From a virus (Duplodnaviria > Caudoviricetes): a DNA stretch of 64,000 nucleotides. A program made the position numbers and the translations under genes. The notes under the pieces are model-generated. The model did not search any database. It saw only the letters and a program-made list of their open reading frames with translations, and was not told the origin of the DNA. Numbering within the stretch: the stretch's first letter is position 1; the number at the start of each line of letters is the position of its first letter. Shown here piece after piece: positions 1-64,000 of the stretch. The stretch spans positions 1 through 64,000 of IMG/VR virus record IMGVR_UViG_3300020036_002473; one strand, written 5' to 3'.

Positions 1-587
1 CCACCAGTGCGGTATTGGGAAGAATTATCCTCCCACTTCCAAGCGAAGCCATACTCAATATTATTCAGTGGCGAGAGTATTGGGCCGACAGCCAATCTGG
101 AGGCATCCCAGTAACCGTTTGGATTACCAACATCAGTCACTGTTAAAGTAAAACTGCTTCCCATAAGTTGTGTAGGCATCCAGATAGATACATACGGGTT
201 TCCCCACGAATGAAACACAGATGACCCAAGTGGAATAAAGCCCCAATTATTCCCGTAACTCCCGAGATTGATTATCTGAAAAACATTTATAACACCACTG
301 TCATATATTAGGGTTGTCCAAGCTGAATCAGAGTAAAGCCTGAACCTAACTGTGCTGTTGCTTGAAAGCGTTGTGTTATATAGCACACAGGCTTGTACGT
401 GCCTGCCAAAACTAGATGTTCCTTTAATATCCTGTGATATTAGGTTTGTGGTACGCATCTTACGTCCACGAGCTGTTGTCTGTAAATTAGTTACAGGCAT
501 TGTGCTCACAACAGCCGGGCTTACAGAGAGCGTACAAGCATCTGAAAAATTATCCGCAATAAACCTTATATTACTTCCTAGAGCCAT
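1..587 (-). CDS. Tail-tip/minor tail protein, partial (runs off the left edge)
   Basis: Manual translation from ATG at 587 (MALGSNIRFIADNFSDACTLSVSPAVVSTMPVTNLQ...) stays open to base 1; start overlaps the stop of the upstream tail gene. Not in the ORF track. Confidence 0.75.
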   Translation of the reverse strand, partial: MALGSNIRFIADNFSDACTLSVSPAVVSTMPVTNLQTTARGRKMRTTNLISQDIKGTSSFGRHVQACVLYNTTLSSNSTVRFRLYSDSAWTTLIYDSGVINVFQIINLGSYGNNWGFIPLGSSVFHSWGNPYVSIWMPTQLMGSSFTLTVTDVGNPNGYWDASRLAVGPILSPLNNIEYGFAWKWEDNSSQYRTG

Positions 588-2041
588 ATTTTTAACTCCA
601 CTCTATTACTTGTTGGGCTTTCATTAATTCCTGTTACAATTGCATATACACCACTATCCAGCCCGTAACGAGGGTATGTTATTTTTATTTCTTGTCCTAC
701 TTCAATGCTTTGAGGGGCTGTTGTAGCTCTAATTGTAAAGGCTTTTCTTAATGTATTATTTAATGTAGCCACTCTATTACACTCTGTTTGAGCATCTGTT
801 GAATTAGATATTAATGTTTCAGCTAAATCAGGCTCTAATGCAAGGGGCCAATTAGGTACACTGTTTGTAGCAAATACAGCTCTATATTGTTGTCCTAAGT
901 CTGCTCTATTAGCCTCTGTTACAGATGTTGAAAGGCTACTATCTTGCACCACCCAGTATTTCTTATAGCCAAGCCTGTACGTTTTAATTGGCTGGTATGT
1001 CTTGTCAAGATTAACACCTTGGCTTTCAATATCGTCTGCAATAAGCTCTAATGTTGCTGTTCCTGTAGGGGCATTAAGCCTGCCAAACTTTAGCAACCCT
1101 GCACGAGAGAAGCCGTAATAACCCCCAATGCTTTTAAACAATTGGTCGTATATATCTAGTAAGTTTGCTCTATCAGGAATATAAATCCCAATAGTGTAGG
1201 GACATGCTGTGTTCAAAGCTGTAATTGAAGCACTGTCAATATCACCACCTGTTAGGCCAGCTTTCAGAGCCAAGTCATTAGCAATGTCCGCCACCTTTGT
1301 CAAATACACTCCGCTAGGCTTAGCCCCTTGGACATCACATGTAATTGTCCCTGTTGCAGCAGCAGCTAGGGTAAATGTACCTGTTGCAATTGATGGGGTG
1401 TATGTAACAGCTATTCCATTCTCATATACATTCACAATAGAGTTAATAGCGCCATCGTGTACTTGGTATTGATGTGTTGCAGAATCAATAAGCACAGGAG
1501 CAATATTGTACACTTCTCCATAGCACAATGGCTTAGGCTTATTAATAGCACTCCCTGTTGTGTATAATGTGCTTTGAATTTGCTTGTTCAACAGGTCTTG
1601 CTTATCTCTAATTTTAAATGTTATTTCATTGCTGCTCTTGGCTTGTACATCTGACATAACTCCTTTGAAGATTGTTCTAAAATCAGCTTTAGGCCAACTC
1701 TTATCTCCAAGCAGGATGTTTACAGAATATCCAATCCATGTATAATTTAGCCAAGCATCTCTTTCTCCAGAAGAATTGTCTACAACAATCTCTCCTAATG
1801 CTGGCATACTTCTTCCACCAAACACTTCAGACATGCTGTTAGAAATACGAGGAACTTCCCGAAGCAAGTCCTCATAAATCGTATTAGCAGGAGTGTCAGC
1901 AGGAACACTAGCAAAGTCAGAATTGGAGAAATAATTTGTAATAACAGAGCTGCCATTATGACATTGTGCCTCAACTAATGTTACACGTTTAGCAGAGTCA
2001 TTCTGCAACCATGCTAAATATTGTGCATCACTAATAGCCAT
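578..2041 (-). CDS. Tail-tip / baseplate-hub-like protein
   Basis: 487 aa, beta-rich, directly downstream of the tape measure gene; C-terminal 'EVGQEIKITYPRYGL...RVELKIWL' is typical of siphophage hub-type proteins. Confidence 0.65.
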   Translation of the reverse strand: MAISDAQYLAWLQNDSAKRVTLVEAQCHNGSSVITNYFSNSDFASVPADTPANTIYEDLLREVPRISNSMSEVFGGRSMPALGEIVVDNSSGERDAWLNYTWIGYSVNILLGDKSWPKADFRTIFKGVMSDVQAKSSNEITFKIRDKQDLLNKQIQSTLYTTGSAINKPKPLCYGEVYNIAPVLIDSATHQYQVHDGAINSIVNVYENGIAVTYTPSIATGTFTLAAAATGTITCDVQGAKPSGVYLTKVADIANDLALKAGLTGGDIDSASITALNTACPYTIGIYIPDRANLLDIYDQLFKSIGGYYGFSRAGLLKFGRLNAPTGTATLELIADDIESQGVNLDKTYQPIKTYRLGYKKYWVVQDSSLSTSVTEANRADLGQQYRAVFATNSVPNWPLALEPDLAETLISNSTDAQTECNRVATLNNTLRKAFTIRATTAPQSIEVGQEIKITYPRYGLDSGVYAIVTGINESPTSNRVELKIWL

Positions 2042-2095
2042 TATTTCTCCATTCCTTATTTCATTAATGTGTTACAATGTTACCGAGTGACAATG

Positions 2096-5000
2096 TTACC
2101 TAGTAACTGTATTAGCCGTGTCAACAACAGCATCCACTGTTTTCTTACCGGCATCGGCTACAGCAGCTGTTAGGCTGTCAATCTTAGCCATGAGGATGTT
2201 GTTTGTTGTCTGCTGAGCAGCCACCATTTCTCTTAGCGTTTGAATTGTAGCAGCTGTATCAACAGCATTCTGTGTAGCCATGTCAGCAATTGTCTTGTCT
2301 TTAGCACCCAAGTCATTCAATGTTGTAATACCATCAGCAATAACTTGTTGTGTATCAACAGCAGCAGGGCCACCTTTAGCTTCCCACCAAGCGTTTGCAG
2401 CTTCTTGTTGAGCTTGTGGAATTGTTTGACCTACACCTAATAACTCTCCAGCGCCCAACTTTTCAGCTAAGTCAGCAAATGTAGGGGCGATCTCTAGCAA
2501 GGCTGCATAAGCACGTCTACCAGATTCTGTTCCCAAGTTTTGCTGTTCAACAAGCTTACGGAAGTTAGCTAATGTAGCAGCTTCGTCAGCTCCAGCCATT
2601 ACATTCAAACCCATTGAAGCTAGCTTAGCCCCTACTTGATCAGCTGCAATCTTTTGCTTCTCAGCATCTGTGTAGTATTTGTCATAATATGCACCAAGGC
2701 TTGAAGCTAGTTTGTCAAGCCCTCCAGCAAACTCGATGAGCTGCATCTTAGCGTCTATGCTAGCAGCTCCAATGCTTCCGAACACGTCAGAGACATCAAT
2801 ACCTAGATTAAGGAATAACCCATCCACTGTAGCAATTGCTGAAGCAACACGCATCAGAGTTTCAAACGCACCTTCACCAACTTGCTTATACCTGTCAACC
2901 AAGTCAGTGAAAGCAAACTTAGACATATCATCACCAAGCTTAGAGAAGATGTTGGAAAATTGCTTTTGAATATCTTCAGCTGATAACCCTTTGAGGCTGA
3001 TATTTCCTAGGTCTACAACAAACTTATCTAGCTGTCCTGCAAAACCACTTCCCATTCCTAACACTTTACCTGCTTGTAGCACCCCATCACGCATGTTATT
3101 TACCACCATGCTAAACTGAGCACTAACTTCTTGAGGGAGGTCTGATAGGGTGGTGTAGTATTTGTTTTTCTTAAACAAGCCGCCAGATTTCTCGATGTTT
3201 GTATATCCTTGTGACATTAAGCCACCAGAAGCAATGCTTCCAAGTGATTGTTTGCCAGAAGTGATACCATAATCTGTAACAGATGTCTTGCCACCAAATA
3301 CTCCACCAATCAAATTGTTTAGCAGCTTCGTACCAAACCCCCCTGTAAGCTTCTCACCAATACTGATTATTCCTAAGCCATTCTTGCCAAGAATATTATC
3401 AACAGTTCTTTCGACTGAGCCAACTTTATTAGCTCCGCTCATGCTCAAATCGCCGACAATTCCACTCCGAATAATAATAGAAGTAAAGCCTGTCATTGAA
3501 GCTTCAATGTTCTTAAGAGAAGCCAACATTCCTGCATTTAGGTCAACAGACAAAGAAGAGTTTTCTTCTAATAGAGCAGTGGATTTAGAAATACTTTCGC
3601 TCTTAGCTGTTAAATCTCCGAACACAGTACCTGTCCCTGCCTGTTCTTGTAACTGCTCAGCAGATGTTGGAGCTTTTCCACCACCTCCACTAACGCTTAC
3701 GCCAAGGGCAATTACAGCAGCAGCCATAGCAGCCATAGCAGCAAAGCCAATAAATGGCCCAGCGGAGCCTTGTGTAATAATAGCACCAATAGCTCGGATG
3801 ATATTCAAACCCATTTGTGCAGTTTTCTCAGCCGCAATACCAGCTAAGGTGAGAGCATTCTTGGCTGCAATAGCCACCATCTCGTTATCACTGAGAGCAA
3901 GCTTTTGAGCAAAGCTCTTAGCAGCCATCATCATCTCATATATGCGGAAAGCCTTCTCAGCAGCGTTTAATACTTTGTAGCCAGCTGTCTTTTCTTTAAG
4001 TAACCTTTTGGATGCTCCTGCCATATCTGCGTAAGTTTTAGCACTTAATTTAGCTGTAGCTGTTAGGTAAGTTTGCTCTACCTTAGCAGCATCTTGACCA
4101 CCTTCGAGGGCTACCTTCTTATCTTGCTCAATCTTCTTTTGTTGCAGAGAATAGTCTTCAAACAATGTCATTAATGTTCCAAGAGATTTAGCAGCCTCTC
4201 CGAAACCATCAGACAACACTTGTCCTAAACTTCTACCAACACGCTCCATATCTAACATAGCTTGAGCACCTGCTTGCAGCTTCAAGGCTAAGCTTATTTT
4301 CTCTTGTGCTTCAGCTTCTGCTGTGAGCTTTCCAATGGTTTGCTCAATGGCTGTTTGCTTCTTAATCTCGCCAGCATAGAATTGCAATTGATTAACAGCA
4401 GCAGCTCTAGCTTGTTTGCTTTCAGCATCTGTGGCTGTCCCAATTTGCTCTATACGTGTCACTTGTGCATCATAATTACGCCTAGCTTCCAACAAGGTCA
4501 TTGAAGAGTTTTCGCGCAATATCTCTTGCTCACGTATTTTCAAGTCAATGGCTTCAGCAGCTGCTTGTTTCTCTCTGGCGTCCATAGCAATCTTTGTAGA
4601 GGCTGTAAGAATTGTTCCCTTACGCTCTGCTTCAATTGCTGCTGTCTTTTGATTAATATCATCTACAGCTTGACGTGTCTTATTGTTAATATCAATCAAC
4701 AAAGATTTATGTGTTGTCTCAGCTTGATTCAATCCGTCTTGAAATTCTTTAACAGATTGAAGAGCATTGCTGTAAGCACTCTTAGCCTCTGTGTCGGCGT
4801 TTGTTGCAGCTGCTTTTTTAGCTTGAGCTGCTGCTTGTGCTCTGGCTTCTTTAGCAGAGGCTGCTCTGTTCTTAGCTTCTTCAATCTTAAGGGGGTTTGA
4901 CTTTTCAAGGTCAGCAATCTGTTTCTTTGTTTGCTCAGCAGCTCTTGCATATGCGGGAGAGTCAGGGGACATCCCAATAACAGCTTTGCCTCTAGTTGCT

Positions 5001-6847
5001 AGAAGAGCTTCCTTCTTCTTATTCCACTGAAGCTGCTTGTCATTCTTGTCCAGCATTGCTTGACCAGCATCTCTATCACGCTTATCTCTGGCTTCATTCT
5101 CTTTCTCAATAGCTGTTATACTATCTTGAGAGGACATTTGATTTGCGGCCTTAACTAAGTTTTGAGAATGCACAAGATCTTTATTTAAGTTAATAAGCTC
5201 TTGTTTCATTCTAGCTTGATTTACTTCACTCTTAGCCGCTGGAGTATCGGCTGAAAGGTCACGCTTCTTAGCTTCAATTTGATCGTTTAGTGTGTTAATC
5301 TTTGCAGAAATTGTATCTCTGTCTGTTTGATTTTGCTCTTTATTAAATTCAATCAATCCAAGCTTAGCATTCTTAATACGCTTTGCAGCATCATCAGCAG
5401 CTTTTGCAGCACTATCACCCCAGTTAAACCAAGCAATAGCGCCTAATGTCAGTAAACCTGTTATTAAGATGATTGGATTAGTTAGTAAGGACAAACCTCT
5501 CGACAAAACAGTTTGCACTGCTGTCTGTGACTTCTGAGCATTGGCTAGTGCTAGATGTGCAGCTGCTTCCCGTTCTTTTGCTGCAATTATCTCAACACTA
5601 CTTACCAGTGTCGTGCGCAGGTACGCCAACTCATCTTTTGTTTTTTGTGCAGCTGCTGCGGCAGTGGTAATGGCTAGTTTTCTTTGCGTGTCAATAGCGA
5701 TCAAATCTGTGGCTGTCTTAATTGCTTGAGCGCCTACAGCTTTAGTAATTGTTGCTGTATAATAAATTAAAGCTCCTACAAGAACTGTGGATATTGCATT
5801 GGCTACAATCTTTGCATTGTCTGCTATCACCATAATGCCTTTGGCTAATCCAGATACAACACCACTCTTTTGTTCCATCTCACCAATGGCTCTTGTGAAG
5901 GATGTTTTCAAGTTAGTCATTGCAGCATCAAATGTGATTGGAAGCTTGCCCACTTGCGCTTCCCAAGCTGGCCCTACAGTTTTTAATGTATCTACAATCT
6001 TTGTAATATCTAATGTACCAGCCGCCCCCATTGCTTTCAATTCAGCACGAGTTTTGCCTAATTGTTTTTCCAAAGCTAAAAGGATGATTGGAGCACCTTC
6101 AGCTACGGCATTAAACTCAGCACCATTCAATCTACCAGCTTGCAAAGCTTGAGAGAATTGCAGCATAACAGAACTTGCTTCAGCGCCTGTTGCACCAGAA
6201 AGCTTCAATGCAGACGCTACAGATGTTGTAACAGTCATTGCATCTTTAGCTGAATAACTATATCTTTGCAGTGCTGGAAGAGCGCGAGTGTATAATTGAA
6301 CAATACCGTCTAATGGTGCTCTCAATCTCAATGCAGCATCTGCTAATTCATTCTGTGTTTTCTTAGCTACTTCAGCACTCTTTGTAAAAATCTCAAGACG
6401 TGCTTGCATCATCTTCCAGCTGTCAGCCATAGCAATAATGGATGAGGACATGCCTACAAGCCCACCCATAATAAGACCACCACCAAGCAATGTTCTAAGC
6501 TGCGCTATAGAACCTCCAATGGCTTGAAAGGCATTCTTAGACTCATCGGCTGATTTCTTGCTTTGTGTTCCTACGCCAGCAATTGCATTTGTCACCATTT
6601 TAATCTCTGCTACAGCTGCTGCTGTCCCTGAAGAGGCTGGTACAATGCTTGTTGTGTTTGCTACACGTTGTAAATTCTGTAATTCTTTGGTTACGGCTTG
6701 ATATGAGGAAGAAGAAGAAGTGGAGAATTTCTTCGTAGCCACTTCCGCCTTGTCAGCCGATGTAGAGAGTTTATCTAGCTTAGCTATACTGTCGTCAATA
6801 CCCGAGGTAGCCACTTTAATTGATAATGTACTAACGTCAACAGCCAT
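2096..6847 (-). CDS. Tape measure protein
   Basis: 1583 aa, Ala-rich and helical; tape-measure N-terminal motif 'SSVMLQFSQALQAGRLNGAEFNAVAEGAP'; follows the tail chaperones. Confidence 0.95.
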   Translation of the reverse strand: MAVDVSTLSIKVATSGIDDSIAKLDKLSTSADKAEVATKKFSTSSSSSYQAVTKELQNLQRVANTTSIVPASSGTAAAVAEIKMVTNAIAGVGTQSKKSADESKNAFQAIGGSIAQLRTLLGGGLIMGGLVGMSSSIIAMADSWKMMQARLEIFTKSAEVAKKTQNELADAALRLRAPLDGIVQLYTRALPALQRYSYSAKDAMTVTTSVASALKLSGATGAEASSVMLQFSQALQAGRLNGAEFNAVAEGAPIILLALEKQLGKTRAELKAMGAAGTLDITKIVDTLKTVGPAWEAQVGKLPITFDAAMTNLKTSFTRAIGEMEQKSGVVSGLAKGIMVIADNAKIVANAISTVLVGALIYYTATITKAVGAQAIKTATDLIAIDTQRKLAITTAAAAAQKTKDELAYLRTTLVSSVEIIAAKEREAAAHLALANAQKSQTAVQTVLSRGLSLLTNPIILITGLLTLGAIAWFNWGDSAAKAADDAAKRIKNAKLGLIEFNKEQNQTDRDTISAKINTLNDQIEAKKRDLSADTPAAKSEVNQARMKQELINLNKDLVHSQNLVKAANQMSSQDSITAIEKENEARDKRDRDAGQAMLDKNDKQLQWNKKKEALLATRGKAVIGMSPDSPAYARAAEQTKKQIADLEKSNPLKIEEAKNRAASAKEARAQAAAQAKKAAATNADTEAKSAYSNALQSVKEFQDGLNQAETTHKSLLIDINNKTRQAVDDINQKTAAIEAERKGTILTASTKIAMDAREKQAAAEAIDLKIREQEILRENSSMTLLEARRNYDAQVTRIEQIGTATDAESKQARAAAVNQLQFYAGEIKKQTAIEQTIGKLTAEAEAQEKISLALKLQAGAQAMLDMERVGRSLGQVLSDGFGEAAKSLGTLMTLFEDYSLQQKKIEQDKKVALEGGQDAAKVEQTYLTATAKLSAKTYADMAGASKRLLKEKTAGYKVLNAAEKAFRIYEMMMAAKSFAQKLALSDNEMVAIAAKNALTLAGIAAEKTAQMGLNIIRAIGAIITQGSAGPFIGFAAMAAMAAAVIALGVSVSGGGGKAPTSAEQLQEQAGTGTVFGDLTAKSESISKSTALLEENSSLSVDLNAGMLASLKNIEASMTGFTSIIIRSGIVGDLSMSGANKVGSVERTVDNILGKNGLGIISIGEKLTGGFGTKLLNNLIGGVFGGKTSVTDYGITSGKQSLGSIASGGLMSQGYTNIEKSGGLFKKNKYYTTLSDLPQEVSAQFSMVVNNMRDGVLQAGKVLGMGSGFAGQLDKFVVDLGNISLKGLSAEDIQKQFSNIFSKLGDDMSKFAFTDLVDRYKQVGEGAFETLMRVASAIATVDGLFLNLGIDVSDVFGSIGAASIDAKMQLIEFAGGLDKLASSLGAYYDKYYTDAEKQKIAADQVGAKLASMGLNVMAGADEAATLANFRKLVEQQNLGTESGRRAYAALLEIAPTFADLAEKLGAGELLGVGQTIPQAQQEAANAWWEAKGGPAAVDTQQVIADGITTLNDLGAKDKTIADMATQNAVDTAATIQTLREMVAAQQTTNNILMAKIDSLTAAVADAGKKTVDAVVDTANTVTR

Positions 6848-6858
6848 ATTATTTCTCT

Positions 6859-7302
6859 CTAATTTATTTCTTCATTTTCTATACCACTATAAGGGCTACG
6901 AGACATGCGTTTAAACAAATCTTTCAATCCAGCCTCTAAAGCGTCTTTCTGTTCCTGTGTATCAGCATCTGGAACAAACGGAGCATGAGCACCTTTATCA
7001 CCATTACTTTTACTATATTCTCCAGCATAAGCCTTGCTCATCTTATGTAATAGCTCTGCTTGAAAAGCTGAGAGAGGTATTCCTACAAGCTTGCTCCAGC
7101 ACCATATCTCTTGGAAGGGGACATGTGTAATTCCCATTCCGTTAGAGCTTGCTGGCCCCACTTCTGTTAAATATTTCACCATCATTGGTTCAAAGCCTTC
7201 AAGGGGAGGCATTTCTACCTCTCCCTCTTGTTTAGCTATAAGGCTTTCATACCTGCTCACTCTATCATCTCCTGTTGTAGGAGAGCTATTAAGCCAAGCC
7301 AT
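6859..7302 (-). CDS. Tail assembly chaperone, gpT-like (probably expressed as a -1 frameshift fusion)
   Basis: Lies between the chaperone and TMP; its frame is open upstream to the GGGGAAG site (7335-7341) at the end of the preceding ORF. Confidence 0.8.
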   Translation of the reverse strand: MAWLNSSPTTGDDRVSRYESLIAKQEGEVEMPPLEGFEPMMVKYLTEVGPASSNGMGITHVPFQEIWCWSKLVGIPLSAFQAELLHKMSKAYAGEYSKSNGDKGAHAPFVPDADTQEQKDALEAGLKDLFKRMSRSPYSGIENEEIN

Positions 7303-7331
7303 GTGCCTAGCGTAAAGAGTGAGCCTTTCTT

Positions 7332-7721
7332 CTACTTCCCCAATTGCAAGCTAATGTCTTGCGTAGCAGCATCCACTTGGTCACGAATCCAGAACAAGGA
7401 AGTGTTCTCGTATAATTCACGAACATTCTCTTTTGTAATTGCTGAGCCTCCAATAGAGATGTTCTTAACATCCACTGTAATGGCTACAAGCAAATCAGTT
7501 TGTTCTTCACGGAAGGATTCTGCTGAAGGAGTTTTCTTGCCACGCTTTAAGCTTACATTCAAAAGCTTGTTCAAAGCTGAGCGATATTCTTTTGAACCTT
7601 GGCTGTATAATTCGATAGAAGGAACATTACCTTTACTATCTTTAATAACTTCATCCGTTTCTGGATTACGAAGTTCAACTACCAAAGTGTTCTTTACTGC
7701 TAATGTGTTTAAATCAAACAT
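7332..7721 (-). CDS. Tail assembly chaperone, gpG-like
   Basis: 129 aa immediately after the tail tube gene; ends TTG GGG AAG TAG. Confidence 0.8.
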   Translation of the reverse strand: MFDLNTLAVKNTLVVELRNPETDEVIKDSKGNVPSIELYSQGSKEYRSALNKLLNVSLKRGKKTPSAESFREEQTDLLVAITVDVKNISIGGSAITKENVRELYENTSLFWIRDQVDAATQDISLQLGK

Positions 7722-7785
7722 TTTATAATACCCTCATATTATTTTTAATGTCACGGAATTGTGAATTAATTTATTACAAATAAAA

Positions 7786-7812
7786 AGGAGAGACTAAAAA
7801 GCCTCTCCCCGT
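7786..7812 (-). terminator. Rho-independent terminator after the tail tube gene
   Basis: Sense GGGGAGAGGC...TCTCC hairpin followed by a T-run. Confidence 0.6.
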
Positions 7813-7830
7813 TTACATCAATACAAATTG

Positions 7831-8277
7831 TTAGTAGCTGATGATGTCGTTATCAATTTCAACAGAAACTGATGCAGAGAAGATACTATCAACAGAGCCT
7901 ACATTGGTGGTGTATTTAGGTACAACACCTGTGAAGAATTGGCCTGTTGCACCACCTTGGAAAGCCACTTTAAACGAGTAGCTATTATCACTATCAAGCG
8001 CCGCAATTAAGATTGTTTGTCCAGCGTCTGTTGTGGCACGAGCCATAGACAAAGTTAAAGCCCCATTGTTGTAGGAGCCTTTGCGTTTAATGGTTTGGCG
8101 AGTACCTACAGGGTTGTGATTAACCACTGAGTATTCTTTACCCCATTCACCAAAGTCAGTGATTTCCCCTACTTCAGTCCAAGATAAAGCACCAAAGCCA
8201 GCTGAGTTGTAAGTTGCTGGTAAAGAGGCTGATACATAAAGTCTAGTGCCTGCTGATGTTACTGCTAAAGAAGCCAT
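7831..8277 (-). CDS. Major tail tube protein
   Basis: 148 aa; 'WTEVGEITDFGEWGKEYSVVNHNPVGTRQTIKRKGSYNNGALTL' is a siphophage tail-tube signature; synteny agrees. Confidence 0.9.
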   Translation of the reverse strand: MASLAVTSAGTRLYVSASLPATYNSAGFGALSWTEVGEITDFGEWGKEYSVVNHNPVGTRQTIKRKGSYNNGALTLSMARATTDAGQTILIAALDSDNSYSFKVAFQGGATGQFFTGVVPKYTTNVGSVDSIFSASVSVEIDNDIISY

Positions 8278-8306
8278 TTATATTATTCCTTGTTATTCTT
8301 ATTTTA

Positions 8307-8663
8307 TTATGCTAATGTGTACAAATGTGCTGTAACACCAACACCACCTGTTACTGCAACAGTGCCTTGTAGGTAAGCTTTAATCTTACCCAGTTCAACA
8401 GCAATTGTAGAGGAAGCTGGAACAGTGAGTGCCTTACCAGCTGATACGTCAATTGTTCCACCATAGCCATCTGGAGTGATAGTGGTTGACAATGAGCCAT
8501 CAATCGTTACAATCACTGGAGAAGCTGTTGTGTTGTATAATTCTAGGATTTGGCGTGTGCCATCACCATTCCATACTAAAGTGTCAGAAGCTGTTAATAC
8601 AGTACGAGCAATTGTAGTAGCCCCTGCTGTACCACGAAAATCTGTTTGTGCAATTACTGCCAT
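8307..8663 (-). CDS. Small virion structural protein
   Basis: 118 aa, Thr/Gly/Val-rich beta protein between the terminator protein and tube genes. Confidence 0.6.
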   Translation of the reverse strand: MAVIAQTDFRGTAGATTIARTVLTASDTLVWNGDGTRQILELYNTTASPVIVTIDGSLSTTITPDGYGGTIDVSAGKALTVPASSTIAVELGKIKAYLQGTVAVTGGVGVTAHLYTLA

Positions 8664-8678
8664 GTTATTTCCTTGTTA

Positions 8679-9083
8679 TTATTGTGGAAGCTGTGCTTCT
8701 CTTCGATAGTAAATTACTACAGGGACTACACGCCAGCCATTGTCTAGCATGTGAGCTTGCTTAGAAGGTGTACGCTCAACACTCACAGTGCCTTGCTTTG
8801 GAAGTAGTGGGAACAGGCTCACAATACTGTCTGCTAGCCCTTCCACTTTACCCCAACCTTCTCCATCCAGTCCCCAACAATTAACATGGAATATGCCAAG
8901 TTCTCTTGTACGCATCCCGTCCACTGTAGGGTTTTGTGTTTGTGCTGGAAGAAGGAATGCTTGCAAGAATAGTCCGTTAAGCGGCTTATCAAATGGCACA
9001 CCTTCCCAAGCCACAGGAATCTTAGGAGTTTGAGCATTGGCCCAAGCCTTAAGCCTTCCTTCCAGCTCTGATCTCACTGACAT
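8679..9083 (-). CDS. Tail terminator protein (DUF4128-like)
   Basis: 'IPVAWEGVPF...LLPAQT...GIFHVNCW...G.G...LADSIVSLFP' pattern; position in the neck module. Confidence 0.75.
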   Translation of the reverse strand: MSVRSELEGRLKAWANAQTPKIPVAWEGVPFDKPLNGLFLQAFLLPAQTQNPTVDGMRTRELGIFHVNCWGLDGEGWGKVEGLADSIVSLFPLLPKQGTVSVERTPSKQAHMLDNGWRVVPVVIYYRREAQLPQ

Positions 9084-9111
9084 ATTATCTTGTTCCTTTA
9101 TTTATTTTCAT

Positions 9112-9147
9112 AGTGTATAATAGAAAGCTAATTTGTCAATAGGGAAT
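9112..9147 (-). promoter_or_regulatory. sigma70-like promoter, late class
   Basis: TTGACA (9134-9139) N16 TACACT (9112-9117); 20 bp identical to 15819-15838. Confidence 0.7.
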
Positions 9148-9154
9148 TAAGCTG

Positions 9155-9628
9155 TTATTTATATTTCTGAGGAATATCTAAGAATCCTCTGTTCACCATA
9201 TGATAGGCTTCCACTGTTCCTGTCCAATAACCCCAATTAGGCGTTGGATTAGCTCCAGCAGGTTTCCAGCCAAGCTTCTCAGCTCTATATGAATATGGGC
9301 TTTCATTAAGCATTGTTACAAAGTTGTCTTTAAAGAATATGCCTTTCTTTCTGAGCATATTCACAAGCCTTGTTTCAACTCTTTCAGCTCCAAGAGGATT
9401 CTTTACTGAGCTTCTAAACTCTGTCTCTTGATTAATTTTCCATTCAGCAATGCCAAACTTCCAATTGTTTACAAGCCAGCCTTTGGAGTATTCTGCACCA
9501 TTCTTCTGTTGTGGAGTGTAGTCAATAATTCTTGAAAACAAATGAAGAGCCAAATATCTGCATTCATTGTCAACACGTAGAAGTGTATTCTTTCCAAATG
9601 TTTGAATGCTTTTAGAGAACGCTCCCAT
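9155..9628 (-). CDS. Tail completion / HK97 gp10-like neck protein
   Basis: 157 aa basic protein in the gp10 position with 'GWLVNNW' and 'NESPYSYRAE' patterns. Confidence 0.6.
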   Translation of the reverse strand: MGAFSKSIQTFGKNTLLRVDNECRYLALHLFSRIIDYTPQQKNGAEYSKGWLVNNWKFGIAEWKINQETEFRSSVKNPLGAERVETRLVNMLRKKGIFFKDNFVTMLNESPYSYRAEKLGWKPAGANPTPNWGYWTGTVEAYHMVNRGFLDIPQKYK

Positions 9629-9639
9629 TAAAGCTCTCC

Positions 9640-10068
9640 TTATTTTCTAATGTACAATTCCCACAAGCTACTATTTGTCGTTGATGGATTCACTTCTTTA
9701 AATGTGACCACTTTATACTTATCTCCGCCAATCACAATTCTATCTCTTGCTGGGGTGATTGTTGTAAGCGTAACAGCTTGAACATCTGTGTTCTTAGAGA
9801 TAGGCCTGATGAATAGCTGTTTATCACCAGCTTCAATTAATGTGCTTCTGAAGTTTCCTGTACCATTACTCTGTAATGTCATATCAAACATCATAGCTCT
9901 AGCATTTACTACCTCTTTTACTTCAATTATTGTTCCACTCTCTGTGTCATAATCAGACGCTGGGGTGAGATATTCAATTTGAATGTCAAAACCATATCGT
10001 GACATATATTTATCAACAACTTTGTCAAACACTTGCATGGGGCCAAAGAAGTCTATTCCATAACTCAT
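9640..10068 (-). CDS. Head closure / head-tail joining protein
   Basis: Likely start MSYGIDF at 10068 (ATGA overlap with the upstream stop); 'DRIVIGGDKYKVV...LWELYIRK' is typical of stopper proteins. Confidence 0.7.
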   Translation of the reverse strand: MSYGIDFFGPMQVFDKVVDKYMSRYGFDIQIEYLTPASDYDTESGTIIEVKEVVNARAMMFDMTLQSNGTGNFRSTLIEAGDKQLFIRPISKNTDVQAVTLTTITPARDRIVIGGDKYKVVTFKEVNPSTTNSSLWELYIRK

Positions 10069-10499
10069 GGCGCAACTCCACCGAAGGTGGTATCTCCGTA
10101 CCAATCAGCCATATCTTGTGCAGAAGTGCCTTCAAAGTATCCAGCATTCCAATACTTAGGAAACTTATACAATAGATTATCTTCATTAACACCTGAAGCT
10201 GATACAATAGGATTGAATGACATGAATGCAGGGTCTTTAACCGTTAAGATTAAAAACTCTTTGTATTGTTGGAAAGCTTGATTGTCATAGCTTTCAATTT
10301 GTGCTAATTTAGTTTTTGTACTACGTGTGAGCATTGCTAGAATATACTGAGCAACAACTCCTGAAGCTTTCACAACATTATTATTATTATCTGTTAATGT
10401 TTGTGTGTAGACAACATCTGGAAGCCAAGGCAAATCTGCCCAATCACCTACACGTAAGCGCATTTGTCCAATAGGGGTTGACGGGTCAATCATTGGCAT
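10065..10499 (-). CDS. Head-tail adaptor protein
   Basis: 144 aa right after the capsid gene; 'STPIGQMRLRVGD' N-terminus. Confidence 0.7.
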   Translation of the reverse strand: MPMIDPSTPIGQMRLRVGDWADLPWLPDVVYTQTLTDNNNNVVKASGVVAQYILAMLTRSTKTKLAQIESYDNQAFQQYKEFLILTVKDPAFMSFNPIVSASGVNEDNLLYKFPKYWNAGYFEGTSAQDMADWYGDTTFGGVAP

Positions 10500-10523
10500 G
10501 TTATTGTGTCCTTTAATACGAAT

Positions 10524-10553
10524 AAAGCCCTCCCAAATTCATGGAAGGGCTTT
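10524..10553 (-). terminator. Terminator after the major capsid gene
   Basis: AAAGCCCTCC-loop-GAAGGGCTTT hairpin with T-runs. Confidence 0.75.
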
Positions 10554-10572
10554 TGCTAGCTATGTTCTAATA

Positions 10573-11619
10573 TTAGTTAGAGCTGTAGCCACGAATCAAC
10601 AATTGTGGACGGAAGCAAGCGTTCACGAAGTTAGACTCTGTTTCGATTTCAATCTTAGTACCATTGGTGGAAGCGTTTTCAAACATATACACTTGTTCAC
10701 CCAAGGTGTTTACAATGCCAAAGCGTTCTGCTGGAGCAAAGTAGGTGCGGAAAGCATCTGTACCCATTGGAACAAAAGCGCAATCACCATCTGGAATCAA
10801 CGGGGTTTGTACGCCAGCAACAGGGAATGTGTCATTCATTTCAATGAACATTACACCACCAAAGTCAAACTTACGTGGTTCGAAAATCGAATTGCCACCC
10901 ATACGTGTACGCAAAGGGTCTTGGTTAGAAGATACTTTATCGGAATAGTAGTTGTAAGCTGCTGCAACTTTTGGATGCTTAATCAAGGCAGAGAAGAATG
11001 TACGTGAGCACAAACCTACGATACCAGTGATAGTGCCACCATTACCTACTTGGGTTTGCATGGTGTAAACAACTTGGTCAATCTTGTCCAAGATTTCAGT
11101 AGTGCCTGTACCAAATAAGAAGTCAACTGTGGTTTGGGAGATACCGAACTCAGTAAACCAGTTTTGACTTACAGTACCATTCGGAGAATATACAGTACCG
11201 GCTGTTACCAGCTGAGCACGAGCTTTTTCCAAAGTTGCTGCATGAGACTGACGGATGGTTTGCATTTTACGTACACGAGCTGCCACCAGTGGGTCAACTT
11301 TGCTATTAGCTGCACCGTAAGCGCGTACACCAGCCAAGTTTTTAGGCAGAATTGCGTCATCCAATGGGAAATGAGGTACTGCGAAGCTACGAACTTTACG
11401 GCCTTGATCTACAGAAACGCTGTTACGTTCACCACGTACACGATCACCAATCAAGCCAATAACGCCAGATGTTTCTTCAAAGGTAACAGAAGAGGCTGCT
11501 ACAGGGATTTCTTGGAAAATACCCAAGCGACCAATTATACCCCATGTATTAGGGATGGTTACGAGGTCTTCAGTCCAGTCTGTTACTTTAAAATTATCAT
11601 TAAAGCTGCGAATTAACAT
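10573..11619 (-). CDS. Major capsid protein, lambda gpE family
   Basis: 348 aa; 'SFAVPHFPLDDAI', 'RTYFAPA', 'IEIETESNFVNACFRP' are gpE-family motifs. Confidence 0.92.
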   Translation of the reverse strand: MLIRSFNDNFKVTDWTEDLVTIPNTWGIIGRLGIFQEIPVAASSVTFEETSGVIGLIGDRVRGERNSVSVDQGRKVRSFAVPHFPLDDAILPKNLAGVRAYGAANSKVDPLVAARVRKMQTIRQSHAATLEKARAQLVTAGTVYSPNGTVSQNWFTEFGISQTTVDFLFGTGTTEILDKIDQVVYTMQTQVGNGGTITGIVGLCSRTFFSALIKHPKVAAAYNYYSDKVSSNQDPLRTRMGGNSIFEPRKFDFGGVMFIEMNDTFPVAGVQTPLIPDGDCAFVPMGTDAFRTYFAPAERFGIVNTLGEQVYMFENASTNGTKIEIETESNFVNACFRPQLLIRGYSSN

Positions 11620-11654
11620 TTGCTATGTCCTTATTATTGTTTTATTATTGGCTA

Positions 11655-12077
11655 TTAAACGAAGTTGGATTCTGCGAAAATACCAACACCAGCCAGAGAT
11701 GCGTAGGCTGCGGTTTTTTCTGCGTCCAAATCATAGCTGGAATGCCATTTCAGAGCAGCTTTGCTTACAACTACTTTACCACGGGCCAATGCCAACACTT
11801 TAGTGTCGGTGGTAGCTGGTACAGAGAAATCAACAGCATCACCAAAGGAGTTGCCGATAACAATGGCTACTACGTTTTGTGAGCCATCTACAGCATTCTG
11901 TACGGATTCTTTATACTTACCATTGGCGCTTACTTTACCAAGCAGTGTACCAACTTTATAAGCTGTAATACCTGCTTCATTAACTGTTACTAATTCATTC
12001 AGCAATTCGGTGTTGTCTGTGTCAGACTTTTTAATCAAATTGCTCAGAGATTGTGTTGCAGTGGCGATCAAAGCCAT
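11655..12077 (-). CDS. Head decoration protein (gpD-like)
   Basis: 140 aa just upstream of the MCP; 'GTLLGKV...GKY...DGSQ...A' pattern. Confidence 0.8.
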   Translation of the reverse strand: MALIATATQSLSNLIKKSDTDNTELLNELVTVNEAGITAYKVGTLLGKVSANGKYKESVQNAVDGSQNVVAIVIGNSFGDAVDFSVPATTDTKVLALARGKVVVSKAALKWHSSYDLDAEKTAAYASLAGVGIFAESNFV

Positions 12078-12095
12078 AATGCTATTCCTTTATTA

Positions 12096-12593
12096 TTATT
12101 TATTATAGAGTGCTTGAAGCATCTTAGCTTCTGGCGATAACCCGCTAGTGTCAGCAACAACACTAGCACCAACTTCTTTAAACGATTCTTCTTCTACAGA
12201 CAATGTAGTTTCCAAGGCTGCGCATACAGCATCGAAAGCAACATCTTCCAGAGAAGTGGTAGCAGCCAATGTAGCCTCTGCTTTAGCAGTGCCAATCAAG
12301 CTTTCTAGTTTAGCCTTACGTTTATCATTTTTTTCTTGCATAGCTTTTTCAGCCAATGCTTTGGAGAATTCTTCTGCTTGAGCCACTTGTGTCAGAGCTG
12401 CTTCTAGCTTGCTAGCCATTGCAGACATTTCAGATTCGTAGGAACCTAATTTTTCTAATACAGAGCTAAGCTCAGCGTCTTTAGTTTGAACAAGGAGATT
12501 AGCTGCTGCAAGAGCTTCTTGGACATTAGCCATCTCTGTTAAATCGGCAGATTCTTTAGAACCTCCAAAACCACGTTTTAATGCCTCAAGCAT
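12096..12593 (-). CDS. Scaffold-like protein
   Basis: 165 aa, Ala/Glu-rich coiled coil between the protease and decoration genes. Confidence 0.6.
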   Translation of the reverse strand: MLEALKRGFGGSKESADLTEMANVQEALAAANLLVQTKDAELSSVLEKLGSYESEMSAMASKLEAALTQVAQAEEFSKALAEKAMQEKNDKRKAKLESLIGTAKAEATLAATTSLEDVAFDAVCAALETTLSVEEESFKEVGASVVADTSGLSPEAKMLQALYNK

Positions 12594-13449
12594 CTAAATT
12601 TCCTCTTTTATGTTTCTTTGTGATATAATCAATAAATTCTGAGCGTGTCATAACTTTATTAACTAACCCTAACGCCAAAGCATCTTTTGCATTGAAAACT
12701 TTAGCTTGTGTTGATTTGATAACATCAATGCCTAAGCCTGTATATTTAGATACGTGCGAGCAGAAGTCCAAATAAAGGCTATCCACATTAGCTTGTAAAT
12801 CTTCAATAAAAGACTTCTTCCAGCTTCCATCTTCAGCAAATGGTACTTTATCTTCTCCAGCGTAAATAAATGTACGCTGATAACCTTCCATCTTCAGGGC
12901 TTCAGAGTTGTTAAAAATTGTGCATACGACTCCTATGCTGCCAATTTCAGATGATGGATTCGATACAATTTCATCGCATACACACGCTAAAGCGTATGCT
13001 GCTGAGCAACTTTGACCATCTACGTATCCAACTAGGTAGACACCCGCATCGTCACATTTCTTACGAAGTTCATCAGAAGATTCGAAACAGCCGTGGCATT
13101 CTCCACCACCACTATCAAGGTTGAGCACGATAGTTTTAGCACCTTCACTAATCATCTCATCAACATCTTCAAGCAAGTCTTGATACGACATTCCGACTTC
13201 GCCACACATAGAGTGTACTGGCCTGTATGTCAAAGCACCAAAGATGTCAATCACGCCAATTCCGTTCATAGGGTCGTATCTATCTTCATCAGATTCATCG
13301 CCAGAGTCACTGTCAAACTTCATCGCGTCAATCTTTAAGTATTCACCAAGATTTCGATTTTCTAAATAGTTAGCAATTGCTGAAAATGATTTTAATGACA
13401 GATAGTGAGGTTTACTGTAGAACTCTTGCGTAAGCCTTGAGACTGGCAT
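12586..13449 (-). CDS. Prohead protease, peptidase S49 family
   Basis: 'DSGGGE', 'CSAAYALAC', 'GSIGV' S49 motifs; likely start MPVSRL at 13449. Confidence 0.92.
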   Translation of the reverse strand: MPVSRLTQEFYSKPHYLSLKSFSAIANYLENRNLGEYLKIDAMKFDSDSGDESDEDRYDPMNGIGVIDIFGALTYRPVHSMCGEVGMSYQDLLEDVDEMISEGAKTIVLNLDSGGGECHGCFESSDELRKKCDDAGVYLVGYVDGQSCSAAYALACVCDEIVSNPSSEIGSIGVVCTIFNNSEALKMEGYQRTFIYAGEDKVPFAEDGSWKKSFIEDLQANVDSLYLDFCSHVSKYTGLGIDVIKSTQAKVFNAKDALALGLVNKVMTRSEFIDYITKKHKRGNLDA

Positions 13450-13456
13450 TTGTTTT

Positions 13457-14287
13457 TTATTCTTTTTCATTTTGTTCCTTGTAAACACGAAGCCACTCAA
13501 GGTATTCAGAGTCCTCAGAAGGATTCCAACCAGACCTTACCTTCAGAAACACACTTCTAATCGTCCCCCACTCAAGACCAAAAGTTTTTGCTACTTCTGC
13601 TTGCCTAGTAGTTGGATTATTTCTAAGCATTTCAAAGGCATCCACTGCAAGACTCCATATAGCCCTATTTGCTACTGTAGACCTCCAAGCCCTATTATTC
13701 CTAGCTTTGGCTGCGTCACTAATCTTCTTCTTAGTCTCTTCAGAAGCAACTCTTTCTCGTGCTCTTTTCGACATTGCAGCTCTTTGCTCATCACTTAGAT
13801 TATGCTTCTTACCTGTACGTTTCCTAGAAAACTCAAGCTTCTGCTCCTCTGTCCACAAAGATTTGCCCTTCTTTGCTTTGGATATTTTCTGCTTTGTCTC
13901 TTCAGAATGCTCTTTTCCATAGAAAGAATTACCCTCACCCTTTCTTGACTCAGAAAATTTCTTCCTAGTTTCCTCCGAAGCTTTAACACCAAGTGACCCC
14001 TTTTGGCCACCTACTAGTAAGTTCCACCCTATCTTTGGACTATTCCTCAGCTTATACTCAATATCTAAGCAATACTCTGTCGAGCCTTGAACTAGAGTGT
14101 CTACAACAATGCTATCTCCATACTTCCTGAGATTATTGTACAATGGGTAGTTATAGCATTTTTCCCTGTTCATATCTGAAAAGTGCGTCTTGAGTCTCTT
14201 TTTAACTGTATTGCTGGTAAAGCCAATGTAGCCTTCAGTGAACATATCTGTATGCTCGGGTAAATGTAGCCAATAAACGAATGCCAT
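13457..14287 (-). mobile_element. Free-standing GIY-YIG homing endonuclease with NUMOD3 repeats
   Basis: 'FVYWL...GYIGFT...RLKTH', conserved 'GWN', and three (H/A)SEET(K/R)xK repeats; inserted between portal and protease. Confidence 0.88.
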
Positions 14288-14288
14288 A

Positions 14289-15779
14289 TTACCCCGCGTT
14301 TTCAGTGTTCATTGTGCTTGTGTCGTTATTCGCAACACTGTTAGCTGTACCGTTCAAACCCCCTGTAGGCGTGCTGAAGCTATCCCCTGTGCGGCTAGAA
14401 GTCCCATCTGTAGAAAGCTCTTCTAGGTTAGGAGGTTCATCGTCAGGCAAGCCTTGTAAACCAATTTGCTCACGGACAACATTAAGAACATCTCTACGTG
14501 TCTCTACAAGCCCTACAGCTTTCAAACGTTGTAAGCCTTTAGACAGGGTTTCAAAATCCATCTGGTCAAAGTCACCAGAAACAAATTTAGGAAGCTCTGT
14601 ATCTGTCCAGCCATTAGCTTTAAACAACCAAGGAATTAATTCTGAATTCAACACTTCAGCAATTTCTTTTAGGCGATAGGCTAAAGACAGGCTCAAAAGA
14701 TTTGTCTTAGCATCTGCCAAAGCAAAGCTATCGCCTGAATTGCCACCAAGCTTAATAATGTCGCAGCTTAATGCTGTGAGAATATCATTCTGTAAGCGTT
14801 GAATAATCTTGCTTGTATCAAACCTAGCTCCACCCTTGCTCTCTAATAAATTAAGAGAGAAAATAGGCATCTTAGTTTCAGGGTCAAACATTTGAGGAAT
14901 TACAGCACTACGCTGAGAGCCTGTTGTGAGGTTATCTGCTAGGTCAAGGAATGCTTGATACACAGCTTTCTCATCGGGGCTTGCATTCGCGTCCATATAT
15001 TTAGGAGGAATACCCAATACAGGAATACCGCCTAGGTCACGAGCAATACCAATAAGCTCTTGGTCTTGAATAATTTCTAATTGTTTGTAGGCTAGGTAGC
15101 ATCCTTTAAGGATACTACGGCCTTCTGGATTATCTCTTGTTGCATCAGCTCTAAACAGCAATACTTTATTACGTGGAATCTCTACTTCTGTTCCATTACG
15201 TGTTAGCATTGAATAGTTTAAAGCATTTGTAGAATCAGCGAAGGATTGTGTAATGCTCTCTACTGTTCTTCCATCTTCAGCATAGTTCCAACCACTAATC
15301 GTTGATTGGCTGCGAGGAGGAAGCTTGCGTAAGCCTACAAGTCCATCGTTATGTTTGCTACCATTGCGTTGTAAGCGTCTGCGTGGTATGATTTCATGCA
15401 CTGCAAAGCCATACTCAAGGTAGCTGATTGTTTCGTTGATGAAGCTACTCCAGCTATCATCCATGTCTGTCATACAGCTTGCGACAAACTTTGCACGTTC
15501 TTTCTGTTGCTCTGTAGCGCCAATTGGAGGCTCTACAGACCACTCTACACGTCCTAACATCATTCGATACACAGCTAGAGCTGCTGCCACTGTAGGGTTG
15601 TTACGCATTTCGTCAACAACTTTAAGGAAGGCAGGGAATTGGAATTCCCTGTTAGCTTCCTCAATAATTTGCTTTCCTGAACGTCTCAGCCCTGTGTAGC
15701 CTCTTTCAGCTCCGCTAATGCGGGGCAGAATAGCCCCTTCGTCTGGTGCTAGGGAGGCGCTGTTAAGCTCATTAGCCAT
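14289..15779 (-). CDS. Portal protein
   Basis: 496 aa after TerL; 'NPEGRSILKGCY...GIARDLGGIPV' (DUF935-like portal). Confidence 0.9.
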   Translation of the reverse strand: MANELNSASLAPDEGAILPRISGAERGYTGLRRSGKQIIEEANREFQFPAFLKVVDEMRNNPTVAAALAVYRMMLGRVEWSVEPPIGATEQQKERAKFVASCMTDMDDSWSSFINETISYLEYGFAVHEIIPRRRLQRNGSKHNDGLVGLRKLPPRSQSTISGWNYAEDGRTVESITQSFADSTNALNYSMLTRNGTEVEIPRNKVLLFRADATRDNPEGRSILKGCYLAYKQLEIIQDQELIGIARDLGGIPVLGIPPKYMDANASPDEKAVYQAFLDLADNLTTGSQRSAVIPQMFDPETKMPIFSLNLLESKGGARFDTSKIIQRLQNDILTALSCDIIKLGGNSGDSFALADAKTNLLSLSLAYRLKEIAEVLNSELIPWLFKANGWTDTELPKFVSGDFDQMDFETLSKGLQRLKAVGLVETRRDVLNVVREQIGLQGLPDDEPPNLEELSTDGTSSRTGDSFSTPTGGLNGTANSVANNDTSTMNTENAG

Positions 15780-15802
15780 CTCATCTCCCTATATATTGTT
15801 GC

Positions 15803-15838
15803 AATATAATACATATTCCTAATTTGTCAATAGGGAAT
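15803..15838 (-). promoter_or_regulatory. sigma70-like promoter, late class, upstream of portal
   Basis: TTGACA (15825-15830) N16 TATATT (15803-15808). Confidence 0.7.
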
Positions 15839-15866
15839 AAGCAAATATATTGAAAATATTTTGGTT

Positions 15867-17360
15867 TTATGTAAGTTTCTTTGCTATAATGCTTTGTCTG
15901 GAGAGATTAGGCATTGTGAAAGAAGGGATTTGTAAACTCTGTGCGATTATGTTAAAAGCATCAGATGTAGCATCTACCATATCGTCATGACCTCTACTGT
16001 CGTAGCTGAAGTTTTCAAGCTCTTGGAAGAATTCCTCATTCCAGTCTCCTCGCACCACTCTCACACTTCCAGACTCTGCTAGTGCTGCAAAAGGTTGGAA
16101 GCGAGCTACTTTGCTGGCTCTATTTGTAATTGGTACAGTACGGGCTGCTACACCATTCTCAGCTAATGTCCTTAGAAAGAACACAGCTGAAGCTTTACCA
16201 CCCCCATTATCTTTTGGGATTGTGATTTGTACATCACTTCCATCTTTTTGCGCTGTGGATATAATTTCTTTAAGAACACCATCAGCCATCTTACGGAAGC
16301 GCACAACATCTTCAATGTAGTAAATACCGTATCTATCCCTAGACATCTTTACACCAGCTGTAAAGTCAGGGTCACGATAGGTTTCTGAAGGGACACTGTA
16401 AGCCAAGTCCCAACTTCGTATCTTACTAACAGCATCGTGTGGTGGCCTGTCAACAAGCTCGACATATCGCCTATCAAAGAATCCATCGCCTTCAGCCTTA
16501 GCTGTCCAGCTGCCGTGTAAAAACTTAAGTTGATTAACACGAGGCTGAGCTAAAAGATTAGCTAGGTAAGATGTGTTTCGTGGTGGAAGCAAGTATGGAT
16601 TATCGAACACACCTGTAGGAATAAACCTGAAGCTCTTTGGAAAGAACAATTTTGACGGGTGTATATTTTTAATCTCTGCTTCTGAGAGTCCTACAGCATA
16701 TATTAAGTCTCTAGGCTTTCCGTATTTCTCGTAACACTCTTCAGCGCTATCAGCCCATAACACTTTGCTGTCTTGTACTGTAAACCATCTAACTCTTTTC
16801 TCTGTACCTTCTACTGGCACACCATCCTCATTCAAACTGAAATCAACCCAACTTTTTAAGAAGCTGTTAATGTCGGGATTGCATGTTAAGATTAGTTGTG
16901 GCTTTATTTTCGAATGTGCTGAGCGTAGACGAGATAATAAGAATAACACTTGATGCTCTGTCCACTTATCAGCTGCTTCATCTACAAAAATTCTAACAAG
17001 CTGAGCACCTTGGAAACCACCTAAGTCTGTATCACTGTCAATTGCATTCAAAGCAATCTCAGCACCAGAGGGAAACACCCACGTTCTTGCTTGTGTCTTA
17101 TAAATTCCACCAAACTCGGGGTAGACACTCTTAGATTCACTAACAATACCACCCTGCCGTGTTAGCTCTGGTACACTTCTACGGAAGATGGCACATTTAA
17201 AGTGGGGGTCATGAATTGCATCTAAGTTCTTCATGATAATGGTTCTCGTTTTCCCTCCTCCGGCTGAGCCCCCTACACATATGACATCGGTATAATTGTC
17301 CTGCAATGCTAATTTTTGTTTTTCAGATACTGGGGCATAGACACTACGTTCTTCTGCCAT
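15867..17360 (-). CDS. terL: Terminase large subunit
   Basis: Walker A 'GGSAGGGKT', Walker B 'IFVDEA', nuclease motifs 'WDLA' and 'HDDMVDA'. Confidence 0.95.
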   Translation of the reverse strand: MAEERSVYAPVSEKQKLALQDNYTDVICVGGSAGGGKTRTIIMKNLDAIHDPHFKCAIFRRSVPELTRQGGIVSESKSVYPEFGGIYKTQARTWVFPSGAEIALNAIDSDTDLGGFQGAQLVRIFVDEAADKWTEHQVLFLLSRLRSAHSKIKPQLILTCNPDINSFLKSWVDFSLNEDGVPVEGTEKRVRWFTVQDSKVLWADSAEECYEKYGKPRDLIYAVGLSEAEIKNIHPSKLFFPKSFRFIPTGVFDNPYLLPPRNTSYLANLLAQPRVNQLKFLHGSWTAKAEGDGFFDRRYVELVDRPPHDAVSKIRSWDLAYSVPSETYRDPDFTAGVKMSRDRYGIYYIEDVVRFRKMADGVLKEIISTAQKDGSDVQITIPKDNGGGKASAVFFLRTLAENGVAARTVPITNRASKVARFQPFAALAESGSVRVVRGDWNEEFFQELENFSYDSRGHDDMVDATSDAFNIIAQSLQIPSFTMPNLSRQSIIAKKLT

Positions 17361-17405
17361 ACCTACTCACTCCTTTTAAAATTCTTCTCCTTACGTTGTT
17401 CTACA

Positions 17406-17450
17406 AAAACAAAAACCCTGCAAGGAGCCTATTAAGCTTCTTACAGGGCT
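17406..17450 (-). terminator. Terminator-like hairpin upstream of terL
   Basis: Sense CCCTGTAAG...CTTGCAGGG followed by TTTTTGTTTTT. Confidence 0.6.
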
Positions 17451-17459
17451 ATTGATTGG

Positions 17460-17660
17460 AAGTTTGCCACTCTACCCGCAAAACATTCCAGTTGGGCATA
17501 CCCCCAACCTCTCCACAATACACCCATCTACGTGGGCTTCAAAAGAGCTGCTTGAACTGTAAGCAACACTTAATAATGTGCCCCCACTAAACCTAGAAGG
17601 AGAGACTAGGCTAGCAGAGGTCTTAAAAAGCTGACGCTTTTGCGTCTTAAAACTATAATT
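17460..17660 (-). ncRNA. Candidate structured ncRNA downstream of tRNA-Pro
   Basis: No credible ORF; at least five hairpins plus a long-range helix (see findings). Confidence 0.4.
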
Positions 17661-17665
17661 ATTCT

Positions 17666-17742
17666 TGGTCAGTGAAGTAAGCCTCGAACTTACGACCTCA
17701 TGGCCCCAAACCATGCACTCTACCAGACTGAGCTATTCACTG
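17666..17742 (-). tRNA. trnP: tRNA-Pro (TGG)
   Basis: CAGTGAA/TTCACTG acceptor stem, CATGG-TT TGG GG-CCATG anticodon arm, TTCGAG T-loop, encoded CCA. Confidence 0.93.
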
Positions 17743-17743
17743 A

Positions 17744-17819
17744 TGGTGCTCCTTGAGAGACTTGAACTCCCAACATCCACATTACAAATGTGGTGCTCTG
17801 CCAATTGAGCTAAAAGAGC
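17744..17819 (-). tRNA. trnT: tRNA-Thr (TGT)
   Basis: GCTCTTT/AAGGAGC acceptor stem, CCACA-TT TGT AA-TGTGG anticodon arm, TTCAAGT T-loop, encoded CCA; 1 nt from tRNA-Pro. Confidence 0.93.
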
Positions 17820-17837
17820 TTGTCCTTCACATAAGCT

Positions 17838-17865
17838 ATTAAAACATGCTTTCCTATTTTGTCAA
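17838..17865 (-). promoter_or_regulatory. Promoter for the tRNA pair
   Basis: TTGACA (17860-17865) N16 TTTAAT with an upstream TG. Confidence 0.65.
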
Positions 17866-17882
17866 GAGGGGAAATGACGAAG

Positions 17883-18272
17883 TTATTTAATCTCTTGTAT
17901 TTCATTGAAATTAACAAGTGGCTTAATACGCCCATCATCTTCAATCTGCTTAATACCTTGCTGCTGTTGCGTATGCTTAATTTCTAGCAATGTTCTTTGT
18001 AACGCATCCTTATTAATCTCTGTAGCAATCTTAAGATTAAGGTCTACAATTGTTCTTGCAGCATCTAGGGCAATACGCTCGTCTTGGCTTCTTGACAAAG
18101 CGTTAAGCTTACGAATACTTGCCCGATTAGCTTTTGCTAAGTATTTTAATGTGTTGCTAAGCTCATGTTTGTCCCGTATAAAGCTAAGCTTACCTGCTGG
18201 AGTCATTGTTGCTGGAGACTTGTCATCCTCTTCATCAATGTCCTCATATTCTTCTTCAAATTGTTCTTGCAT
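17883..18272 (-). CDS. Probable terminase small subunit
   Basis: 129 aa helical protein, the first gene of the late operon upstream of terL; called by position only. Confidence 0.55.
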   Translation of the reverse strand: MQEQFEEEYEDIDEEDDKSPATMTPAGKLSFIRDKHELSNTLKYLAKANRASIRKLNALSRSQDERIALDAARTIVDLNLKIATEINKDALQRTLLEIKHTQQQQGIKQIEDDGRIKPLVNFNEIQEIK

Positions 18273-18290
18273 AATCCCTCCTATTGCTAT

Positions 18291-18318
18291 ACTATATAAC
18301 GAAATGCTTATTTGTCAA
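18291..18318 (-). promoter_or_regulatory. Late-operon promoter
   Basis: TTGACA (18313-18318) N16 TATAGT. Confidence 0.7.
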
Positions 18319-18391
18319 GGGGCTTGCAGCCAGCACCTCGCATTCGTGGTTCTTGAATAAAGAATAAAGGGCTAACGAGTGAAACGAGAAC

Positions 18392-18420
18392 TTGACAAGA
18401 AGCTAGAATGTGGTTAAATT
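18392..18420 (+). promoter_or_regulatory. sigma70 promoter, divergent from the late operon
   Basis: TTGACA N17 TAAATT. Confidence 0.7.
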
Positions 18421-18450
18421 GTGTTTACGTTGAACAACAAAGGAGGATGT

Positions 18451-19188
18451 ATGTACGAAATGTTTAAAGGAGATTGCTTGGAAGTTATGAAGCAGATTCC
18501 TGATGGAAGTGTTGATATGATTTTGTGTGACCCGCCTTACCAGAAAACTTGTAATAAATGGGATTCTATTATCCCTTTCGACCTGATGTGGAAGCAAATA
18601 GAGAGGATTATTAAACTAAACGGTGCGATTGTCTTGTTTGGCCAGAACACATTTACTTTTAAGCTTGGTCTATCTAATGAAAAATTATTTAGGTACACAA
18701 TGACATGGGAGAAAACTAAAGCTGGTGGATTTCTTAATGCTAACAGGATGCCGCTTCAAGCGCATGAGGATATACTTGTTTTCTATAAGAAGCTTCCTAC
18801 ATACATCCCACAATTTGAAGATGGTAAGCCTTACACAAAGAAAGCTGTTACAAACGGGGATGGGGGTAACTACGGAAATTTTAACCGTATTGGTGAAATT
18901 GCAATTAATGATGGGAAGCGGTTTCCTAGAAGCGTTATTAAATTCTCAAACGACAATCATGGAAGTCTGCACCCTACGCAGAAGCCGGTAGCTTTGATGG
19001 AGTATTTAGCTAAAACATACTCTAACGAAGGTGATGTTGTATTGGACTTTACAATGGGGTCTGGAACAACAGGAGTAGCTTGTGCTAATATAGGCCGTAA
19101 ATTTATTGGTATTGAAATGGATGATAAGTATTTTGCAATTGCAAAAGAACGTGTATCATCTGCCTATGAAAAACAAAAAGGAGCCTAG
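18451..19188 (+). CDS. DNA adenine/N4-cytosine methyltransferase (N6_N4_Mtase, beta class)
   Basis: 'DMILCDPPY', 'HPTQKP', 'VLDFTMGSGTT'; start at MYEMF after an AGGAGG RBS. Confidence 0.95.
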   Translation: MYEMFKGDCLEVMKQIPDGSVDMILCDPPYQKTCNKWDSIIPFDLMWKQIERIIKLNGAIVLFGQNTFTFKLGLSNEKLFRYTMTWEKTKAGGFLNANRMPLQAHEDILVFYKKLPTYIPQFEDGKPYTKKAVTNGDGGNYGNFNRIGEIAINDGKRFPRSVIKFSNDNHGSLHPTQKPVALMEYLAKTYSNEGDVVLDFTMGSGTTGVACANIGRKFIGIEMDDKYFAIAKERVSSAYEKQKGA

Positions 19189-19196
19189 AAACAACA

Positions 19197-19349
19197 ATGA
19201 AGCAGCATGACAAAACAAATGTGCCTCGCAAAGAAAGCCTCAACAAAACGCTTGTAAGCTTTGGGCATAAGGTGCATAATGATAAGCGTAGTAAGAAGCT
19301 AGAGAAAGACAAACAGAAGAAACTTGAGGAGGAGATGTTGTGGGACTAA
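19197..19349 (+). CDS. Small basic hypothetical protein (50 aa)
   Basis: Manual ORF MKQHDKTNVPRKES...MLWD in the operon gap. Confidence 0.55.
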   Translation: MKQHDKTNVPRKESLNKTLVSFGHKVHNDKRSKKLEKDKQKKLEEEMLWD

Positions 19350-19372
19350 CATGTACAGAGGAGGGCTGGTGT

Positions 19373-19492
19373 ATGGCTGATGAGTTTGATTTAGAGGAAT
19401 ATCTAAATAAAGCTGAGTATTTTGAAGTGGGTAGTGCGTATGCTCAAGAGGAATTTGATGTTCCTGCGTATGCTTTTAAAGAATTTATGTAA
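19373..19492 (+). CDS. Small acidic hypothetical protein (39 aa)
   Basis: Manual ORF MADEFDLEEYLNK...; GAGGAGG RBS upstream. Confidence 0.55.
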   Translation: MADEFDLEEYLNKAEYFEVGSAYAQEEFDVPAYAFKEFM

Positions 19493-19504
19493 AGGAGAAA
19501 CAAA

Positions 19505-19723
19505 ATGATTGCTGAAAAAGATATTGAAGCAAAACAATTAGTAGCGAATAGCTTGTACGAATATACACAACAACTAGAAGAAGCTCTTAAAGAGAAATGG
19601 CGTGTTGACTACGACCAGCCTCTTTACATGCAAGGCTACATGTGTTGTGCAACGCTTGTACGTGATGTAAAAATTCTTCCACCAATTGTGAATAAGTCAC
19701 AGCCAACCAAAGGAGCTAAATAA
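19505..19723 (+). CDS. Hypothetical protein
   Basis: AAGGAG RBS; tightly packed in the operon. Confidence 0.7.
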   Translation: MIAEKDIEAKQLVANSLYEYTQQLEEALKEKWRVDYDQPLYMQGYMCCATLVRDVKILPPIVNKSQPTKGAK

Positions 19724-19941
19724 TGCAACTACAAGAACCAACATTCTACGATTTCTGCACCAAGTTTCAAGAAGCAATTAAGAATGATTATTGTATCTCT
19801 ACGGATACGGATAAACTGCCGTGTACAATTGGTTCACAATTCTTTGCGACATTGGTGAAGATTAGCCCGCCTAAGCGTGTTGTAGAGGAAGAGGTTAAAC
19901 CAGAAGCTGCAAAGCCGTCTGCTAAGAAAGTGAAGGTATAG
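19723..19941 (+). CDS. Hypothetical protein
   Basis: TAATG translational coupling with the upstream ORF. Confidence 0.7.
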   Translation: MQLQEPTFYDFCTKFQEAIKNDYCISTDTDKLPCTIGSQFFATLVKISPPKRVVEEEVKPEAAKPSAKKVKV

Positions 19942-19944
19942 CCT

Positions 19945-20127
19945 ATGAGCCGTGGTGAAACTTTCATAAAAAGAAATGACGTAACAGGAGATTTGCTAAT
20001 GACAAAACCTGTGTCAGATAGTTATAGGGATAATTATGACAAAATCTTCCGCAAGGACAAACAGGCAGAGGCAAATTTGGATGTGGCTGCTGAAGAAGCA
20101 GAAGAAGGCTTGAATGACACAAATTAA
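19945..20127 (+). CDS. Hypothetical protein
   Basis: 'KNDVTGD..MTKP.SDSYRDNYDKIF' resembles a common small phage family. Confidence 0.65.
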   Translation: MSRGETFIKRNDVTGDLLMTKPVSDSYRDNYDKIFRKDKQAEANLDVAAEEAEEGLNDTN

Positions 20128-20335
20128 CGCACGTATCAGTAGTGACAATGAGCGTTATGTCTCAAATGAAACGGAAATGTTGCTGGTTAGCGAACATCCG
20201 CCTCCCTTAAATGTAAATTTGTTAATTGTTACAGAATTTGGAAAGTTGCTAATCGGGAAAATGGGGCCAGACGTAGTGGAATGGCAAGCCCTCCCCAAGC
20301 GCGCATCTAAAAACAAACAGAAGGAGAATGTATGA
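20114..20335 (+). CDS. Hypothetical protein (DUF551-like)
   Basis: 'VSEHPPP..VNLLI...VVEWQALP' pattern. Confidence 0.55.
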   Translation: MTQINARISSDNERYVSNETEMLLVSEHPPPLNVNLLIVTEFGKLLIGKMGPDVVEWQALPKRASKNKQKENV

Positions 20336-21126
20336 CACGAGTAAATGAAATTTCTGAAGAATTACTTCCTTACGTTGGAAAAGAACGTAGAAATTCATCT
20401 AAGCGTTCTGTGAAGGAAAAGCCTTCAGCAGCTACAAACGCAAAGTATATGGAAGAGAATGAAAACCGTATGCAGAAGTTTGTTCCAACAGCACAACAGA
20501 AGGTGCTTATCAATAAAGTACGTGAACACACACTTACTTTTGTTGACTCTGTAGCTGCTACAGGTAAAACTTCTAGTGTGCTTTGGTATTTCTGCCAAGA
20601 GTATATTAAAGACCCTTCACGGCAGATTGTAGTCATTCGTACACCAGTGGAAGCAGGGCCAGACAAGATTGGATTCTTGCCAAATGATTTGTCTGCTAAG
20701 CTTGAACCACATTTTGCATCTACTCGACGTATCCTAGAAGATTTCTTAGGTAAGACTCGTGTAGCTGCTGATGTTGGTAAACGCATTCATTTTATGATTC
20801 CTAACTATGTGCTAGGGTCTACAATTGATAACAGCCTAATTCTTGTGGATGAAGTACAACAAGTCCAACCACTTATCCTTAAACTACTACTTGAGCGTTT
20901 AGGTAAAAACTCTAAGTGTGTTGTCGCAGGTTGTAGTGACCAGCTCTACACAACAGATAAAAACCGTAATGCACTGAAGGACGCTATGCAGCGTTTCTTT
21001 ACTGTTGAAGGTGACGTGTACACTGCTAAATATCCAGACATTGCTACTCACAAGTTTGAGATTGAAGAAGTAATGCGACATGAGATTGTTAAAAGTGTTA
21101 TTCGCGCATATGTTGGGGCTAGTTGA
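20332..21126 (+). CDS. phoH: PhoH-like ATPase
   Basis: 'AATGKT', 'IGFLPNDLSAKLEPH', 'ILVDEVQ', 'RHEIVKSVIRAY'. Confidence 0.92.
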   Translation: MTRVNEISEELLPYVGKERRNSSKRSVKEKPSAATNAKYMEENENRMQKFVPTAQQKVLINKVREHTLTFVDSVAATGKTSSVLWYFCQEYIKDPSRQIVVIRTPVEAGPDKIGFLPNDLSAKLEPHFASTRRILEDFLGKTRVAADVGKRIHFMIPNYVLGSTIDNSLILVDEVQQVQPLILKLLLERLGKNSKCVVAGCSDQLYTTDKNRNALKDAMQRFFTVEGDVYTAKYPDIATHKFEIEEVMRHEIVKSVIRAYVGAS

Positions 21127-21464
21127 TGAGTAAAGTAAAAGATAAACATCTCTACCCCGTAGACAAACACGGAAACATGCTAGACGATGCTGGCTATCGT
21201 TGCTCACCTCCTGCTAGCTGGCTTCCAATGGAGAAGTTTAAAGCTTCCTTACGCTTTATCGAAGAAGAGCGTGGACGGAGTAGCTTTCGCTTGATCTGTA
21301 AGGATGTTGTGACAGGGAAGCGTTATAGCGTTATGGCTAATTCTTTGGGAGCATTTATTAAGCGTTGCCGTGAAGGTGTTGTTGAAGGGGAGTGGCAGGT
21401 TGTGCAGCGTGGAGCAAGCTTCGGCACAGTATTATTAGAAGAGGAGAGTGTGGATGGTGAATAA
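21123..21464 (+). CDS. Hypothetical protein
   Basis: 113 aa, coupled to phoH. Confidence 0.7.
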   Translation: MMSKVKDKHLYPVDKHGNMLDDAGYRCSPPASWLPMEKFKASLRFIEEERGRSSFRLICKDVVTGKRYSVMANSLGAFIKRCREGVVEGEWQVVQRGASFGTVLLEEESVDGE

Positions 21465-22182
21465 TAAACAAATTAGAAATGTACGGACATTTGGTGCAGA
21501 TTTCTCTCAGACAACAACACCATTTAGTGTTTACGCTGCTACACGTCAAAGCGTAGACTATGTTGTAAACTTGTGGGATTGTTTAGAGACGTTGAGCGAC
21601 ATAGACGAGGCTCTGATGGTATTGCAGTTGGCCTCTGAGGACGACACTGTAACATTACGTTTAAACATGGATGGTGGAAGTCATTCTGTAGGTGATGCTC
21701 TCATTCAAGCTATGCAATCGTGTAAATGTGAAGTACATGTTATAGCAAGTGGGCGCATTGCTTCTTATGGTACGTTCATTTTATTGTCAGCCGATTCATT
21801 CGAGATTAGCGAGTTTGCCACGATAATGTGCCATGCGGCTAGTTTTGGGAGCTTTGGTAAACAAGGGGCTGTAAAAGAGCATGTAATGTTTGAACATGAC
21901 CAGTGTGTGAAAATGATTAAGCATTATTACAAATACTTTCTGACAGAAGCAGAGATTACACGCCTGCTGGAAGAAGGGCATGACCTATGGCTTACAGCAG
22001 AACAGTTTATTGAACGCTTCCAGCAAAGAAATAAACTCCTAGCAGCAGAACAAGACACATGCGATTGCGAAGAATGTAATGGTTGTGACGATGATGAGCC
22101 ACTGACAGAGGAAGAAGAGGAGGAATTGCACAAAGCACTAGAAGGTTTAAAACACAAAATTAAAGATAAAGATGCGATGTAA
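21454..22182 (+). CDS. ClpP-like serine protease
   Basis: 'LNMDGG', Ser in 'IASYG', His in 'IMCH', Asp in 'HDLWLTAEQ' match the ClpP triad pattern; acidic, Cys-containing tail. Confidence 0.8.
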   Translation: MVNNKQIRNVRTFGADFSQTTTPFSVYAATRQSVDYVVNLWDCLETLSDIDEALMVLQLASEDDTVTLRLNMDGGSHSVGDALIQAMQSCKCEVHVIASGRIASYGTFILLSADSFEISEFATIMCHAASFGSFGKQGAVKEHVMFEHDQCVKMIKHYYKYFLTEAEITRLLEEGHDLWLTAEQFIERFQQRNKLLAAEQDTCDCEECNGCDDDEPLTEEEEEELHKALEGLKHKIKDKDAM

Positions 22183-22221
22183 GCCATTGCCATAACGCCA
22201 TGTAGAAATACAAGCAAAAAC

Positions 22222-22297
22222 AGCCCTATAAAATCGTTAAAAGTGCTTGCTTAATACTCCGGTATAGGCTAACATGAATTATCGGTTTTATAGGGCT
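22222..22297. repeat. Long intergenic stem-loop (member of a dispersed family)
   Basis: AGCCCTATAAAATCG...CGGTTTTATAGGGCT; interior CCGGTATAGG resembles the other copies. Confidence 0.6.
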
Positions 22298-22351
22298 TTT
22301 TCTCGTGCATAAAGAGGGAAACATAGGCATTAATTTTACAAGGAGAAACGT

Positions 22352-23545
22352 GTGAAGCTAACTATCAATAGAGACGTGGATGAGGATGGTGAAAATGTTG
22401 TTGTGTTTGGAAACTTGCGCATGTCATTTCATTCTGACAGCCACAAGACGTTCTATTCAAAATCTAGTAAGGATGGCTTGTTACGTTGGCTTTACACGCA
22501 AACAACTGGAAAGCCTGATGACAATCTTCGTAAGCTACCTTCTTGGAAAGAATTCTACACAGCCATTGGAGATGAGTGGGGCTGTAGTGTTGCTAAAATG
22601 ATGCCTATTCTACAACATGCTATCTATTACCATTTGGTTGTTCCAAAAATGAATGCTATTAAGCACGTATGTTTCTGGAAGAAAGCTCATAAAAAACAAA
22701 AAATCCATGTTATAGGCAATTATAAAAGCATTGAGCAAGTTGTAAAGGATGGAAACAGCAGGCTTCTTCCTTTAATGTATAAGAAGAATTGCTATGACAC
22801 AAAAGTATTAAAAGAAAACTATGGGAGTAGCTTATGGAAGTATCTTTGCTCTTGCAAAAAGCATAGAATTTCTGTTATAGCTAAGAACATTAATATGCAG
22901 GATGATGCTTGGGAGTATGTACACAAGATACCAACAGGACTACTAGATGATGCCCACCCTATAACGTACAATACATATGTTACAGAAAAGGAAGCTGTAA
23001 AGATCATAGACTGGGTGGTTGGGAATATTCCGTACACAAAATGTGACGCCTCAAAGCTTATATCGCTTCTTAGGGATACTGTTGCTATGGGTAGGTCCCT
23101 TGATAAACCATTAAACTTTAACAAGCTAAAAGGTCATGGATATGAGGACATTATTACATTGCATGACAAACTAGCTATTGAGCATAGGGCTAAACAGGAT
23201 GAGATACAAAGCAAGCGTATGGACTTGGTGTTGTGCAAAGGATTACCTGAAATTGTTGAGAAAGACAATATTACAGCTACACTGCTAGACACAAGACGTA
23301 AACTTAGTGAAGAAGGGAATGTTATGCACCACTGTGTTAGCTCATATGCTTCTTATGTTGAAAGGGGAGAATATCTTGTGTATAGTGTGAGAGGGAATAA
23401 CGAGAGGTCTACAATTGGGCTACAAAAAGTAGGGGATACTTTTGATATTGAGCAAGTTAGGGGTGTTTGCAACGCTAATGTCAGCGAATCTCATAAAATG
23501 TTTGCTTTACACGTTTTAACAGAATTGAATAAGGAGAGTATCTAA
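22352..23545 (+). CDS. PcfJ-like domain protein
   Basis: C-terminal 'LSEEGNVMHHCVSSY...YLVYSVR...STIGL...EQVRGVCNA' is the PcfJ signature. Confidence 0.8.
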   Translation: MKLTINRDVDEDGENVVVFGNLRMSFHSDSHKTFYSKSSKDGLLRWLYTQTTGKPDDNLRKLPSWKEFYTAIGDEWGCSVAKMMPILQHAIYYHLVVPKMNAIKHVCFWKKAHKKQKIHVIGNYKSIEQVVKDGNSRLLPLMYKKNCYDTKVLKENYGSSLWKYLCSCKKHRISVIAKNINMQDDAWEYVHKIPTGLLDDAHPITYNTYVTEKEAVKIIDWVVGNIPYTKCDASKLISLLRDTVAMGRSLDKPLNFNKLKGHGYEDIITLHDKLAIEHRAKQDEIQSKRMDLVLCKGLPEIVEKDNITATLLDTRRKLSEEGNVMHHCVSSYASYVERGEYLVYSVRGNNERSTIGLQKVGDTFDIEQVRGVCNANVSESHKMFALHVLTELNKESI

Positions 23546-23787
23546 TGGCTACAGAATGGAAACAAACAAGCTTCAAGCTAACGCTGACACCACAAATGTC
23601 AAGCAAGGTTGAAGATGTTATAAACGAGGCTCACAGGATTGCACAGGAGCTTAATGTTATTGTATGCTTCACCTTCAATGGCTGCTACATGGAAATTGGA
23701 AGCAACCACAAGAAGGAATGGCTGCTGGAAGTTTGGAAGAATTACCTAGCTAACATGTCACAATGTAAAGGAGAAACAAAATGCTAA
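23545..23787 (+). CDS. Hypothetical protein
   Basis: Coupled start; AAGGAG RBS. Confidence 0.7.
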   Translation: MATEWKQTSFKLTLTPQMSSKVEDVINEAHRIAQELNVIVCFTFNGCYMEIGSNHKKEWLLEVWKNYLANMSQCKGETKC

Positions 23788-23978
23788 CAAATATTGAGCT
23801 ACAGAATTGGTTGAAGCAATTTCCAGATGATTTGAAAGTGTCTGTGTTGGAAGAAAGGAAAGATGTGACTGGATGTCTTACATGGACGACATTCACAGAA
23901 GCTGAGATTGGAAACAATGTTGAATATGTCTTGCAATATATGACAAAGACACCAACAATTTGCTTTGGAAATAATTAG
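23781..23978 (+). CDS. Hypothetical protein
   Basis: AAGGAG RBS; overlapping start. Confidence 0.7.
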   Translation: MLTNIELQNWLKQFPDDLKVSVLEERKDVTGCLTWTTFTEAEIGNNVEYVLQYMTKTPTICFGNN

Positions 23979-23990
23979 AGGAGAACTATT

Positions 23991-24416
23991 ATGAGAAATT
24001 CTTGGAGAACTTCCGTTGGGGGCGTAGCCACATACTCGGTAATTCGCCTATGGAACAAAGGAGATAAGACGGGGTCTTTGCTAGGAATGTTCCTAACGCT
24101 TCTTGGCCCGCAAGGGTGCTTCTTTCTTCTTTGCTTCCTGATTATTGCTGTTGTTAATTTCTGGATGTGGCTAATCGGAGCAGCCCTCCTCTTGTGGGCA
24201 AGCTTAGCTATTGCTATTAGTTTGTCTATGCCTAAGTATTTCTTCAATGCTGGCTGCTGGTGGACAACAGAAGGAGATAATACGCATGTTGTAGACACAG
24301 CATGGATGCAGGAGAAATTTACGAAAGAGCAGCGTGTAGATATGCAAAGGAAATTTTTGAAGGCGCTGGGGAAATACCGTAAGGATTACCCTCATATGTC
24401 GTTGGATGTTTTATAG
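23991..24416 (+). CDS. Predicted membrane protein
   Basis: Two long hydrophobic stretches; GAGGAG RBS. Confidence 0.7.
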   Translation: MRNSWRTSVGGVATYSVIRLWNKGDKTGSLLGMFLTLLGPQGCFFLLCFLIIAVVNFWMWLIGAALLLWASLAIAISLSMPKYFFNAGCWWTTEGDNTHVVDTAWMQEKFTKEQRVDMQRKFLKALGKYRKDYPHMSLDVL

Positions 24417-24559
24417 GATTTAAGCCATTATTGAAGAGTCAAGTAGAGATTTTCACTTGTATAATCATTAGGTTACAATGGTTTTCAACAAATTTACGCC
24501 CCATATGAGTAGAGGCATATGGAGGTATTGTTTATTAGCTTTAAGAGAGGAGATATACT

Positions 24560-25828
24560 ATGAGAATGTTAAACATGAATATCACGTATGGTAGAGTGGT
24601 AGATTGTTGGATTAGAGATAGGTATGGAAATGAATGTAGTGATAGTGTTATTAAAGCTATGTGTATTGTCGTAGCTAATGTTCTCTCGTCTAAGGTAGAA
24701 CACACGTATGTTAGACGTAAGACTTCAGTGATAGCAAGTAAATATAATAGACTTAAAATCACTATGACTCACTACAAGACAGCAGCAGATAGACTACACA
24801 AGGATGGATTGGTAGAGAAGTACGATGGTAAGGCTCATTTACATGAAGAGCTACGTGAGAGTGCATGGGTAAAGGGTAGCGGCATATACAAAGAGTTTGA
24901 TGTTGCTACACAGAAAGAAATGTCCTCTAGTTACGATGATACATTGCAAACAATTATTCTACGTGCAAAGAAAACAAAAGGTGTGAGTGGAAGTGATGCT
25001 CTTTTAGGATATAAGGACAACACAAATATTTATTCTATGCGTAAAGTTGTTATTGGGCTGAATAAATTGAATAAGAAGCACAAGTTTACTTTGCAAGGTG
25101 TAGAAATGGATAACTCCAGCATGGTAAGGATATTTAATGGTGCTTGGGACAAAGGTGGAAGGTTTTATAGATGTGGTGTGCAAGATGTTAAGCAGCGAGA
25201 TAGTAATAAAATGCCACTTCCTATTGAACAAACCAGATTAGGAATTCTTATTGACAATAGTCCTGTCATAGAGATTGACTTTAGAAGCCTTCACCCACTA
25301 ATTGTGTATGCCAAGGATGGAATTGACGTACACAAGTTCAAGGGAGACTTCTACGAATACATTATGTCTTGCTCCACATTTGATTTGAAAGAAGCTGATA
25401 GGCAGCTAATCAAGCTTGGTGTTGTTATTGCATTCAACTCTCTGGATGAGACAAAGGCAGCTGCTGCACTACAGAAAGAGATTAACTTTAACAAGGGAGT
25501 GTACTCATTCTCTCGTGGCTGGGATGTGTATAGCCTAATTTATAAAAGCTTGGAAGAAATACAACATTATTTCTGTTCTGCTGAAGGAACAGGCTTGCAT
25601 TTGCAATACATTGATAGTATGATTGCTGAAGAAGTGGCTAGAACATTTATTGCAGATGGAAAGCCACTACTTCCTGTGCATGACTCATTTGTTGTGAAAG
25701 CAGAAGATGAGAATAAGCTTCTGGAAGCTATGTGTTGGAGCTTCAGAAAAGTGACAGGGAATGATAATATTCCTATTGGACTGAAGATAAAACGATGGGA
25801 TAGTAGTGAAGAAAATTACATTGACTAG
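24560..25828 (+). CDS. Compact polymerase of the T7-RNAP/PolA superfamily, function unknown
   Basis: 'WDKGGRFY' (DxxGR-like), motif A 'EIDFRSLH', motif B 'RQLIK', motif C 'VHDSF'; strong RBS. Confidence 0.65.
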   Translation: MRMLNMNITYGRVVDCWIRDRYGNECSDSVIKAMCIVVANVLSSKVEHTYVRRKTSVIASKYNRLKITMTHYKTAADRLHKDGLVEKYDGKAHLHEELRESAWVKGSGIYKEFDVATQKEMSSSYDDTLQTIILRAKKTKGVSGSDALLGYKDNTNIYSMRKVVIGLNKLNKKHKFTLQGVEMDNSSMVRIFNGAWDKGGRFYRCGVQDVKQRDSNKMPLPIEQTRLGILIDNSPVIEIDFRSLHPLIVYAKDGIDVHKFKGDFYEYIMSCSTFDLKEADRQLIKLGVVIAFNSLDETKAAAALQKEINFNKGVYSFSRGWDVYSLIYKSLEEIQHYFCSAEGTGLHLQYIDSMIAEEVARTFIADGKPLLPVHDSFVVKAEDENKLLEAMCWSFRKVTGNDNIPIGLKIKRWDSSEENYID

Positions 25829-25935
25829 CGTCTATGGCTCAGAAGAGAATTATATTGATTAGGCTGTAACCAGCTAATTAATTGTAAACAATTGAGGAGA
25901 ACTAAATTAAGAAGGTTAATATACACCAAGCGAAG

Positions 25936-26109
25936 ATGTTTTTAGAAGAACTAGACAGGATTAATGGCCTTAATCTGGAGGACATTGTGTTCACTAACTT
26001 CACTGGAGAGAAGATTGTTATTCCAGATGATGTCTTGTCAGAGTGGAAGATTGGCGGCCTTGACAACACGGCATTCATTCGTGATTATTTTATGGGGAGG
26101 CTCGGTTAA
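25936..26109 (+). CDS. Hypothetical protein (57 aa)
   Basis: Manual ORF MFLEELDRINGLNLEDIVF...; abuts the next ATG. Confidence 0.6.
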   Translation: MFLEELDRINGLNLEDIVFTNFTGEKIVIPDDVLSEWKIGGLDNTAFIRDYFMGRLG

Positions 26110-26316
26110 ATGACATACAAAACAATTAGAGAATACGTAGAAGCTGACGTCTGGATTTCACTCTACTCTGCAATGCTTTCTAGTGGTTGTGCAGGTACAC
26201 AGAAAGCTGCTGAACGAGCCGATGCTGCCCTGTGCGAGTTTGAAAGCCGCTATGTTGTAACAGAAAAATGTTTTGACACACAGAAACGATATATTATGGA
26301 AGGGGCTAAGCTATGA
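26110..26316 (+). CDS. Hypothetical protein
   Basis: Packed in the operon. Confidence 0.65.
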   Translation: MTYKTIREYVEADVWISLYSAMLSSGCAGTQKAAERADAALCEFESRYVVTEKCFDTQKRYIMEGAKL

Positions 26317-26588
26317 CATACAAAAACAGCAACATGCTATTGCTAGAGGCTAAAATTGTCCTCCCACGATTCTTAGAAGAAATTTGGGAAGACATTGACA
26401 AGGCTGACGCTATGGGAGAGAATAATATCAGCTTCACGCTTCCTTCTAATGTGTTCCTTGTGGAAGGGTTGGAGAAGGAACTTACGAAAAGCAATAGCCT
26501 TAAGCAAATTAACATTCAGGAAGTGAATGGGGCTTATGTGTTGAATATTAAATGGAGACGTGCTAACAAGAAGGATGGTGTACAATGA
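26313..26588 (+). CDS. Hypothetical protein
   Basis: ATGA coupling. Confidence 0.7.
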   Translation: MTYKNSNMLLLEAKIVLPRFLEEIWEDIDKADAMGENNISFTLPSNVFLVEGLEKELTKSNSLKQINIQEVNGAYVLNIKWRRANKKDGVQ

Positions 26589-26718
26589 GCGATGAATGGT
26601 TTTGGAAGATTATGACTATTACTGTTGTGATGGCTATTCTTTCTGTAAGTGTTCGTGTAAGTCAAGTGGCCGATGCTATTAAAGCTAACAACACATGCAC
26701 ACAACAAGAGGAGAAGAA

Positions 26719-27066
26719 ATGAACCTATTATCACAATTTGAAAACATTAAAACAAACACTCGTATGCCTATAGAGCACACAAATATTGGAGTGTTTTGTA
26801 ACGAGAATACATTATCAGATGTTGTAGGCTACCAAACAATGTGCTGCTTCCAAGCAACATTTGGTGTTACGTACACCCTGTCTCCCGCTGATGATAACTA
26901 TTCAATTAGTAAGAAACAAGACATAGCTCGTAGACGGTTGTTGCAAGGCTTGTATGGGGAGGTGCAAGACAAGCTTATCACAGCACAACATCTAATTATG
27001 TCTGGAAAATATTATGATGCTGTGGATGTGTTAGAAGAAGTGCTTAAGGCTACGAGAGGAGAATAA
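26719..27066 (+). CDS. Hypothetical protein
   Basis: Start MNLLSQ after GAGGAG. Confidence 0.7.
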   Translation: MNLLSQFENIKTNTRMPIEHTNIGVFCNENTLSDVVGYQTMCCFQATFGVTYTLSPADDNYSISKKQDIARRRLLQGLYGEVQDKLITAQHLIMSGKYYDAVDVLEEVLKATRGE

Positions 27067-27069
27067 ACA

Positions 27070-27318
27070 ATGACAGAAGAATTAGAGGCATTTGAGCAAT
27101 GGCGTAAAGGGCCGCACGAGGACGGGTATAGCGCAGCTGACGCTTTTGTAGCCGGAGCTGAGTGGCATAAGCAGAAGCTAGCACGTAAAGAAGTAGAAAT
27201 ATCTGGTGCATTATTCTTTAGCAGGCTTCACAGCAATAACCTTGAGAAAGAAGTAGAAGAATTAAATAAGGAAATTGAAGAGCTACGTACTAAAATGTGT
27301 TTAAGGAATATGTTATGA
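27070..27318 (+). CDS. Hypothetical coiled-coil protein
   Basis: GAGGAG RBS. Confidence 0.7.
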   Translation: MTEELEAFEQWRKGPHEDGYSAADAFVAGAEWHKQKLARKEVEISGALFFSRLHSNNLEKEVEELNKEIEELRTKMCLRNML

Positions 27319-27638
27319 ACCTAAACGATGGGCTTATTGGCTTGCAGAAAGACCCTCCCTATAAACCTCCCTTCAAAATAGGAGATGATGTGTACGTGCT
27401 TACATGTGGAATGAGAGAGCCTGCTACAATTGTTGAAGCCACTTACAAAACAATGTTTACAAGGCGCTTCTTAGTGAAAGTGTTCCTTGCTAAAGCTCGG
27501 ACACATGTTGTGTACGACATTGCTAACATTGTTCATAGGGAAAGGGAGATAGATAAACTATCATCTTGGGATGTCATGTATAATGTGTTAGGTAAAGATA
27601 TACGTGATGTGCCTCCTGATAAACTACAGAAGCTATAG
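27315..27638 (+). CDS. Hypothetical protein
   Basis: ATGA coupling at 27315. Confidence 0.7.
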   Translation: MNLNDGLIGLQKDPPYKPPFKIGDDVYVLTCGMREPATIVEATYKTMFTRRFLVKVFLAKARTHVVYDIANIVHREREIDKLSSWDVMYNVLGKDIRDVPPDKLQKL

Positions 27639-27644
27639 ATTTTA

Positions 27645-27755
27645 AATAGGCATAAAGGTGGTTTCTAGGCTGATTAGATACGAGTAAATCAATTTAAACA
27701 GCTTAGGTGATACCTTCCTATTACCGGATGTAATCCAATCGTTTTATACCCTATA
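27645..27755. repeat. Intergenic stem-loop of the CCTATTACC family
   Basis: Contains TTCTAGGCT and TACC-TT-CCTATTACC...CGTTTTATACC, related to the 35.1 and 39.55 kb copies. Confidence 0.5.
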
Positions 27756-27806
27756 AACATAAGGAGATGTGTTACGCACCCTCCGTTCGATGCAAGGAAA
27801 ACACAA

Positions 27807-28070
27807 ATGAACATACGCAAGAAGAAACAACAACACATTGCAAATATTGAGCTTGCTTACAAGCCAACATTAAGGCAAACAATTAGGTGTCTCCTTAAGA
27901 TGTTTTCAAAGCGTAGAATATCTTACAACAAGACAAATAAAGAGCTTACAAAAGTTATGTGCAAGGCTGCTAGGAAAATTAGATTAGGGCCTCCTATTCC
28001 AGAAGGGTATAGCAAGCTTGAAGATGCTATTGCTAGGAGTAAGGCTAAACGTGAGGAGAAGAATAAATGA
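27807..28070 (+). CDS. Basic hypothetical protein
   Basis: AAGGA RBS; Lys/Arg-rich. Confidence 0.65.
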   Translation: MNIRKKKQQHIANIELAYKPTLRQTIRCLLKMFSKRRISYNKTNKELTKVMCKAARKIRLGPPIPEGYSKLEDAIARSKAKREEKNK

Positions 28071-28279
28071 AGGCAAATAAAGATCAGGTGGAGTTTGAGG
28101 AGTGGTATAAATTATGGTTTGAGGAAAAACTACTGAAAAAGGATGCTTGTGGAAGATATTTATATTCAAAAACCTATAACGCATTTTTTGCTTGGCAAGG
28201 CGGCACCAAGCGTTATCAATCACGCATTACAGAGCTTGAAGTTGAACTACTGCGCCTGAAAGGAGTGAATGGTGAATAA
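28067..28279 (+). CDS. Hypothetical protein
   Basis: ATGA coupling; 'EFEEW...Y...AFFAWQ' pattern. Confidence 0.7.
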   Translation: MKANKDQVEFEEWYKLWFEEKLLKKDACGRYLYSKTYNAFFAWQGGTKRYQSRITELEVELLRLKGVNGE

Positions 28280-28685
28280 TTATTTAAGCAACATAACACA
28301 AGAACAACGAGCAGCTAATTTAGCAAAAGCACAAGCCTCCCGCCAAGCAGCTAACAAACATGCACAAGAAACATATTACACATGGCCTTTGTCTGAAGGG
28401 CATTGGCTGGAATTAGCTACAAAATATGGAGTACGCCTTCCTGTGTTCTCTAAGAAAGCCACAGGGCAGCTTCTTTACAAATACGCTAGGATGCTAAGCC
28501 TCCCTGACGGCTCATGGGAGGAAGCTATGTTTGGGGTGGCTTATGCGTCTAATAGTGTTGCTGGAGCATTGCGTAAAGAAAGTGTTGACAGAGAAGGAAA
28601 GCTTAAATATAATGCTAGGTGTTATGTAGGGCATTTGCTTGAGCATAAGGAATTTTTAGAAAAGGAGAAGAATAATGGGAATTGA
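28269..28685 (+). CDS. Hypothetical protein
   Basis: AAGGAG RBS. Confidence 0.7.
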   Translation: MVNNYLSNITQEQRAANLAKAQASRQAANKHAQETYYTWPLSEGHWLELATKYGVRLPVFSKKATGQLLYKYARMLSLPDGSWEEAMFGVAYASNSVAGALRKESVDREGKLKYNARCYVGHLLEHKEFLEKEKNNGN

Positions 28686-28971
28686 TGTAGCTTGTGCATT
28701 AGTGGTGGGGCTTCCTTTCTTGGAGGTTGTAGAGGACGGAGGAGACTGGTGGGATAAGCATGAAGGAGAGTTGTCACGCTACAGTGTTTGGTATGATTGT
28801 CCAGACAAGGCATGTCTACTTGGAATTGGTGTGTTAGAGTCACTAGATTATACATACGAAGAAATTACAAATGTTAATTCCTTGTTAGCTCAAATAGAGA
28901 AAGCTAAAGAGAAGTTTAAAGGATTGACAGGGCTTGAAGGCAAGGTGTATATTACACCGAATGTTCCATAG
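28675..28971 (+). CDS. Hypothetical protein
   Basis: AAGGAG RBS. Confidence 0.7.
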   Translation: MGIDVACALVVGLPFLEVVEDGGDWWDKHEGELSRYSVWYDCPDKACLLGIGVLESLDYTYEEITNVNSLLAQIEKAKEKFKGLTGLEGKVYITPNVP

Positions 28972-28972
28972 C

Positions 28973-29152
28973 ATGAACGTCTTTGATGAGAAGCTTATGC
29001 GTGATGCTGTTGTAACAAAAGAACATATAGACAACATTATTGCTACAAGGAATTATAAAAAGTTTTCATATGAAGAATGTGGCGGCTGCTGTAATGGCAT
29101 TGTTGCAGATGATGTGGTGTATATTATGGAAATTAAACATAAGGAGAAATAA
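28973..29152 (+). CDS. Small hypothetical protein with a CxxC-like motif (ECGGCC)
   Basis: ATG one base after the upstream stop. Confidence 0.55.
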   Translation: MNVFDEKLMRDAVVTKEHIDNIIATRNYKKFSYEECGGCCNGIVADDVVYIMEIKHKEK

Positions 29153-29793
29153 TGAACATTAGAGAATGGTTAGGGCTGGCTAATAAATTAGAACAACCGA
29201 CAGCACAGGTTAAGCATGAGAATGTCAATGACACTGACATCCGTAGCTCATGGGAATCTTGGAACAAATATTGGAATGATACTAAGGCTAGTGAGCCTAT
29301 GTATAGCTACGTATGGAAGAAGGCAGAGCAAAGGCTAAACATCTCTAAGAATGTTGTATCTAAATACTTTGCTAACCCTAACGATGTACCTTCTTCTCTG
29401 GCAGATTATACAAATCAGCACATGGAGCGAAATATTATTCTGTGGGCTATTAAGAATAAAGAGAATGAGGGTGTGGTGGAGAAATGTAAAAGCATTAGAT
29501 ACCCTGTGTTAGATATTGTGAAGAGTGTGCTCCGCTCTCCAGATGATTGGGATATTGCGTATGAATTCAAAGAGGGTCCATGCAACACAATAGGCTATGG
29601 AAGTACATTCACGTATTATACATACAAAGGAAATATTGCTCTTGGAAAGCAGAATATTTATGGAATTGCTTTCACACAGCTAGAGCGGGAGCTTATAGAG
29701 TGGTGCGAAGTACATATTAATAAAATTGTTACAGAGAGAAACATGAGTAAGCATCGTGAAGAATTTAATAATACATGGAAGGGCTTCCAATGA
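29152..29793 (+). CDS. Hypothetical protein
   Basis: 213 aa; AAGGAG RBS. Confidence 0.75.
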   Translation: MNIREWLGLANKLEQPTAQVKHENVNDTDIRSSWESWNKYWNDTKASEPMYSYVWKKAEQRLNISKNVVSKYFANPNDVPSSLADYTNQHMERNIILWAIKNKENEGVVEKCKSIRYPVLDIVKSVLRSPDDWDIAYEFKEGPCNTIGYGSTFTYYTYKGNIALGKQNIYGIAFTQLERELIEWCEVHINKIVTERNMSKHREEFNNTWKGFQ

Positions 29794-29874
29794 CAACATT
29801 TGAGTTTGTGTGTTTTATTGCTATATTTTATTTTCAGATTAAAACATTTATTATTTTGAAAAGGATGGGTAAGG

Positions 29875-30111
29875 ATGAATAACAAAGACAGAAATTTAAA
29901 CATTATTTCTATACGCAGAGATGAATTAATAATTCCATTAGAAAATACATTAGACAATTTAGAAGCATTAGGAATTGCTATGGAGATTATGGAGCCTTTA
30001 TATGAATTGTATAAAATTTGTAGGGAGGCTAATAGCAATGTGTATATTGCAATAGATGGGGATGTATGGCGGACAATAGCCTATTATAAAAATAGGCAAT
30101 TATGCCAATAG
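29875..30111 (+). CDS. Hypothetical protein
   Basis: Last clear gene of the plus-strand block. Confidence 0.55.
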   Translation: MNNKDRNLNIISIRRDELIIPLENTLDNLEALGIAMEIMEPLYELYKICREANSNVYIAIDGDVWRTIAYYKNRQLCQ

Positions 30112-31277
30112 GCCCGTAGGTCATTATAAGCATCGTGAGGTGCAGGCATGAATGACACTACATGCAGCAAATATCTAATTATAGAATATTTTGCTGGTGA
30201 TGAATATTCAAGCAACACAAGCAAGCATTATGTAATGCGCACAGACAAAGATATTATGACACATGCTTCAGCAGTGTAAAGAGTACATATATATATACAA
30301 AGTTTGCCATCTATAAAATATACAAGTATCGAGATTGTTTCACAACTATGTTTCACGTTCATGCAAGCACTCCTTCTCGGGTGCTTTCTCGCTTCGCTCG
30401 TTGTTTTCTTTTTGTCTGCCAGACATGCCAACAATCTCTTCTTCTCCTTGCTCTCAGCTCATATAAAACTGTTTTCTCATAGCAGCCTATACCTTCCTAT
30501 CAAACAACAAAATTAACACGTTTTACCCCTCATATTTCCCACGAATTAGCTGGAAACATAGCAAGAAAATATATGTTTTTCGTGTGCCGTGCCAGAGCTA
30601 ACAAATTATCGGAAATTTACCTGAATTTTTCTAAAAAATTATTTTTGGATGTCTGTTGGTTAGGACATTTATGATTTCATTCTTGAAAATATCTTGTAGC
30701 CTGCTGTGAGCTAACTCTTTGATTATAAAGGGATAGTAAGCATATTTGACAATAATACAGTGAGGCGTATGTGTTGTTTAATAGGCCCACCCCACTTATG
30801 CCTTTGTCATGTGTCGCCCCTGAAATATCCTCCCAGTCCCCGAAGTATGATACCCCGCCAGGCTACCGCAATCGATGCACAATGCGACTTCTCGCAAGCG
30901 TTGCCATTGCCCTACATAGGCGAAGCCGAATCGCCTTATGAGGCCTTGCAGATAGTCTGCTAGCGATATAGAAAATCCCTATCAAAGCCCGCCCTTGATA
31001 TGCTTCCAGCATTTCCGATAATACCGGTTATCAGCAATTATCAGGATATAGGGTAGGGTATGAGGTGCAAGCGATATACGTAGGCTATTGGAGTTAGTTG
31101 CAAGTTGTTACTAAGTAGGCTGGAAGTTCTCGGTTATGTTTGGTGGTGTGCTGCCTTGTGATTGGTGCGGACAGGCTGCGAGGGTGTGACGTTGGGAGCA
31201 AACTGCATTTTCAACTCGCAACATACTACTAGCTTCTCGTACTATAGTGCGAACAGTAGTATATAAGCACCTCATTA

Positions 31278-31343
31278 GATACCTAACAGGATACCTAACA
31301 GGATACCTAACAGGATACCTAACAGGATACCTAACAGGATACC
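31278..31343. repeat. Perfect tandem repeat, 12-bp unit GATACCTAACAG x5.5
   Basis: Units start at 31278, 31290, 31302, 31314, 31326, with a partial copy at 31338. Confidence 0.97.
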
Positions 31344-31620
31344 GTATAGCCTCTACCTTTTGCCGGCAAGGCAAGCTTGCTTGCGCACTTCTGAGGCCCA
31401 TTACAGCCGCCCTACCTTGTTGCCTATGGGATGGCATTGCCGTGTGGAGATGTGCGGATACGTGGCTTGTGAAGGGCAATCTAGCTTGCTAGTCCTTTGC
31501 CTTTTAGCCTGTGTTTTAATGTTGTTATTGCAATATTATTACATAACAATGATATTATACAATAATATAATTATATAAGCATATTCTAATATAATTAAAT
31601 GCTAGTATAGATAATAAAAG

Positions 31621-31648
31621 AAAAGGCTTATAATTAAATAAGCCTTTT
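31621..31648 (-). terminator. Terminator ending the early minus-strand cluster
   Basis: AAAAGGCTTA-TAATTAAA-TAAGCCTTTT. Confidence 0.75.
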
Positions 31649-31722
31649 ATATATGTATTTAATTGTACTACTTTAAAACCTGCATTTTGCAATTGTATAA
31701 TTTGTTTTTGTTGTACTCCATT

Positions 31723-32121
31723 CTAGCCAAGATATAACAACCCGTCGTCTCCTTCATATAAATAAGACTCGCCTGACATTTTACAAGCCTCGCTTAAACA
31801 ATCGCCAATATCATACCCGCCAAAGCTCCCAAGTTTTCTACCCCAAAACCCCGCCCCGTGGCCGTTACGTGTCAACCACAGGTCATGGCCTACGCCTTTC
31901 CAAGTGTATTCTGTACTATTCACCATAGCACGAGACAAACAAGGCTTGAACAGGTTGTAAAACGCCTCGCAATCGCTTTCGGCCTTCTTGATTAATTCGC
32001 CAGAGAATTGAGCGCCTTCTGTAAATTCGCTGTCTGGGCCGTACTCTGTCCACTCAATTGCGTCGATATAACCTGAGATAATTGCTTTTAGTTCAATTGA
32101 TTTTAATCTGTTCATAATCAT
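31723..32121 (-). CDS. Conserved early-region hypothetical protein
   Basis: 'GHDLWLTRNGHGAGFW' motif recurs in phage early genes; GGAG RBS. Confidence 0.75.
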   Translation of the reverse strand: MIMNRLKSIELKAIISGYIDAIEWTEYGPDSEFTEGAQFSGELIKKAESDCEAFYNLFKPCLSRAMVNSTEYTWKGVGHDLWLTRNGHGAGFWGRKLGSFGGYDIGDCLSEACKMSGESYLYEGDDGLLYLG

Positions 32122-32129
32122 TTCTCCGT

Positions 32130-32411
32130 TTATTCAACAACTAAAACATCTTTTAAAACCAGCTTTACATCAACACCCGGCAAGCTGTCATAATATTTTT
32201 GTACACTTTCAATAAAACTTTGTTGATCTTCTTTTGTACAATCCCAAAGAGAGGCCAGATATTCTACGCTTGTTTCATTGTGCCCATCTTGAAAAGTAAA
32301 GCATTCTAAGCAGGGGCGGCCCTTATTATATACCACGTAAAACATAATCGGGTGCCCAATATTGTCTTCACTATTATATTCTCTTTTAACAATAACGTGT
32401 AATTCATTCAT
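32130..32411 (-). CDS. Early hypothetical protein
   Basis: GGGA RBS; 93 aa. Confidence 0.7.
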   Translation of the reverse strand: MNELHVIVKREYNSEDNIGHPIMFYVVYNKGRPCLECFTFQDGHNETSVEYLASLWDCTKEDQQSFIESVQKYYDSLPGVDVKLVLKDVLVVE

Positions 32412-32434
32412 TTTAATTTTCCCGTTTGTTTATA

Positions 32435-32569
32435 TCAAAAACTAATTTCCTTGCCTTCATGCCTTGCCACAAAGTCACTACAATTGGCCTTTTGTAGGCT
32501 TCGATACAATACCTGCCCAGAGCGATTATACACGGCCCAGAAGGGCTTTAATTTTTTAATTGTCAACAT
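32435..32569 (-). CDS. Early micro-ORF (44 aa)
   Basis: Manual ORF MLTIKKLKPFWAVYNRSGQVLYRS...; GGGGGG RBS. Confidence 0.6.
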   Translation of the reverse strand: MLTIKKLKPFWAVYNRSGQVLYRSLQKANCSDFVARHEGKEISF

Positions 32570-32570
32570 C

Positions 32571-32696
32571 TTAAACCCCCCATCGTTTAAAAAGGTTTTT
32601 ATTCCGCTTTTGCTTGTTCGCTTTGTCAGGCTGTTTTGTATATTGTTCTTGTTTCTTGCTCTTTTTAATCTTTGTTAATGCGCTATTTGTTTGCAT
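32571..32696 (-). CDS. Early basic micro-ORF (41 aa), paralogue A
   Basis: MQTNSALTKIKKSKKQEQYTKQPDK...; AGGA RBS. Confidence 0.6.
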   Translation of the reverse strand: MQTNSALTKIKKSKKQEQYTKQPDKANKQKRNKNLFKRWGV

Positions 32697-32710
32697 GTTA
32701 TTATTTCCTG

Positions 32711-33097
32711 CTAGTTTGTACGAAAAATAAAGTAGCCAGCCGCTTTACTCTCTTCGCCGTCATAGCTTGCAAACGTATGCCCATACCCATCGGCATAAGC
32801 GTTTTGCGCTGTTTGTTCCCAGTCAATTTCAAAAGCGATAAAAGAAGGAATGTCATCTAATTTTAAATCATAACAATCGTCTATTATTTCTTTTATTGTC
32901 TCCACGTATATATCCCAGATGGAATTTTCAGAAATAATCCGATACTCGTTCCCGTCAAGTTCAAAAGTGAAATCATCTGATAAGGAACAATCTAAATTTT
33001 CGAGAGCTTCTTTAACTTCCGAGAACGTTAGACTATGGCCCCCATGCTCACAAATGCCAGATAAAAGCGTCTTCACTTCTTTTGAATATTTAGTCAT
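32711..33097 (-). CDS. Acidic early protein, ArdA/Ocr-like DNA-mimic candidate
   Basis: About 27 Asp/Glu vs 9 Lys/Arg by my count; C-terminal 'FEIDWEQTAQN...DGYG...YFIFRTN' resembles the ArdA C-terminal pattern. Confidence 0.5.
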   Translation of the reverse strand: MTKYSKEVKTLLSGICEHGGHSLTFSEVKEALENLDCSLSDDFTFELDGNEYRIISENSIWDIYVETIKEIIDDCYDLKLDDIPSFIAFEIDWEQTAQNAYADGYGHTFASYDGEESKAAGYFIFRTN

Positions 33098-33130
33098 CTT
33101 GTCTTACTCCAAAAAATTTAGGGGTTTGCT

Positions 33131-33208
33131 CTATTGCTTGCCTGTATATTGTTGTTGTTGTTGATTCTTGCTCTTTTTAATCTTTGTTAGTGCGCTGTTT
33201 GTTCGCAT
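33131..33208 (-). CDS. Early basic micro-ORF (25 aa), paralogue B
   Basis: MRTNSALTKIKKSKNQQQQQYTGKQ*. Confidence 0.5.
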   Translation of the reverse strand: MRTNSALTKIKKSKNQQQQQYTGKQ

Positions 33209-33210
33209 AA

Positions 33211-33429
33211 TTAGATCCCCACTAATGCAGCACGAATGCTGGTTTTATTAAAAATGGCACCATCTGGCGTTTTTGCTCCGCCCCATAGGTTAGTTAGTAT
33301 ATCAGCAGCCTTTTCTTTGGTATTAGTTTTACAAGCAATAACCGCCGCATTATAAAGCCATTCGTCATTATTGATCCATAAGCTTACATTCCACTGGTTC
33401 CAATTTTTATAGCCGTTATATTGTGCCAT
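33211..33429 (-). CDS. Conserved early hypothetical protein
   Basis: 'YNGYKNWNQWNVSLWINNDEWLY' motif is common in phage early regions; GGAG RBS; own promoter. Confidence 0.75.
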   Translation of the reverse strand: MAQYNGYKNWNQWNVSLWINNDEWLYNAAVIACKTNTKEKAADILTNLWGGAKTPDGAIFNKTSIRAALVGI

Positions 33430-33482
33430 TTTGTAATGCTCCTTTTTTGCTTTTAGGCCCTATGCCTTGAGCTGATAAATTC

Positions 33483-33510
33483 ATTATACCTGTACAATTT
33501 TACATTACAA
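33483..33510 (-). promoter_or_regulatory. Early sigma70 promoter
   Basis: TTGTAA N16 TATAAT with an A/T-rich UP-like tract. Confidence 0.7.
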
Positions 33511-33832
33511 GCGTTTTTTAAAAATAATTTTTGTATAGCATCCTGTCCATTCTTTAAAGCTTGATTGATTAAAAAGCTCCAATGATTCTAGCACGCCGTT
33601 TGACAATCTATCTATACAAATGCCGCCTTTGATGTAATCCATCTTAAAACCCCCCTTTAATCGCTGCATTTAATTGCATGGCCGCTCTTGCGTGTGCTTT
33701 TGTCAAACCATTGTTCACGGCATACCCCTTAACAAAAAGCAAAACAAAGCGAAGGCACAATGCCCACAGAATACACCAAGCCAAGAAAAACGGATTTAAT
33801 CAGGGTTTTTGCATTCATTTTAGAACCTCTTT

Positions 33833-33940
33833 TTAACGGTAGGATTTGTGCAAAATAACGCGACGGCCATCATCAAAAACGCCAACAATGAAGCCAGATT
33901 TAAACCACGTTTTTAGCTCAACTTTTGATTTTTTCAACAT
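33833..33940 (-). CDS. First early micro-ORF (35 aa)
   Basis: MLKKSKVELKTWFKSGFIVGVFDDGRRVILHKSYR*; GAGG RBS; followed by further 24-45 aa ORFs down to about 33505. Confidence 0.5.
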   Translation of the reverse strand: MLKKSKVELKTWFKSGFIVGVFDDGRRVILHKSYR

Positions 33941-33994
33941 AATAAAACCTCTTTTGTGTGTGCCTTGCTAGGCGTTTGCTGATTCGATGTAGTG

Positions 33995-34022
33995 ATTCTA
34001 CTCTCTTGGCTATCCCTGTCAA
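33995..34022 (-). promoter_or_regulatory. Strong early sigma70 promoter
   Basis: TTGACA N16 TAGAAT. Confidence 0.75.
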
Positions 34023-34134
34023 GCGTTATGCAAAATAATTTCAAATAGTTTTAAGCTTGTTTTGTTTATATAGAATAGCAAATTCCATGCCAGCCATGAC
34101 AGAAAACAAGTTAAAATTTTTTCACGCATAACGC

Positions 34135-34163
34135 TTGCAAGCCTTGTTTATATATGGTTTAAT
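34135..34163 (+). promoter_or_regulatory. Divergent early promoter
   Basis: TTGCAA N17 TTTAAT with TG; shares GCATAACGCTTG with the minus-strand promoter. Confidence 0.6.
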
Positions 34164-34542
34164 AGCACTATGCAACGGAATAACCCTTTTGAGGTTACGC
34201 CGCGGCGGATTGTGCCTGACGTTTATAGAATGGCATAAAAACAACATGCGCGGCTTTTCTGTCTCATTTAGACAGCAGGCCCATTGAAGGAGGCTATATT
34301 AGAATATGCTAATATGCTTATTTGCTACGCTCGTTTTCTCGACTTTATAGAATTTGAGAGGGTGGCTGGAAACTGGTATGAGCTAAGTGCTTGATTTAAA
34401 AGCTAAAAGTGAACCACATTTTTGTGGGGCCATCTGAAACCATTTTCATTTATAAATGAGATTACCACCCGCACCCAAGCAAAATGTTGTCCAACCAAAC
34501 AGAATAGAAAACTAAGTTTTAATTTTAAGCAAAGGAGAAGTT

Positions 34543-34980
34543 ATGTGCGAAACATTTATACAGGAAATTGAATGGCCTGATAAGATTGAATACTGGAAGT
34601 ATGTGGGCTTTAAGACAGCAGAAAGAAACACAATATATGCTTCTACATTGGTGGAATATGCAAGGCTTATGGTGGAAAGCAGAACACTTGGCCTTCCAAG
34701 AGATAAGACAAAGATGATTGACGCTCAAGATGAATATGAAGCTGATTTGTGCGAGTGTTGCTGCAAGCTTGTTAGAAACATGTTCTACCCAGAATACAAT
34801 GAATTCCTAGACGACTTAACAAGTGTTATTGTTGACTACGCTATGGAGGACTATTGGAAGAACAATGCTGTAATGGATATACATGAATATGAGCACCCTC
34901 TTGTGTACTTTGTCATAGAAGCATTCAATAAGTATAAGCACCTGCATGAGAGTGCTAAAGCAACATACAAGCAACAATAA
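34543..34980 (+). CDS. Hypothetical protein
   Basis: AAGGAG RBS; isolated plus-strand gene. Confidence 0.75.
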   Translation: MCETFIQEIEWPDKIEYWKYVGFKTAERNTIYASTLVEYARLMVESRTLGLPRDKTKMIDAQDEYEADLCECCCKLVRNMFYPEYNEFLDDLTSVIVDYAMEDYWKNNAVMDIHEYEHPLVYFVIEAFNKYKHLHESAKATYKQQ

Positions 34981-34985
34981 AACAA

Positions 34986-35036
34986 AAGCCCATAAGCAGC
35001 CTATAGAAATTCTCTACAAGCAAGCTTATGGGCTTG
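34986..35036. terminator. Hairpin between convergent units
   Basis: AAGCCCATAAGC...GCTTATGGGCTT. Confidence 0.6.
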
Positions 35037-35078
35037 TCACTTTAATAACCATTGTAAGCAATAAACACCTATTCCAGT

Positions 35079-35139
35079 CGTTTAAATGGTGTCTCCTAGG
35101 CTACCCTATTACCGCATACATTTAAAGCGTTTTACACCA
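35079..35139 (+). repeat. 61-bp dispersed stem-loop repeat, copy 1
   Basis: 18-bp core CTAGGCTACCCTATTACC (35096-35113) is identical to the inverted copy at 39550-39567. Confidence 0.85.
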
Positions 35140-35275
35140 CTATTTTCCCTACAAGATAGCCACTTTGTATGCCTCCCTGAGAGCAAAGAAGAAGCCTCCT
35201 ACAGCTGGAGGCTCTACATCCCTGAACTTGATTTCCTTTTTGTATGTTTTAAAATGAAATAAAATATCAGCGGCT

Positions 35276-35497
35276 TCAAATGTGCCAATCTAAATCTGAT
35301 AATTTATCAACTGCCCAATATAATTTAGTGACCTTGTTATACAGCTCCTCCAAATCTGCTTCAAGCTTAGCTACACGCTTCTTAAGCTCAGTATTCTCTT
35401 TAACCAAAACTCCTGTTGGTGTTTCTTGGTCAGACACATCAAACCCTTTTCTTGGTAGCCCACAATAGTAATCCCTGTAGTCATAATGTGACATCAA
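35276..35497 (-). CDS. Hypothetical coiled-coil protein
   Basis: GAGGAG RBS. Confidence 0.7.
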   Translation of the reverse strand: MMSHYDYRDYYCGLPRKGFDVSDQETPTGVLVKENTELKKRVAKLEADLEELYNKVTKLYWAVDKLSDLDWHI

Positions 35498-35763
35498 TGT
35501 TTCTCCTCTTCAAGAAACGCCAACATTTCGTTAATAGCATCCCTATACCCATCATTCCATTGTTGTGTGGAGACAGCTTTAATAAAAGCTAATAGCTCTT
35601 CAGCCTTCCCAACATTCTCAATTTCAAGTTCTATAACCTCAGTTGCTACAGGGGAAGTTACCAAATTCTCGCCATAATAAAACTTGACCACCCCTACTTC
35701 ATCATTGTCTCCAAATCCTTTTACATCGTTATAACGCCATGTCATGTGCAGCTTTTTAGTCAT
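35494..35763 (-). CDS. Hypothetical protein
   Basis: Coupled to its neighbours. Confidence 0.7.
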   Translation of the reverse strand: MTKKLHMTWRYNDVKGFGDNDEVGVVKFYYGENLVTSPVATEVIELEIENVGKAEELLAFIKAVSTQQWNDGYRDAINEMLAFLEEEKH

Positions 35764-36061
35764 TTAGTTCTCCATCCCAACGAATTGTCTTGCTAATGAC
35801 ATTTTTATGCTTGCTCTTAAAACCCTCAAGCACCTCTCCAAAATCTGGAACATCACCACCGACATCTAGCAGCACTCTCCAAACATCTTGAGAATGAATG
35901 TTATTACACAGCCTAACAATATCCCAATGAATGTTCTTTGTAAAAACCATCTTGTCTCGTGTCCTGTCTTTCATAGCTAAAGAATAAAGGCTGTTACGGA
36001 GAATAGAGAGATTTCCATCAGAGTGTTTTAATAATAAATCTTTTGCAATAGTGGTTTTCAT
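35756..36061 (-). CDS. Hypothetical protein
   Basis: Likely start MKTTIAK at 36061 (ATGA overlap). Confidence 0.65.
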   Translation of the reverse strand: MKTTIAKDLLLKHSDGNLSILRNSLYSLAMKDRTRDKMVFTKNIHWDIVRLCNNIHSQDVWRVLLDVGGDVPDFGEVLEGFKSKHKNVISKTIRWDGELND

Positions 36062-36396
36062 AGATGTCCTTCCTTCCAAGATGTGTTCATTTCTAAAATG
36101 CAAGCACGACAAACAAGAATATTGTCATCATACTCGTTTGTGTGCTCTGTATCAATAATTGTATAAACACTACCCCCGCAAAGATTGCATTCATATGTAG
36201 CCCATCCTGAAGGGAGTATTCTGCTTTCTATAATCTGTGCTGTATCTCTACATCCTAGAATTTGATTATAGATTTGCTCTCCTGTAAGCTTATTATTGGA
36301 AAAGCTTGGAGTGTCCCACCATAGAGAGTTGCTTCCATATTGCCGTTTAAAATCTTCAGCAACATCCTCAACAGATTTCTTCTTTAATAGCTTCAT
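36058..36396 (-). CDS. Hypothetical protein with CxxC...CxxC zinc motif
   Basis: 'ECNLCG...VCRAC'; AGGAG RBS. Confidence 0.7.
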   Translation of the reverse strand: MKLLKKKSVEDVAEDFKRQYGSNSLWWDTPSFSNNKLTGEQIYNQILGCRDTAQIIESRILPSGWATYECNLCGGSVYTIIDTEHTNEYDDNILVCRACILEMNTSWKEGHL

Positions 36397-36423
36397 GTGC
36401 TCTCCTTTTCTATTTATGCAATC

Positions 36424-36813
36424 CTACCAATCAATATCTATAGCATAGTCACCAGCTGCCAGAACACCTTTATTATATAAATCATTAGCTACAACTTCCA
36501 AGCTAGGGTAGAAATTACGATGCCATAAAAGTTCAATACCACGTTCTGATCTATCCCATTCGTCTGTACCTTCAAACTCCTGCTCTACAGGACGTTCAAG
36601 CCAACCCTTAAAGCTAACCCCCATATCGTCATCTGCAATACAAATAGTATCATTTTCATAGTCATACCCTTTTGCATTCTCTAAAGGAATTGTGAAATAT
36701 TCAATACCTCGTGATTTACAACCATCTTGTTGCTGAAACTTGTAAGGCTTTCCATATTCTTTCTCAACAATTTCATCCCATTCTTGGACATCAATAATAT
36801 TCACTACTTTCAT
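36424..36813 (-). CDS. Hypothetical acidic protein
   Basis: AAGGAG RBS. Confidence 0.75.
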   Translation of the reverse strand: MKVVNIIDVQEWDEIVEKEYGKPYKFQQQDGCKSRGIEYFTIPLENAKGYDYENDTICIADDDMGVSFKGWLERPVEQEFEGTDEWDRSERGIELLWHRNFYPSLEVVANDLYNKGVLAAGDYAIDIDW

Positions 36814-36863
36814 TTGTGTTCTCCTTAATATTTAAAATTTCTCTCCACAAGAGAGATGTGCTT

Positions 36864-37565
36864 TCAGAATGAAAGGATTTCTCTCCATTGCTCTAAAATA
36901 GCTTCTTCCCGTGTGCTATACGTATTAAGAATAACATGCTGGAAGGCTTCTTGTCCGAGATGCTCGCTGTTGTGTTGCTCTCCTAAGATAATGTTTTCAG
37001 GGTTGTGTACATAAACAAAATAAGGAAATGTCTTTTCATCTACATAACAACCATCCAGCACCATCTTTGTTTCCGCAATAGCTTTAAGTTCGTTGTAATA
37101 GCGACAGTCTGTAACAATTACAAAATCTGGAGGATTCGAATTAGAATTCTTACATTGTGTAAAAATAACATCCTGTGTGTAGTCGATGTAATAATCACTA
37201 TGGTGACGCTCCTTCTTATAATCCGAATAATGTTGCATCCACCAGCGCATAGAACGAGGAACATCTACAGAATGCTTATTGTCTACGCACCAGCTAATGA
37301 AGAACTTGTCTTGGCAATTCACAACACGCAAAGCTGAATTATCCTTCTGCTTAATATGGGAAGGCATGTGCCACATGTGCAAAGGAATCCCTGTAACATT
37401 GCAGCATTGTTGCTTTAAGTGGTCTGCAAAGGCTGTTTGGAAAATTGTTTTTCCTTGTTTTTCTAAAGCATTTGTTAAAATGCTTACACAGTGGTCTTTG
37501 CCAGAGCCTGCTTTTCCTCCTACACATATAAAGCGGGTATCACCCAATTTTGTGTTACACGACAT
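36864..37565 (-). CDS. Deoxynucleoside monophosphate kinase
   Basis: P-loop 'GKAGSGKD', 'AFADHLK', 'IVTDCRYYNE' (T4 gp1-like); start MSCN at 37565. Confidence 0.85.
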   Translation of the reverse strand: MSCNTKLGDTRFICVGGKAGSGKDHCVSILTNALEKQGKTIFQTAFADHLKQQCCNVTGIPLHMWHMPSHIKQKDNSALRVVNCQDKFFISWCVDNKHSVDVPRSMRWWMQHYSDYKKERHHSDYYIDYTQDVIFTQCKNSNSNPPDFVIVTDCRYYNELKAIAETKMVLDGCYVDEKTFPYFVYVHNPENIILGEQHNSEHLGQEAFQHVILNTYSTREEAILEQWREILSF

Positions 37566-37765
37566 TATTGTTTCTCCTTCACAATTAAATATACAACAGA
37601 CATAGCCCATAAAGCCCAGCCAAACAACAAGCAAGCTAAAACCACAGAGAGGCTATGAGATTTCTCCTTAACAACACAAATGTGCCAAAACAGATATGGA
37701 ATGCCAGCCCACAGGAGGATGAAAAGGGATTGTAGGAGGATGGCTGTTAGCTGTGTTTGTGTCAT
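37565..37765 (-). CDS. Small membrane protein
   Basis: Two hydrophobic helices. Confidence 0.65.
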   Translation of the reverse strand: MTQTQLTAILLQSLFILLWAGIPYLFWHICVVKEKSHSLSVVLACLLFGWALWAMSVVYLIVKEKQ

Positions 37766-38031
37766 TATAGTGTCTCCCAAACAATTTCATCACAACAGGA
37801 TTTGACATTGTAGTCTTTGTTAGCTTTAACAACAATCTCATTTTTCTCTAGGCTAACAATGTGAAGCCAATCTTTATCAAATACCTCTTCCTCAGAAATA
37901 GCCATCACTTTCTTAGCAGCCATCACTTTCTTAGCAGCTTCTTCTGCTTCCAATAATGTAAAGTAGCTTCCTACAAAATCTTCCCAACCACCTTTAGGGT
38001 AGTAATCGTATCCAGCAAATACTAAGAACAT
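37765..38031 (-). CDS. Hypothetical protein with an internal 6-aa duplication
   Basis: 'MFLVFAGYDYYPKGGWEDFVGSY' N-terminus; AAKKVM occurs twice. Confidence 0.75.
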   Translation of the reverse strand: MFLVFAGYDYYPKGGWEDFVGSYFTLLEAEEAAKKVMAAKKVMAISEEEVFDKDWLHIVSLEKNEIVVKANKDYNVKSCCDEIVWETL

Positions 38032-38044
38032 AGTTTTCTCCTTA

Positions 38045-38254
38045 TTAAATATATTCTTTACGCTTTAACACTGTCTGAACACTCAGCAGAGTGATAAATA
38101 GAAATTTATACTTCTCCACTTTAACAATCTCAGTGACAACTCCTCTATTGTAGTTCAGCTTCTTTTGTATCTTAGTGCGGTAGTCTGTCTTACGTGTGAA
38201 TGTGTACACTTGCTTTGAAAACATATTTATCTCCTTGTTTGTTTCCTTCGACAA
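38045..38254 (-). CDS. Hypothetical protein
   Basis: Packed in the operon; start uncertain. Confidence 0.55.
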   Translation of the reverse strand: MSKETNKEINMFSKQVYTFTRKTDYRTKIQKKLNYNRGVVTEIVKVEKYKFLFITLLSVQTVLKRKEYI

Positions 38255-38271
38255 GACAGAGAATACATTAG

Positions 38272-38499
38272 CTACAAGAGCATGTCAACATGTTTGTTAC
38301 GTTTATTTACAATTTTATAGAAAGTGAAATTCTTTACTTCAAGTATTCCCCTACTAACTAACCTGTCCAGAGCCTGCTCAACTTGCTCATAATCAAGTCC
38401 TTGAAGCACTCCCTTAGTAAGAGCACCAATATGCACCCATTCGCTGTCTGTGTATTTGATATAGTGTATGAGTTCTTTCTGAATGTACCACAGTCTCAT
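38272..38499 (-). CDS. Hypothetical protein, winged-helix-like
   Basis: 'YEQVEQALDRLVSRGILE'. Confidence 0.6.
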   Translation of the reverse strand: MRLWYIQKELIHYIKYTDSEWVHIGALTKGVLQGLDYEQVEQALDRLVSRGILEVKNFTFYKIVNKRNKHVDMLL

Positions 38500-38672
38500 T
38501 TTACACTCCTCTTAGTTACATTAAATAGCCCACGTACCCTGTCCAGTTGGGCATACATCTCCTTAATAACATCTTCGCTTACTAAGTATCTTTCTTCGGC
38601 AATGGTGATACCAACTTTGATAGAATGAAGAATCTCATCTTGTGCCTTTTCCTTACATTCATTTCTTGTCAT
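38496..38672 (-). CDS. Hypothetical protein (58 aa)
   Basis: Manual ORF MTRNECKEKAQDEILH...; AGGAG RBS. Confidence 0.65.
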   Translation of the reverse strand: MTRNECKEKAQDEILHSIKVGITIAEERYLVSEDVIKEMYAQLDRVRGLFNVTKRSVK

Positions 38673-38699
38673 AACGCTCTCCTAGTGTTGTCTGTCAGC

Positions 38700-38728
38700 A
38701 GGATAACATTTGTTTATATCTTTGTAAA
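38700..38728 (-). promoter_or_regulatory. sigma70 promoter of the 35-38.7 kb operon
   Basis: TTTACA N17 TATCCT with TG. Confidence 0.65.
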
Positions 38729-38924
38729 TATTTATTTGATTGTATTACATTGTGCAGAAGGCACGAGAGGTGGTGCTAGAGGAGATGGCTCTTTATGATG
38801 AAACTTAAAATCAAGCTTGGTAAGAAGTTAGATAAGAATATGTATTAATATATTGACACTACAATGGATGCTGAAAGCAGAACACTAGAAGATAGCTTAT
38901 AGAGTATTACTTAGTAGTATATCT

Positions 38925-38945
38925 TATATATATATATATATATAT
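38925..38945. repeat. (TA)10 tract in an AT-rich non-coding segment
   Basis: Read directly from the sequence. Confidence 0.9.
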
Positions 38946-38959
38946 TATATCTTACAGAA

Positions 38960-39357
38960 TGGTGAAATAGAACAAAATTTCCCCATAGGCCACACGGAAT
39001 AATTTAATATTCAAGTGTAGACCTCGGGGATTTTGTTCTTTCGGCTTACAGAACGGAGCCACATGAGAACTCAAAAGATGGGTGACAATCCCTCTAATGA
39101 TTTGGAGATATATAACAAGAGAAACATAATAGTTTCTTGCCTCTTGTCTGTGAAGCGTTCTCCGCATGATGCTTATCTCTTAGGAGATGTTCCCAGAGTC
39201 CTCTTTCGAGGCTGTATTCCACTTTCTGCACCAAATTTCCACGCTTGTAGCTTGCACATCCCTTGGTAGCTACATTATGCTTCTTACGAAACATTAAACA
39301 ACACATGCCAACGTATCTAGCCGCCCATATGTTGAGAGAGCTTTCTCAAGCCCACGA
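38960..39357 (-). ncRNA. Candidate ~400-nt structured RNA
   Basis: Own promoter, multiple hairpins including GNRA loops on this strand, no convincing ORF. Confidence 0.45.
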
Positions 39358-39362
39358 GAAAC

Positions 39363-39390
39363 AGTATGACACATTTCTGGAAAATGTCAA
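39363..39390 (-). promoter_or_regulatory. sigma70-like promoter driving a non-coding tract
   Basis: TTGACA N16 CATACT with TG. Confidence 0.65.
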
Positions 39391-39523
39391 TAGCTGAGAT
39401 AGAAATAATTTGTAGATACAAAGAAGATGTACATTGTACACGTAGAACACATGTAAAGTAGCTTGTAGGAATTGTAAACAAGTTTACTGATGCGTCAAAA
39501 CACCTCATTTAGCGTATCTGGTA

Positions 39524-39584
39524 TGGTGTAAATCGTTTTAAATACACTAGGTAATAGGGTAGCCTAGAACAACACATTTAAACG
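39524..39584 (-). repeat. 61-bp dispersed stem-loop repeat, copy 2 (inverted)
   Basis: Reverse complement aligns with 35079-35139. Confidence 0.85.
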
Positions 39585-39758
39585 CCTCAGAGTGGCTATA
39601 AATGCTTGAGAATGAAAATGTACAATTTTGCTATCTAAATATTGAGAAGCCTCCTTGACAAAACAGGAATGTATGATATATGTAATGTTCACATGTGAAG
39701 GGGCGGAGCAAGATTTTTCTTGCCCTTATGTTATAACAACAATAAGAAAGAAAATAAT

Positions 39759-41108
39759 ATGGCAGTAGATATTCAAGAAGGCACAAGCTGGCCTGTAAAT
39801 GAGCTTGGAGAGATTGTAGCACAAGCTGGACTAGGGACAAACAATGTTGTGGCTTATGTTCCAAGCGCCCTTGTCCCCGTAGATGGAACAACAAACAAGC
39901 TTAACATTGTAGGAATGCCAGAGAACAGCCTTACAGGTATGCTCTATCCAGCAACAACTTTGGTGAAGCCCCATGCTAACTTTGAAACAGCAGCTGGTAC
40001 ACTAGGCTTTACACTATCAACAACTATCCTGTGTCCTGTTCCATTCTATGCTGTACGTTTACGTATGTTCAACCCTAATGCTTCTGCCACTGTTGGTGTG
40101 TTAGCAGCTGTAGCAGCTTCGGCAAACATGACTGGCGGCGTACAAGCTCCTACAGGAACTCCTGTAAACATCGCCGTAAATGGCTCAACATCCATTACAA
40201 AACCTGCTGCTTTGTCTGCTGGGTCTACAGTGGATGCTATTTTCTCTGAAGTGGTGACAGACTGGGCTATGTGTACGTCCATCCCTAGAAGCGATGGTGG
40301 CAATGGCTATTTATTAATGGTGAGAGAATACCAACCATCTGCTGGCAATACAGAAGCTTCTCGCTCAACAGGGTTGGGAAGCACAACAGCAGATGTTAAT
40401 CTCTATGGCTGCTCTTGTGTAGCACATAATGGCGATAAAGTTACTTCTTGGTCTGGCTGGTCAACAGCCGTAGCAGCTATTGGCTCAGCTTTCGGTGTAG
40501 AACTACTCACTTCAACAGGTGTTGTTAGTGTTGCAGCTTTTGGTGACTCAACAGTGGTAGGTGTAGGTGGTGCTAAAGGTAATGCTGGTGGCATGGCTCT
40601 AACAGGTGTTGCTCGTATCAACTCAGGCTCTCCTATTGGCTATTGGAATAATGGTGAAGGGGCTTCTGTTACACAAACATACTTCAAACTGTTCCAAAAT
40701 GTTATTGCTTCCTCTTTGCTCCCACGTATTGCTGTGTATTGTCCATTCAGTCCGAATGACACAGACAAATATACACGAGCAGGGACAGATAGACAAATTG
40801 CTACAATGCTAATGTTTATTAAGGAATGCCGCAACAAGAACATCACCCCATTCTTACTCACACCATGCCCTGAGAATGGCATAACAGCACCACAAGAAAC
40901 ATTTAGACGTGAAGTTGTGAATACAACAAAATCTATTGCAGCTTCTTTGAATGTTACTGTGATTGATCGTGACAGTGTTTATACAAACTACACAGTGGAC
41001 ACAGGAGGGTTTATTGCTGGTACAAATGCTGACACTAAACATCCAAACCCTGCTGGCTATGCTTTAGAGACAGCTTTGTGGTTGGAAGCTTTGAAGTACT
41101 ACAAATAA
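39759..41108 (+). CDS. SGNH/GDSL hydrolase-domain protein, probably virion-associated
   Basis: Block I 'AFGDS', block II 'GEGAS', block III 'PND', block V 'DTKHPNPAGY'; beta-rich N-terminus; start MAVDIQ at 39759. Confidence 0.8.
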   Translation: MAVDIQEGTSWPVNELGEIVAQAGLGTNNVVAYVPSALVPVDGTTNKLNIVGMPENSLTGMLYPATTLVKPHANFETAAGTLGFTLSTTILCPVPFYAVRLRMFNPNASATVGVLAAVAASANMTGGVQAPTGTPVNIAVNGSTSITKPAALSAGSTVDAIFSEVVTDWAMCTSIPRSDGGNGYLLMVREYQPSAGNTEASRSTGLGSTTADVNLYGCSCVAHNGDKVTSWSGWSTAVAAIGSAFGVELLTSTGVVSVAAFGDSTVVGVGGAKGNAGGMALTGVARINSGSPIGYWNNGEGASVTQTYFKLFQNVIASSLLPRIAVYCPFSPNDTDKYTRAGTDRQIATMLMFIKECRNKNITPFLLTPCPENGITAPQETFRREVVNTTKSIAASLNVTVIDRDSVYTNYTVDTGGFIAGTNADTKHPNPAGYALETALWLEALKYYK

Positions 41109-41170
41109 TTAAGCTTCAAATGCAGTGAGAGAAACACAAGTGTAGCGAGAGCCACATGAACGAAGTGAAT

Positions 41171-41199
41171 GCCCCTTAGCGAAAGCTTTGGGGCTTTTT
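41171..41199 (+). terminator. Terminator after the SGNH gene
   Basis: GCCCC-TTAGC-GAAA-GCTTT-GGGGC-TTTTT. Confidence 0.75.
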
Positions 41200-41239
41200 C
41201 TTTTGTCTAAAATAAATGTAAATTTTCTTTACAAAACCC

Positions 41240-41268
41240 TTGACACACTCTTCCACATGCTTTACATT
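41240..41268 (+). promoter_or_regulatory. sigma70 promoter
   Basis: TTGACA N17 TACATT. Confidence 0.75.
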
Positions 41269-41299
41269 ACGCCTATACAAACAAATTTAGGAGAAACAC

Positions 41300-41815
41300 A
41301 TGAAATTAGCAATGAAAGAACTTACAAAGATTGTCTTGTTAGCAGCAGCTACAGCAGGAGCATTAAGCTGTACGGAAGTGGCTAAAGCTAGTCCTGCTAA
41401 GGCTGAAGGAAATGATATTTCCTATTCAATTGTTGTACACGGAGCCTCTAAACATTTTGGCTACGACAAGACAGGTACACTTCCTTTCAACGAAGCCAAC
41501 TACGGCTTAGGCTTTGAAGCAGAACGTAATAATGTTGTATTTCGTGCAGGGACATACAAAGATAGCTATTACAAACAAGCTAAGTATGCTACTATTGGCT
41601 ATCGCTACGCTCTGCTAGGCCAGCAAGATAGCTTCCACGCAGGAGCCTCTGTGAATGCTGGCTGGCTTGACGGAAGCGGTTTTAAGAATGACATGGCTGT
41701 TGTTCCGCAATTGGAAATTGGCTACAAGAAAACAACATTGGAAATTGTATATGTTCCAAAATTCACAAAAGAACAAGTGCAAGCTGTTGCTGTAAGCTTG
41801 AAATATTCGTTTTAA
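41300..41815 (+). CDS. Outer-membrane beta-barrel protein, PagP-like
   Basis: Signal peptide; 'SKH...FNEANYGLG', 'YKDSY'; alternating strands; terminal 'LKYSF' BAM-type signal. Confidence 0.65.
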   Translation: MKLAMKELTKIVLLAAATAGALSCTEVAKASPAKAEGNDISYSIVVHGASKHFGYDKTGTLPFNEANYGLGFEAERNNVVFRAGTYKDSYYKQAKYATIGYRYALLGQQDSFHAGASVNAGWLDGSGFKNDMAVVPQLEIGYKKTTLEIVYVPKFTKEQVQAVAVSLKYSF

Positions 41816-41824
41816 GGAGAAATA

Positions 41825-42070
41825 ATGCCAACAAATACAAAAGATTTTCTAAACTGGAATGCTGATAGGCTTCAATTTGTTCATGAAGAATACTCTGGAG
41901 TTGATTATATGCAAAGGCTTCGTGAAGTGGCTTCTCAGCAGCGTGAGCCTTTGACGAAAGATGAGCTTTATTTCCTCAATCATCTGCGAAATGAGGCTAA
42001 ATTTGATCAACACTATTATCACGAGAATATGCTTAATAGTATTCTACAAAAATTAGGAGAACTAAATTGA
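41825..42070 (+). CDS. Hypothetical protein
   Basis: AAGGAG RBS. Confidence 0.7.
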   Translation: MPTNTKDFLNWNADRLQFVHEEYSGVDYMQRLREVASQQREPLTKDELYFLNHLRNEAKFDQHYYHENMLNSILQKLGELN

Positions 42071-42330
42071 CCTACCAAATGACAGACAAAGAATTTTTAC
42101 AAAGCGCATACAATTTTATTTGCAATGAATGTGATTGGCATGAAACACATTTGCTACGTTTTAAGAACATTATAGACAACATGCCTGACAAGGAGAAGCT
42201 GTTGGAGAGTACACTAAAACATATTGACAAGCTGTGTGAAGGGCGTAATGTGAAGGCTTTTACTGAAGGGACAACATATAAAACAGACGAGCTGCTATTC
42301 TCTCCAAGTTTGAAAGCTAGTAATGTGTAA
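42067..42330 (+). CDS. Hypothetical protein
   Basis: AGGAG RBS; TTG start. Confidence 0.65.
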   Translation: MTYQMTDKEFLQSAYNFICNECDWHETHLLRFKNIIDNMPDKEKLLESTLKHIDKLCEGRNVKAFTEGTTYKTDELLFSPSLKASNV

Positions 42331-42489
42331 TAAGCTTACAGAAGCCTTACAAATTCTAGGAGCAATGCTCATTATCCTGTGCATGGTATTAGCAGCAATG
42401 TTCTTCCTGTTTATTTCAGCTTTATGCTTTACATGGCTTTGCTTTTCGTATATTATTCGTTACGTTATGTTCAACAAGGAGAAGAAATA

Positions 42490-42672
42490 ATGTGGAGAGA
42501 CATCAAATACGCGCCAGAAGGCGTTGCTGTTATGACATGTATAGATGGGGGTACAAAAGACGAGAGAAATGCAGCATGGCTGGTAAAGAAAGGCCGTCTT
42601 TGGTGGTTGAAAAATGAAAATATGTATGTATACTACACACCAACACATTTCAAATTTTCAGGAGAATTTTAA
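42490..42672 (+). CDS. Small hypothetical protein
   Basis: 'MWRDIKYAPEG...YYTPTHF' pattern; start at 42490. Confidence 0.65.
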   Translation: MWRDIKYAPEGVAVMTCIDGGTKDERNAAWLVKKGRLWWLKNENMYVYYTPTHFKFSGEF

Positions 42673-42881
42673 TGACAACAGCGACAGATACAAAGAAGCA
42701 GCAACATGCTTGCAAGCAAGCCATTTACAACGAAGGCCATTCAGCAGCCCTGCAAGGCATGGCTCGAAACACATTGTACAAGGAGCTTTTTAAGCTCTAT
42801 TGGAACATGGGCTACGATGATGGACTGTTAAAGCTTTATAACCTTACACGCAAGCGTGAGCAAGCAACAGGAGGAAAATAA
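42672..42881 (+). CDS. Hypothetical protein (ribosome-modulation-factor-like pattern)
   Basis: 'YNEGHSAALQG...YWNMGYDDG'; weak resemblance only. Confidence 0.55.
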   Translation: MTTATDTKKQQHACKQAIYNEGHSAALQGMARNTLYKELFKLYWNMGYDDGLLKLYNLTRKREQATGGK

Positions 42882-43078
42882 TGACATTACAAGAAAATAA
42901 GATTGATTTGCAATCTATGTATCAACAGAAGCTTGAAGCAGCTAAGGCTTATCTTGGTACACGCTATCAACTACATCCTGAATTTATTCCTTCTAGGAAT
43001 ATTCCCCGCATTAGTGATGCACATTTGCAGCATAAGTGGGCTGTGAAGAGGACATACCAAGGCCATCAACATGAATAA
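42881..43078 (+). CDS. Hypothetical protein
   Basis: Coupled start. Confidence 0.65.
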   Translation: MTLQENKIDLQSMYQQKLEAAKAYLGTRYQLHPEFIPSRNIPRISDAHLQHKWAVKRTYQGHQHE

Positions 43079-43259
43079 AGATGATAAATTTGCAGCAAAC
43101 ATTTTCTTATTATGTGTATTTGTCTTGCTTGGAGGTTTTGCTATTGGCATGTCCTTTGGAGAAAGTGCTGGCAAGGCTCAATTTGCAAAAGAATGCACAG
43201 GTAAACTTTTCGTCTACGAAAATCATATTTATACGTGTGAGAATGTGGGGATTAAATGA
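43071..43259 (+). CDS. Small membrane-anchored protein
   Basis: N-terminal hydrophobic helix. Confidence 0.6.
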   Translation: MNKDDKFAANIFLLCVFVLLGGFAIGMSFGESAGKAQFAKECTGKLFVYENHIYTCENVGIK

Positions 43260-43489
43260 TGGGAGTTGATAAACTATTCCACTTCACCCTGTCACTGCTT
43301 GTATGCCTCATCAGCACAGCCTTGTCAAGCCTCACTATTGGCATTGCCTTCACATTGGCTGGAGGGATTGGTAAGGAAGCTTACTATGCTCTTGCGAAGA
43401 ATGGCACAGGATGGAGCTGGCTAGATTTGCTAGCAGATGTGCTAGGGATTGCAGCTGGAGCTGCTTTGATGTATTATCTGCATAGTTAA
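43256..43489 (+). CDS. Small membrane protein (YfiM/VanZ-like)
   Basis: 'DKLFHF...GIGKE...WSWLDLLADVLG'. Confidence 0.65.
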   Translation: MMGVDKLFHFTLSLLVCLISTALSSLTIGIAFTLAGGIGKEAYYALAKNGTGWSWLDLLADVLGIAAGAALMYYLHS

Positions 43490-43509
43490 GAATAAACAAA
43501 GGAGAGAAC

Positions 43510-44529
43510 ATGTCAGAACGTAAATTAGCATCAATTCAAACTATTGCGGAGATCAAGCCCATTGGAGGGGCTGATCGGATTGTAGCCTATCGTATCAACG
43601 GGTGGTGGGTTGTTGATACCAAGGATAAATATCAAGTAGGTGATCTGGGAGTATATTGTGAAGTTGATAGCTTCATTCCAACAGAGATAGCACCCTTCCT
43701 AACAAAGCCTGAGCATTTTCCTAAAGAATTTCTAGGAATTAAGGGAGAGCGTTTGCGCACAATTAAGCTTAAAGGGCAATTATCACAAGGGCTATTGCTT
43801 CCTATGTCTGTGCTCCCAAACACTGAATCTGTTGGAATCGGCTTCTATATTGAAGGAGAAGATGTGACTTCATCTTTAGGTATCCTCAAATATGAAAAGC
43901 CCTTGCCAGCCTGCTTAGCAGGAACAGCTAAAGGAAATTTCCCAAGCTTCATCCCTAAGACTGACCAAGAGCGTGTGCAGAATCTTTCCAAAGAAATCCA
44001 AGAAATGCAAGGAGAGCTATTTGAAGTGACAATCAAGCTTGATGGAAGCTCTTGCACAATCTTTGTAAACGGAGAAGATAATGGTGTGTGCTCTCGTAAC
44101 CTTGAGCTGAAGCAAACAGACACGAATGCTTTCTGGCAGATTGCTGTAGAAGAGGATGTTCATGCAAAACTGCGCTCCACAGGACGTAATCTTGCTCTGC
44201 AAGGAGAACTAATTGGGCCAAGCATTCAAGGTAATTATGAGAAAGTTGCCAAGAATGAATTCTATGTGTATGATGTGTTTGACATTGACAAGCAAGCTTA
44301 TTTGCTTCCAGCAGAGCGTTGGGATGTTGTGCAACAGCTGGGCTTGAAGCATATCCCTATTCTCACAGGAAGTCGTAGACTAGATCACAATGTCCAGCAA
44401 CTCCTTGACATGGCTGAAGGAGAAGGAATGAACAAGGGCGTTAAACGTGAAGGGCTTGTGTTCAAGCATTTACACTCTGATTTTAGTTTCAAGGCTATTA
44501 GCAATAGTTATTTATTAAAGGAGAAATAA
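43510..44529 (+). CDS. RNA ligase, DRB0094/Rnl2 family
   Basis: 'RKLASIQ', motif I 'KLDGSS', 'QGELIG', 'REGLVFK', 'FKAISN'. Confidence 0.92.
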   Translation: MSERKLASIQTIAEIKPIGGADRIVAYRINGWWVVDTKDKYQVGDLGVYCEVDSFIPTEIAPFLTKPEHFPKEFLGIKGERLRTIKLKGQLSQGLLLPMSVLPNTESVGIGFYIEGEDVTSSLGILKYEKPLPACLAGTAKGNFPSFIPKTDQERVQNLSKEIQEMQGELFEVTIKLDGSSCTIFVNGEDNGVCSRNLELKQTDTNAFWQIAVEEDVHAKLRSTGRNLALQGELIGPSIQGNYEKVAKNEFYVYDVFDIDKQAYLLPAERWDVVQQLGLKHIPILTGSRRLDHNVQQLLDMAEGEGMNKGVKREGLVFKHLHSDFSFKAISNSYLLKEK

Positions 44530-44894
44530 TGTCAGCAGATGCTATTATTGTATTTGGCATAAGTGGAAAATTTAGCATGGAGCTTCCACTATACTTCTCA
44601 ATTCACGAAATAACAGACTACGAGAAGAGTTGTGGCTATGCTCCACCAAACACAACCTATTACATCCACACAGGGTTGCATTACTTCGATAAGCATTGGG
44701 GATGCTTTAGTAAAGAATTTAGAGATGTTATTCTTACACTCCTGAATCTGCTAGACGATGTCAATGTAAGTTGTGTTTACTATGGGTATGACTGCCTAGA
44801 TCAAGCAAAGTTGTTTACAATGCAAGATTGGCATGATATTGTAGAGGCTTACGAAATTGCTGAAAGGAAATACAATGACTACGCCTCTTTATGA
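44529..44894 (+). CDS. Hypothetical protein
   Basis: Coupled start. Confidence 0.7.
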   Translation: MSADAIIVFGISGKFSMELPLYFSIHEITDYEKSCGYAPPNTTYYIHTGLHYFDKHWGCFSKEFRDVILTLLNLLDDVNVSCVYYGYDCLDQAKLFTMQDWHDIVEAYEIAERKYNDYASL

Positions 44895-46197
44895 AATAAT
44901 AACAGCCCTACAACAAGAGCCTAGCAGCAATGCTAAGCTAGAAATCCTCCAAGCCAACAAAGAAAACGCTCTGTTGAAGGAATATTTGCGTGTAACGCAT
45001 TCTCCACAGATAAATTTCTATGTTTCTGAAAAGACGTTTCCTATTGCAGACGCTGGGACAATCCCATGCTTGGCATTAGGCACAGCTACAATTGGATACG
45101 CTATACATAACTACGCCTTGCGTAACAGTACAGGACACGACGCATTACGAGACATTACAAAGAAGCTTCGTTGGCTGTCTAAAGAAGATGGAGAGCTATT
45201 CAAAATGATGCTCCTGAAAGACATTAAAGCAGGAATTGGAGCTAAGCAAATTAACAAAATTTGGGATGGGATCATCCCTGTACAGCCTTACATGCGTTGC
45301 TCATTACCCTCAGATGTAGACACAAGCAAATGGGATTGGGAAGCTGGCGTGTATTCACAAGTGAAGGCTGATGGGATGTATTGTGCTATTAGCAATAACA
45401 AGGCTGTAACACGCAATGGGAATTGTTTTGATATTAAGAGCTTTCCTGTTGATCTGAGAGAAGCTATCCGTAGTATTCCAAAAGGTGTTGAACTTAATGG
45501 TGAGCTACTTGTTCTAGCAAAAGATAACTCTATTATGGACAGAAAGACAAGTAATGGGCTTCTTAACAGCTTGCTTAAGTCAGGTGATAAGATTGCAAAA
45601 AACTACACCATTGTGTATTTCATCTGGGATTATCAGTTTGCAAAAGATGCACAACCATACGAATGTAGATACAAGGAATTAGGAGCAGCTTATGCAAAAG
45701 ATGGCCCTATACGTCTAATTGAAACGCATACCTGTCACACACCAGAACAAGCACAAGAACATTTGAAAGCCTGCCTAGCCCTTGGCTTAGAAGGCACTGT
45801 CCTCAAAAACCCTAAAGGGCTATGGAAAGATGGCACAAGCAAAGACATTGTTAAGAATAAAATTGTTGCAGACATTGAGCTTCTCTGTTATGATGTTTAT
45901 GAAGGCTCTGGAAAGGCTAAAGGGAAGTTAGGAGGCTTGTCGCTGCGCTCCTCAGATGGCATTGTCCAAGTAAATTGTGGCACAGGGTTTACAGATAAGC
46001 AGCGGGAGGAATATTGGAAGCATCCTCCTATTGGGTGCATTATTCATATTACAGCTAATGATCTTGTGCAAGAGAAAAAGAAAAACTCTTTTTCTTTATT
46101 CCTGCCAAGCTTTCAGGAAATTCGTACAGACAAGAATGAAGCTGATGACTTCCAAAAGATTAAAGATATCTTTAATAATGCGAAGGGAATTGCATAA
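44875..46197 (+). CDS. lig: ATP-dependent DNA ligase
   Basis: Motif I 'KADG', 'LNGEL', 'EGTVLK', OB-fold 'GKLGG...VNCGTGF...LFLP.F...RTDK'. Confidence 0.93.
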   Translation: MTTPLYEIITALQQEPSSNAKLEILQANKENALLKEYLRVTHSPQINFYVSEKTFPIADAGTIPCLALGTATIGYAIHNYALRNSTGHDALRDITKKLRWLSKEDGELFKMMLLKDIKAGIGAKQINKIWDGIIPVQPYMRCSLPSDVDTSKWDWEAGVYSQVKADGMYCAISNNKAVTRNGNCFDIKSFPVDLREAIRSIPKGVELNGELLVLAKDNSIMDRKTSNGLLNSLLKSGDKIAKNYTIVYFIWDYQFAKDAQPYECRYKELGAAYAKDGPIRLIETHTCHTPEQAQEHLKACLALGLEGTVLKNPKGLWKDGTSKDIVKNKIVADIELLCYDVYEGSGKAKGKLGGLSLRSSDGIVQVNCGTGFTDKQREEYWKHPPIGCIIHITANDLVQEKKKNSFSLFLPSFQEIRTDKNEADDFQKIKDIFNNAKGIA

Positions 46198-46362
46198 ATG
46201 CAAGAAGAAATGCGTAAGATTGTACAGATTGTCTCAAGTGCTCCAGATGATTTGTCAGCACTTTGCAATGATGGCACTGTTTGGTATTTGACAAGCAAAG
46301 GATGGGTGAAGACTATTCATAACATTCCACAACCTTGGGAGGAGCCTAGTAATGACAGCTAA
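46198..46362 (+). CDS. Small hypothetical protein (54 aa)
   Basis: Manual ORF '...LSALCNDGTVW...W...IPQP'. Confidence 0.6.
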   Translation: MQEEMRKIVQIVSSAPDDLSALCNDGTVWYLTSKGWVKTIHNIPQPWEEPSNDS

Positions 46363-46531
46363 CACATATTCCAAAGCATCCCTTCCAAACAAGGAAGGCT
46401 ACAAATTTATTGCTGTGCTAAATGATGGTTCTGAGCATGTTGTAAGCATTGCCAAGAACACACATGGCTGTCATTACATTGTTTCAGAGATTAGCTACGC
46501 TAACATTAAACATTGGAGACGTATTGAATAG
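46352..46531 (+). CDS. Small hypothetical protein (59 aa)
   Basis: Manual ORF; GGAGG RBS. Confidence 0.6.
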   Translation: MTANTYSKASLPNKEGYKFIAVLNDGSEHVVSIAKNTHGCHYIVSEISYANIKHWRRIE

Positions 46532-46535
46532 TACA

Positions 46536-46934
46536 TTGCGTAAATTATTGTTATTAACATTCCTTTTCATTTCACAGCAAGCCTTCTCTGCAACAACAGA
46601 AGACATGTGCAAGGCTCTCACAATTTACAAAGAAGCTAACACAGAGAGCCTTGCTGGAAAGCGAGCTGTGCTTGATGTTATCCAGACTAGGATGAGAAAG
46701 CAGAACAAAACAGCGTGTCAAATTATTAAGCAACCTAAGCAATTCTCTTGGCACAAGCGTGGAATGAAGCTACATGCTACGAAAGATATGTTGACAACAT
46801 TTTACAGGATTGATAAGATGGCTCCTGTTTACAAGAATGCTGAATTCTTTCACAATACGTCTGTCAAGCCTAATTGGAAGGGCTTAAAGAGAATTGGGAA
46901 GATTGGTGGGCATATTTTCTATGAGAGGAAATGA
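46536..46934 (+). CDS. Cell-wall hydrolase, SleB/Hydrolase_2 family
   Basis: 'ALTIYKEA..ES..G..AV..VI..R', 'QFSW', 'IGGHIFY'; N-terminal signal/anchor. Confidence 0.88.
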   Translation: MRKLLLLTFLFISQQAFSATTEDMCKALTIYKEANTESLAGKRAVLDVIQTRMRKQNKTACQIIKQPKQFSWHKRGMKLHATKDMLTTFYRIDKMAPVYKNAEFFHNTSVKPNWKGLKRIGKIGGHIFYERK

Positions 46935-47281
46935 GAATGATTAATACAAATTTAGCAACACAGCGTAACATCAGCAACGAGGACATTTTAAAGCTAGAGC
47001 GTTTACATGTAGCACGAGACAGCTTACATTATGCTATCCAGCAGGCTTATGGGGCAGGCTCTCGGAAGCTGGTGAAAGCCATTGCAGATGTGCTTCCAAT
47101 GGTTGAGGAGGAGCTACAGAAGCTGTGGGGGTTTCCTGTGAACAGCAATTACTATAAATTCTGGAGTGCTCCAATGTGCTCCTGTGCTGTAATGGATAAT
47201 GAGGACAACTACCCTCACGGCTATTACACGATTAATAATAGCTGCTGGCTACATGGAGAGGAAAAGGATGAACAAATTTAA
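46931..47281 (+). CDS. Hypothetical protein
   Basis: 'LQKLWGFP...CSCAVMDN...CWLHG', a conserved-looking metal motif. Confidence 0.7.
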   Translation: MRMINTNLATQRNISNEDILKLERLHVARDSLHYAIQQAYGAGSRKLVKAIADVLPMVEEELQKLWGFPVNSNYYKFWSAPMCSCAVMDNEDNYPHGYYTINNSCWLHGEEKDEQI

Positions 47282-47438
47282 GCAGGAGTTTGAAGGCAAG
47301 TTTAGTGAGTTTGCATATTCACGTTTAGCGGGTAATCACTTCACTTTTAGTTGTGACGCTATTTGCTCAGAAGAATACCAGTGGATGCTTGCTAGTATGC
47401 AAGAATTTATTGATGAGAATTATAAGGAGATGGAATGA
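47268..47438 (+). CDS. Small hypothetical protein
   Basis: Start MNKFKQ after GAGG. Confidence 0.6.
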   Translation: MNKFKQEFEGKFSEFAYSRLAGNHFTFSCDAICSEEYQWMLASMQEFIDENYKEME

Positions 47439-47611
47439 ATGAGGGTGATGAGGACAACACACAATATCATTTAGACTATGACGGAAACATCTTGCTAGAT
47501 GAATTTGGAGAGCCTATCCCAATGTCTATTTGCATCTGTGCTGCTTATTGTAGCTGTGAATGTTGTTGTGGAAGCTGGGATGGCGTTGAATGTACATGTT
47601 GGGATAATTAA
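47435..47611 (+). CDS. Cys-rich acidic miniprotein (58 aa)
   Basis: Manual ORF with AAGGAG RBS and ATGA coupling; 9 Cys within 23 residues. Confidence 0.65.
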   Translation: MNEGDEDNTQYHLDYDGNILLDEFGEPIPMSICICAAYCSCECCCGSWDGVECTCWDN

Positions 47612-47622
47612 AAGGATAATGT

Positions 47623-48660
47623 ATGACAATTAAAAAACTAGGCAAGAGCAACATTTCAGCAGAGATTGTGGCAGACTCTCGTAGCAGTGTTGATGGCACA
47701 CGTATTACGACATTCGTAATTGAATACCCTCGCTTCATTCTAAGTGAATTGAACACGCATCGAATGTTCTCACGTAACTCTGCAAGTTCACGAGCTATTC
47801 CTATTGCAAAGGTGATTGAGAATGTGCAAGCAAATTGTGCTATGCCTGTTGCTTGGGGAGCTAATCAAGCTGGAATGCAGGCTGAGAAGGAATGTGCGAA
47901 CCTTGTTATGCTATATAACAACGGAGATGACGCAGAATACCAACTTGGAGTGGCACCAGAAGAAGCTTGGAAGCAAGCCTCAGAGGAAGCTGTTACAATT
48001 GCTGAAGCATTCTCTAGAGCAGGCTACCACAAACAAATTGCCAATCGTTTGTTAGAGCCATTTCAGATGATGCGAACAATTGTTACGTCAACAGATTATG
48101 AGAACTTCTTTCACCTACGTTGTCACAAGGATGCAGACCCGACAATTCAGGAGCTTGCTCGCTGCATGAAGGAGGCTTACGAGGAGAGTGAAGAGAAAGG
48201 CTTAGTGGAGTTGCTAGATGTTGGTGAATGGCATACACCTTTTGTTCACCACTATCGTGGTGTTGACGATCTATGGGAAGTTGGCTTATCCTATGGCCTG
48301 TCTGTTTGGGATGAAGGGATTAAAGGCTGGAGATTAGATCAGGAGCTAACACTAGAAGAAGCCTTAAAAGTATCTTCTAGTTGCTGTGCTCAAGTGAGCT
48401 TTCGCAAGCTAGACACAAGCTTAGAGAAGGCTATCAGCATTTATGATAAGCTTGTTAATAGCAAGCCTGTACATGCCAGTGCTTTGGAGCATTGTGCTAC
48501 GCCTATTATCAAGAAAGAAGATTGGGTAAGCCCTTTTGACATGCTAGGTACTGATGGTGTAACACATATGGATAAAGATGGCAATTATTATTCAGGTAAT
48601 TTCAAATCGTTTATTCAGTATCGGCAGATTATTAAGGATAATGTTTATAAGGGAGGATAG
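47623..48660 (+). CDS. thyX: FAD-dependent thymidylate synthase
   Basis: 'ELNTHRMFSRNSASSRAIP' ThyX motif; 'HKQIANRLLEPF'. Confidence 0.93.
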   Translation: MTIKKLGKSNISAEIVADSRSSVDGTRITTFVIEYPRFILSELNTHRMFSRNSASSRAIPIAKVIENVQANCAMPVAWGANQAGMQAEKECANLVMLYNNGDDAEYQLGVAPEEAWKQASEEAVTIAEAFSRAGYHKQIANRLLEPFQMMRTIVTSTDYENFFHLRCHKDADPTIQELARCMKEAYEESEEKGLVELLDVGEWHTPFVHHYRGVDDLWEVGLSYGLSVWDEGIKGWRLDQELTLEEALKVSSSCCAQVSFRKLDTSLEKAISIYDKLVNSKPVHASALEHCATPIIKKEDWVSPFDMLGTDGVTHMDKDGNYYSGNFKSFIQYRQIIKDNVYKGG

Positions 48661-49065
48661 ATGCAAAACACTGAATCATGGCTTCCAGACAATTACAATC
48701 AAATGCAAACAATCTCCGAAGAAGATGCTTGTGCTTTAAAATGGTATTTGAAGAGCTGCGGGGTTGACACAAACTACTACTGCCTGTCCAATCATAAGAA
48801 ATGCGATTGGTATTCTAAGGCACTACACTATGTTGCTTTAGGGAAAGGGTTAGATGTAGAGAGTATGCTTCGTCTTGTATTCTCCGAGCAGGACGGAAGA
48901 GGCGTTGACGGGTTTATTACAGCTAACACAATCCCATTAAAAGGTATGTTCTTTGCTGAAGTGGATTATAAGAAATATGTGGAAGTGCAATGGGATAAAT
49001 TTGTGAAGCAGGTGAAGTATGTTATTCAGTTAAGGAAATTGCTAATGGATACGAGGATTAAATGA
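48661..49065 (+). CDS. Hypothetical protein
   Basis: GGAGG RBS. Confidence 0.7.
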   Translation: MQNTESWLPDNYNQMQTISEEDACALKWYLKSCGVDTNYYCLSNHKKCDWYSKALHYVALGKGLDVESMLRLVFSEQDGRGVDGFITANTIPLKGMFFAEVDYKKYVEVQWDKFVKQVKYVIQLRKLLMDTRIK

Positions 49066-49214
49066 CAAATAAAGAGCTTATTGAAATTCTTTCACAATAT
49101 CCAGATGATGCACAAGTAGAGGCACATTGCCCTAGTGATGGCTACTACTATTTGGTGGAGAATATTAAATTTAATATTGATGGGCGCATTATGTTGGCAG
49201 AATAGGGAGGGAAT

Positions 49215-50969
49215 GTGGCTTATGTAGAGAGCAAGCAGCCTTGTCCCCGTTGTGTACGTAATGGACGGGACAAGGCAGGGGATAATTTTCATTTCTATGG
49301 AGATGGACGTGGAGGCCACTGTTTCAGCTGTGGATATACGATGCTGTCAGATGCTGAAAAAGAAGCTCGTGGAATAGATAAATTTGAATGGGATGAAGAA
49401 CAGGAGAAAATTGTGAGCACGAAGGAGGTTATTACGCCAGAGGAATCTGAGCAAATTAAGAGCTACACAGGGACAAAGGGGCATGAAAGCCGTGGTATTA
49501 CGGATGAGACGTATAAGGCTTATGCTGTGCGTTTTGAATACAGCGAGGAAACTGGAGAGCCTACAAAGCACTATTATCCATACACTGAGAACTATAAAGC
49601 TGCCGGATATAAAATCCGCATTCTGCCCAAGGATTTTACAACAGTGGGGAAAATTGGGAAGCAGAGTGAGTTGTTTGGGCAATGGAAGTTTAAGAATAGT
49701 AATTCTAAGAATGTTGTGATTTGCTCTGGTGAAGTGGATTGTTTGTCAGCTTTTCAGATGCTTGAAAACTATCGTAAATCTCGTAATGGAGATTTTGAGC
49801 CTACTCCAGTGGTTAGCTCTGGAATTGGAGAGACAGGGAGCTACAAACAAATTCAGCTTCAGTATGAATGGCTTAATCGTTTTGATAAGATTATCATCTG
49901 CTACGACATGGACACAGCTGGAAAAGATGCTATTAAAACTCTAGTGAAAGTGCTACCTAAAGGTAAGATGTTTGTCATGGAGCTTCCAGCTAAAGACACA
50001 AACGAGATGCTTTCAAAGGGTAAGGAGAAGGCTTGGATTGACGCTTATTATAAGGCTAAACCTTATAGCCCTGACGGGATTGTTGGGAGCAGTGGATTGC
50101 TTGATAAAATTAAAGAAGCAGCATTAATTCCTAAAGTTCCCCTCCCAGCTTTCATGCACGAGGTAGAAAAACAGATGGCTGGGGGCATTCCTTTAGGTGT
50201 TATTGTGAATTTAGCTTCCTCTTCCGGCAGTGGAAAGAGTACGATTGTTGATGAATGCACATATTTCTGGGCTTTTAACAGCCCACACAAGCTTGGAGTA
50301 GTTACTTTAGAGAGCGATTGTGCACAATACGGAACAAAAATACTGTCTCGCCACATCTCTCAGAAGATTGACCTCATTGAGAACAATGAAGATAAGTTGA
50401 AGTTGTTAAACAGCGATTACATAGAGGAAAAATCTAACGAGCTATTCCTAAACCCTGATGGTAGTGACAGGTGGATGCTTATTGAAGAGCGCGATGGTGG
50501 GCTAGAGAGTATGAAGGCTTTAATTATGGAACTTATTATCTCTTGCGAGTGTAAGTTGATAATTTTAGACCCTGTGAGTGACCTTCTTGAATCGCTGGAC
50601 AATGAAACTCAAGCTGGCTTTTGTAAATGGATGAAGGGGATTGTGAAGTCTCATGGGATAACATTTATTAATGTAGCTCATGTGAGAAAGTCTGCCAGCA
50701 ACCAAAAGGCAAATTCGACAGGTGCAGTTATGCACGAAGAAGATATTTTTGGAAGTGGTAGCTTGATTAAATCTGCTGCATGTAACCTTCTATTCACCCG
50801 AAACAAAGAGGCAGAGGATGCAATTGAACGAAATACAATTTCTATGCTTATGTCTAAATGCCGATGGACTGGTAGAACAGGTATTGCAGGACAATATTAC
50901 TATGATAACGAGTCACACACTTTATTTGACAAAGCTGATTGGCTCAGAACACAAGGAAACAACTTCTAA
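49215..50969 (+). CDS. Primase-helicase, T7 gp4-like
   Basis: Zn finger CPRC...CFSC, TOPRIM 'SGEVDCLS...DMDTAG...KDTNE', helicase 'SGSGKS', 'IILDP', 'VAHVRK'. Confidence 0.95.
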   Translation: MAYVESKQPCPRCVRNGRDKAGDNFHFYGDGRGGHCFSCGYTMLSDAEKEARGIDKFEWDEEQEKIVSTKEVITPEESEQIKSYTGTKGHESRGITDETYKAYAVRFEYSEETGEPTKHYYPYTENYKAAGYKIRILPKDFTTVGKIGKQSELFGQWKFKNSNSKNVVICSGEVDCLSAFQMLENYRKSRNGDFEPTPVVSSGIGETGSYKQIQLQYEWLNRFDKIIICYDMDTAGKDAIKTLVKVLPKGKMFVMELPAKDTNEMLSKGKEKAWIDAYYKAKPYSPDGIVGSSGLLDKIKEAALIPKVPLPAFMHEVEKQMAGGIPLGVIVNLASSSGSGKSTIVDECTYFWAFNSPHKLGVVTLESDCAQYGTKILSRHISQKIDLIENNEDKLKLLNSDYIEEKSNELFLNPDGSDRWMLIEERDGGLESMKALIMELIISCECKLIILDPVSDLLESLDNETQAGFCKWMKGIVKSHGITFINVAHVRKSASNQKANSTGAVMHEEDIFGSGSLIKSAACNLLFTRNKEAEDAIERNTISMLMSKCRWTGRTGIAGQYYYDNESHTLFDKADWLRTQGNNF

Positions 50970-51114
50970 TGGCAGTAGCTAGAAAGAATATTGTAAATGT
51001 GGGTGACGTAAGCCCTCACCACGACTTATTCTTGGACGTAAGGGACTTCGTCGAAGATTATATTGAGAATGTTGCAAAATAACAGGAAGTTTGTTGAGCG
51101 CAGCGAGAAACCCC

Positions 51115-51143
51115 TTGCCATCCCAACAAACATGCTGTAAGCT
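51115..51143 (+). promoter_or_regulatory. sigma70 promoter
   Basis: TTGCCA N17 TAAGCT with TG. Confidence 0.65.
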
Positions 51144-51178
51144 ATCTACACAAATTCATAAACAAGGAGAAAGATAAT

Positions 51179-51559
51179 ATGGAAATTACACAAGACATCT
51201 ATTTCGACGTAGCCAAACATGCAAACGCTTGGGGTGTTGCTCATGAGGAGGCTAGTAAACGTATTCAAGAGTTTTTGTTTGAGAGTAGCATTTATTGGGC
51301 TGGCGCAAGTCGTGGAGATATTTTTGCTGCGGAAGCTCTCTATTTGTTTGTGCGAGAAAAAGATATTACATATTCGTACTTTGCCGGAACGTCAGCAATA
51401 GAAGCCACCCTGCAAGCCTCTACAACATATACGCTTCATATTGAACAACTAAAGGCTAAAGAGGAAGATAATGAAATTATCCAGCTTCTTGGCAAGAAAT
51501 ATTCTAAAGCTGATATTGAGAAAGCTCTTCAGCTTCTTACACCGAAGGAGGAAGTATAA
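51179..51559 (+). CDS. Hypothetical protein
   Basis: AAGGAG RBS. Confidence 0.75.
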   Translation: MEITQDIYFDVAKHANAWGVAHEEASKRIQEFLFESSIYWAGASRGDIFAAEALYLFVREKDITYSYFAGTSAIEATLQASTTYTLHIEQLKAKEEDNEIIQLLGKKYSKADIEKALQLLTPKEEV

Positions 51560-52236
51560 TGTCACACCCTATTAAGTTTAAAGATTTACTGGGAAAACGT
51601 ATCATGCGAGTGGAAGTTACAGACTCTGAGGTGTTCTTACACACTTCTAGTGGATTCTACAACCTCTACCACGAACAAGATTGTTGTGAAGATGTTTACG
51701 TAGAAGATGTCTGCGGGGACATTGACGATATTGTAGGGATTATCACAGAAGCTGAAGAAGTGGTTAGCGAAGACAATATCAAAGATGGAGATGAAAGCGG
51801 TACATGGACATTCTACAAGCTAGGCACACAGAAAGGCTCTGTTACAATCCGTTTCTACGGCACAAGCAATGGGTATTATTCTGAGAGAGTAAACTGTGTC
51901 TATGTGGATAACGGGTATTCTACAGCTCGTGGAAAGATGCTTAGCTATCTCTCAAAGAACGCTAGCAAGGGCGGTGTGAGCATGGAGCATTCAAAGATGT
52001 TAGACCATGAGCTACTGGAATGTTATACCAAAGCTGTTGACAATGCTTCTCGTGAAAGCCAGAAGCATATTGACCTATCTCGTATTCAGAAGCTCGACAA
52101 GGGGATACTACTTCCCTATCTTATTAAGACTGTTGCGGAAGAGAAAGTAGATATTTTTCTCCTGAAAGAAACAGATAATGGTGATGGAACAAACACGCAT
52201 ATTCTTGAAATTGTCAGTAAGAAGGAGGAAGCATGA
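51559..52236 (+). CDS. Hypothetical two-domain protein
   Basis: N-domain 'LYHEQDCCEDVYVED...WTFYKLGT.KG.VTIRFYGTSNGYYSE' is a widespread phage family. Confidence 0.75.
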   Translation: MSHPIKFKDLLGKRIMRVEVTDSEVFLHTSSGFYNLYHEQDCCEDVYVEDVCGDIDDIVGIITEAEEVVSEDNIKDGDESGTWTFYKLGTQKGSVTIRFYGTSNGYYSERVNCVYVDNGYSTARGKMLSYLSKNASKGGVSMEHSKMLDHELLECYTKAVDNASRESQKHIDLSRIQKLDKGILLPYLIKTVAEEKVDIFLLKETDNGDGTNTHILEIVSKKEEA

Positions 52237-52517
52237 ACATACAAGCCCTAGCAACAATTGTAGAGGACATGAATAAGGCCCTCTACAAAGCCCTTCCAGA
52301 TGTTGAAGGCATTCATCTGCGTTATTATGATAGTAGCTTCTGGCTATTACAATGGGAAGAAGAGATTCTTATCAACTCTGTAGCAGATAGTTTAGAGGAT
52401 GATTTAGGAGCCTACACGTTAGCTCAAATGCAAGAAATGCTTGCAAAACGCTTTGCAAAGGCGTATGCTGAGAAGCTTGTTGATAAATTAGAGGAGAAGT
52501 GTAATGAGCCTTTCTGA
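52233..52517 (+). CDS. Hypothetical protein
   Basis: GGAGG RBS. Confidence 0.7.
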   Translation: MNIQALATIVEDMNKALYKALPDVEGIHLRYYDSSFWLLQWEEEILINSVADSLEDDLGAYTLAQMQEMLAKRFAKAYAEKLVDKLEEKCNEPF

Positions 52518-52791
52518 GAGTGTTTTACAGAGCCAGATTGCTTTGAACCAGAACCAAATTAGGATGCTACATTTCTGGGTAGATGATGCTTTTAGTGAGA
52601 TGTATCAACATATTCATCATTATAAATACTATGCCGGATTGAAAGTTGAGAAAGAGCACATTAAAAAGATTAAGCAAGGGCATTACAAAGTTATTGATGC
52701 GCGTAAGCGAGAGATTGCTAAATACGTCAAATTGCAGAAGGCTTGGAAGGATGAGCTTAAGGCTGTTCGACAGCGGAAAGTTCTGTGGTGA
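52504..52791 (+). CDS. Hypothetical protein
   Basis: GAGGAG RBS. Confidence 0.7.
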   Translation: MSLSESVLQSQIALNQNQIRMLHFWVDDAFSEMYQHIHHYKYYAGLKVEKEHIKKIKQGHYKVIDARKREIAKYVKLQKAWKDELKAVRQRKVLW

Positions 52792-52800
52792 CATTGTATA

Positions 52801-52986
52801 ATGCCAATATTCAAGTGTAGAAGTTGTAAGAAAGAGTACACAGTTTTTCAGGAAGCTGCGAGGTGTTGTTATGGAGCCTTTACAGGGCACTGTGATAAGA
52901 ACATGACAAAGGAGCAATGGCAGGAGGCTTGGGAGAGGCTTTGCAGGGATAATGGGGTTGTGTGTTTGGGTGGGAAGAAAGAATAA
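52801..52986 (+). CDS. Small zinc-finger-like protein
   Basis: 'CRSC...CC'. Confidence 0.55.
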   Translation: MPIFKCRSCKKEYTVFQEAARCCYGAFTGHCDKNMTKEQWQEAWERLCRDNGVVCLGGKKE

Positions 52987-52998
52987 GGAGAAGAATGT

Positions 52999-54924
52999 AT
53001 GGCAGTGTATGCAGCAGACATTGAGACAACAGGGCTATTGGATGATATGTACAAGCAAGAACATCCAAAGCTTCATAATATTTGTGGTATTAACATTGAG
53101 ACAGATGAGATTGTGTTGTTTGAAGGCTCTGATAAATCCAAGATTCAAGCTTGGCTTGATGAAGGGCATACATTCGTCACACACAATTGCTATACATATG
53201 ATATGCCAGCCTTAGAGTTTCTGGGGTTTGGTGTGTCTAATGTTAAGTGGATTGATAGCTTGGCTATTTCTTGGTATCTGGAACCAGAAAGAATGAAGCA
53301 TGGCCTTGCAGAGTATGGAGAAGATTTTGGTGTCAAGAAGCCTATTATTGAGAATTGGGAAAACCAAACACAAGAAGAATACAACCATCGTGTTATAGAG
53401 GATTGTAAGATTCAGAAGCTCTTATGGCAGAAGCAGACAAAGATGCTCAACACATTGTATGGTGATTCAGGGTATGAGCGTGTCCTTAATTATCTAATGT
53501 GGAAAATGCAATGCTTACGTATGCAGCAAGACAACAAATGGAAGCTTGATGTTGATGGTGCTAATAAGCTCAGAGTGTTGCTAGAAGCTGAGATTGAACG
53601 CAAGGTGGATGCTCTTAAAGAGGTTATGCCTAAAGTGCCTGAGTATGTTGTTCGTAAGCGTCCAGCAAAGCCCTTCAAGATGGATGGCTCTCTATCAGCA
53701 TCTGGAGAGAATTGGAAAGCTTTGACAGAAGAGCATAAACTCCCATTTGAGCACACAGGAGATATTAAGGTTGTTAAAGGTTGGAATATTGGTAATCCTT
53801 CTTCTCACGTACAGATGAAAGCATGGCTTGATGGGCTTGGATGGGAACCAGAGACATTTAAATTCATTCGTGAGGATGATGGCTCAACACGTAAGATTCC
53901 CCAGATCAATCTTAAAGGTGGTGAGATTTGCCAGTCCGTAAAAGATTTAATTCCTAAGTGTGCTGGAATTGAACACATTGCAGGGCTTGGAATTCTTAAC
54001 CATAGGCTTAGTGTTGTTAATGGGTGGCTTCGTGATAGCGTAGATGGCTGCATTACAGCACGAGCACAAGGCTTTACCAATACGCTGCGTATGCAGCACA
54101 AAGAATATTGCAACACACCTTCCACTCGTGTTCCTTATGGAAGTGAACTGCGAAGCCTTCTTGTAGCTAGAGAAGGACATACTCTTTGTGGTAGTGACTT
54201 AAGTGGCGTAGAGAACTATATTAAGAACCATTTCCAATGGCACATTGATAGAGAATATGTAAAGACACAATTATCTGATGGATATTGCCCACACTTAAGT
54301 ATTTGCGTATCAGCAGGGATGATGAGCGAAGAGGATGCTGAGTGGTATAAATGGTATAAGAAGCAAAGTGAGCACACACCAGAGTTTGATAAGAAGTTTG
54401 CTGCTCTTGACGCTATCCGTTCTGTAGGAAAATCCACCAACTACGCATGCCAATACGGATCGGGGGTCGAGACTTTGGCGAGAACAGCGAAGGTTAGTAA
54501 GAAAGCTGCAAAGATGTTACATGAGGGATACAACAAGCTTAACTGGTCCGTCCCTAAGATTGCTTCAATGATGGTGGTGAAGAGCACAGCATTTGGAAAT
54601 TGGCAGCTTAATCCTGTTAATAAGTTTTGGTATTCTTTGCGAACAGATAAAGATAGGTTTAGTACATTGGTGCAAGGTACAGCTGCATATGTATTTGATA
54701 TTTGGCTTTACCAATGCTACATCCTTGCTAAGAAGCGTAGAATGGAATATAAGATTCTTGCCCAATCCCATGATGACCAAGTCCTTGAATTTAAAGGAGA
54801 AATTCGTGACGACATTGAGAATCTTATACGAGATGCCTTAGTAAATGTTAATAAAACATTAAAACTTAATGTAGCTATCAAGTGTGATGTTATGTTTGGA
54901 AAGAATGGTAAGGAGATTCACTAA
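52999..54924 (+). CDS. polA: DNA polymerase, family A, with 3'-5' exonuclease
   Basis: Exo I 'DIET', Exo II 'HN..YD', motif A 'GSDLSGVE', motif B 'RSVGKSTNYACQYG', motif C 'SHDD'. Confidence 0.93.
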   Translation: MAVYAADIETTGLLDDMYKQEHPKLHNICGINIETDEIVLFEGSDKSKIQAWLDEGHTFVTHNCYTYDMPALEFLGFGVSNVKWIDSLAISWYLEPERMKHGLAEYGEDFGVKKPIIENWENQTQEEYNHRVIEDCKIQKLLWQKQTKMLNTLYGDSGYERVLNYLMWKMQCLRMQQDNKWKLDVDGANKLRVLLEAEIERKVDALKEVMPKVPEYVVRKRPAKPFKMDGSLSASGENWKALTEEHKLPFEHTGDIKVVKGWNIGNPSSHVQMKAWLDGLGWEPETFKFIREDDGSTRKIPQINLKGGEICQSVKDLIPKCAGIEHIAGLGILNHRLSVVNGWLRDSVDGCITARAQGFTNTLRMQHKEYCNTPSTRVPYGSELRSLLVAREGHTLCGSDLSGVENYIKNHFQWHIDREYVKTQLSDGYCPHLSICVSAGMMSEEDAEWYKWYKKQSEHTPEFDKKFAALDAIRSVGKSTNYACQYGSGVETLARTAKVSKKAAKMLHEGYNKLNWSVPKIASMMVVKSTAFGNWQLNPVNKFWYSLRTDKDRFSTLVQGTAAYVFDIWLYQCYILAKKRRMEYKILAQSHDDQVLEFKGEIRDDIENLIRDALVNVNKTLKLNVAIKCDVMFGKNGKEIH

Positions 54925-54925
54925 C

Positions 54926-54953
54926 TTGACAGAATAGGATTTCATGGTACTTT
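54926..54953 (+). promoter_or_regulatory. Late-class promoter for the endonuclease gene
   Basis: TTGACA N16 TACTTT with TG. Confidence 0.6.
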
Positions 54954-54984
54954 AACCTTACGTTTTAATTACATAGGTGGTATT

Positions 54985-56238
54985 GTGAATATAATTTATC
55001 TTTTAACAAATAAGACAAAGAGTAGTGGCAGAAGATTTTACATAGGCTCTAAATCAGAATGCACAGTTGTCCCAGTAGACGGTGTAATGACTATGATAGA
55101 TAGAAAAGGACTTCCTTACTACTCTTCGTCTTGCAGTATAGAGTTTTGGGAAGATTTTAAGCGTGGTGACGTATTTGAGGCTTCAATTCTTGAGGAGGTT
55201 TACGACAGATACGACCTGATAGCTACAGAGGATGCTCACATAGTAAAGAATGATGCAGTAATCTCGGATGAATATTACAACATATCGAATGCGTTTTTAA
55301 ACACTAGAAATGTTAATGCTATTGTAAACCTATACGGTGAGGACTTAGTAAGCTACGCTAAATCTAGATCAAATACTAGCAAGAAAGATAATACCGCAAA
55401 GGACTTAGGTTTCAAGAATTTTGGGGAGCTTGTTTTTGATATACATAAGAATTACAAAATTCTTCAGAATTGGGCTAGGGTGTCAGAGTTGTATGGGAAG
55501 GAGAGGCACTGGAGTAATGTGTATGCTTCCTCTTACAACATTGACAAAGCTCATACAGACATTGAGAAATGTTCTGAGAATGATGTCAGGTCTTTATATG
55601 CAAAGAAGTGCTCTCTTAGTAAAATCTGTGAAATTCTTTGTATAGAGCCACCAGCTGCTAGGGTGTTGCTGGGGGATTTTGCAGACAAGAAAACAAAACA
55701 ATTCAATGTAGCATACTTACTAGGTATGTCACAAGGAGAACTTGAGGCTAAGATAACCATAGATGTACTAAATGATGTCCCTATTAAAGATATTTGTACT
55801 AGATATGGTGTTAATGAAACATCTATGAAGCGGTATTTTATGAGATGTATAAGAAGGCACTTGTCTCCAGAAGATATATCACCTATAATACATGAGACGG
55901 AAGAGGAAATAGCAGAAGCAAGAAAAGCACGAAAGATAAAGCAAGCTAGGTTGTCAATGACAACATTAAAGAGTATGGTTGCTCACTTAAACACACCAGA
56001 ACCAGTGCAATCAAATAATAAATCTGGATACAGGTGCATAGCAATTAGGGTGTTATCTGGTGGTGGTATATCGTACTCTGTTGGTATTAGAGATGGGAAC
56101 AGTAAAACAACCCTAACATTTAATAGTGACAAATACGGAAGTCAGGAACTAGCATTAGAAGCAGCAATAAAATATAGAGATGAGCAGTTTGCTATTTTGG
56201 ATGCAAGGAGAGCCAATGTCAACCCGCCTAACACCTGA
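54985..56238 (+). mobile_element. Free-standing GIY-YIG endonuclease with a C-terminal AP2-like domain
   Basis: 'IIYLL...FYIGSK...Y.SS...YYN'; C-terminal 'SGY..I...YSVGI...TFNSDKYG.QELALEAAIKYR'. Confidence 0.75.
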
Positions 56239-56719
56239 GCAAAAAGAGGACATCTTACGAATGGCTAAAGAGGGCTATACAGATAAAGATATTATGGCCC
56301 TCTACCCTGTTCATAGGAGTTATATTTGGAGAATTAAGTCTGGCAAGAACACCAAAAGCAAGCGCACTGTTAAACCCCTTCCCATAACAGAAGGCTTGCT
56401 GTTCTCCCTCTTTGAGCGTATGATGATGGACGCTGCTCTGGGAAACGAGAAAGTGGAAGTGGTAGTGCCAGCAACATACACACCTCCCAAGGAGCTATTT
56501 TCTGTAGAAATACTCCCTGTTGAAATTAGAAACACCTTGACAGGAGAAATGGAACATTATATAATTAGGCAAGTTGATTATAAGAATGTTTACAAGCTTC
56601 TTGACAAGCATGTAGAGATGCCTTTAACATTAGATCAAATATTGATGTTGAAGGCTGAAAGTAGGAAGCTGGATAAGGAGATGAACAGAATAGAAATAAA
56701 TGTTGACAAGATGTTTTAA
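56216..56719 (+). CDS. HTH-containing hypothetical protein
   Basis: 'LTPEQKEDILRM...TDKDIMALYPVHRSYIWRI'. Confidence 0.65.
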   Translation: MSTRLTPEQKEDILRMAKEGYTDKDIMALYPVHRSYIWRIKSGKNTKSKRTVKPLPITEGLLFSLFERMMMDAALGNEKVEVVVPATYTPPKELFSVEILPVEIRNTLTGEMEHYIIRQVDYKNVYKLLDKHVEMPLTLDQILMLKAESRKLDKEMNRIEINVDKMF

Positions 56720-56731
56720 GTGTGTCATAAT
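56703..56731 (+). promoter_or_regulatory. Promoter for the tRNA-Arg cluster
   Basis: TTGACA N17 CATAAT, 13 nt upstream of the tRNA. Confidence 0.75.
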
Positions 56732-56743
56732 GTTGTTTTCAAT

Positions 56744-56817
56744 GCTCCATTAGCTCAGAGGAAAGAAGCAGAAATTTTCTAAATTTCAGGTCGTTTGTTC
56801 GAATCAAACATGGAGCA
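56744..56817 (+). tRNA. trnR: tRNA-Arg (TCT)
   Basis: GCTCCAT/ATGGAGC acceptor stem, GAAAT-TT TCT AA-ATTTC anticodon arm, GTTTG-TTCGAAT-CAAAC T-arm; irregular D-stem; no encoded CCA. Confidence 0.8.
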
Positions 56818-56840
56818 CGCTTACATTATAGAGGTAGTTT

Positions 56841-57332
56841 GTGTGGACAGTAGAGAAAATAATATCAAAGGGTGATTATAATTACTGTATAGTCAGAGAT
56901 CATCCAAGCAGGACAAAGAATGACTACGTCCTGCACCACAGAGTAGTCATGGAAAACATGTTAGGCAGGTTATTAACAAAAGATGAGGTTGTGCACCATA
57001 TTAATGGGGACAAGAAGGATAATAGGGAGTGCAACCTTGAGATAATGAGCAATAGTGAACATGCCTCGCATCATGGAGAGTACGTCACAAAGTCTATGTC
57101 TGAATGGGTTTGCCCTTGGTGCTCAAAAGTTTTTACTAGAGAAATATATGAGTGTAGGTATTTGACAGGGAAGGCTGGCTGGTGCACGTGCTCTAAATCT
57201 TGTAGGTCAAGCTTAAGTAATTTTGTAACAAGGTACGGAATGAATGATCTTTTAAAAGAAAAGATAGAAAGAAGTTTTATTAGAGAGTTCAAATGGGTAA
57301 CATACTCGTGGGACACTAGCTCAATTGGTTAG
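56841..57332 (+). mobile_element. HNH homing endonuclease in the tRNA cluster
   Basis: 'YVLHHRVVME...VVHHINGDKKDN...NLEI...EHASHH'; C-terminal Cys cluster. Confidence 0.88.
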
Positions 57333-57384
57333 AGCAATCCACTCATAATGGATAGGTTCTGAGTTCAAGTCTCAGGTAGTCCCA
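57310..57384 (+). tRNA. tRNA-Met or Ile2 (CAT), possibly degenerate
   Basis: Canonical D-arm; ATCCA-CT CAT AA-TGGAT; CTGAG-TTCAAGT-CTCAG; acceptor stem has a 1-nt bulge; 3' end ACTA. Confidence 0.75.
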
Positions 57385-57474
57385 CTAAATTAGGCATTAT
57401 GTATTCTGCCAGCGTAGCAAAAGAAATACACGTAATGCTGAGAGGCATTCCTATTAATTGACAAAGGAGAAAAC

Positions 57475-57612
57475 ATGTCAGAAAAGAAAGCATTAGTGCC
57501 AGCACGAACAGAGAAAGAGCCTTACAAGATTACGGATGCGCAGAAACAAGCAGCTGCTGAAAGACGCAAGGTTGGGAAGCCTAAGAATAAGCCAAAGAAG
57601 GAGAAACAATGA
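57475..57612 (+). CDS. Small basic protein (45 aa)
   Basis: Manual ORF MSEKKALVPARTEKE...; AAGGAG RBS. Confidence 0.6.
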   Translation: MSEKKALVPARTEKEPYKITDAQKQAAAERRKVGKPKNKPKKEKQ

Positions 57613-57962
57613 AGTTTTCAGACAACAACCGGCAAGAAGTGTTAGTATATTTAACAATGTTCGTAAGGGCTTTGTCAAAACGATGTGGCGTAGAAGATAG
57701 CAGTATGTCTCTTAGTGTCACGTCAGATGATAAGAAAGCTCTGACTATCACAGCAAAGGTCGTAGACGAAGAGAAATATAAAAACACTAGAGGCGACATT
57801 AGCAAGGACTTGTCTGATGATATTATCAAAGGGTTGATGTTAGTTTGTTGTGGGAACAAAGACGTAAAAATTTCTTGGGAGGATGATAAAGAAGGTGTTG
57901 CGTATATTCTTGTGTACACAGACGAAGGCCTTGATGAAGTAGTGGGAAAGGAGAAACAATGA
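57609..57962 (+). CDS. Hypothetical protein
   Basis: ATGA coupling. Confidence 0.7.
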   Translation: MKFSDNNRQEVLVYLTMFVRALSKRCGVEDSSMSLSVTSDDKKALTITAKVVDEEKYKNTRGDISKDLSDDIIKGLMLVCCGNKDVKISWEDDKEGVAYILVYTDEGLDEVVGKEKQ

Positions 57963-58183
57963 GTAACCACTTCGCTCACAATCACTCCGTCCACAACAAT
58001 TCAGTATCTTCTGGAGGTATTAGTTTTCTAGGCTTGCTTACAATTGTTTTTATTGTATTGAAGCTTACGAATTACATTAGCTGGAGTTGGTGGTGGGTGT
58101 TATCCCCAATTTGGGCAGGCCCATTAGTGGTGTTCTCTATTGTGTTCGTATTTGCATTCATCTTAGCCTTGATGAAGAAATAA
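57959..58183 (+). CDS. Conserved phage membrane protein
   Basis: 'GGISFLGLLTIVFIVLKL..YISWSWWWVLSPIW'. Confidence 0.75.
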   Translation: MSNHFAHNHSVHNNSVSSGGISFLGLLTIVFIVLKLTNYISWSWWWVLSPIWAGPLVVFSIVFVFAFILALMKK

Positions 58184-58374
58184 TGTTTCCAGAGCCTAAT
58201 ATAAGTGAGTGGCCTGTCATTACAGGCGATTTCTCAGACAACTATCGTATCACAGAATTTGCTACGGCATATTTTGCAGAGCAATATGTAAATGGAAATT
58301 GGGAAGCATTAAGCAAGCCTTGCAGAACGTATCAAGAAGCTTTGAAAGTGATTCGTCAAGCAGAAGAAAATTAG
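58183..58374 (+). CDS. Small hypothetical protein
   Basis: TAATG coupling; MFPEPNISEW. Confidence 0.6.
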   Translation: MFPEPNISEWPVITGDFSDNYRITEFATAYFAEQYVNGNWEALSKPCRTYQEALKVIRQAEEN

Positions 58375-58478
58375 CTGGCACAACAGCTATGTCGTAAAGA
58401 CAGAAACAAGGGTATTGTGCAATTAATAGCGAGTAGCATAGCTACGAACATTTCCAAGTGGAAAAGGAGAAATAAATT

Positions 58479-59111
58479 ATGGCAGAACAACAATATGGTG
58501 TTTTAGAAGGTACATTTGCTTTTATGAAATTGGCAGAGCCTTCAACAAAGTACCAATCAAAAGATTTAGAGTATGCTGTTGATGTTGTCGTTAGCAAGGC
58601 TACTGCTAAAGCATGGAATAAGCAATTCCCTAAGCAGAAAGCTAAGGAGTTTGAAGCCGCAGAGTTTGAGCAGAAATTCAAAATGCCGATTCCAGCAGAG
58701 CTAGAAGGTGAAGATGAAATTTACATCATTAAGCTGAAGAAGGCTGCTACAAAAGATGGTGTAGCATTTGATGATAAATTCCGCCCTAAGCTGTTGTTAG
58801 ATACATCTGAAGGCCGTATTGATATTACGCTAAGCCGCTTAGCTGCTAATGGCACGAAAGGCAAAGCGAGTTATCGCATTACATCTAATGACTTTGGAAC
58901 ATTCGCACAGCTAAATAACATCCTCGTAGCTGAAGAAGATTTCAAAGAGTATGTACGCTCTTCTGGAGTTGCTGGTGCAGAGTTTGGAGAAGCTAAGCCA
59001 ATTGCTAAAGTGGAACCTGAAAGCAAGGCTGCTACAGCCTCACGGCCTAAAGCTGCCGAGGCAAAGCCGAAGGCCCCTGAAGATGATGACGATAATCAAA
59101 GCCCTTTCTAA
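58479..59111 (+). CDS. Single-stranded DNA-binding protein (gp2.5-like)
   Basis: OB-type body, acidic tail ending 'EDDDDNQSPF'; position before the exonuclease. Confidence 0.75.
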   Translation: MAEQQYGVLEGTFAFMKLAEPSTKYQSKDLEYAVDVVVSKATAKAWNKQFPKQKAKEFEAAEFEQKFKMPIPAELEGEDEIYIIKLKKAATKDGVAFDDKFRPKLLLDTSEGRIDITLSRLAANGTKGKASYRITSNDFGTFAQLNNILVAEEDFKEYVRSSGVAGAEFGEAKPIAKVEPESKAATASRPKAAEAKPKAPEDDDDNQSPF

Positions 59112-59138
59112 AATGTAACACAACGGAAAGTTGCAAAC

Positions 59139-59167
59139 AGCCCTGTCCTTAATTGGGCAGGGCTTTT
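59139..59167 (+). terminator. Terminator after the SSB gene
   Basis: AGCCCTGTCC-TTAATT-GGGCAGGGCT-TTT. Confidence 0.8.
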
Positions 59168-59192
59168 ATTACAACCACACATAGGAATACAC

Positions 59193-60128
59193 ATGAAAAA
59201 ATATGATGTGCTTGTAGACTTCGATACGCCATTGATTGCTATGGCTGCTATGCAGCAGAAGAATTCTGTTATCGCCACATTCAACAAGAATAAGCGTCAA
59301 AAAGAATTTGACAATAAGACAGCTTTTAACAAGTGGCTTAAAGAGAATGACAAGTGGGATATTGAAGATTTTACAATTGAAACAAAGAGTGTAATTGTAG
59401 GAAGTTTGGACAAAGCCTTATCGTCTCTCGTCCAAAAGGCTAATTACATTAAAGCTAGTAAGCATATGGCAAGCTGTAAGTTTGTCGTAGGAGGGCCACA
59501 TGGAAACTTCCGCGACAGCGTAGCAACTATCCTTCCTTACAAGGGCCAGAGAGGTGAAAAGCCATTATTATCACGTAAGCTTAAGGAAGCCCTTCTCAAC
59601 TCATTTGACGTGGAAATACTCCAGCCAGATGGGGATTATGAGAGTGATGACCTCATTTCTATGTACTTGCATCAGGATGTTGATAACAAGGACAGTAAGC
59701 GAGCTATCATGTCTCCTGATAAGGACTTGAAGCAATGTCAAGGCTGGCACTTTGATAATGACAATCCGCACAATCCTCCTTTCTTTATTAACGAGTTTGA
59801 AGGCTTCTACAATCTCTGCTTTCAAGGAGTTACAGGGGATGCTACAGATAACATTCAAGGGCTAGGATTTCAGCACCCAGAAATTGTAAAGAAATATGGA
59901 TTGAGGAAGTCTAATGGGATTGGTCCTGCTAGTGCTAAGCTTATTCTACAAGGATGTAAAGAGCCTTGCCAGCTTGCAGAGAGGCTTGTAGGCATCTACA
60001 AGCTTACATTCCAAGAAACACACGGAGAAGGCTGGAAAGCTATTTTAAACGAAAACATGCGCTTGCTGAAGATGCTAGATTATAAAGGCCAAGTGTATGT
60101 GTTTACAGAGGAGTGGGGAATTGAATAA
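59193..60128 (+). CDS. 5'-3' exonuclease / RNase H-like (T7 gp6 family)
   Basis: 'VDFD', 'NFRD...YKGQR', 'ESDD', 'DKDLKQ', 'GDATDNIQG...GIG'. Confidence 0.88.
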   Translation: MKKYDVLVDFDTPLIAMAAMQQKNSVIATFNKNKRQKEFDNKTAFNKWLKENDKWDIEDFTIETKSVIVGSLDKALSSLVQKANYIKASKHMASCKFVVGGPHGNFRDSVATILPYKGQRGEKPLLSRKLKEALLNSFDVEILQPDGDYESDDLISMYLHQDVDNKDSKRAIMSPDKDLKQCQGWHFDNDNPHNPPFFINEFEGFYNLCFQGVTGDATDNIQGLGFQHPEIVKKYGLRKSNGIGPASAKLILQGCKEPCQLAERLVGIYKLTFQETHGEGWKAILNENMRLLKMLDYKGQVYVFTEEWGIE

Positions 60129-60309
60129 TACTACACTAAGACACCTCCCTTCAGATCACTACTTTCAGGAAATACTGGAACCAGAACATTTTGCTAGAGT
60201 GCTAGGCACAGGTATGTTGTTTGAGCTAGAGCCATATGCTCCAAGCTATTGGAAGGAGCATTTAAAGCTTAAAGCAGAATGGGAGAGACGAAAACAATGC
60301 GAAGCATGA
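60097..60309 (+). CDS. Small hypothetical protein
   Basis: Fills the gap between two nuclease genes; start uncertain. Confidence 0.5.
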   Translation: MCLQRSGELNNTTLRHLPSDHYFQEILEPEHFARVLGTGMLFELEPYAPSYWKEHLKLKAEWERRKQCEA

Positions 60310-60881
60310 TGGAAGGGATTCGTAGTATCCAACCATGGGAACAACTCCCACATGTATGGAAAACTGAGGCAAGCTTCTGGGCTTGGGTGAAGGGAGTGCT
60401 TCGGAGAGGCTGGTCTAAACATCCTGTTAAGATTGAGTTCATTAAGAAGAATAGAATTCGCATTCCCAACCCTAATCCAAGAGGCAAGGTAGCATCTGTA
60501 TGGGGTGGTAAGTGTATGCGCTGTGGGGAGCTATTTGTTGAGAAGGATATGGAAGTTGACCACCTCGGAGGAACTGCTAACCTCACAGAAGAAGGTCATC
60601 TCCAATCTTGCCTTAAGAAGCTGTTGCTTGTGTGCTTTGATGACCTTGAATGGCTATGCAAAAGCTGCCACAGCATCCGCTCTTATGCTCAGCGTTACGG
60701 AGGCACAGAACAAGAAGCTATTATAGCCAAGAAGGGAATTGCTTTTAGCAAGCTTACAGCAGCACAACAAAATAAAGCCTTGCAAGAGATTGTTGGAAGT
60801 GCTAACATGGACATTAGTAGAACAAAGACAGTAGCTAAGCGTAAGGAATATTATTTGGAAATGTTGAAAGGAGAATGTTGA
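60297..60881 (+). CDS. HNH-type endonuclease (possible resolvase/packaging nuclease)
   Basis: 'CMRC...EVDH...L.WLCKSCH..RS'; conserved position after the exonuclease. Confidence 0.75.
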   Translation: MRSMMEGIRSIQPWEQLPHVWKTEASFWAWVKGVLRRGWSKHPVKIEFIKKNRIRIPNPNPRGKVASVWGGKCMRCGELFVEKDMEVDHLGGTANLTEEGHLQSCLKKLLLVCFDDLEWLCKSCHSIRSYAQRYGGTEQEAIIAKKGIAFSKLTAAQQNKALQEIVGSANMDISRTKTVAKRKEYYLEMLKGEC

Positions 60882-61486
60882 TGAGTAAATTTAAAGTTGG
60901 TGATAAAGTTGTGTGTATTGATGCTGCTGCAAGTGGCAAAAGTCTTAAATACAAGCGTCTATACACAGTGTCAGGATTTAATACTTTGGATAACGGAGAG
61001 AACCTCATTTTCCTAGCTGAATTTCCGTATGAACGGGTAGGCTTCTTCACATATCGTTTTGATCTTGTAGAAGAAGCAAAGCAAGAACCTCCCAAACCTC
61101 CTTCCTTCAAAAACTACCTCTCCCCTATGTGTCGTGTGGAGATGCGGAATGGTGATGTAGCTATCTTTATCGAGGATAGTTTTATTGGTGATGGAAGCGT
61201 TGTTGGGTGTGTTAGCCAGTACCTAGATGATGGTAAAGTAGCTCCTCCAAATAATGTAGGGCTTAACAAGGAGTTAGAAATTGTACGTGTACTTGAAAAG
61301 CCACCTTATCTCGCTAGTATCTTTTTTGAAGATCATTTTGGAAATGTGCTATGGGAAAGCCATGAGCTTGCTACTAAGCGTAAAGAAAAAGACGAGAAGA
61401 TTAATTTCAAGCAAATTGAAATTAAGATGGCACAACGTAAGCTGGATGAATTAGTTAAACAATTAAAGGAGATGGGTGATGCCTAA
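60881..61486 (+). CDS. Hypothetical protein
   Basis: 'KFKVGDKVVCID...YTV' SH3-like N-terminus. Confidence 0.7.
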   Translation: MSKFKVGDKVVCIDAAASGKSLKYKRLYTVSGFNTLDNGENLIFLAEFPYERVGFFTYRFDLVEEAKQEPPKPPSFKNYLSPMCRVEMRNGDVAIFIEDSFIGDGSVVGCVSQYLDDGKVAPPNNVGLNKELEIVRVLEKPPYLASIFFEDHFGNVLWESHELATKRKEKDEKINFKQIEIKMAQRKLDELVKQLKEMGDA

Positions 61487-61733
61487 TAATGTAGAAATTG
61501 ATGTTAGCAATTTAAACCTCTTAGCCCGCCTAACACTAGCTGTAGGCTATTGTGGAAGCTTAGAGGAAGGCAAGACAGCAATGCAAGAGATTATTTCCAA
61601 CATTGGAGAGCAATGCTTTAAGCAATTCTGCGCTGAGCTTGTCCTTGTAGACCAAGAGAAGCTTGGGAAGGAAATGTTTAGTATTATTTCGCAAGCTTTT
61701 AACGAGTATGCTGATATTAAGAAAGGGAATTAA
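61479..61733 (+). CDS. Hypothetical protein
   Basis: AAGGAG RBS. Confidence 0.7.
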   Translation: MPNNVEIDVSNLNLLARLTLAVGYCGSLEEGKTAMQEIISNIGEQCFKQFCAELVLVDQEKLGKEMFSIISQAFNEYADIKKGN

Positions 61734-62596
61734 TGAGCAACGCTACACAACAATGGCACGAACAAGCCTTAGAGCTATTACAAACAGGGCTAAGCTGGCG
61801 TAAGATTGCCAAGGAGCTTAACATTCCTAAAAGCACATGCTCTGACTGGCTTCGTAAACAAATTGCAACAGAGAAGAAACAAGAGCGTGTATTTCATAAG
61901 CCCTTTAAGAAAGAACGTACAAGCCAGAACAATGAATGTATCCTGTTCATCTCTGACTTACATGCTCCTTACAACCACAAGGATGCTGTAGGCTTTCTTG
62001 AAGGCTTACGGGATAAACATAAGCCAACACGTATTATATCTCTTGGGGATGAGCTTGACCATTCAGCCTTGTCCTACCACGAGAGCGACCCTAACCTAAT
62101 GTCTGCTGGAGATGAGCTAGAGGCTGCACGTAAGACAATCGCAGACCTTCACAAGCTATTCCCTAATATGGACATTATGGAAAGCAATCATGGAAGTATG
62201 GTGTTTCGTAAGGCTAAGACACACGGTATTCCACGACAATATATTAAGAGCTATCGTGAGGTGTTAGGTGTAGGAGAAGGCTGGAAGTGGCATTATGACC
62301 TGACAACAATACTTCCAGATGGAAGTGACTTGTATGTGCATCATGGGCGAGCTGCTGATGCTTTAAAGCTCTCTCAACAAATGGGGATGAGTGTTGTACA
62401 AGGGCATTATCACACAAAGTTTAAAGCAGATTATTGGAGCAATCCACGAGCCTTAATGTTTGCCCTGCAATGTGGCTGTTTGATTGACGATGAGAGCTTG
62501 GCTTATTCTTACAACAATGTTAATATTCAGCGCCCTATTATTGGAACAGCATTGATTGTTGATAGCAAGCCTGTGCTGGAACCCATGAAATTGTGA
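61733..62596 (+). CDS. Metallophosphoesterase with an N-terminal HTH
   Basis: 'ISDLH', 'LGDELD', 'SNH', 'HHG', 'GHYH'; N-terminal 'GLSWRKIAKELNIPKSTCSDWL'. Confidence 0.88.
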   Translation: MSNATQQWHEQALELLQTGLSWRKIAKELNIPKSTCSDWLRKQIATEKKQERVFHKPFKKERTSQNNECILFISDLHAPYNHKDAVGFLEGLRDKHKPTRIISLGDELDHSALSYHESDPNLMSAGDELEAARKTIADLHKLFPNMDIMESNHGSMVFRKAKTHGIPRQYIKSYREVLGVGEGWKWHYDLTTILPDGSDLYVHHGRAADALKLSQQMGMSVVQGHYHTKFKADYWSNPRALMFALQCGCLIDDESLAYSYNNVNIQRPIIGTALIVDSKPVLEPMKL

Positions 62597-62673
62597 AAAC
62601 AATTTTATAAGCCAATGAAGCTGTAGGCTGAATAAGCCAATGAAACTTTGAAGCAACATTAAAGGAGGAACAA

Positions 62674-62901
62674 ATGGAAATTGATATTCGCGGATGCGCT
62701 CCAACAGTAATTAACAAGATTCGTATTCGTGATGAGAACGAGGACGACTACTGTATAGAATATATCTACAAAGAAGATTTAGGGGCTGTTCGTATTGGAG
62801 ATTATGCCTCATGCTGTAATAAACGTATCTACAACAAAGATCATGCTTTAGACATCATCAAAGGCATTAATAAAGCCATCGAATTAGGCTGGTTTAAATA
62901 A
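62674..62901 (+). CDS. Hypothetical protein
   Basis: AAGGAGG RBS. Confidence 0.75.
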   Translation: MEIDIRGCAPTVINKIRIRDENEDDYCIEYIYKEDLGAVRIGDYASCCNKRIYNKDHALDIIKGINKAIELGWFK

Positions 62902-63191
62902 TGGGACAACGTATGGACATCAGCCTACGCTCTGGCAATCTCAACATAGCCTTGCTTTCTTCTGGAGATGTTGCTATAATGCCAACACGCAATATAAAAA
63001 ATTATATTGAATATGTAAACAATTTAACATGTGTGTTTGACAACAAGGGTGTTACGTTTATTTTAGAGCTTGACAATATCCCTGTTGCCGAAATGCCTAA
63101 AGAGGAATACGTTTATAACGAACGTATTAAAGGATATAAACAGAAGCCATTGTTGTTGATGTGGCTTAAAAGTTTAAGCCTAACAGCTTAA
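62901..63191 (+). CDS. Hypothetical protein
   Basis: TAATG coupling. Confidence 0.65.
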   Translation: MGQRMDISLRSGNLNIALLSSGDVAIMPTRNIKNYIEYVNNLTCVFDNKGVTFILELDNIPVAEMPKEEYVYNERIKGYKQKPLLLMWLKSLSLTA

Positions 63192-63215
63192 TGTCCTTAC
63201 ACTTAGGAGAGTAAT

Positions 63216-63716
63216 ATGAGCACTAAAAGTATGATTGAAATGATTCCATATTTCTACGAAGATGTTTATACATTCAATGAAATTGCAGGAGTGTTTGAAA
63301 GCTCAGACAGCCCTCGTAAGCAAATTGAACGTGCTGTGAAGATTTTCAAAGAGGAATGTAACGAGACAATTGATGCTGCAAAAGACCTTGATAGTGTAGA
63401 ATTATTGGATGGTGTTTGTGATGTGTTTGTGACACTATCCGGCTTGATGCAGACAATGAATCGTTTAGGTTTTAACATCGAGGAAGCTTTACGGCGTGGT
63501 TGTGAGAACAACTTGGAGAAGTTCCCAAGTGATGAGATTCTTTTTTCTTCTCGTGTACCTTGGGAAGCAATGCAACCTAATGGAACAACACACACGCATA
63601 ACAAATATTACGATGTGCATGTATTCAAAGATAAGAACAGTAAAGTGAAGAAGCCTGTTGGCTTTAAGCCTGTAGACTTGCATGATTTAGTACCAGACAA
63701 TATTTGGGAAGATTAA
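63216..63716 (+). CDS. MazG-like nucleoside triphosphate pyrophosphohydrolase
   Basis: 'FKEECNE...VELLDGVCDVFVT...CENNLEK...KVKKP..F'. Confidence 0.85.
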   Translation: MSTKSMIEMIPYFYEDVYTFNEIAGVFESSDSPRKQIERAVKIFKEECNETIDAAKDLDSVELLDGVCDVFVTLSGLMQTMNRLGFNIEEALRRGCENNLEKFPSDEILFSSRVPWEAMQPNGTTHTHNKYYDVHVFKDKNSKVKKPVGFKPVDLHDLVPDNIWED

Positions 63717-63736
63717 TAAGAAACAAAGGAGATGTT

Positions 63737-64000
63737 ATGGCAAAGGCAGTAGGAGCACGAGATGTATTACACGGCCTTATGGGGATGGGGCAATGGCCTC
63801 AGAAGGCTAAGACAATTGGTGATGAGCTTATGCTTATTGACAAAAATAAAGAAGAATTGATTAAGCCTTATTTGTTTGCTTTAGGGATTGATGTACGATT
63901 TCCTGTTAAAGTGGATGTTGTCAAGTATCGTGACCTAAACAATCACGTAGATATTGGGTACAGGTTTATTGGAGACATACGCAAAGACAAGGCTTATATC
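63737..64000 (+). CDS. Hypothetical protein, partial (runs off the right edge)
   Basis: Manual ORF MAKAVGARDVLHGLMG... open to the window end; AAGGAG RBS. Confidence 0.65.
   Translation, partial: MAKAVGARDVLHGLMGMGQWPQKAKTIGDELMLIDKNKEELIKPYLFALGIDVRFPVKVDVVKYRDLNNHVDIGYRFIGDIRKDKAYI

Follow-up and report, generated by a model that had tools for sequence, protein, structure and literature searches.

Relic copies of gene 3' ends stacked behind several genes of an uncultured phage, probable scars of out-of-register recombination between strains

Several unrelated genes of an uncultured phage with a 79-kb genome are followed, shortly past their stop codons, by extra copies of their own last codons. 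The stretch analysed here (64,000 nucleotides, hereafter the window) is a metagenomic viral contig from a sample that clearly contains diverged strains. The copies, which form short stacks, stand behind the tape measure gene, a 422-aa polymerase-like gene, a dNMP-kinase-like gene and a 287-aa gene of the HTH/phosphoesterase family; they had been proposed in an earlier sequence-only reading of this DNA, and direct reading of the sequence, by which the stack coordinates were also verified (Table 1), confirmed that the observation is real at all four genes. Alignments with relatives show the relics to be working gene ends of other strains. Probably, diverged alleles of co-infecting relatives recombined out of register over short stretches near their 3' ends, and the stacks are the scars that these events left.

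The signal of repeated ends is confined to gene 3' ends. The sequence-only reading had proposed translating the DNA after each stop and aligning it to the gene's own C-terminus, and that comparison bore it out: with 100 nt after the stop scanned, and each gene's tail paired with the downstream DNA of other genes as the null, anchored runs of at least 4 (3 residues and the stop) were observed at 3 genes against 0.09 expected (Poisson P ~1e-4), and free runs of at least 5 at 3 genes against 0.08 expected. At a fourth gene, the dNMP-kinase-like one, 5 C-terminal residues are repeated. The mirrored test at gene 5' ends gave runs of at least 4 in 0 cases, against 1.2 expected. Three weaker matches were set aside. 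A stack at the ClpP gene, put forward earlier as a weak case, is not established: the second "AM-stop" (22197-22205) spans 3 codons only, 1.7 such matches are expected by chance per genome, an anchored run of 3 is within chance, and a local GC[CG]AT micro-repeat makes the alignment ambiguous. Removal of the ClpP insertion in silico gives the DAT-stop end found in L003, L004 and L005. A free run of 4 residues (PHMS) behind the gene at 23991..24416 is also within chance, and a CLA-stop match, from an antisense open reading frame (7091..7315) and so on the wrong strand, is likewise fortuitous.

The copies diverge mainly at synonymous sites, as had been claimed. Stop-spanning repeats at short offsets were called in this genome and its relatives by nucleotide score alone, with no ascertainment on amino acids, and 7 of the 8 coding mismatches among them were synonymous (random expectation 0.12-0.26 per mismatch; P = 1.6e-5). 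The units are head-to-tail at constant periods of 16, 25, 34 and 40 nt; TRF detects the tape measure array only, the remaining stacks being too diverged. The gap from working end to relic is 4-25 nt and encodes nothing, junction homology is 0-5 nt at most, and no motif is common to all loci. Readthrough or frameshift extension, which the sequence-only reading had disfavoured, was rejected on two grounds: most of the offsets (16, 32, 34, 40 and 55 nt) cannot be divided by 3, and non-synonymous changes occur in the relics. We also rejected a diversity-generating retroelement: no reverse transcriptase was found among the proteins scanned, the repeats are too short (12-27 nt), and the mutation pattern is wrong, with synonymous transitions and transversions at all bases and not at template adenines.

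Table 1. Positions in the window of the genes, working ends and relic units discussed in the text.
Feature	Position	Strand	Sequence and remarks
Tape measure gene	2096..6847	-	Three 16-nt units at its end
Tape measure unit 1, working end	2096..2107	-	GTT ACT AGG TAA (VTR-stop); TRF period 16, 93% matches; stack also in L011
Tape measure relic unit 2	2080..2091	-	GTC ACT CGG TAA; two synonymous differences from unit 1
Tape measure relic unit 3, native end	2064..2075	-	GTA ACA CAT TAA; from alignment with L011, L012 and L013
ClpP end region (gene 21448..22182)	22174..22205	+	13-nt insertion relative to L003, L004 and L005
422-aa polymerase-like gene	24560..25828	+	Working end SSEENYID-stop
422-aa gene, 34-nt insertion relative to L004 and L005	25800..25833	+	Present end AGT AGT GAA GAA AAT TAC ATT GAC TAG plus linker CGTCT; from alignments
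422-aa gene relic	25836..25862	+	GGC TCA GAA GAG AAT TAT ATT GAT TAG (GSEENYID-stop); collinear with L004 working end and downstream flank
dNMP-kinase-like gene	36864..37634	-	C-terminus WREILSF-stop
Working WREIL codons	36873..36887	-	TGG AGA GAA ATC CTT; near gene end
Relic WREIL	36833..36847	-	TGG AGA GAA ATT TTA; 40 nt downstream; copy without a stop
287-aa HTH/phosphoesterase-family gene	61733..62596	+	PMKL-stop three times
PMKL unit B, working end	62582..62596	+	CCC ATG AAA TTG TGA (PMKL-stop); with its spacer, a relic in L008
PMKL relic unit A	62612..62626	+	CCA ATG AAG CTG TAG, then GCTGAATAAG; a near-identical unit is the L008 working end
PMKL relic unit C	62637..62651	+	CCA ATG AAA CTT TGA, then the ribosome-binding site of the next gene (62674..)

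At the tape measure gene the native end is the unit farthest from the gene. Two relatives, L012 and L013, have a single tape measure end of the unit 3 type (GTA ACA CGA/CGT TAA TGAAAT) without the 32 extra bases, and the whole stack was found again in the independent assembly L011. In units 1 and 2 the stop is followed by the same 4 bases (CATT), and only 2 of 16 positions distinguish the pair. Comparison of units 1 and 2 with unit 3 gives 3 differences in 12 coding bases, every one synonymous, and 4 in the 4 bases past the stop. Unit 3 of the window has decayed by an R>H change that L011 lacks (intact CGT), and unit 2 reads ATC (V>I) in L011. Between the orthologous stacks of these two genomes there is 1 synonymous difference in the working end and there are 2 non-synonymous ones in the relics, so the relics are now unconstrained.

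The relic behind the 422-aa gene differs from the working end of L004 at 3 of 27 nt, all synonymous, whereas 7 of 27 nt separate the window's own working end from that of L004, an AGT/TCA serine switch among them, within flanks that are ~95% identical. The inserted end uses the AGT-type serine codon family, as do L003, L100 and L101; L003 and L004 lose similarity to each other directly after the stop of this gene. The stack was found again in L100 and L101, the 5' junction of the relic (stop-CGTCT-ATG) is identical in these two and the window, and the three relics differ almost only synonymously. This shared junction is unpredicted by simple random joining: either a single ancient event was carried by recombination into backgrounds whose working ends differ, or breaks favour this site. 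In L100 there is a pair of identical 15-nt units, and in L101 a 75-aa membrane open reading frame begins inside the relic.

At the 287-aa gene, where the 80 nt upstream are ~99% identical, the working end of the window is a relic in L008 and vice versa: the 25-nt units run B-A-C in the window and A-B-C-A in L008. All 7 units encode PMKL-stop, and TTT and TGG, which alone among the combinations that the variable bases could form would be non-synonymous, are absent. Similarity between L006 and the window is lost after the PMKL stop, and L006 has an extra 52-aa open reading frame at the junction. The 40-nt units of the dNMP-kinase-like gene are unrelated past the first 15 nt; read in the relic frame, this gene would continue and overlap the start of the next, and its homologue in L010 ends in WKEILEL-stop and overlaps its next gene. 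In L003, whose genomic region was followed by protein look-ups along the record, an IQEIK-stop end carries a 38-nt insertion relative to the window, with two stacked units that have 3 synonymous differences and wholly unrelated spacers.

Such stacks are ~20 times commoner in this lineage than in 80 family-level relatives (Fisher P ~1e-4); among the 80 family-level loci the footprint is rare but present (CQYFV-stop, LAK-stop and ISI-stop), and L072 has a repeat copy of 12 identical nt. Two window segments had no relative among 50,697 phage records by megablast, and the terminase protein has at most 41% identity to that of any cultured phage. Single-protein scans of IMG/VR with the 422-aa and 287-aa proteins gave no match, and IMG/VR searches with a DNA pattern for PVLEPMKL-stop and with one for the CGTCT-relic gave 0 matches each. 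A two-unit PMKL pattern had 5 matches in JGI metagenomes, all in unrelated coding sequence and thus attributable to chance.

At three loci a relative's genuine gene end aligns with the relic and the DNA just downstream of it, namely L004 for the 422-aa gene, L012 and L013 for the tape measure gene, and L008 for PMKL, in line with the earlier proposal that each copy once served another allele as its C-terminus. The alignments place the newer end next to the gene and the displaced resident end farther out, as had also been proposed. At the tape measure and 422-aa genes, similarity to stack-free relatives is much the same in the two flanks (about 91-97%), giving the difference the look of a local insertion of 32-40 nt. 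The idea of serial allele replacement therefore holds as to the order of new and resident ends, but the arrival of a whole incoming gene is unneeded. The resident parent type was found at the three loci, and no donor with the incoming end in its native downstream context was present among the genomes compared.

Under the recombination reading that we favour, one parent would supply the gene up to and including its stop codon, with a few further bases, and this would be joined, at little or no homology, to the other parent's allele a few codons before its stop. The 16-40 nt between the two breakpoints would then be present twice, one copy per parent, with the first copy finishing the protein and the second left untranslated. 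The copies would differ synonymously in their coding part and have unrelated spacers because both were alleles under purifying selection. A short duplication that is not in frame is harmless only if it spans the stop or is wholly intergenic, so only such events would survive. The insertion may then spread through the population by ordinary homologous recombination, later unequal exchange or slippage among units may alter their number and order, and the relics would decay. One candidate molecular route is template switching; another is the joining of broken, resected molecules by an annealing protein of the T7-like Gp2.5 type together with an exonuclease and a ligase. Genes for a Gp2.5-like annealing protein, an exonuclease and a DNA ligase are present in the phage, as is one for an HNH endonuclease at 60279..60881. 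The joints have the features of Hendrix-type mosaic joints, with abrupt loss of similarity near gene boundaries, 0-5 nt at the joint and genes left intact. A related scheme that we think improbable is recurrent, break-initiated, element-free replacement of gene ends, a homing-like conversion without a homing gene, in which relics would be returned to service by exchange with the working end and so stay coding-competent. If true, it would account for the identical CGTCT junction in three genomes with relics that differ only synonymously, the quick reshuffling of PMKL units between ~99% identical genomes and the 20-fold enrichment of stacks in the lineage.

Replication slippage or unequal sister exchange within a single genome would generate identical tandem copies that diverge later by point mutation, and it agrees with the head-to-tail copies at fixed periods, with tape measure units 1 and 2, which are alike beyond the stop and nearly identical overall, with the identical copies in L072 and L100, and with an ATAAG lead that is common to the PMKL relic units and missing from the working gene. 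The tape measure units 1 and 2, the PMKL array and the 15-nt units of L100 are explained equally well by slippage or unequal sister exchange. Yet in L003 and at the dNMP kinase gene the spacers within a stack bear no relation to each other, the 422-aa relic is closer to another strain's working end than to the end of its own gene, nearly all the mismatches are synonymous, and copies differ by 30-45% where the flanks differ by ~5% from stack-free relatives. As the sole cause slippage is already refuted, as the sequence-only reading had argued and as the unrelated spacers of the L003 ends bear out, and we regard it as an unlikely general explanation. The same reading's picture of displaced ends piling up fits relics that were other strains' ends, but leaves out a second process, unequal exchange between the units of a stack, by which stacks gain copies and change their order.

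The stacks might instead be remnants of a mobile insertion that carried the 3' end of its target gene and later lost its body, or a site-specific nuclease might start the replacement. The order of foreign end first and native end displaced downstream is that of fungal mitochondrial mORF hybrids (PMC3630166), the identical stop-CGTCT-ATG junction and the HNH endonuclease of this phage group point the same way, as do terminase inteins in relatives, and small open reading frames come and go at junctions, as in L101 and L006. We nevertheless consider this origin quite unlikely: just 4-25 nt separate working end and relic, no mobile element lies between the copies at any stack, relatives differ by clean 32-40 nt indels with no element trace, the loci have no junction motif in common, and the L101 reading frame is downstream of the relic and not between the copies. 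A role as functional sites (protein-binding iterons, terminators, structured RNA or translated mini-ORFs), with the likeness to coding ends incidental or selected, could draw on the ATG-AAR-YTN-stop within each PMKL unit, the spacer of unit B, in which the gene end recurs in inverted form ahead of TTTTAT, and the TTGACA box in each L003 unit. It is very improbable given that every locus has a different sequence, RNA folding of the four stack regions is no better than that of shuffles (z -0.7 to -1.6), the relics acquire non-synonymous changes, and close relatives lack the copies and are otherwise unchanged. Strain variants in the sample could in principle have been placed in tandem by the metagenome assembler, but similar stacks recur in independent assemblies from other samples (L011, L008, L100 and L101) and are therefore not assembly artefacts; the junctions also have no overlap of k-mer length to mislead an assembler, and we give this explanation almost no weight.

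The sequence-only reading knew of no named mechanism for such a footprint. Named precedents do exist, but all have an element or a gene between the copies. Fungal mitochondrial mORFs insert a foreign C-terminus into Allomyces atp6 and Glomus atp6, atp9, cox2 and nad3; as in the stacks described here, the foreign end continues the reading frame of the gene and the native one is pushed downstream and left untranslated, the native copy matches close relatives, and the inserted copy is diverged in DNA with a nearly identical protein (PMC3630166). In mORFs, however, the two copies are separated by a LAGLIDADG endonuclease reading frame several hundred bases long, which drives the event, whereas here 4-25 nt encode nothing; their duplicated pieces are tens of codons against 4-13 codons here, and unlike them our stacks reach 3-4 copies in a row. 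Prophage e14 at icd of E. coli leaves a displaced icd' pseudogene, and attachment sites in the 3' ends of tRNA genes are comparable; as in our stacks, an incoming replacement 3' end keeps the gene intact and the old end persists as a duplicate (PMC6379469). There an integrase acts at a specific site and an entire prophage comes to separate the copies, in contrast to stacks that have no integrase site or element. Genes 67 and 68 of mycobacteriophage Island3 have a common 60-bp 3' end, so that last codons are again repeated downstream at a mosaic junction, for which the authors infer recombination near the gene boundary (PMC3029335); there an 85-codon gene lies between the copies and the second copy is its end, whereas here non-coding copies stand next to each other. 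Illegitimate or relaxed (homeologous) recombination is a source of phage mosaicism, and ~70% of surveyed mosaics lack flanking homology (PMC3945230, PMC2327257), illegitimate recombination being the subject of the Hendrix model in the summary that PMC3029335 gives of it. Phage mosaicism shares with our stacks joins at or near gene boundaries, little homology and preserved gene function. Mosaicism studies infer joins from discontinuities between genomes, whereas here the overlap is preserved, with both parental ends in one genome.

Whether the mosaic joints of phages at gene boundaries arise by homologous exchange at short conserved linkers or by random illegitimate joining followed by selection has long been debated. 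To our knowledge, most mosaic joints retain no trace of the event. In the stacks both parental gene ends survive side by side, so that breakpoints, the absence of homology at the joint, direction and decay can be read and counted. Relics of this kind also matter for annotation, as they yield false mini-ORFs, and in L101 one relic forms the start of a real small gene. The footprint is easily searched for, by translating 100 nt past each stop and comparing the result with the C-terminus, and it could mark recent out-of-register exchange and the diversity of co-infecting strains genome-wide.

Gene-end copies in the window recur behind several genes far more often than chance allows. Genes were called crudely, as the longest ORFs under a strand-block constraint, and the last ten codons of each, stop included, were compared with a three-frame translation of the 100 nt downstream, as the sequence-only reading had proposed; tails paired with downstream DNA belonging to other genes served as the null. 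Three genes had runs of 3 or more residues plus a stop versus 0.09 expected (P about 1e-4), and three had unanchored runs of 5 or more versus 0.08. The genes that reading had named were recovered, namely tape measure (VTR-stop), a 422-aa polymerase-like gene (GSEENYID-stop), a dNMP-kinase-like gene (WREIL) and a 287-aa HTH/phosphoesterase-family gene (PMKL-stop, three times); its weaker ClpP case was dropped, the AM-stop copy being within chance. A mirror-image test on gene starts gave 0 matches versus 1.2 expected, which makes the signal specific to 3' ends. Because a search on amino-acid matches lets through only synonymous differences, detection was repeated with a nucleotide score alone on the window genome, on close relatives and on 80 family-level loci. 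Among stop-spanning, short-offset matches 7 of 8 coding mismatches were synonymous, where 0.12-0.26 per mismatch are expected (P = 1.6e-5), and the silent bias first read from the sequence thus survives.

The source record is a 79,363-bp IMG/VR virus entry with direct terminal repeats, and the window, its bases 1-64000, belongs to a tailed phage with a minus-strand structural block and a T7-like replication module. No close cultured phage was found, terminase identity to any cultured phage being at most 41%. The terminase has 497 aa here versus 722 to at least 808 aa in relatives (L003:685-2853; L012:1-1809), whose terminases also match Hom_end (intein endonuclease) and therefore contain an intein without counterpart in the window genome. 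A 397-aa gene (22352-23545) is missing from the related loci L003, L004 and L005, whose sequence joins 22349 straight to 23544; from this comparison it is a clean, gene-sized insertion 3' of ClpP. The gene-poor middle region contains a perfect 12-nt tandem repeat, GATACCTAACAG, in 5.5 copies (31278-31343) and a (TA)13 tract (38925-38950).

Coordinates of annotated features of the phage genome
Feature	Position	Strand	Setting
Tape measure	2096..6847	minus	structural block
S49 protease	12586..13500	minus	structural block
Terminase	15867..17360	minus	structural block
Primase-helicase	49215..50969		T7-like replication module
Family A polymerase	52999..54924		replication module
Gp2.5-like single-strand annealing protein	58479..59111		replication module
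Exonuclease	59193..60128		replication module
HNH endonuclease	60279..60881		replication module
DNA ligase and RNA ligase			replication module
tRNA genes (n=4)	17666-17819, 56744-56818, 57310-57383	Pro(tgg), Thr(tgt) minus; Arg(tct), Met(cat) plus	

At the 422-aa, PMKL and tape-measure genes, relatives support the core proposal of the sequence-only reading, namely that the downstream relics once served as the working ends of other alleles. Homologue searches yielded close relatives from other samples, and working ends that match the relics are present in L004, L008 and L012/L013. Aligned with L004 and L005 (protein identity 99%), the window carries a 34-nt insertion holding the present end of the 422-aa gene, between flanks that are ~95% identical. 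The relic and all downstream sequence are collinear with the working end of L004 (3/27 nt differ, all synonymous), whereas the window's working end differs from it at 7/27 nt, including a serine change, TCA to AGT, unreachable via single silent steps. It follows that the resident end survives as the relic and that the working end came from elsewhere; this foreign end has a codon family common to L003, L100 and L101.

An identical junction (stop, CGTCT, ATG) opens this relic in the window (25829-25869), L101 (2803-3035) and L100 (2842-2890), where it lies 45 nt farther from the stop, directly ahead of the next gene's ribosome-binding site; the three relics differ almost entirely at silent sites of the old frame. 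One old event, spread by recombination into backgrounds with differing working ends, would explain the shared junction, and a site-preferred break would explain it equally well. In L101 the junction ATG starts a 75-codon hydrophobic ORF, absent from all gene calls, that likely encodes a two-helix membrane protein. The window retains an 11-codon stump of such an ORF (25834-25869), followed by a spacer that looks like its degraded 3' end, and L100 retains a 13-codon stump combining its first and last codons. Between working end and relic, L100 has three 15-nt tandem units (2797-2841), two of them identical and all with a terminal stop; the last unit equals the 3' part of the post-relic spacer in the window and L004. 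The 422-aa protein (24560-25828) has polymerase-like motifs (..DFRSLHP.., ..PVHDSFVV..) and no Pfam match, phrog_4756 (function unknown) being its sole match. Homologues with an overall identity of just 42-45% match it almost perfectly over the final ~55 residues, so that the gene is itself an internal mosaic.

The 287-aa protein belongs to a family of >1,600 members, one subgroup of which has the ..PMKL terminus. L008 is close to the window here (protein identity 97%, DNA just upstream ~99%) and carries four units, each a gene-end copy with its stop and trailing bases, versus three in the window. The window's working unit and spacer form a relic in L008, and the working unit of L008 is the window's first relic. 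PMKL-stop is encoded by 7/7 units of the two genomes, and TTT and TGG, the sole combinations of the variable bases that would be non-synonymous, are absent from all of them; L006 and L009 have single ends. One spacer (62585-62609) includes an inverted copy of the preceding gene end, ATGAAATTGT..ACAATTTTAT.

A single tape-measure end (GTA ACA CGA/CGT TAA TGAAAT) is present in L012 and L013, and alignment gives the window and L011 32 extra bases, making three units of which unit 3 is the native end of L012/L013. Flanks are 91-97% identical among the four genomes, and the event was therefore local. Compared with unit 3, units 1 and 2 show 3/12 changed coding bases, all synonymous, and 4/4 changed post-stop bases. 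Comparison of the window stack with its L011 orthologue gives one synonymous change in the working end and two non-synonymous changes in relics (V>I, R>H); the relics are therefore now free of coding constraint.

Copying of a single sequence would be an alternative to an allelic origin. The 16-nt tape-measure register continues upstream, the opening five bases of each unit spelling the Arg-stop of the one before, so units 1 and 2 may be slippage products and the tape measure by itself fits both models. Relative to the window, L003 carries 38 inserted nt behind its homologue of window gene 17883..18272, which yields two IQEIK-stop ends with three synonymous differences; their spacers are wholly unrelated and both terminate in the same TTGACA box, and unrelated spacers rule out slippage of one sequence in this case. 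The dNMP kinase gene has a 40-nt insertion with an 11-nt repeat at both bounds, and its two units are unrelated past the first 15 nt; the relic frame would continue into the next gene, and the L010 homologue similarly overlaps its neighbour. Its spacer (36846-36886) holds an inverted gene-end copy, GGAGAGA..TCTCTCT, abutting the start of the next copy. Together with that in the PMKL spacer, this hints at hairpin-assisted misalignment; folds of both spacers had no significance. Just past the window (~64230-64290), at gene 63704..64249, GAA TAC TGA TAAA recurs 24 nt downstream as GAA TTC TGA TAAA, the sole difference, Y/F, being non-synonymous.

In the family-level sample (80 loci, 1.43 Mb, 2,279 genes) we found 6 anchored matches versus 1.4 expected, of which ~3 are independent real cases: CQYFV-stop (two synonymous changes), LAK-stop (one) and ISI-stop (identical). 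The stack rate is ~0.15% of genes there versus ~3% in the window genome (Fisher P about 1e-4).

The simplest account would be that two diverged alleles recombined out of register. The left parent would be retained to a few bases past its stop and the right parent would enter a few codons before its own stop, leaving the overlap present twice. Allelic origin accounts for the silent coding differences, the unrelated spacers and the relics matching other strains' working ends; selection accounts for the stop-codon position and 3' specificity, since short duplications of a length not divisible by three are harmless only where they span a stop. Joints have 0-5 nt in common and no motif. Short, diverged overlaps may persist because in-register annealing would be impossible, longer or more similar ones would resolve without duplication, and the annealing, exonuclease and ligase genes of the T7-like module could play a role. 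Later the insertion behaves as an ordinary indel, movable between backgrounds by homologous recombination, and units recombine unequally among themselves, as seen in the reordered PMKL units and the 15-nt repeats of L100. Of the serial allele replacement originally proposed, the presence of other alleles' ends stands; replacement of whole alleles is better softened to short out-of-register exchange with unit shuffling.

In endonuclease-ORF hybrids of fungal mitochondria (PMC3630166) and in e14 at icd (PMC6379469), a foreign end likewise precedes the displaced native end, but a mobile element lies between the copies, unlike in the phage stacks. Island3 genes 67 and 68 have 60 bp in common at their 3' ends (PMC3029335) and differ from the stacks in having a whole gene between the copies. 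No description of adjacent, element-free gene-end stacks in phages was found in the open-access literature. The stacks are a variant within known mosaic-junction and end-displacement phenomena, not a separate type of system. Work on relaxed recombination left open the origin of the ~70% of mosaics without flanking homology (PMC3945230), and the stacks are direct examples of mosaic joints of this kind.
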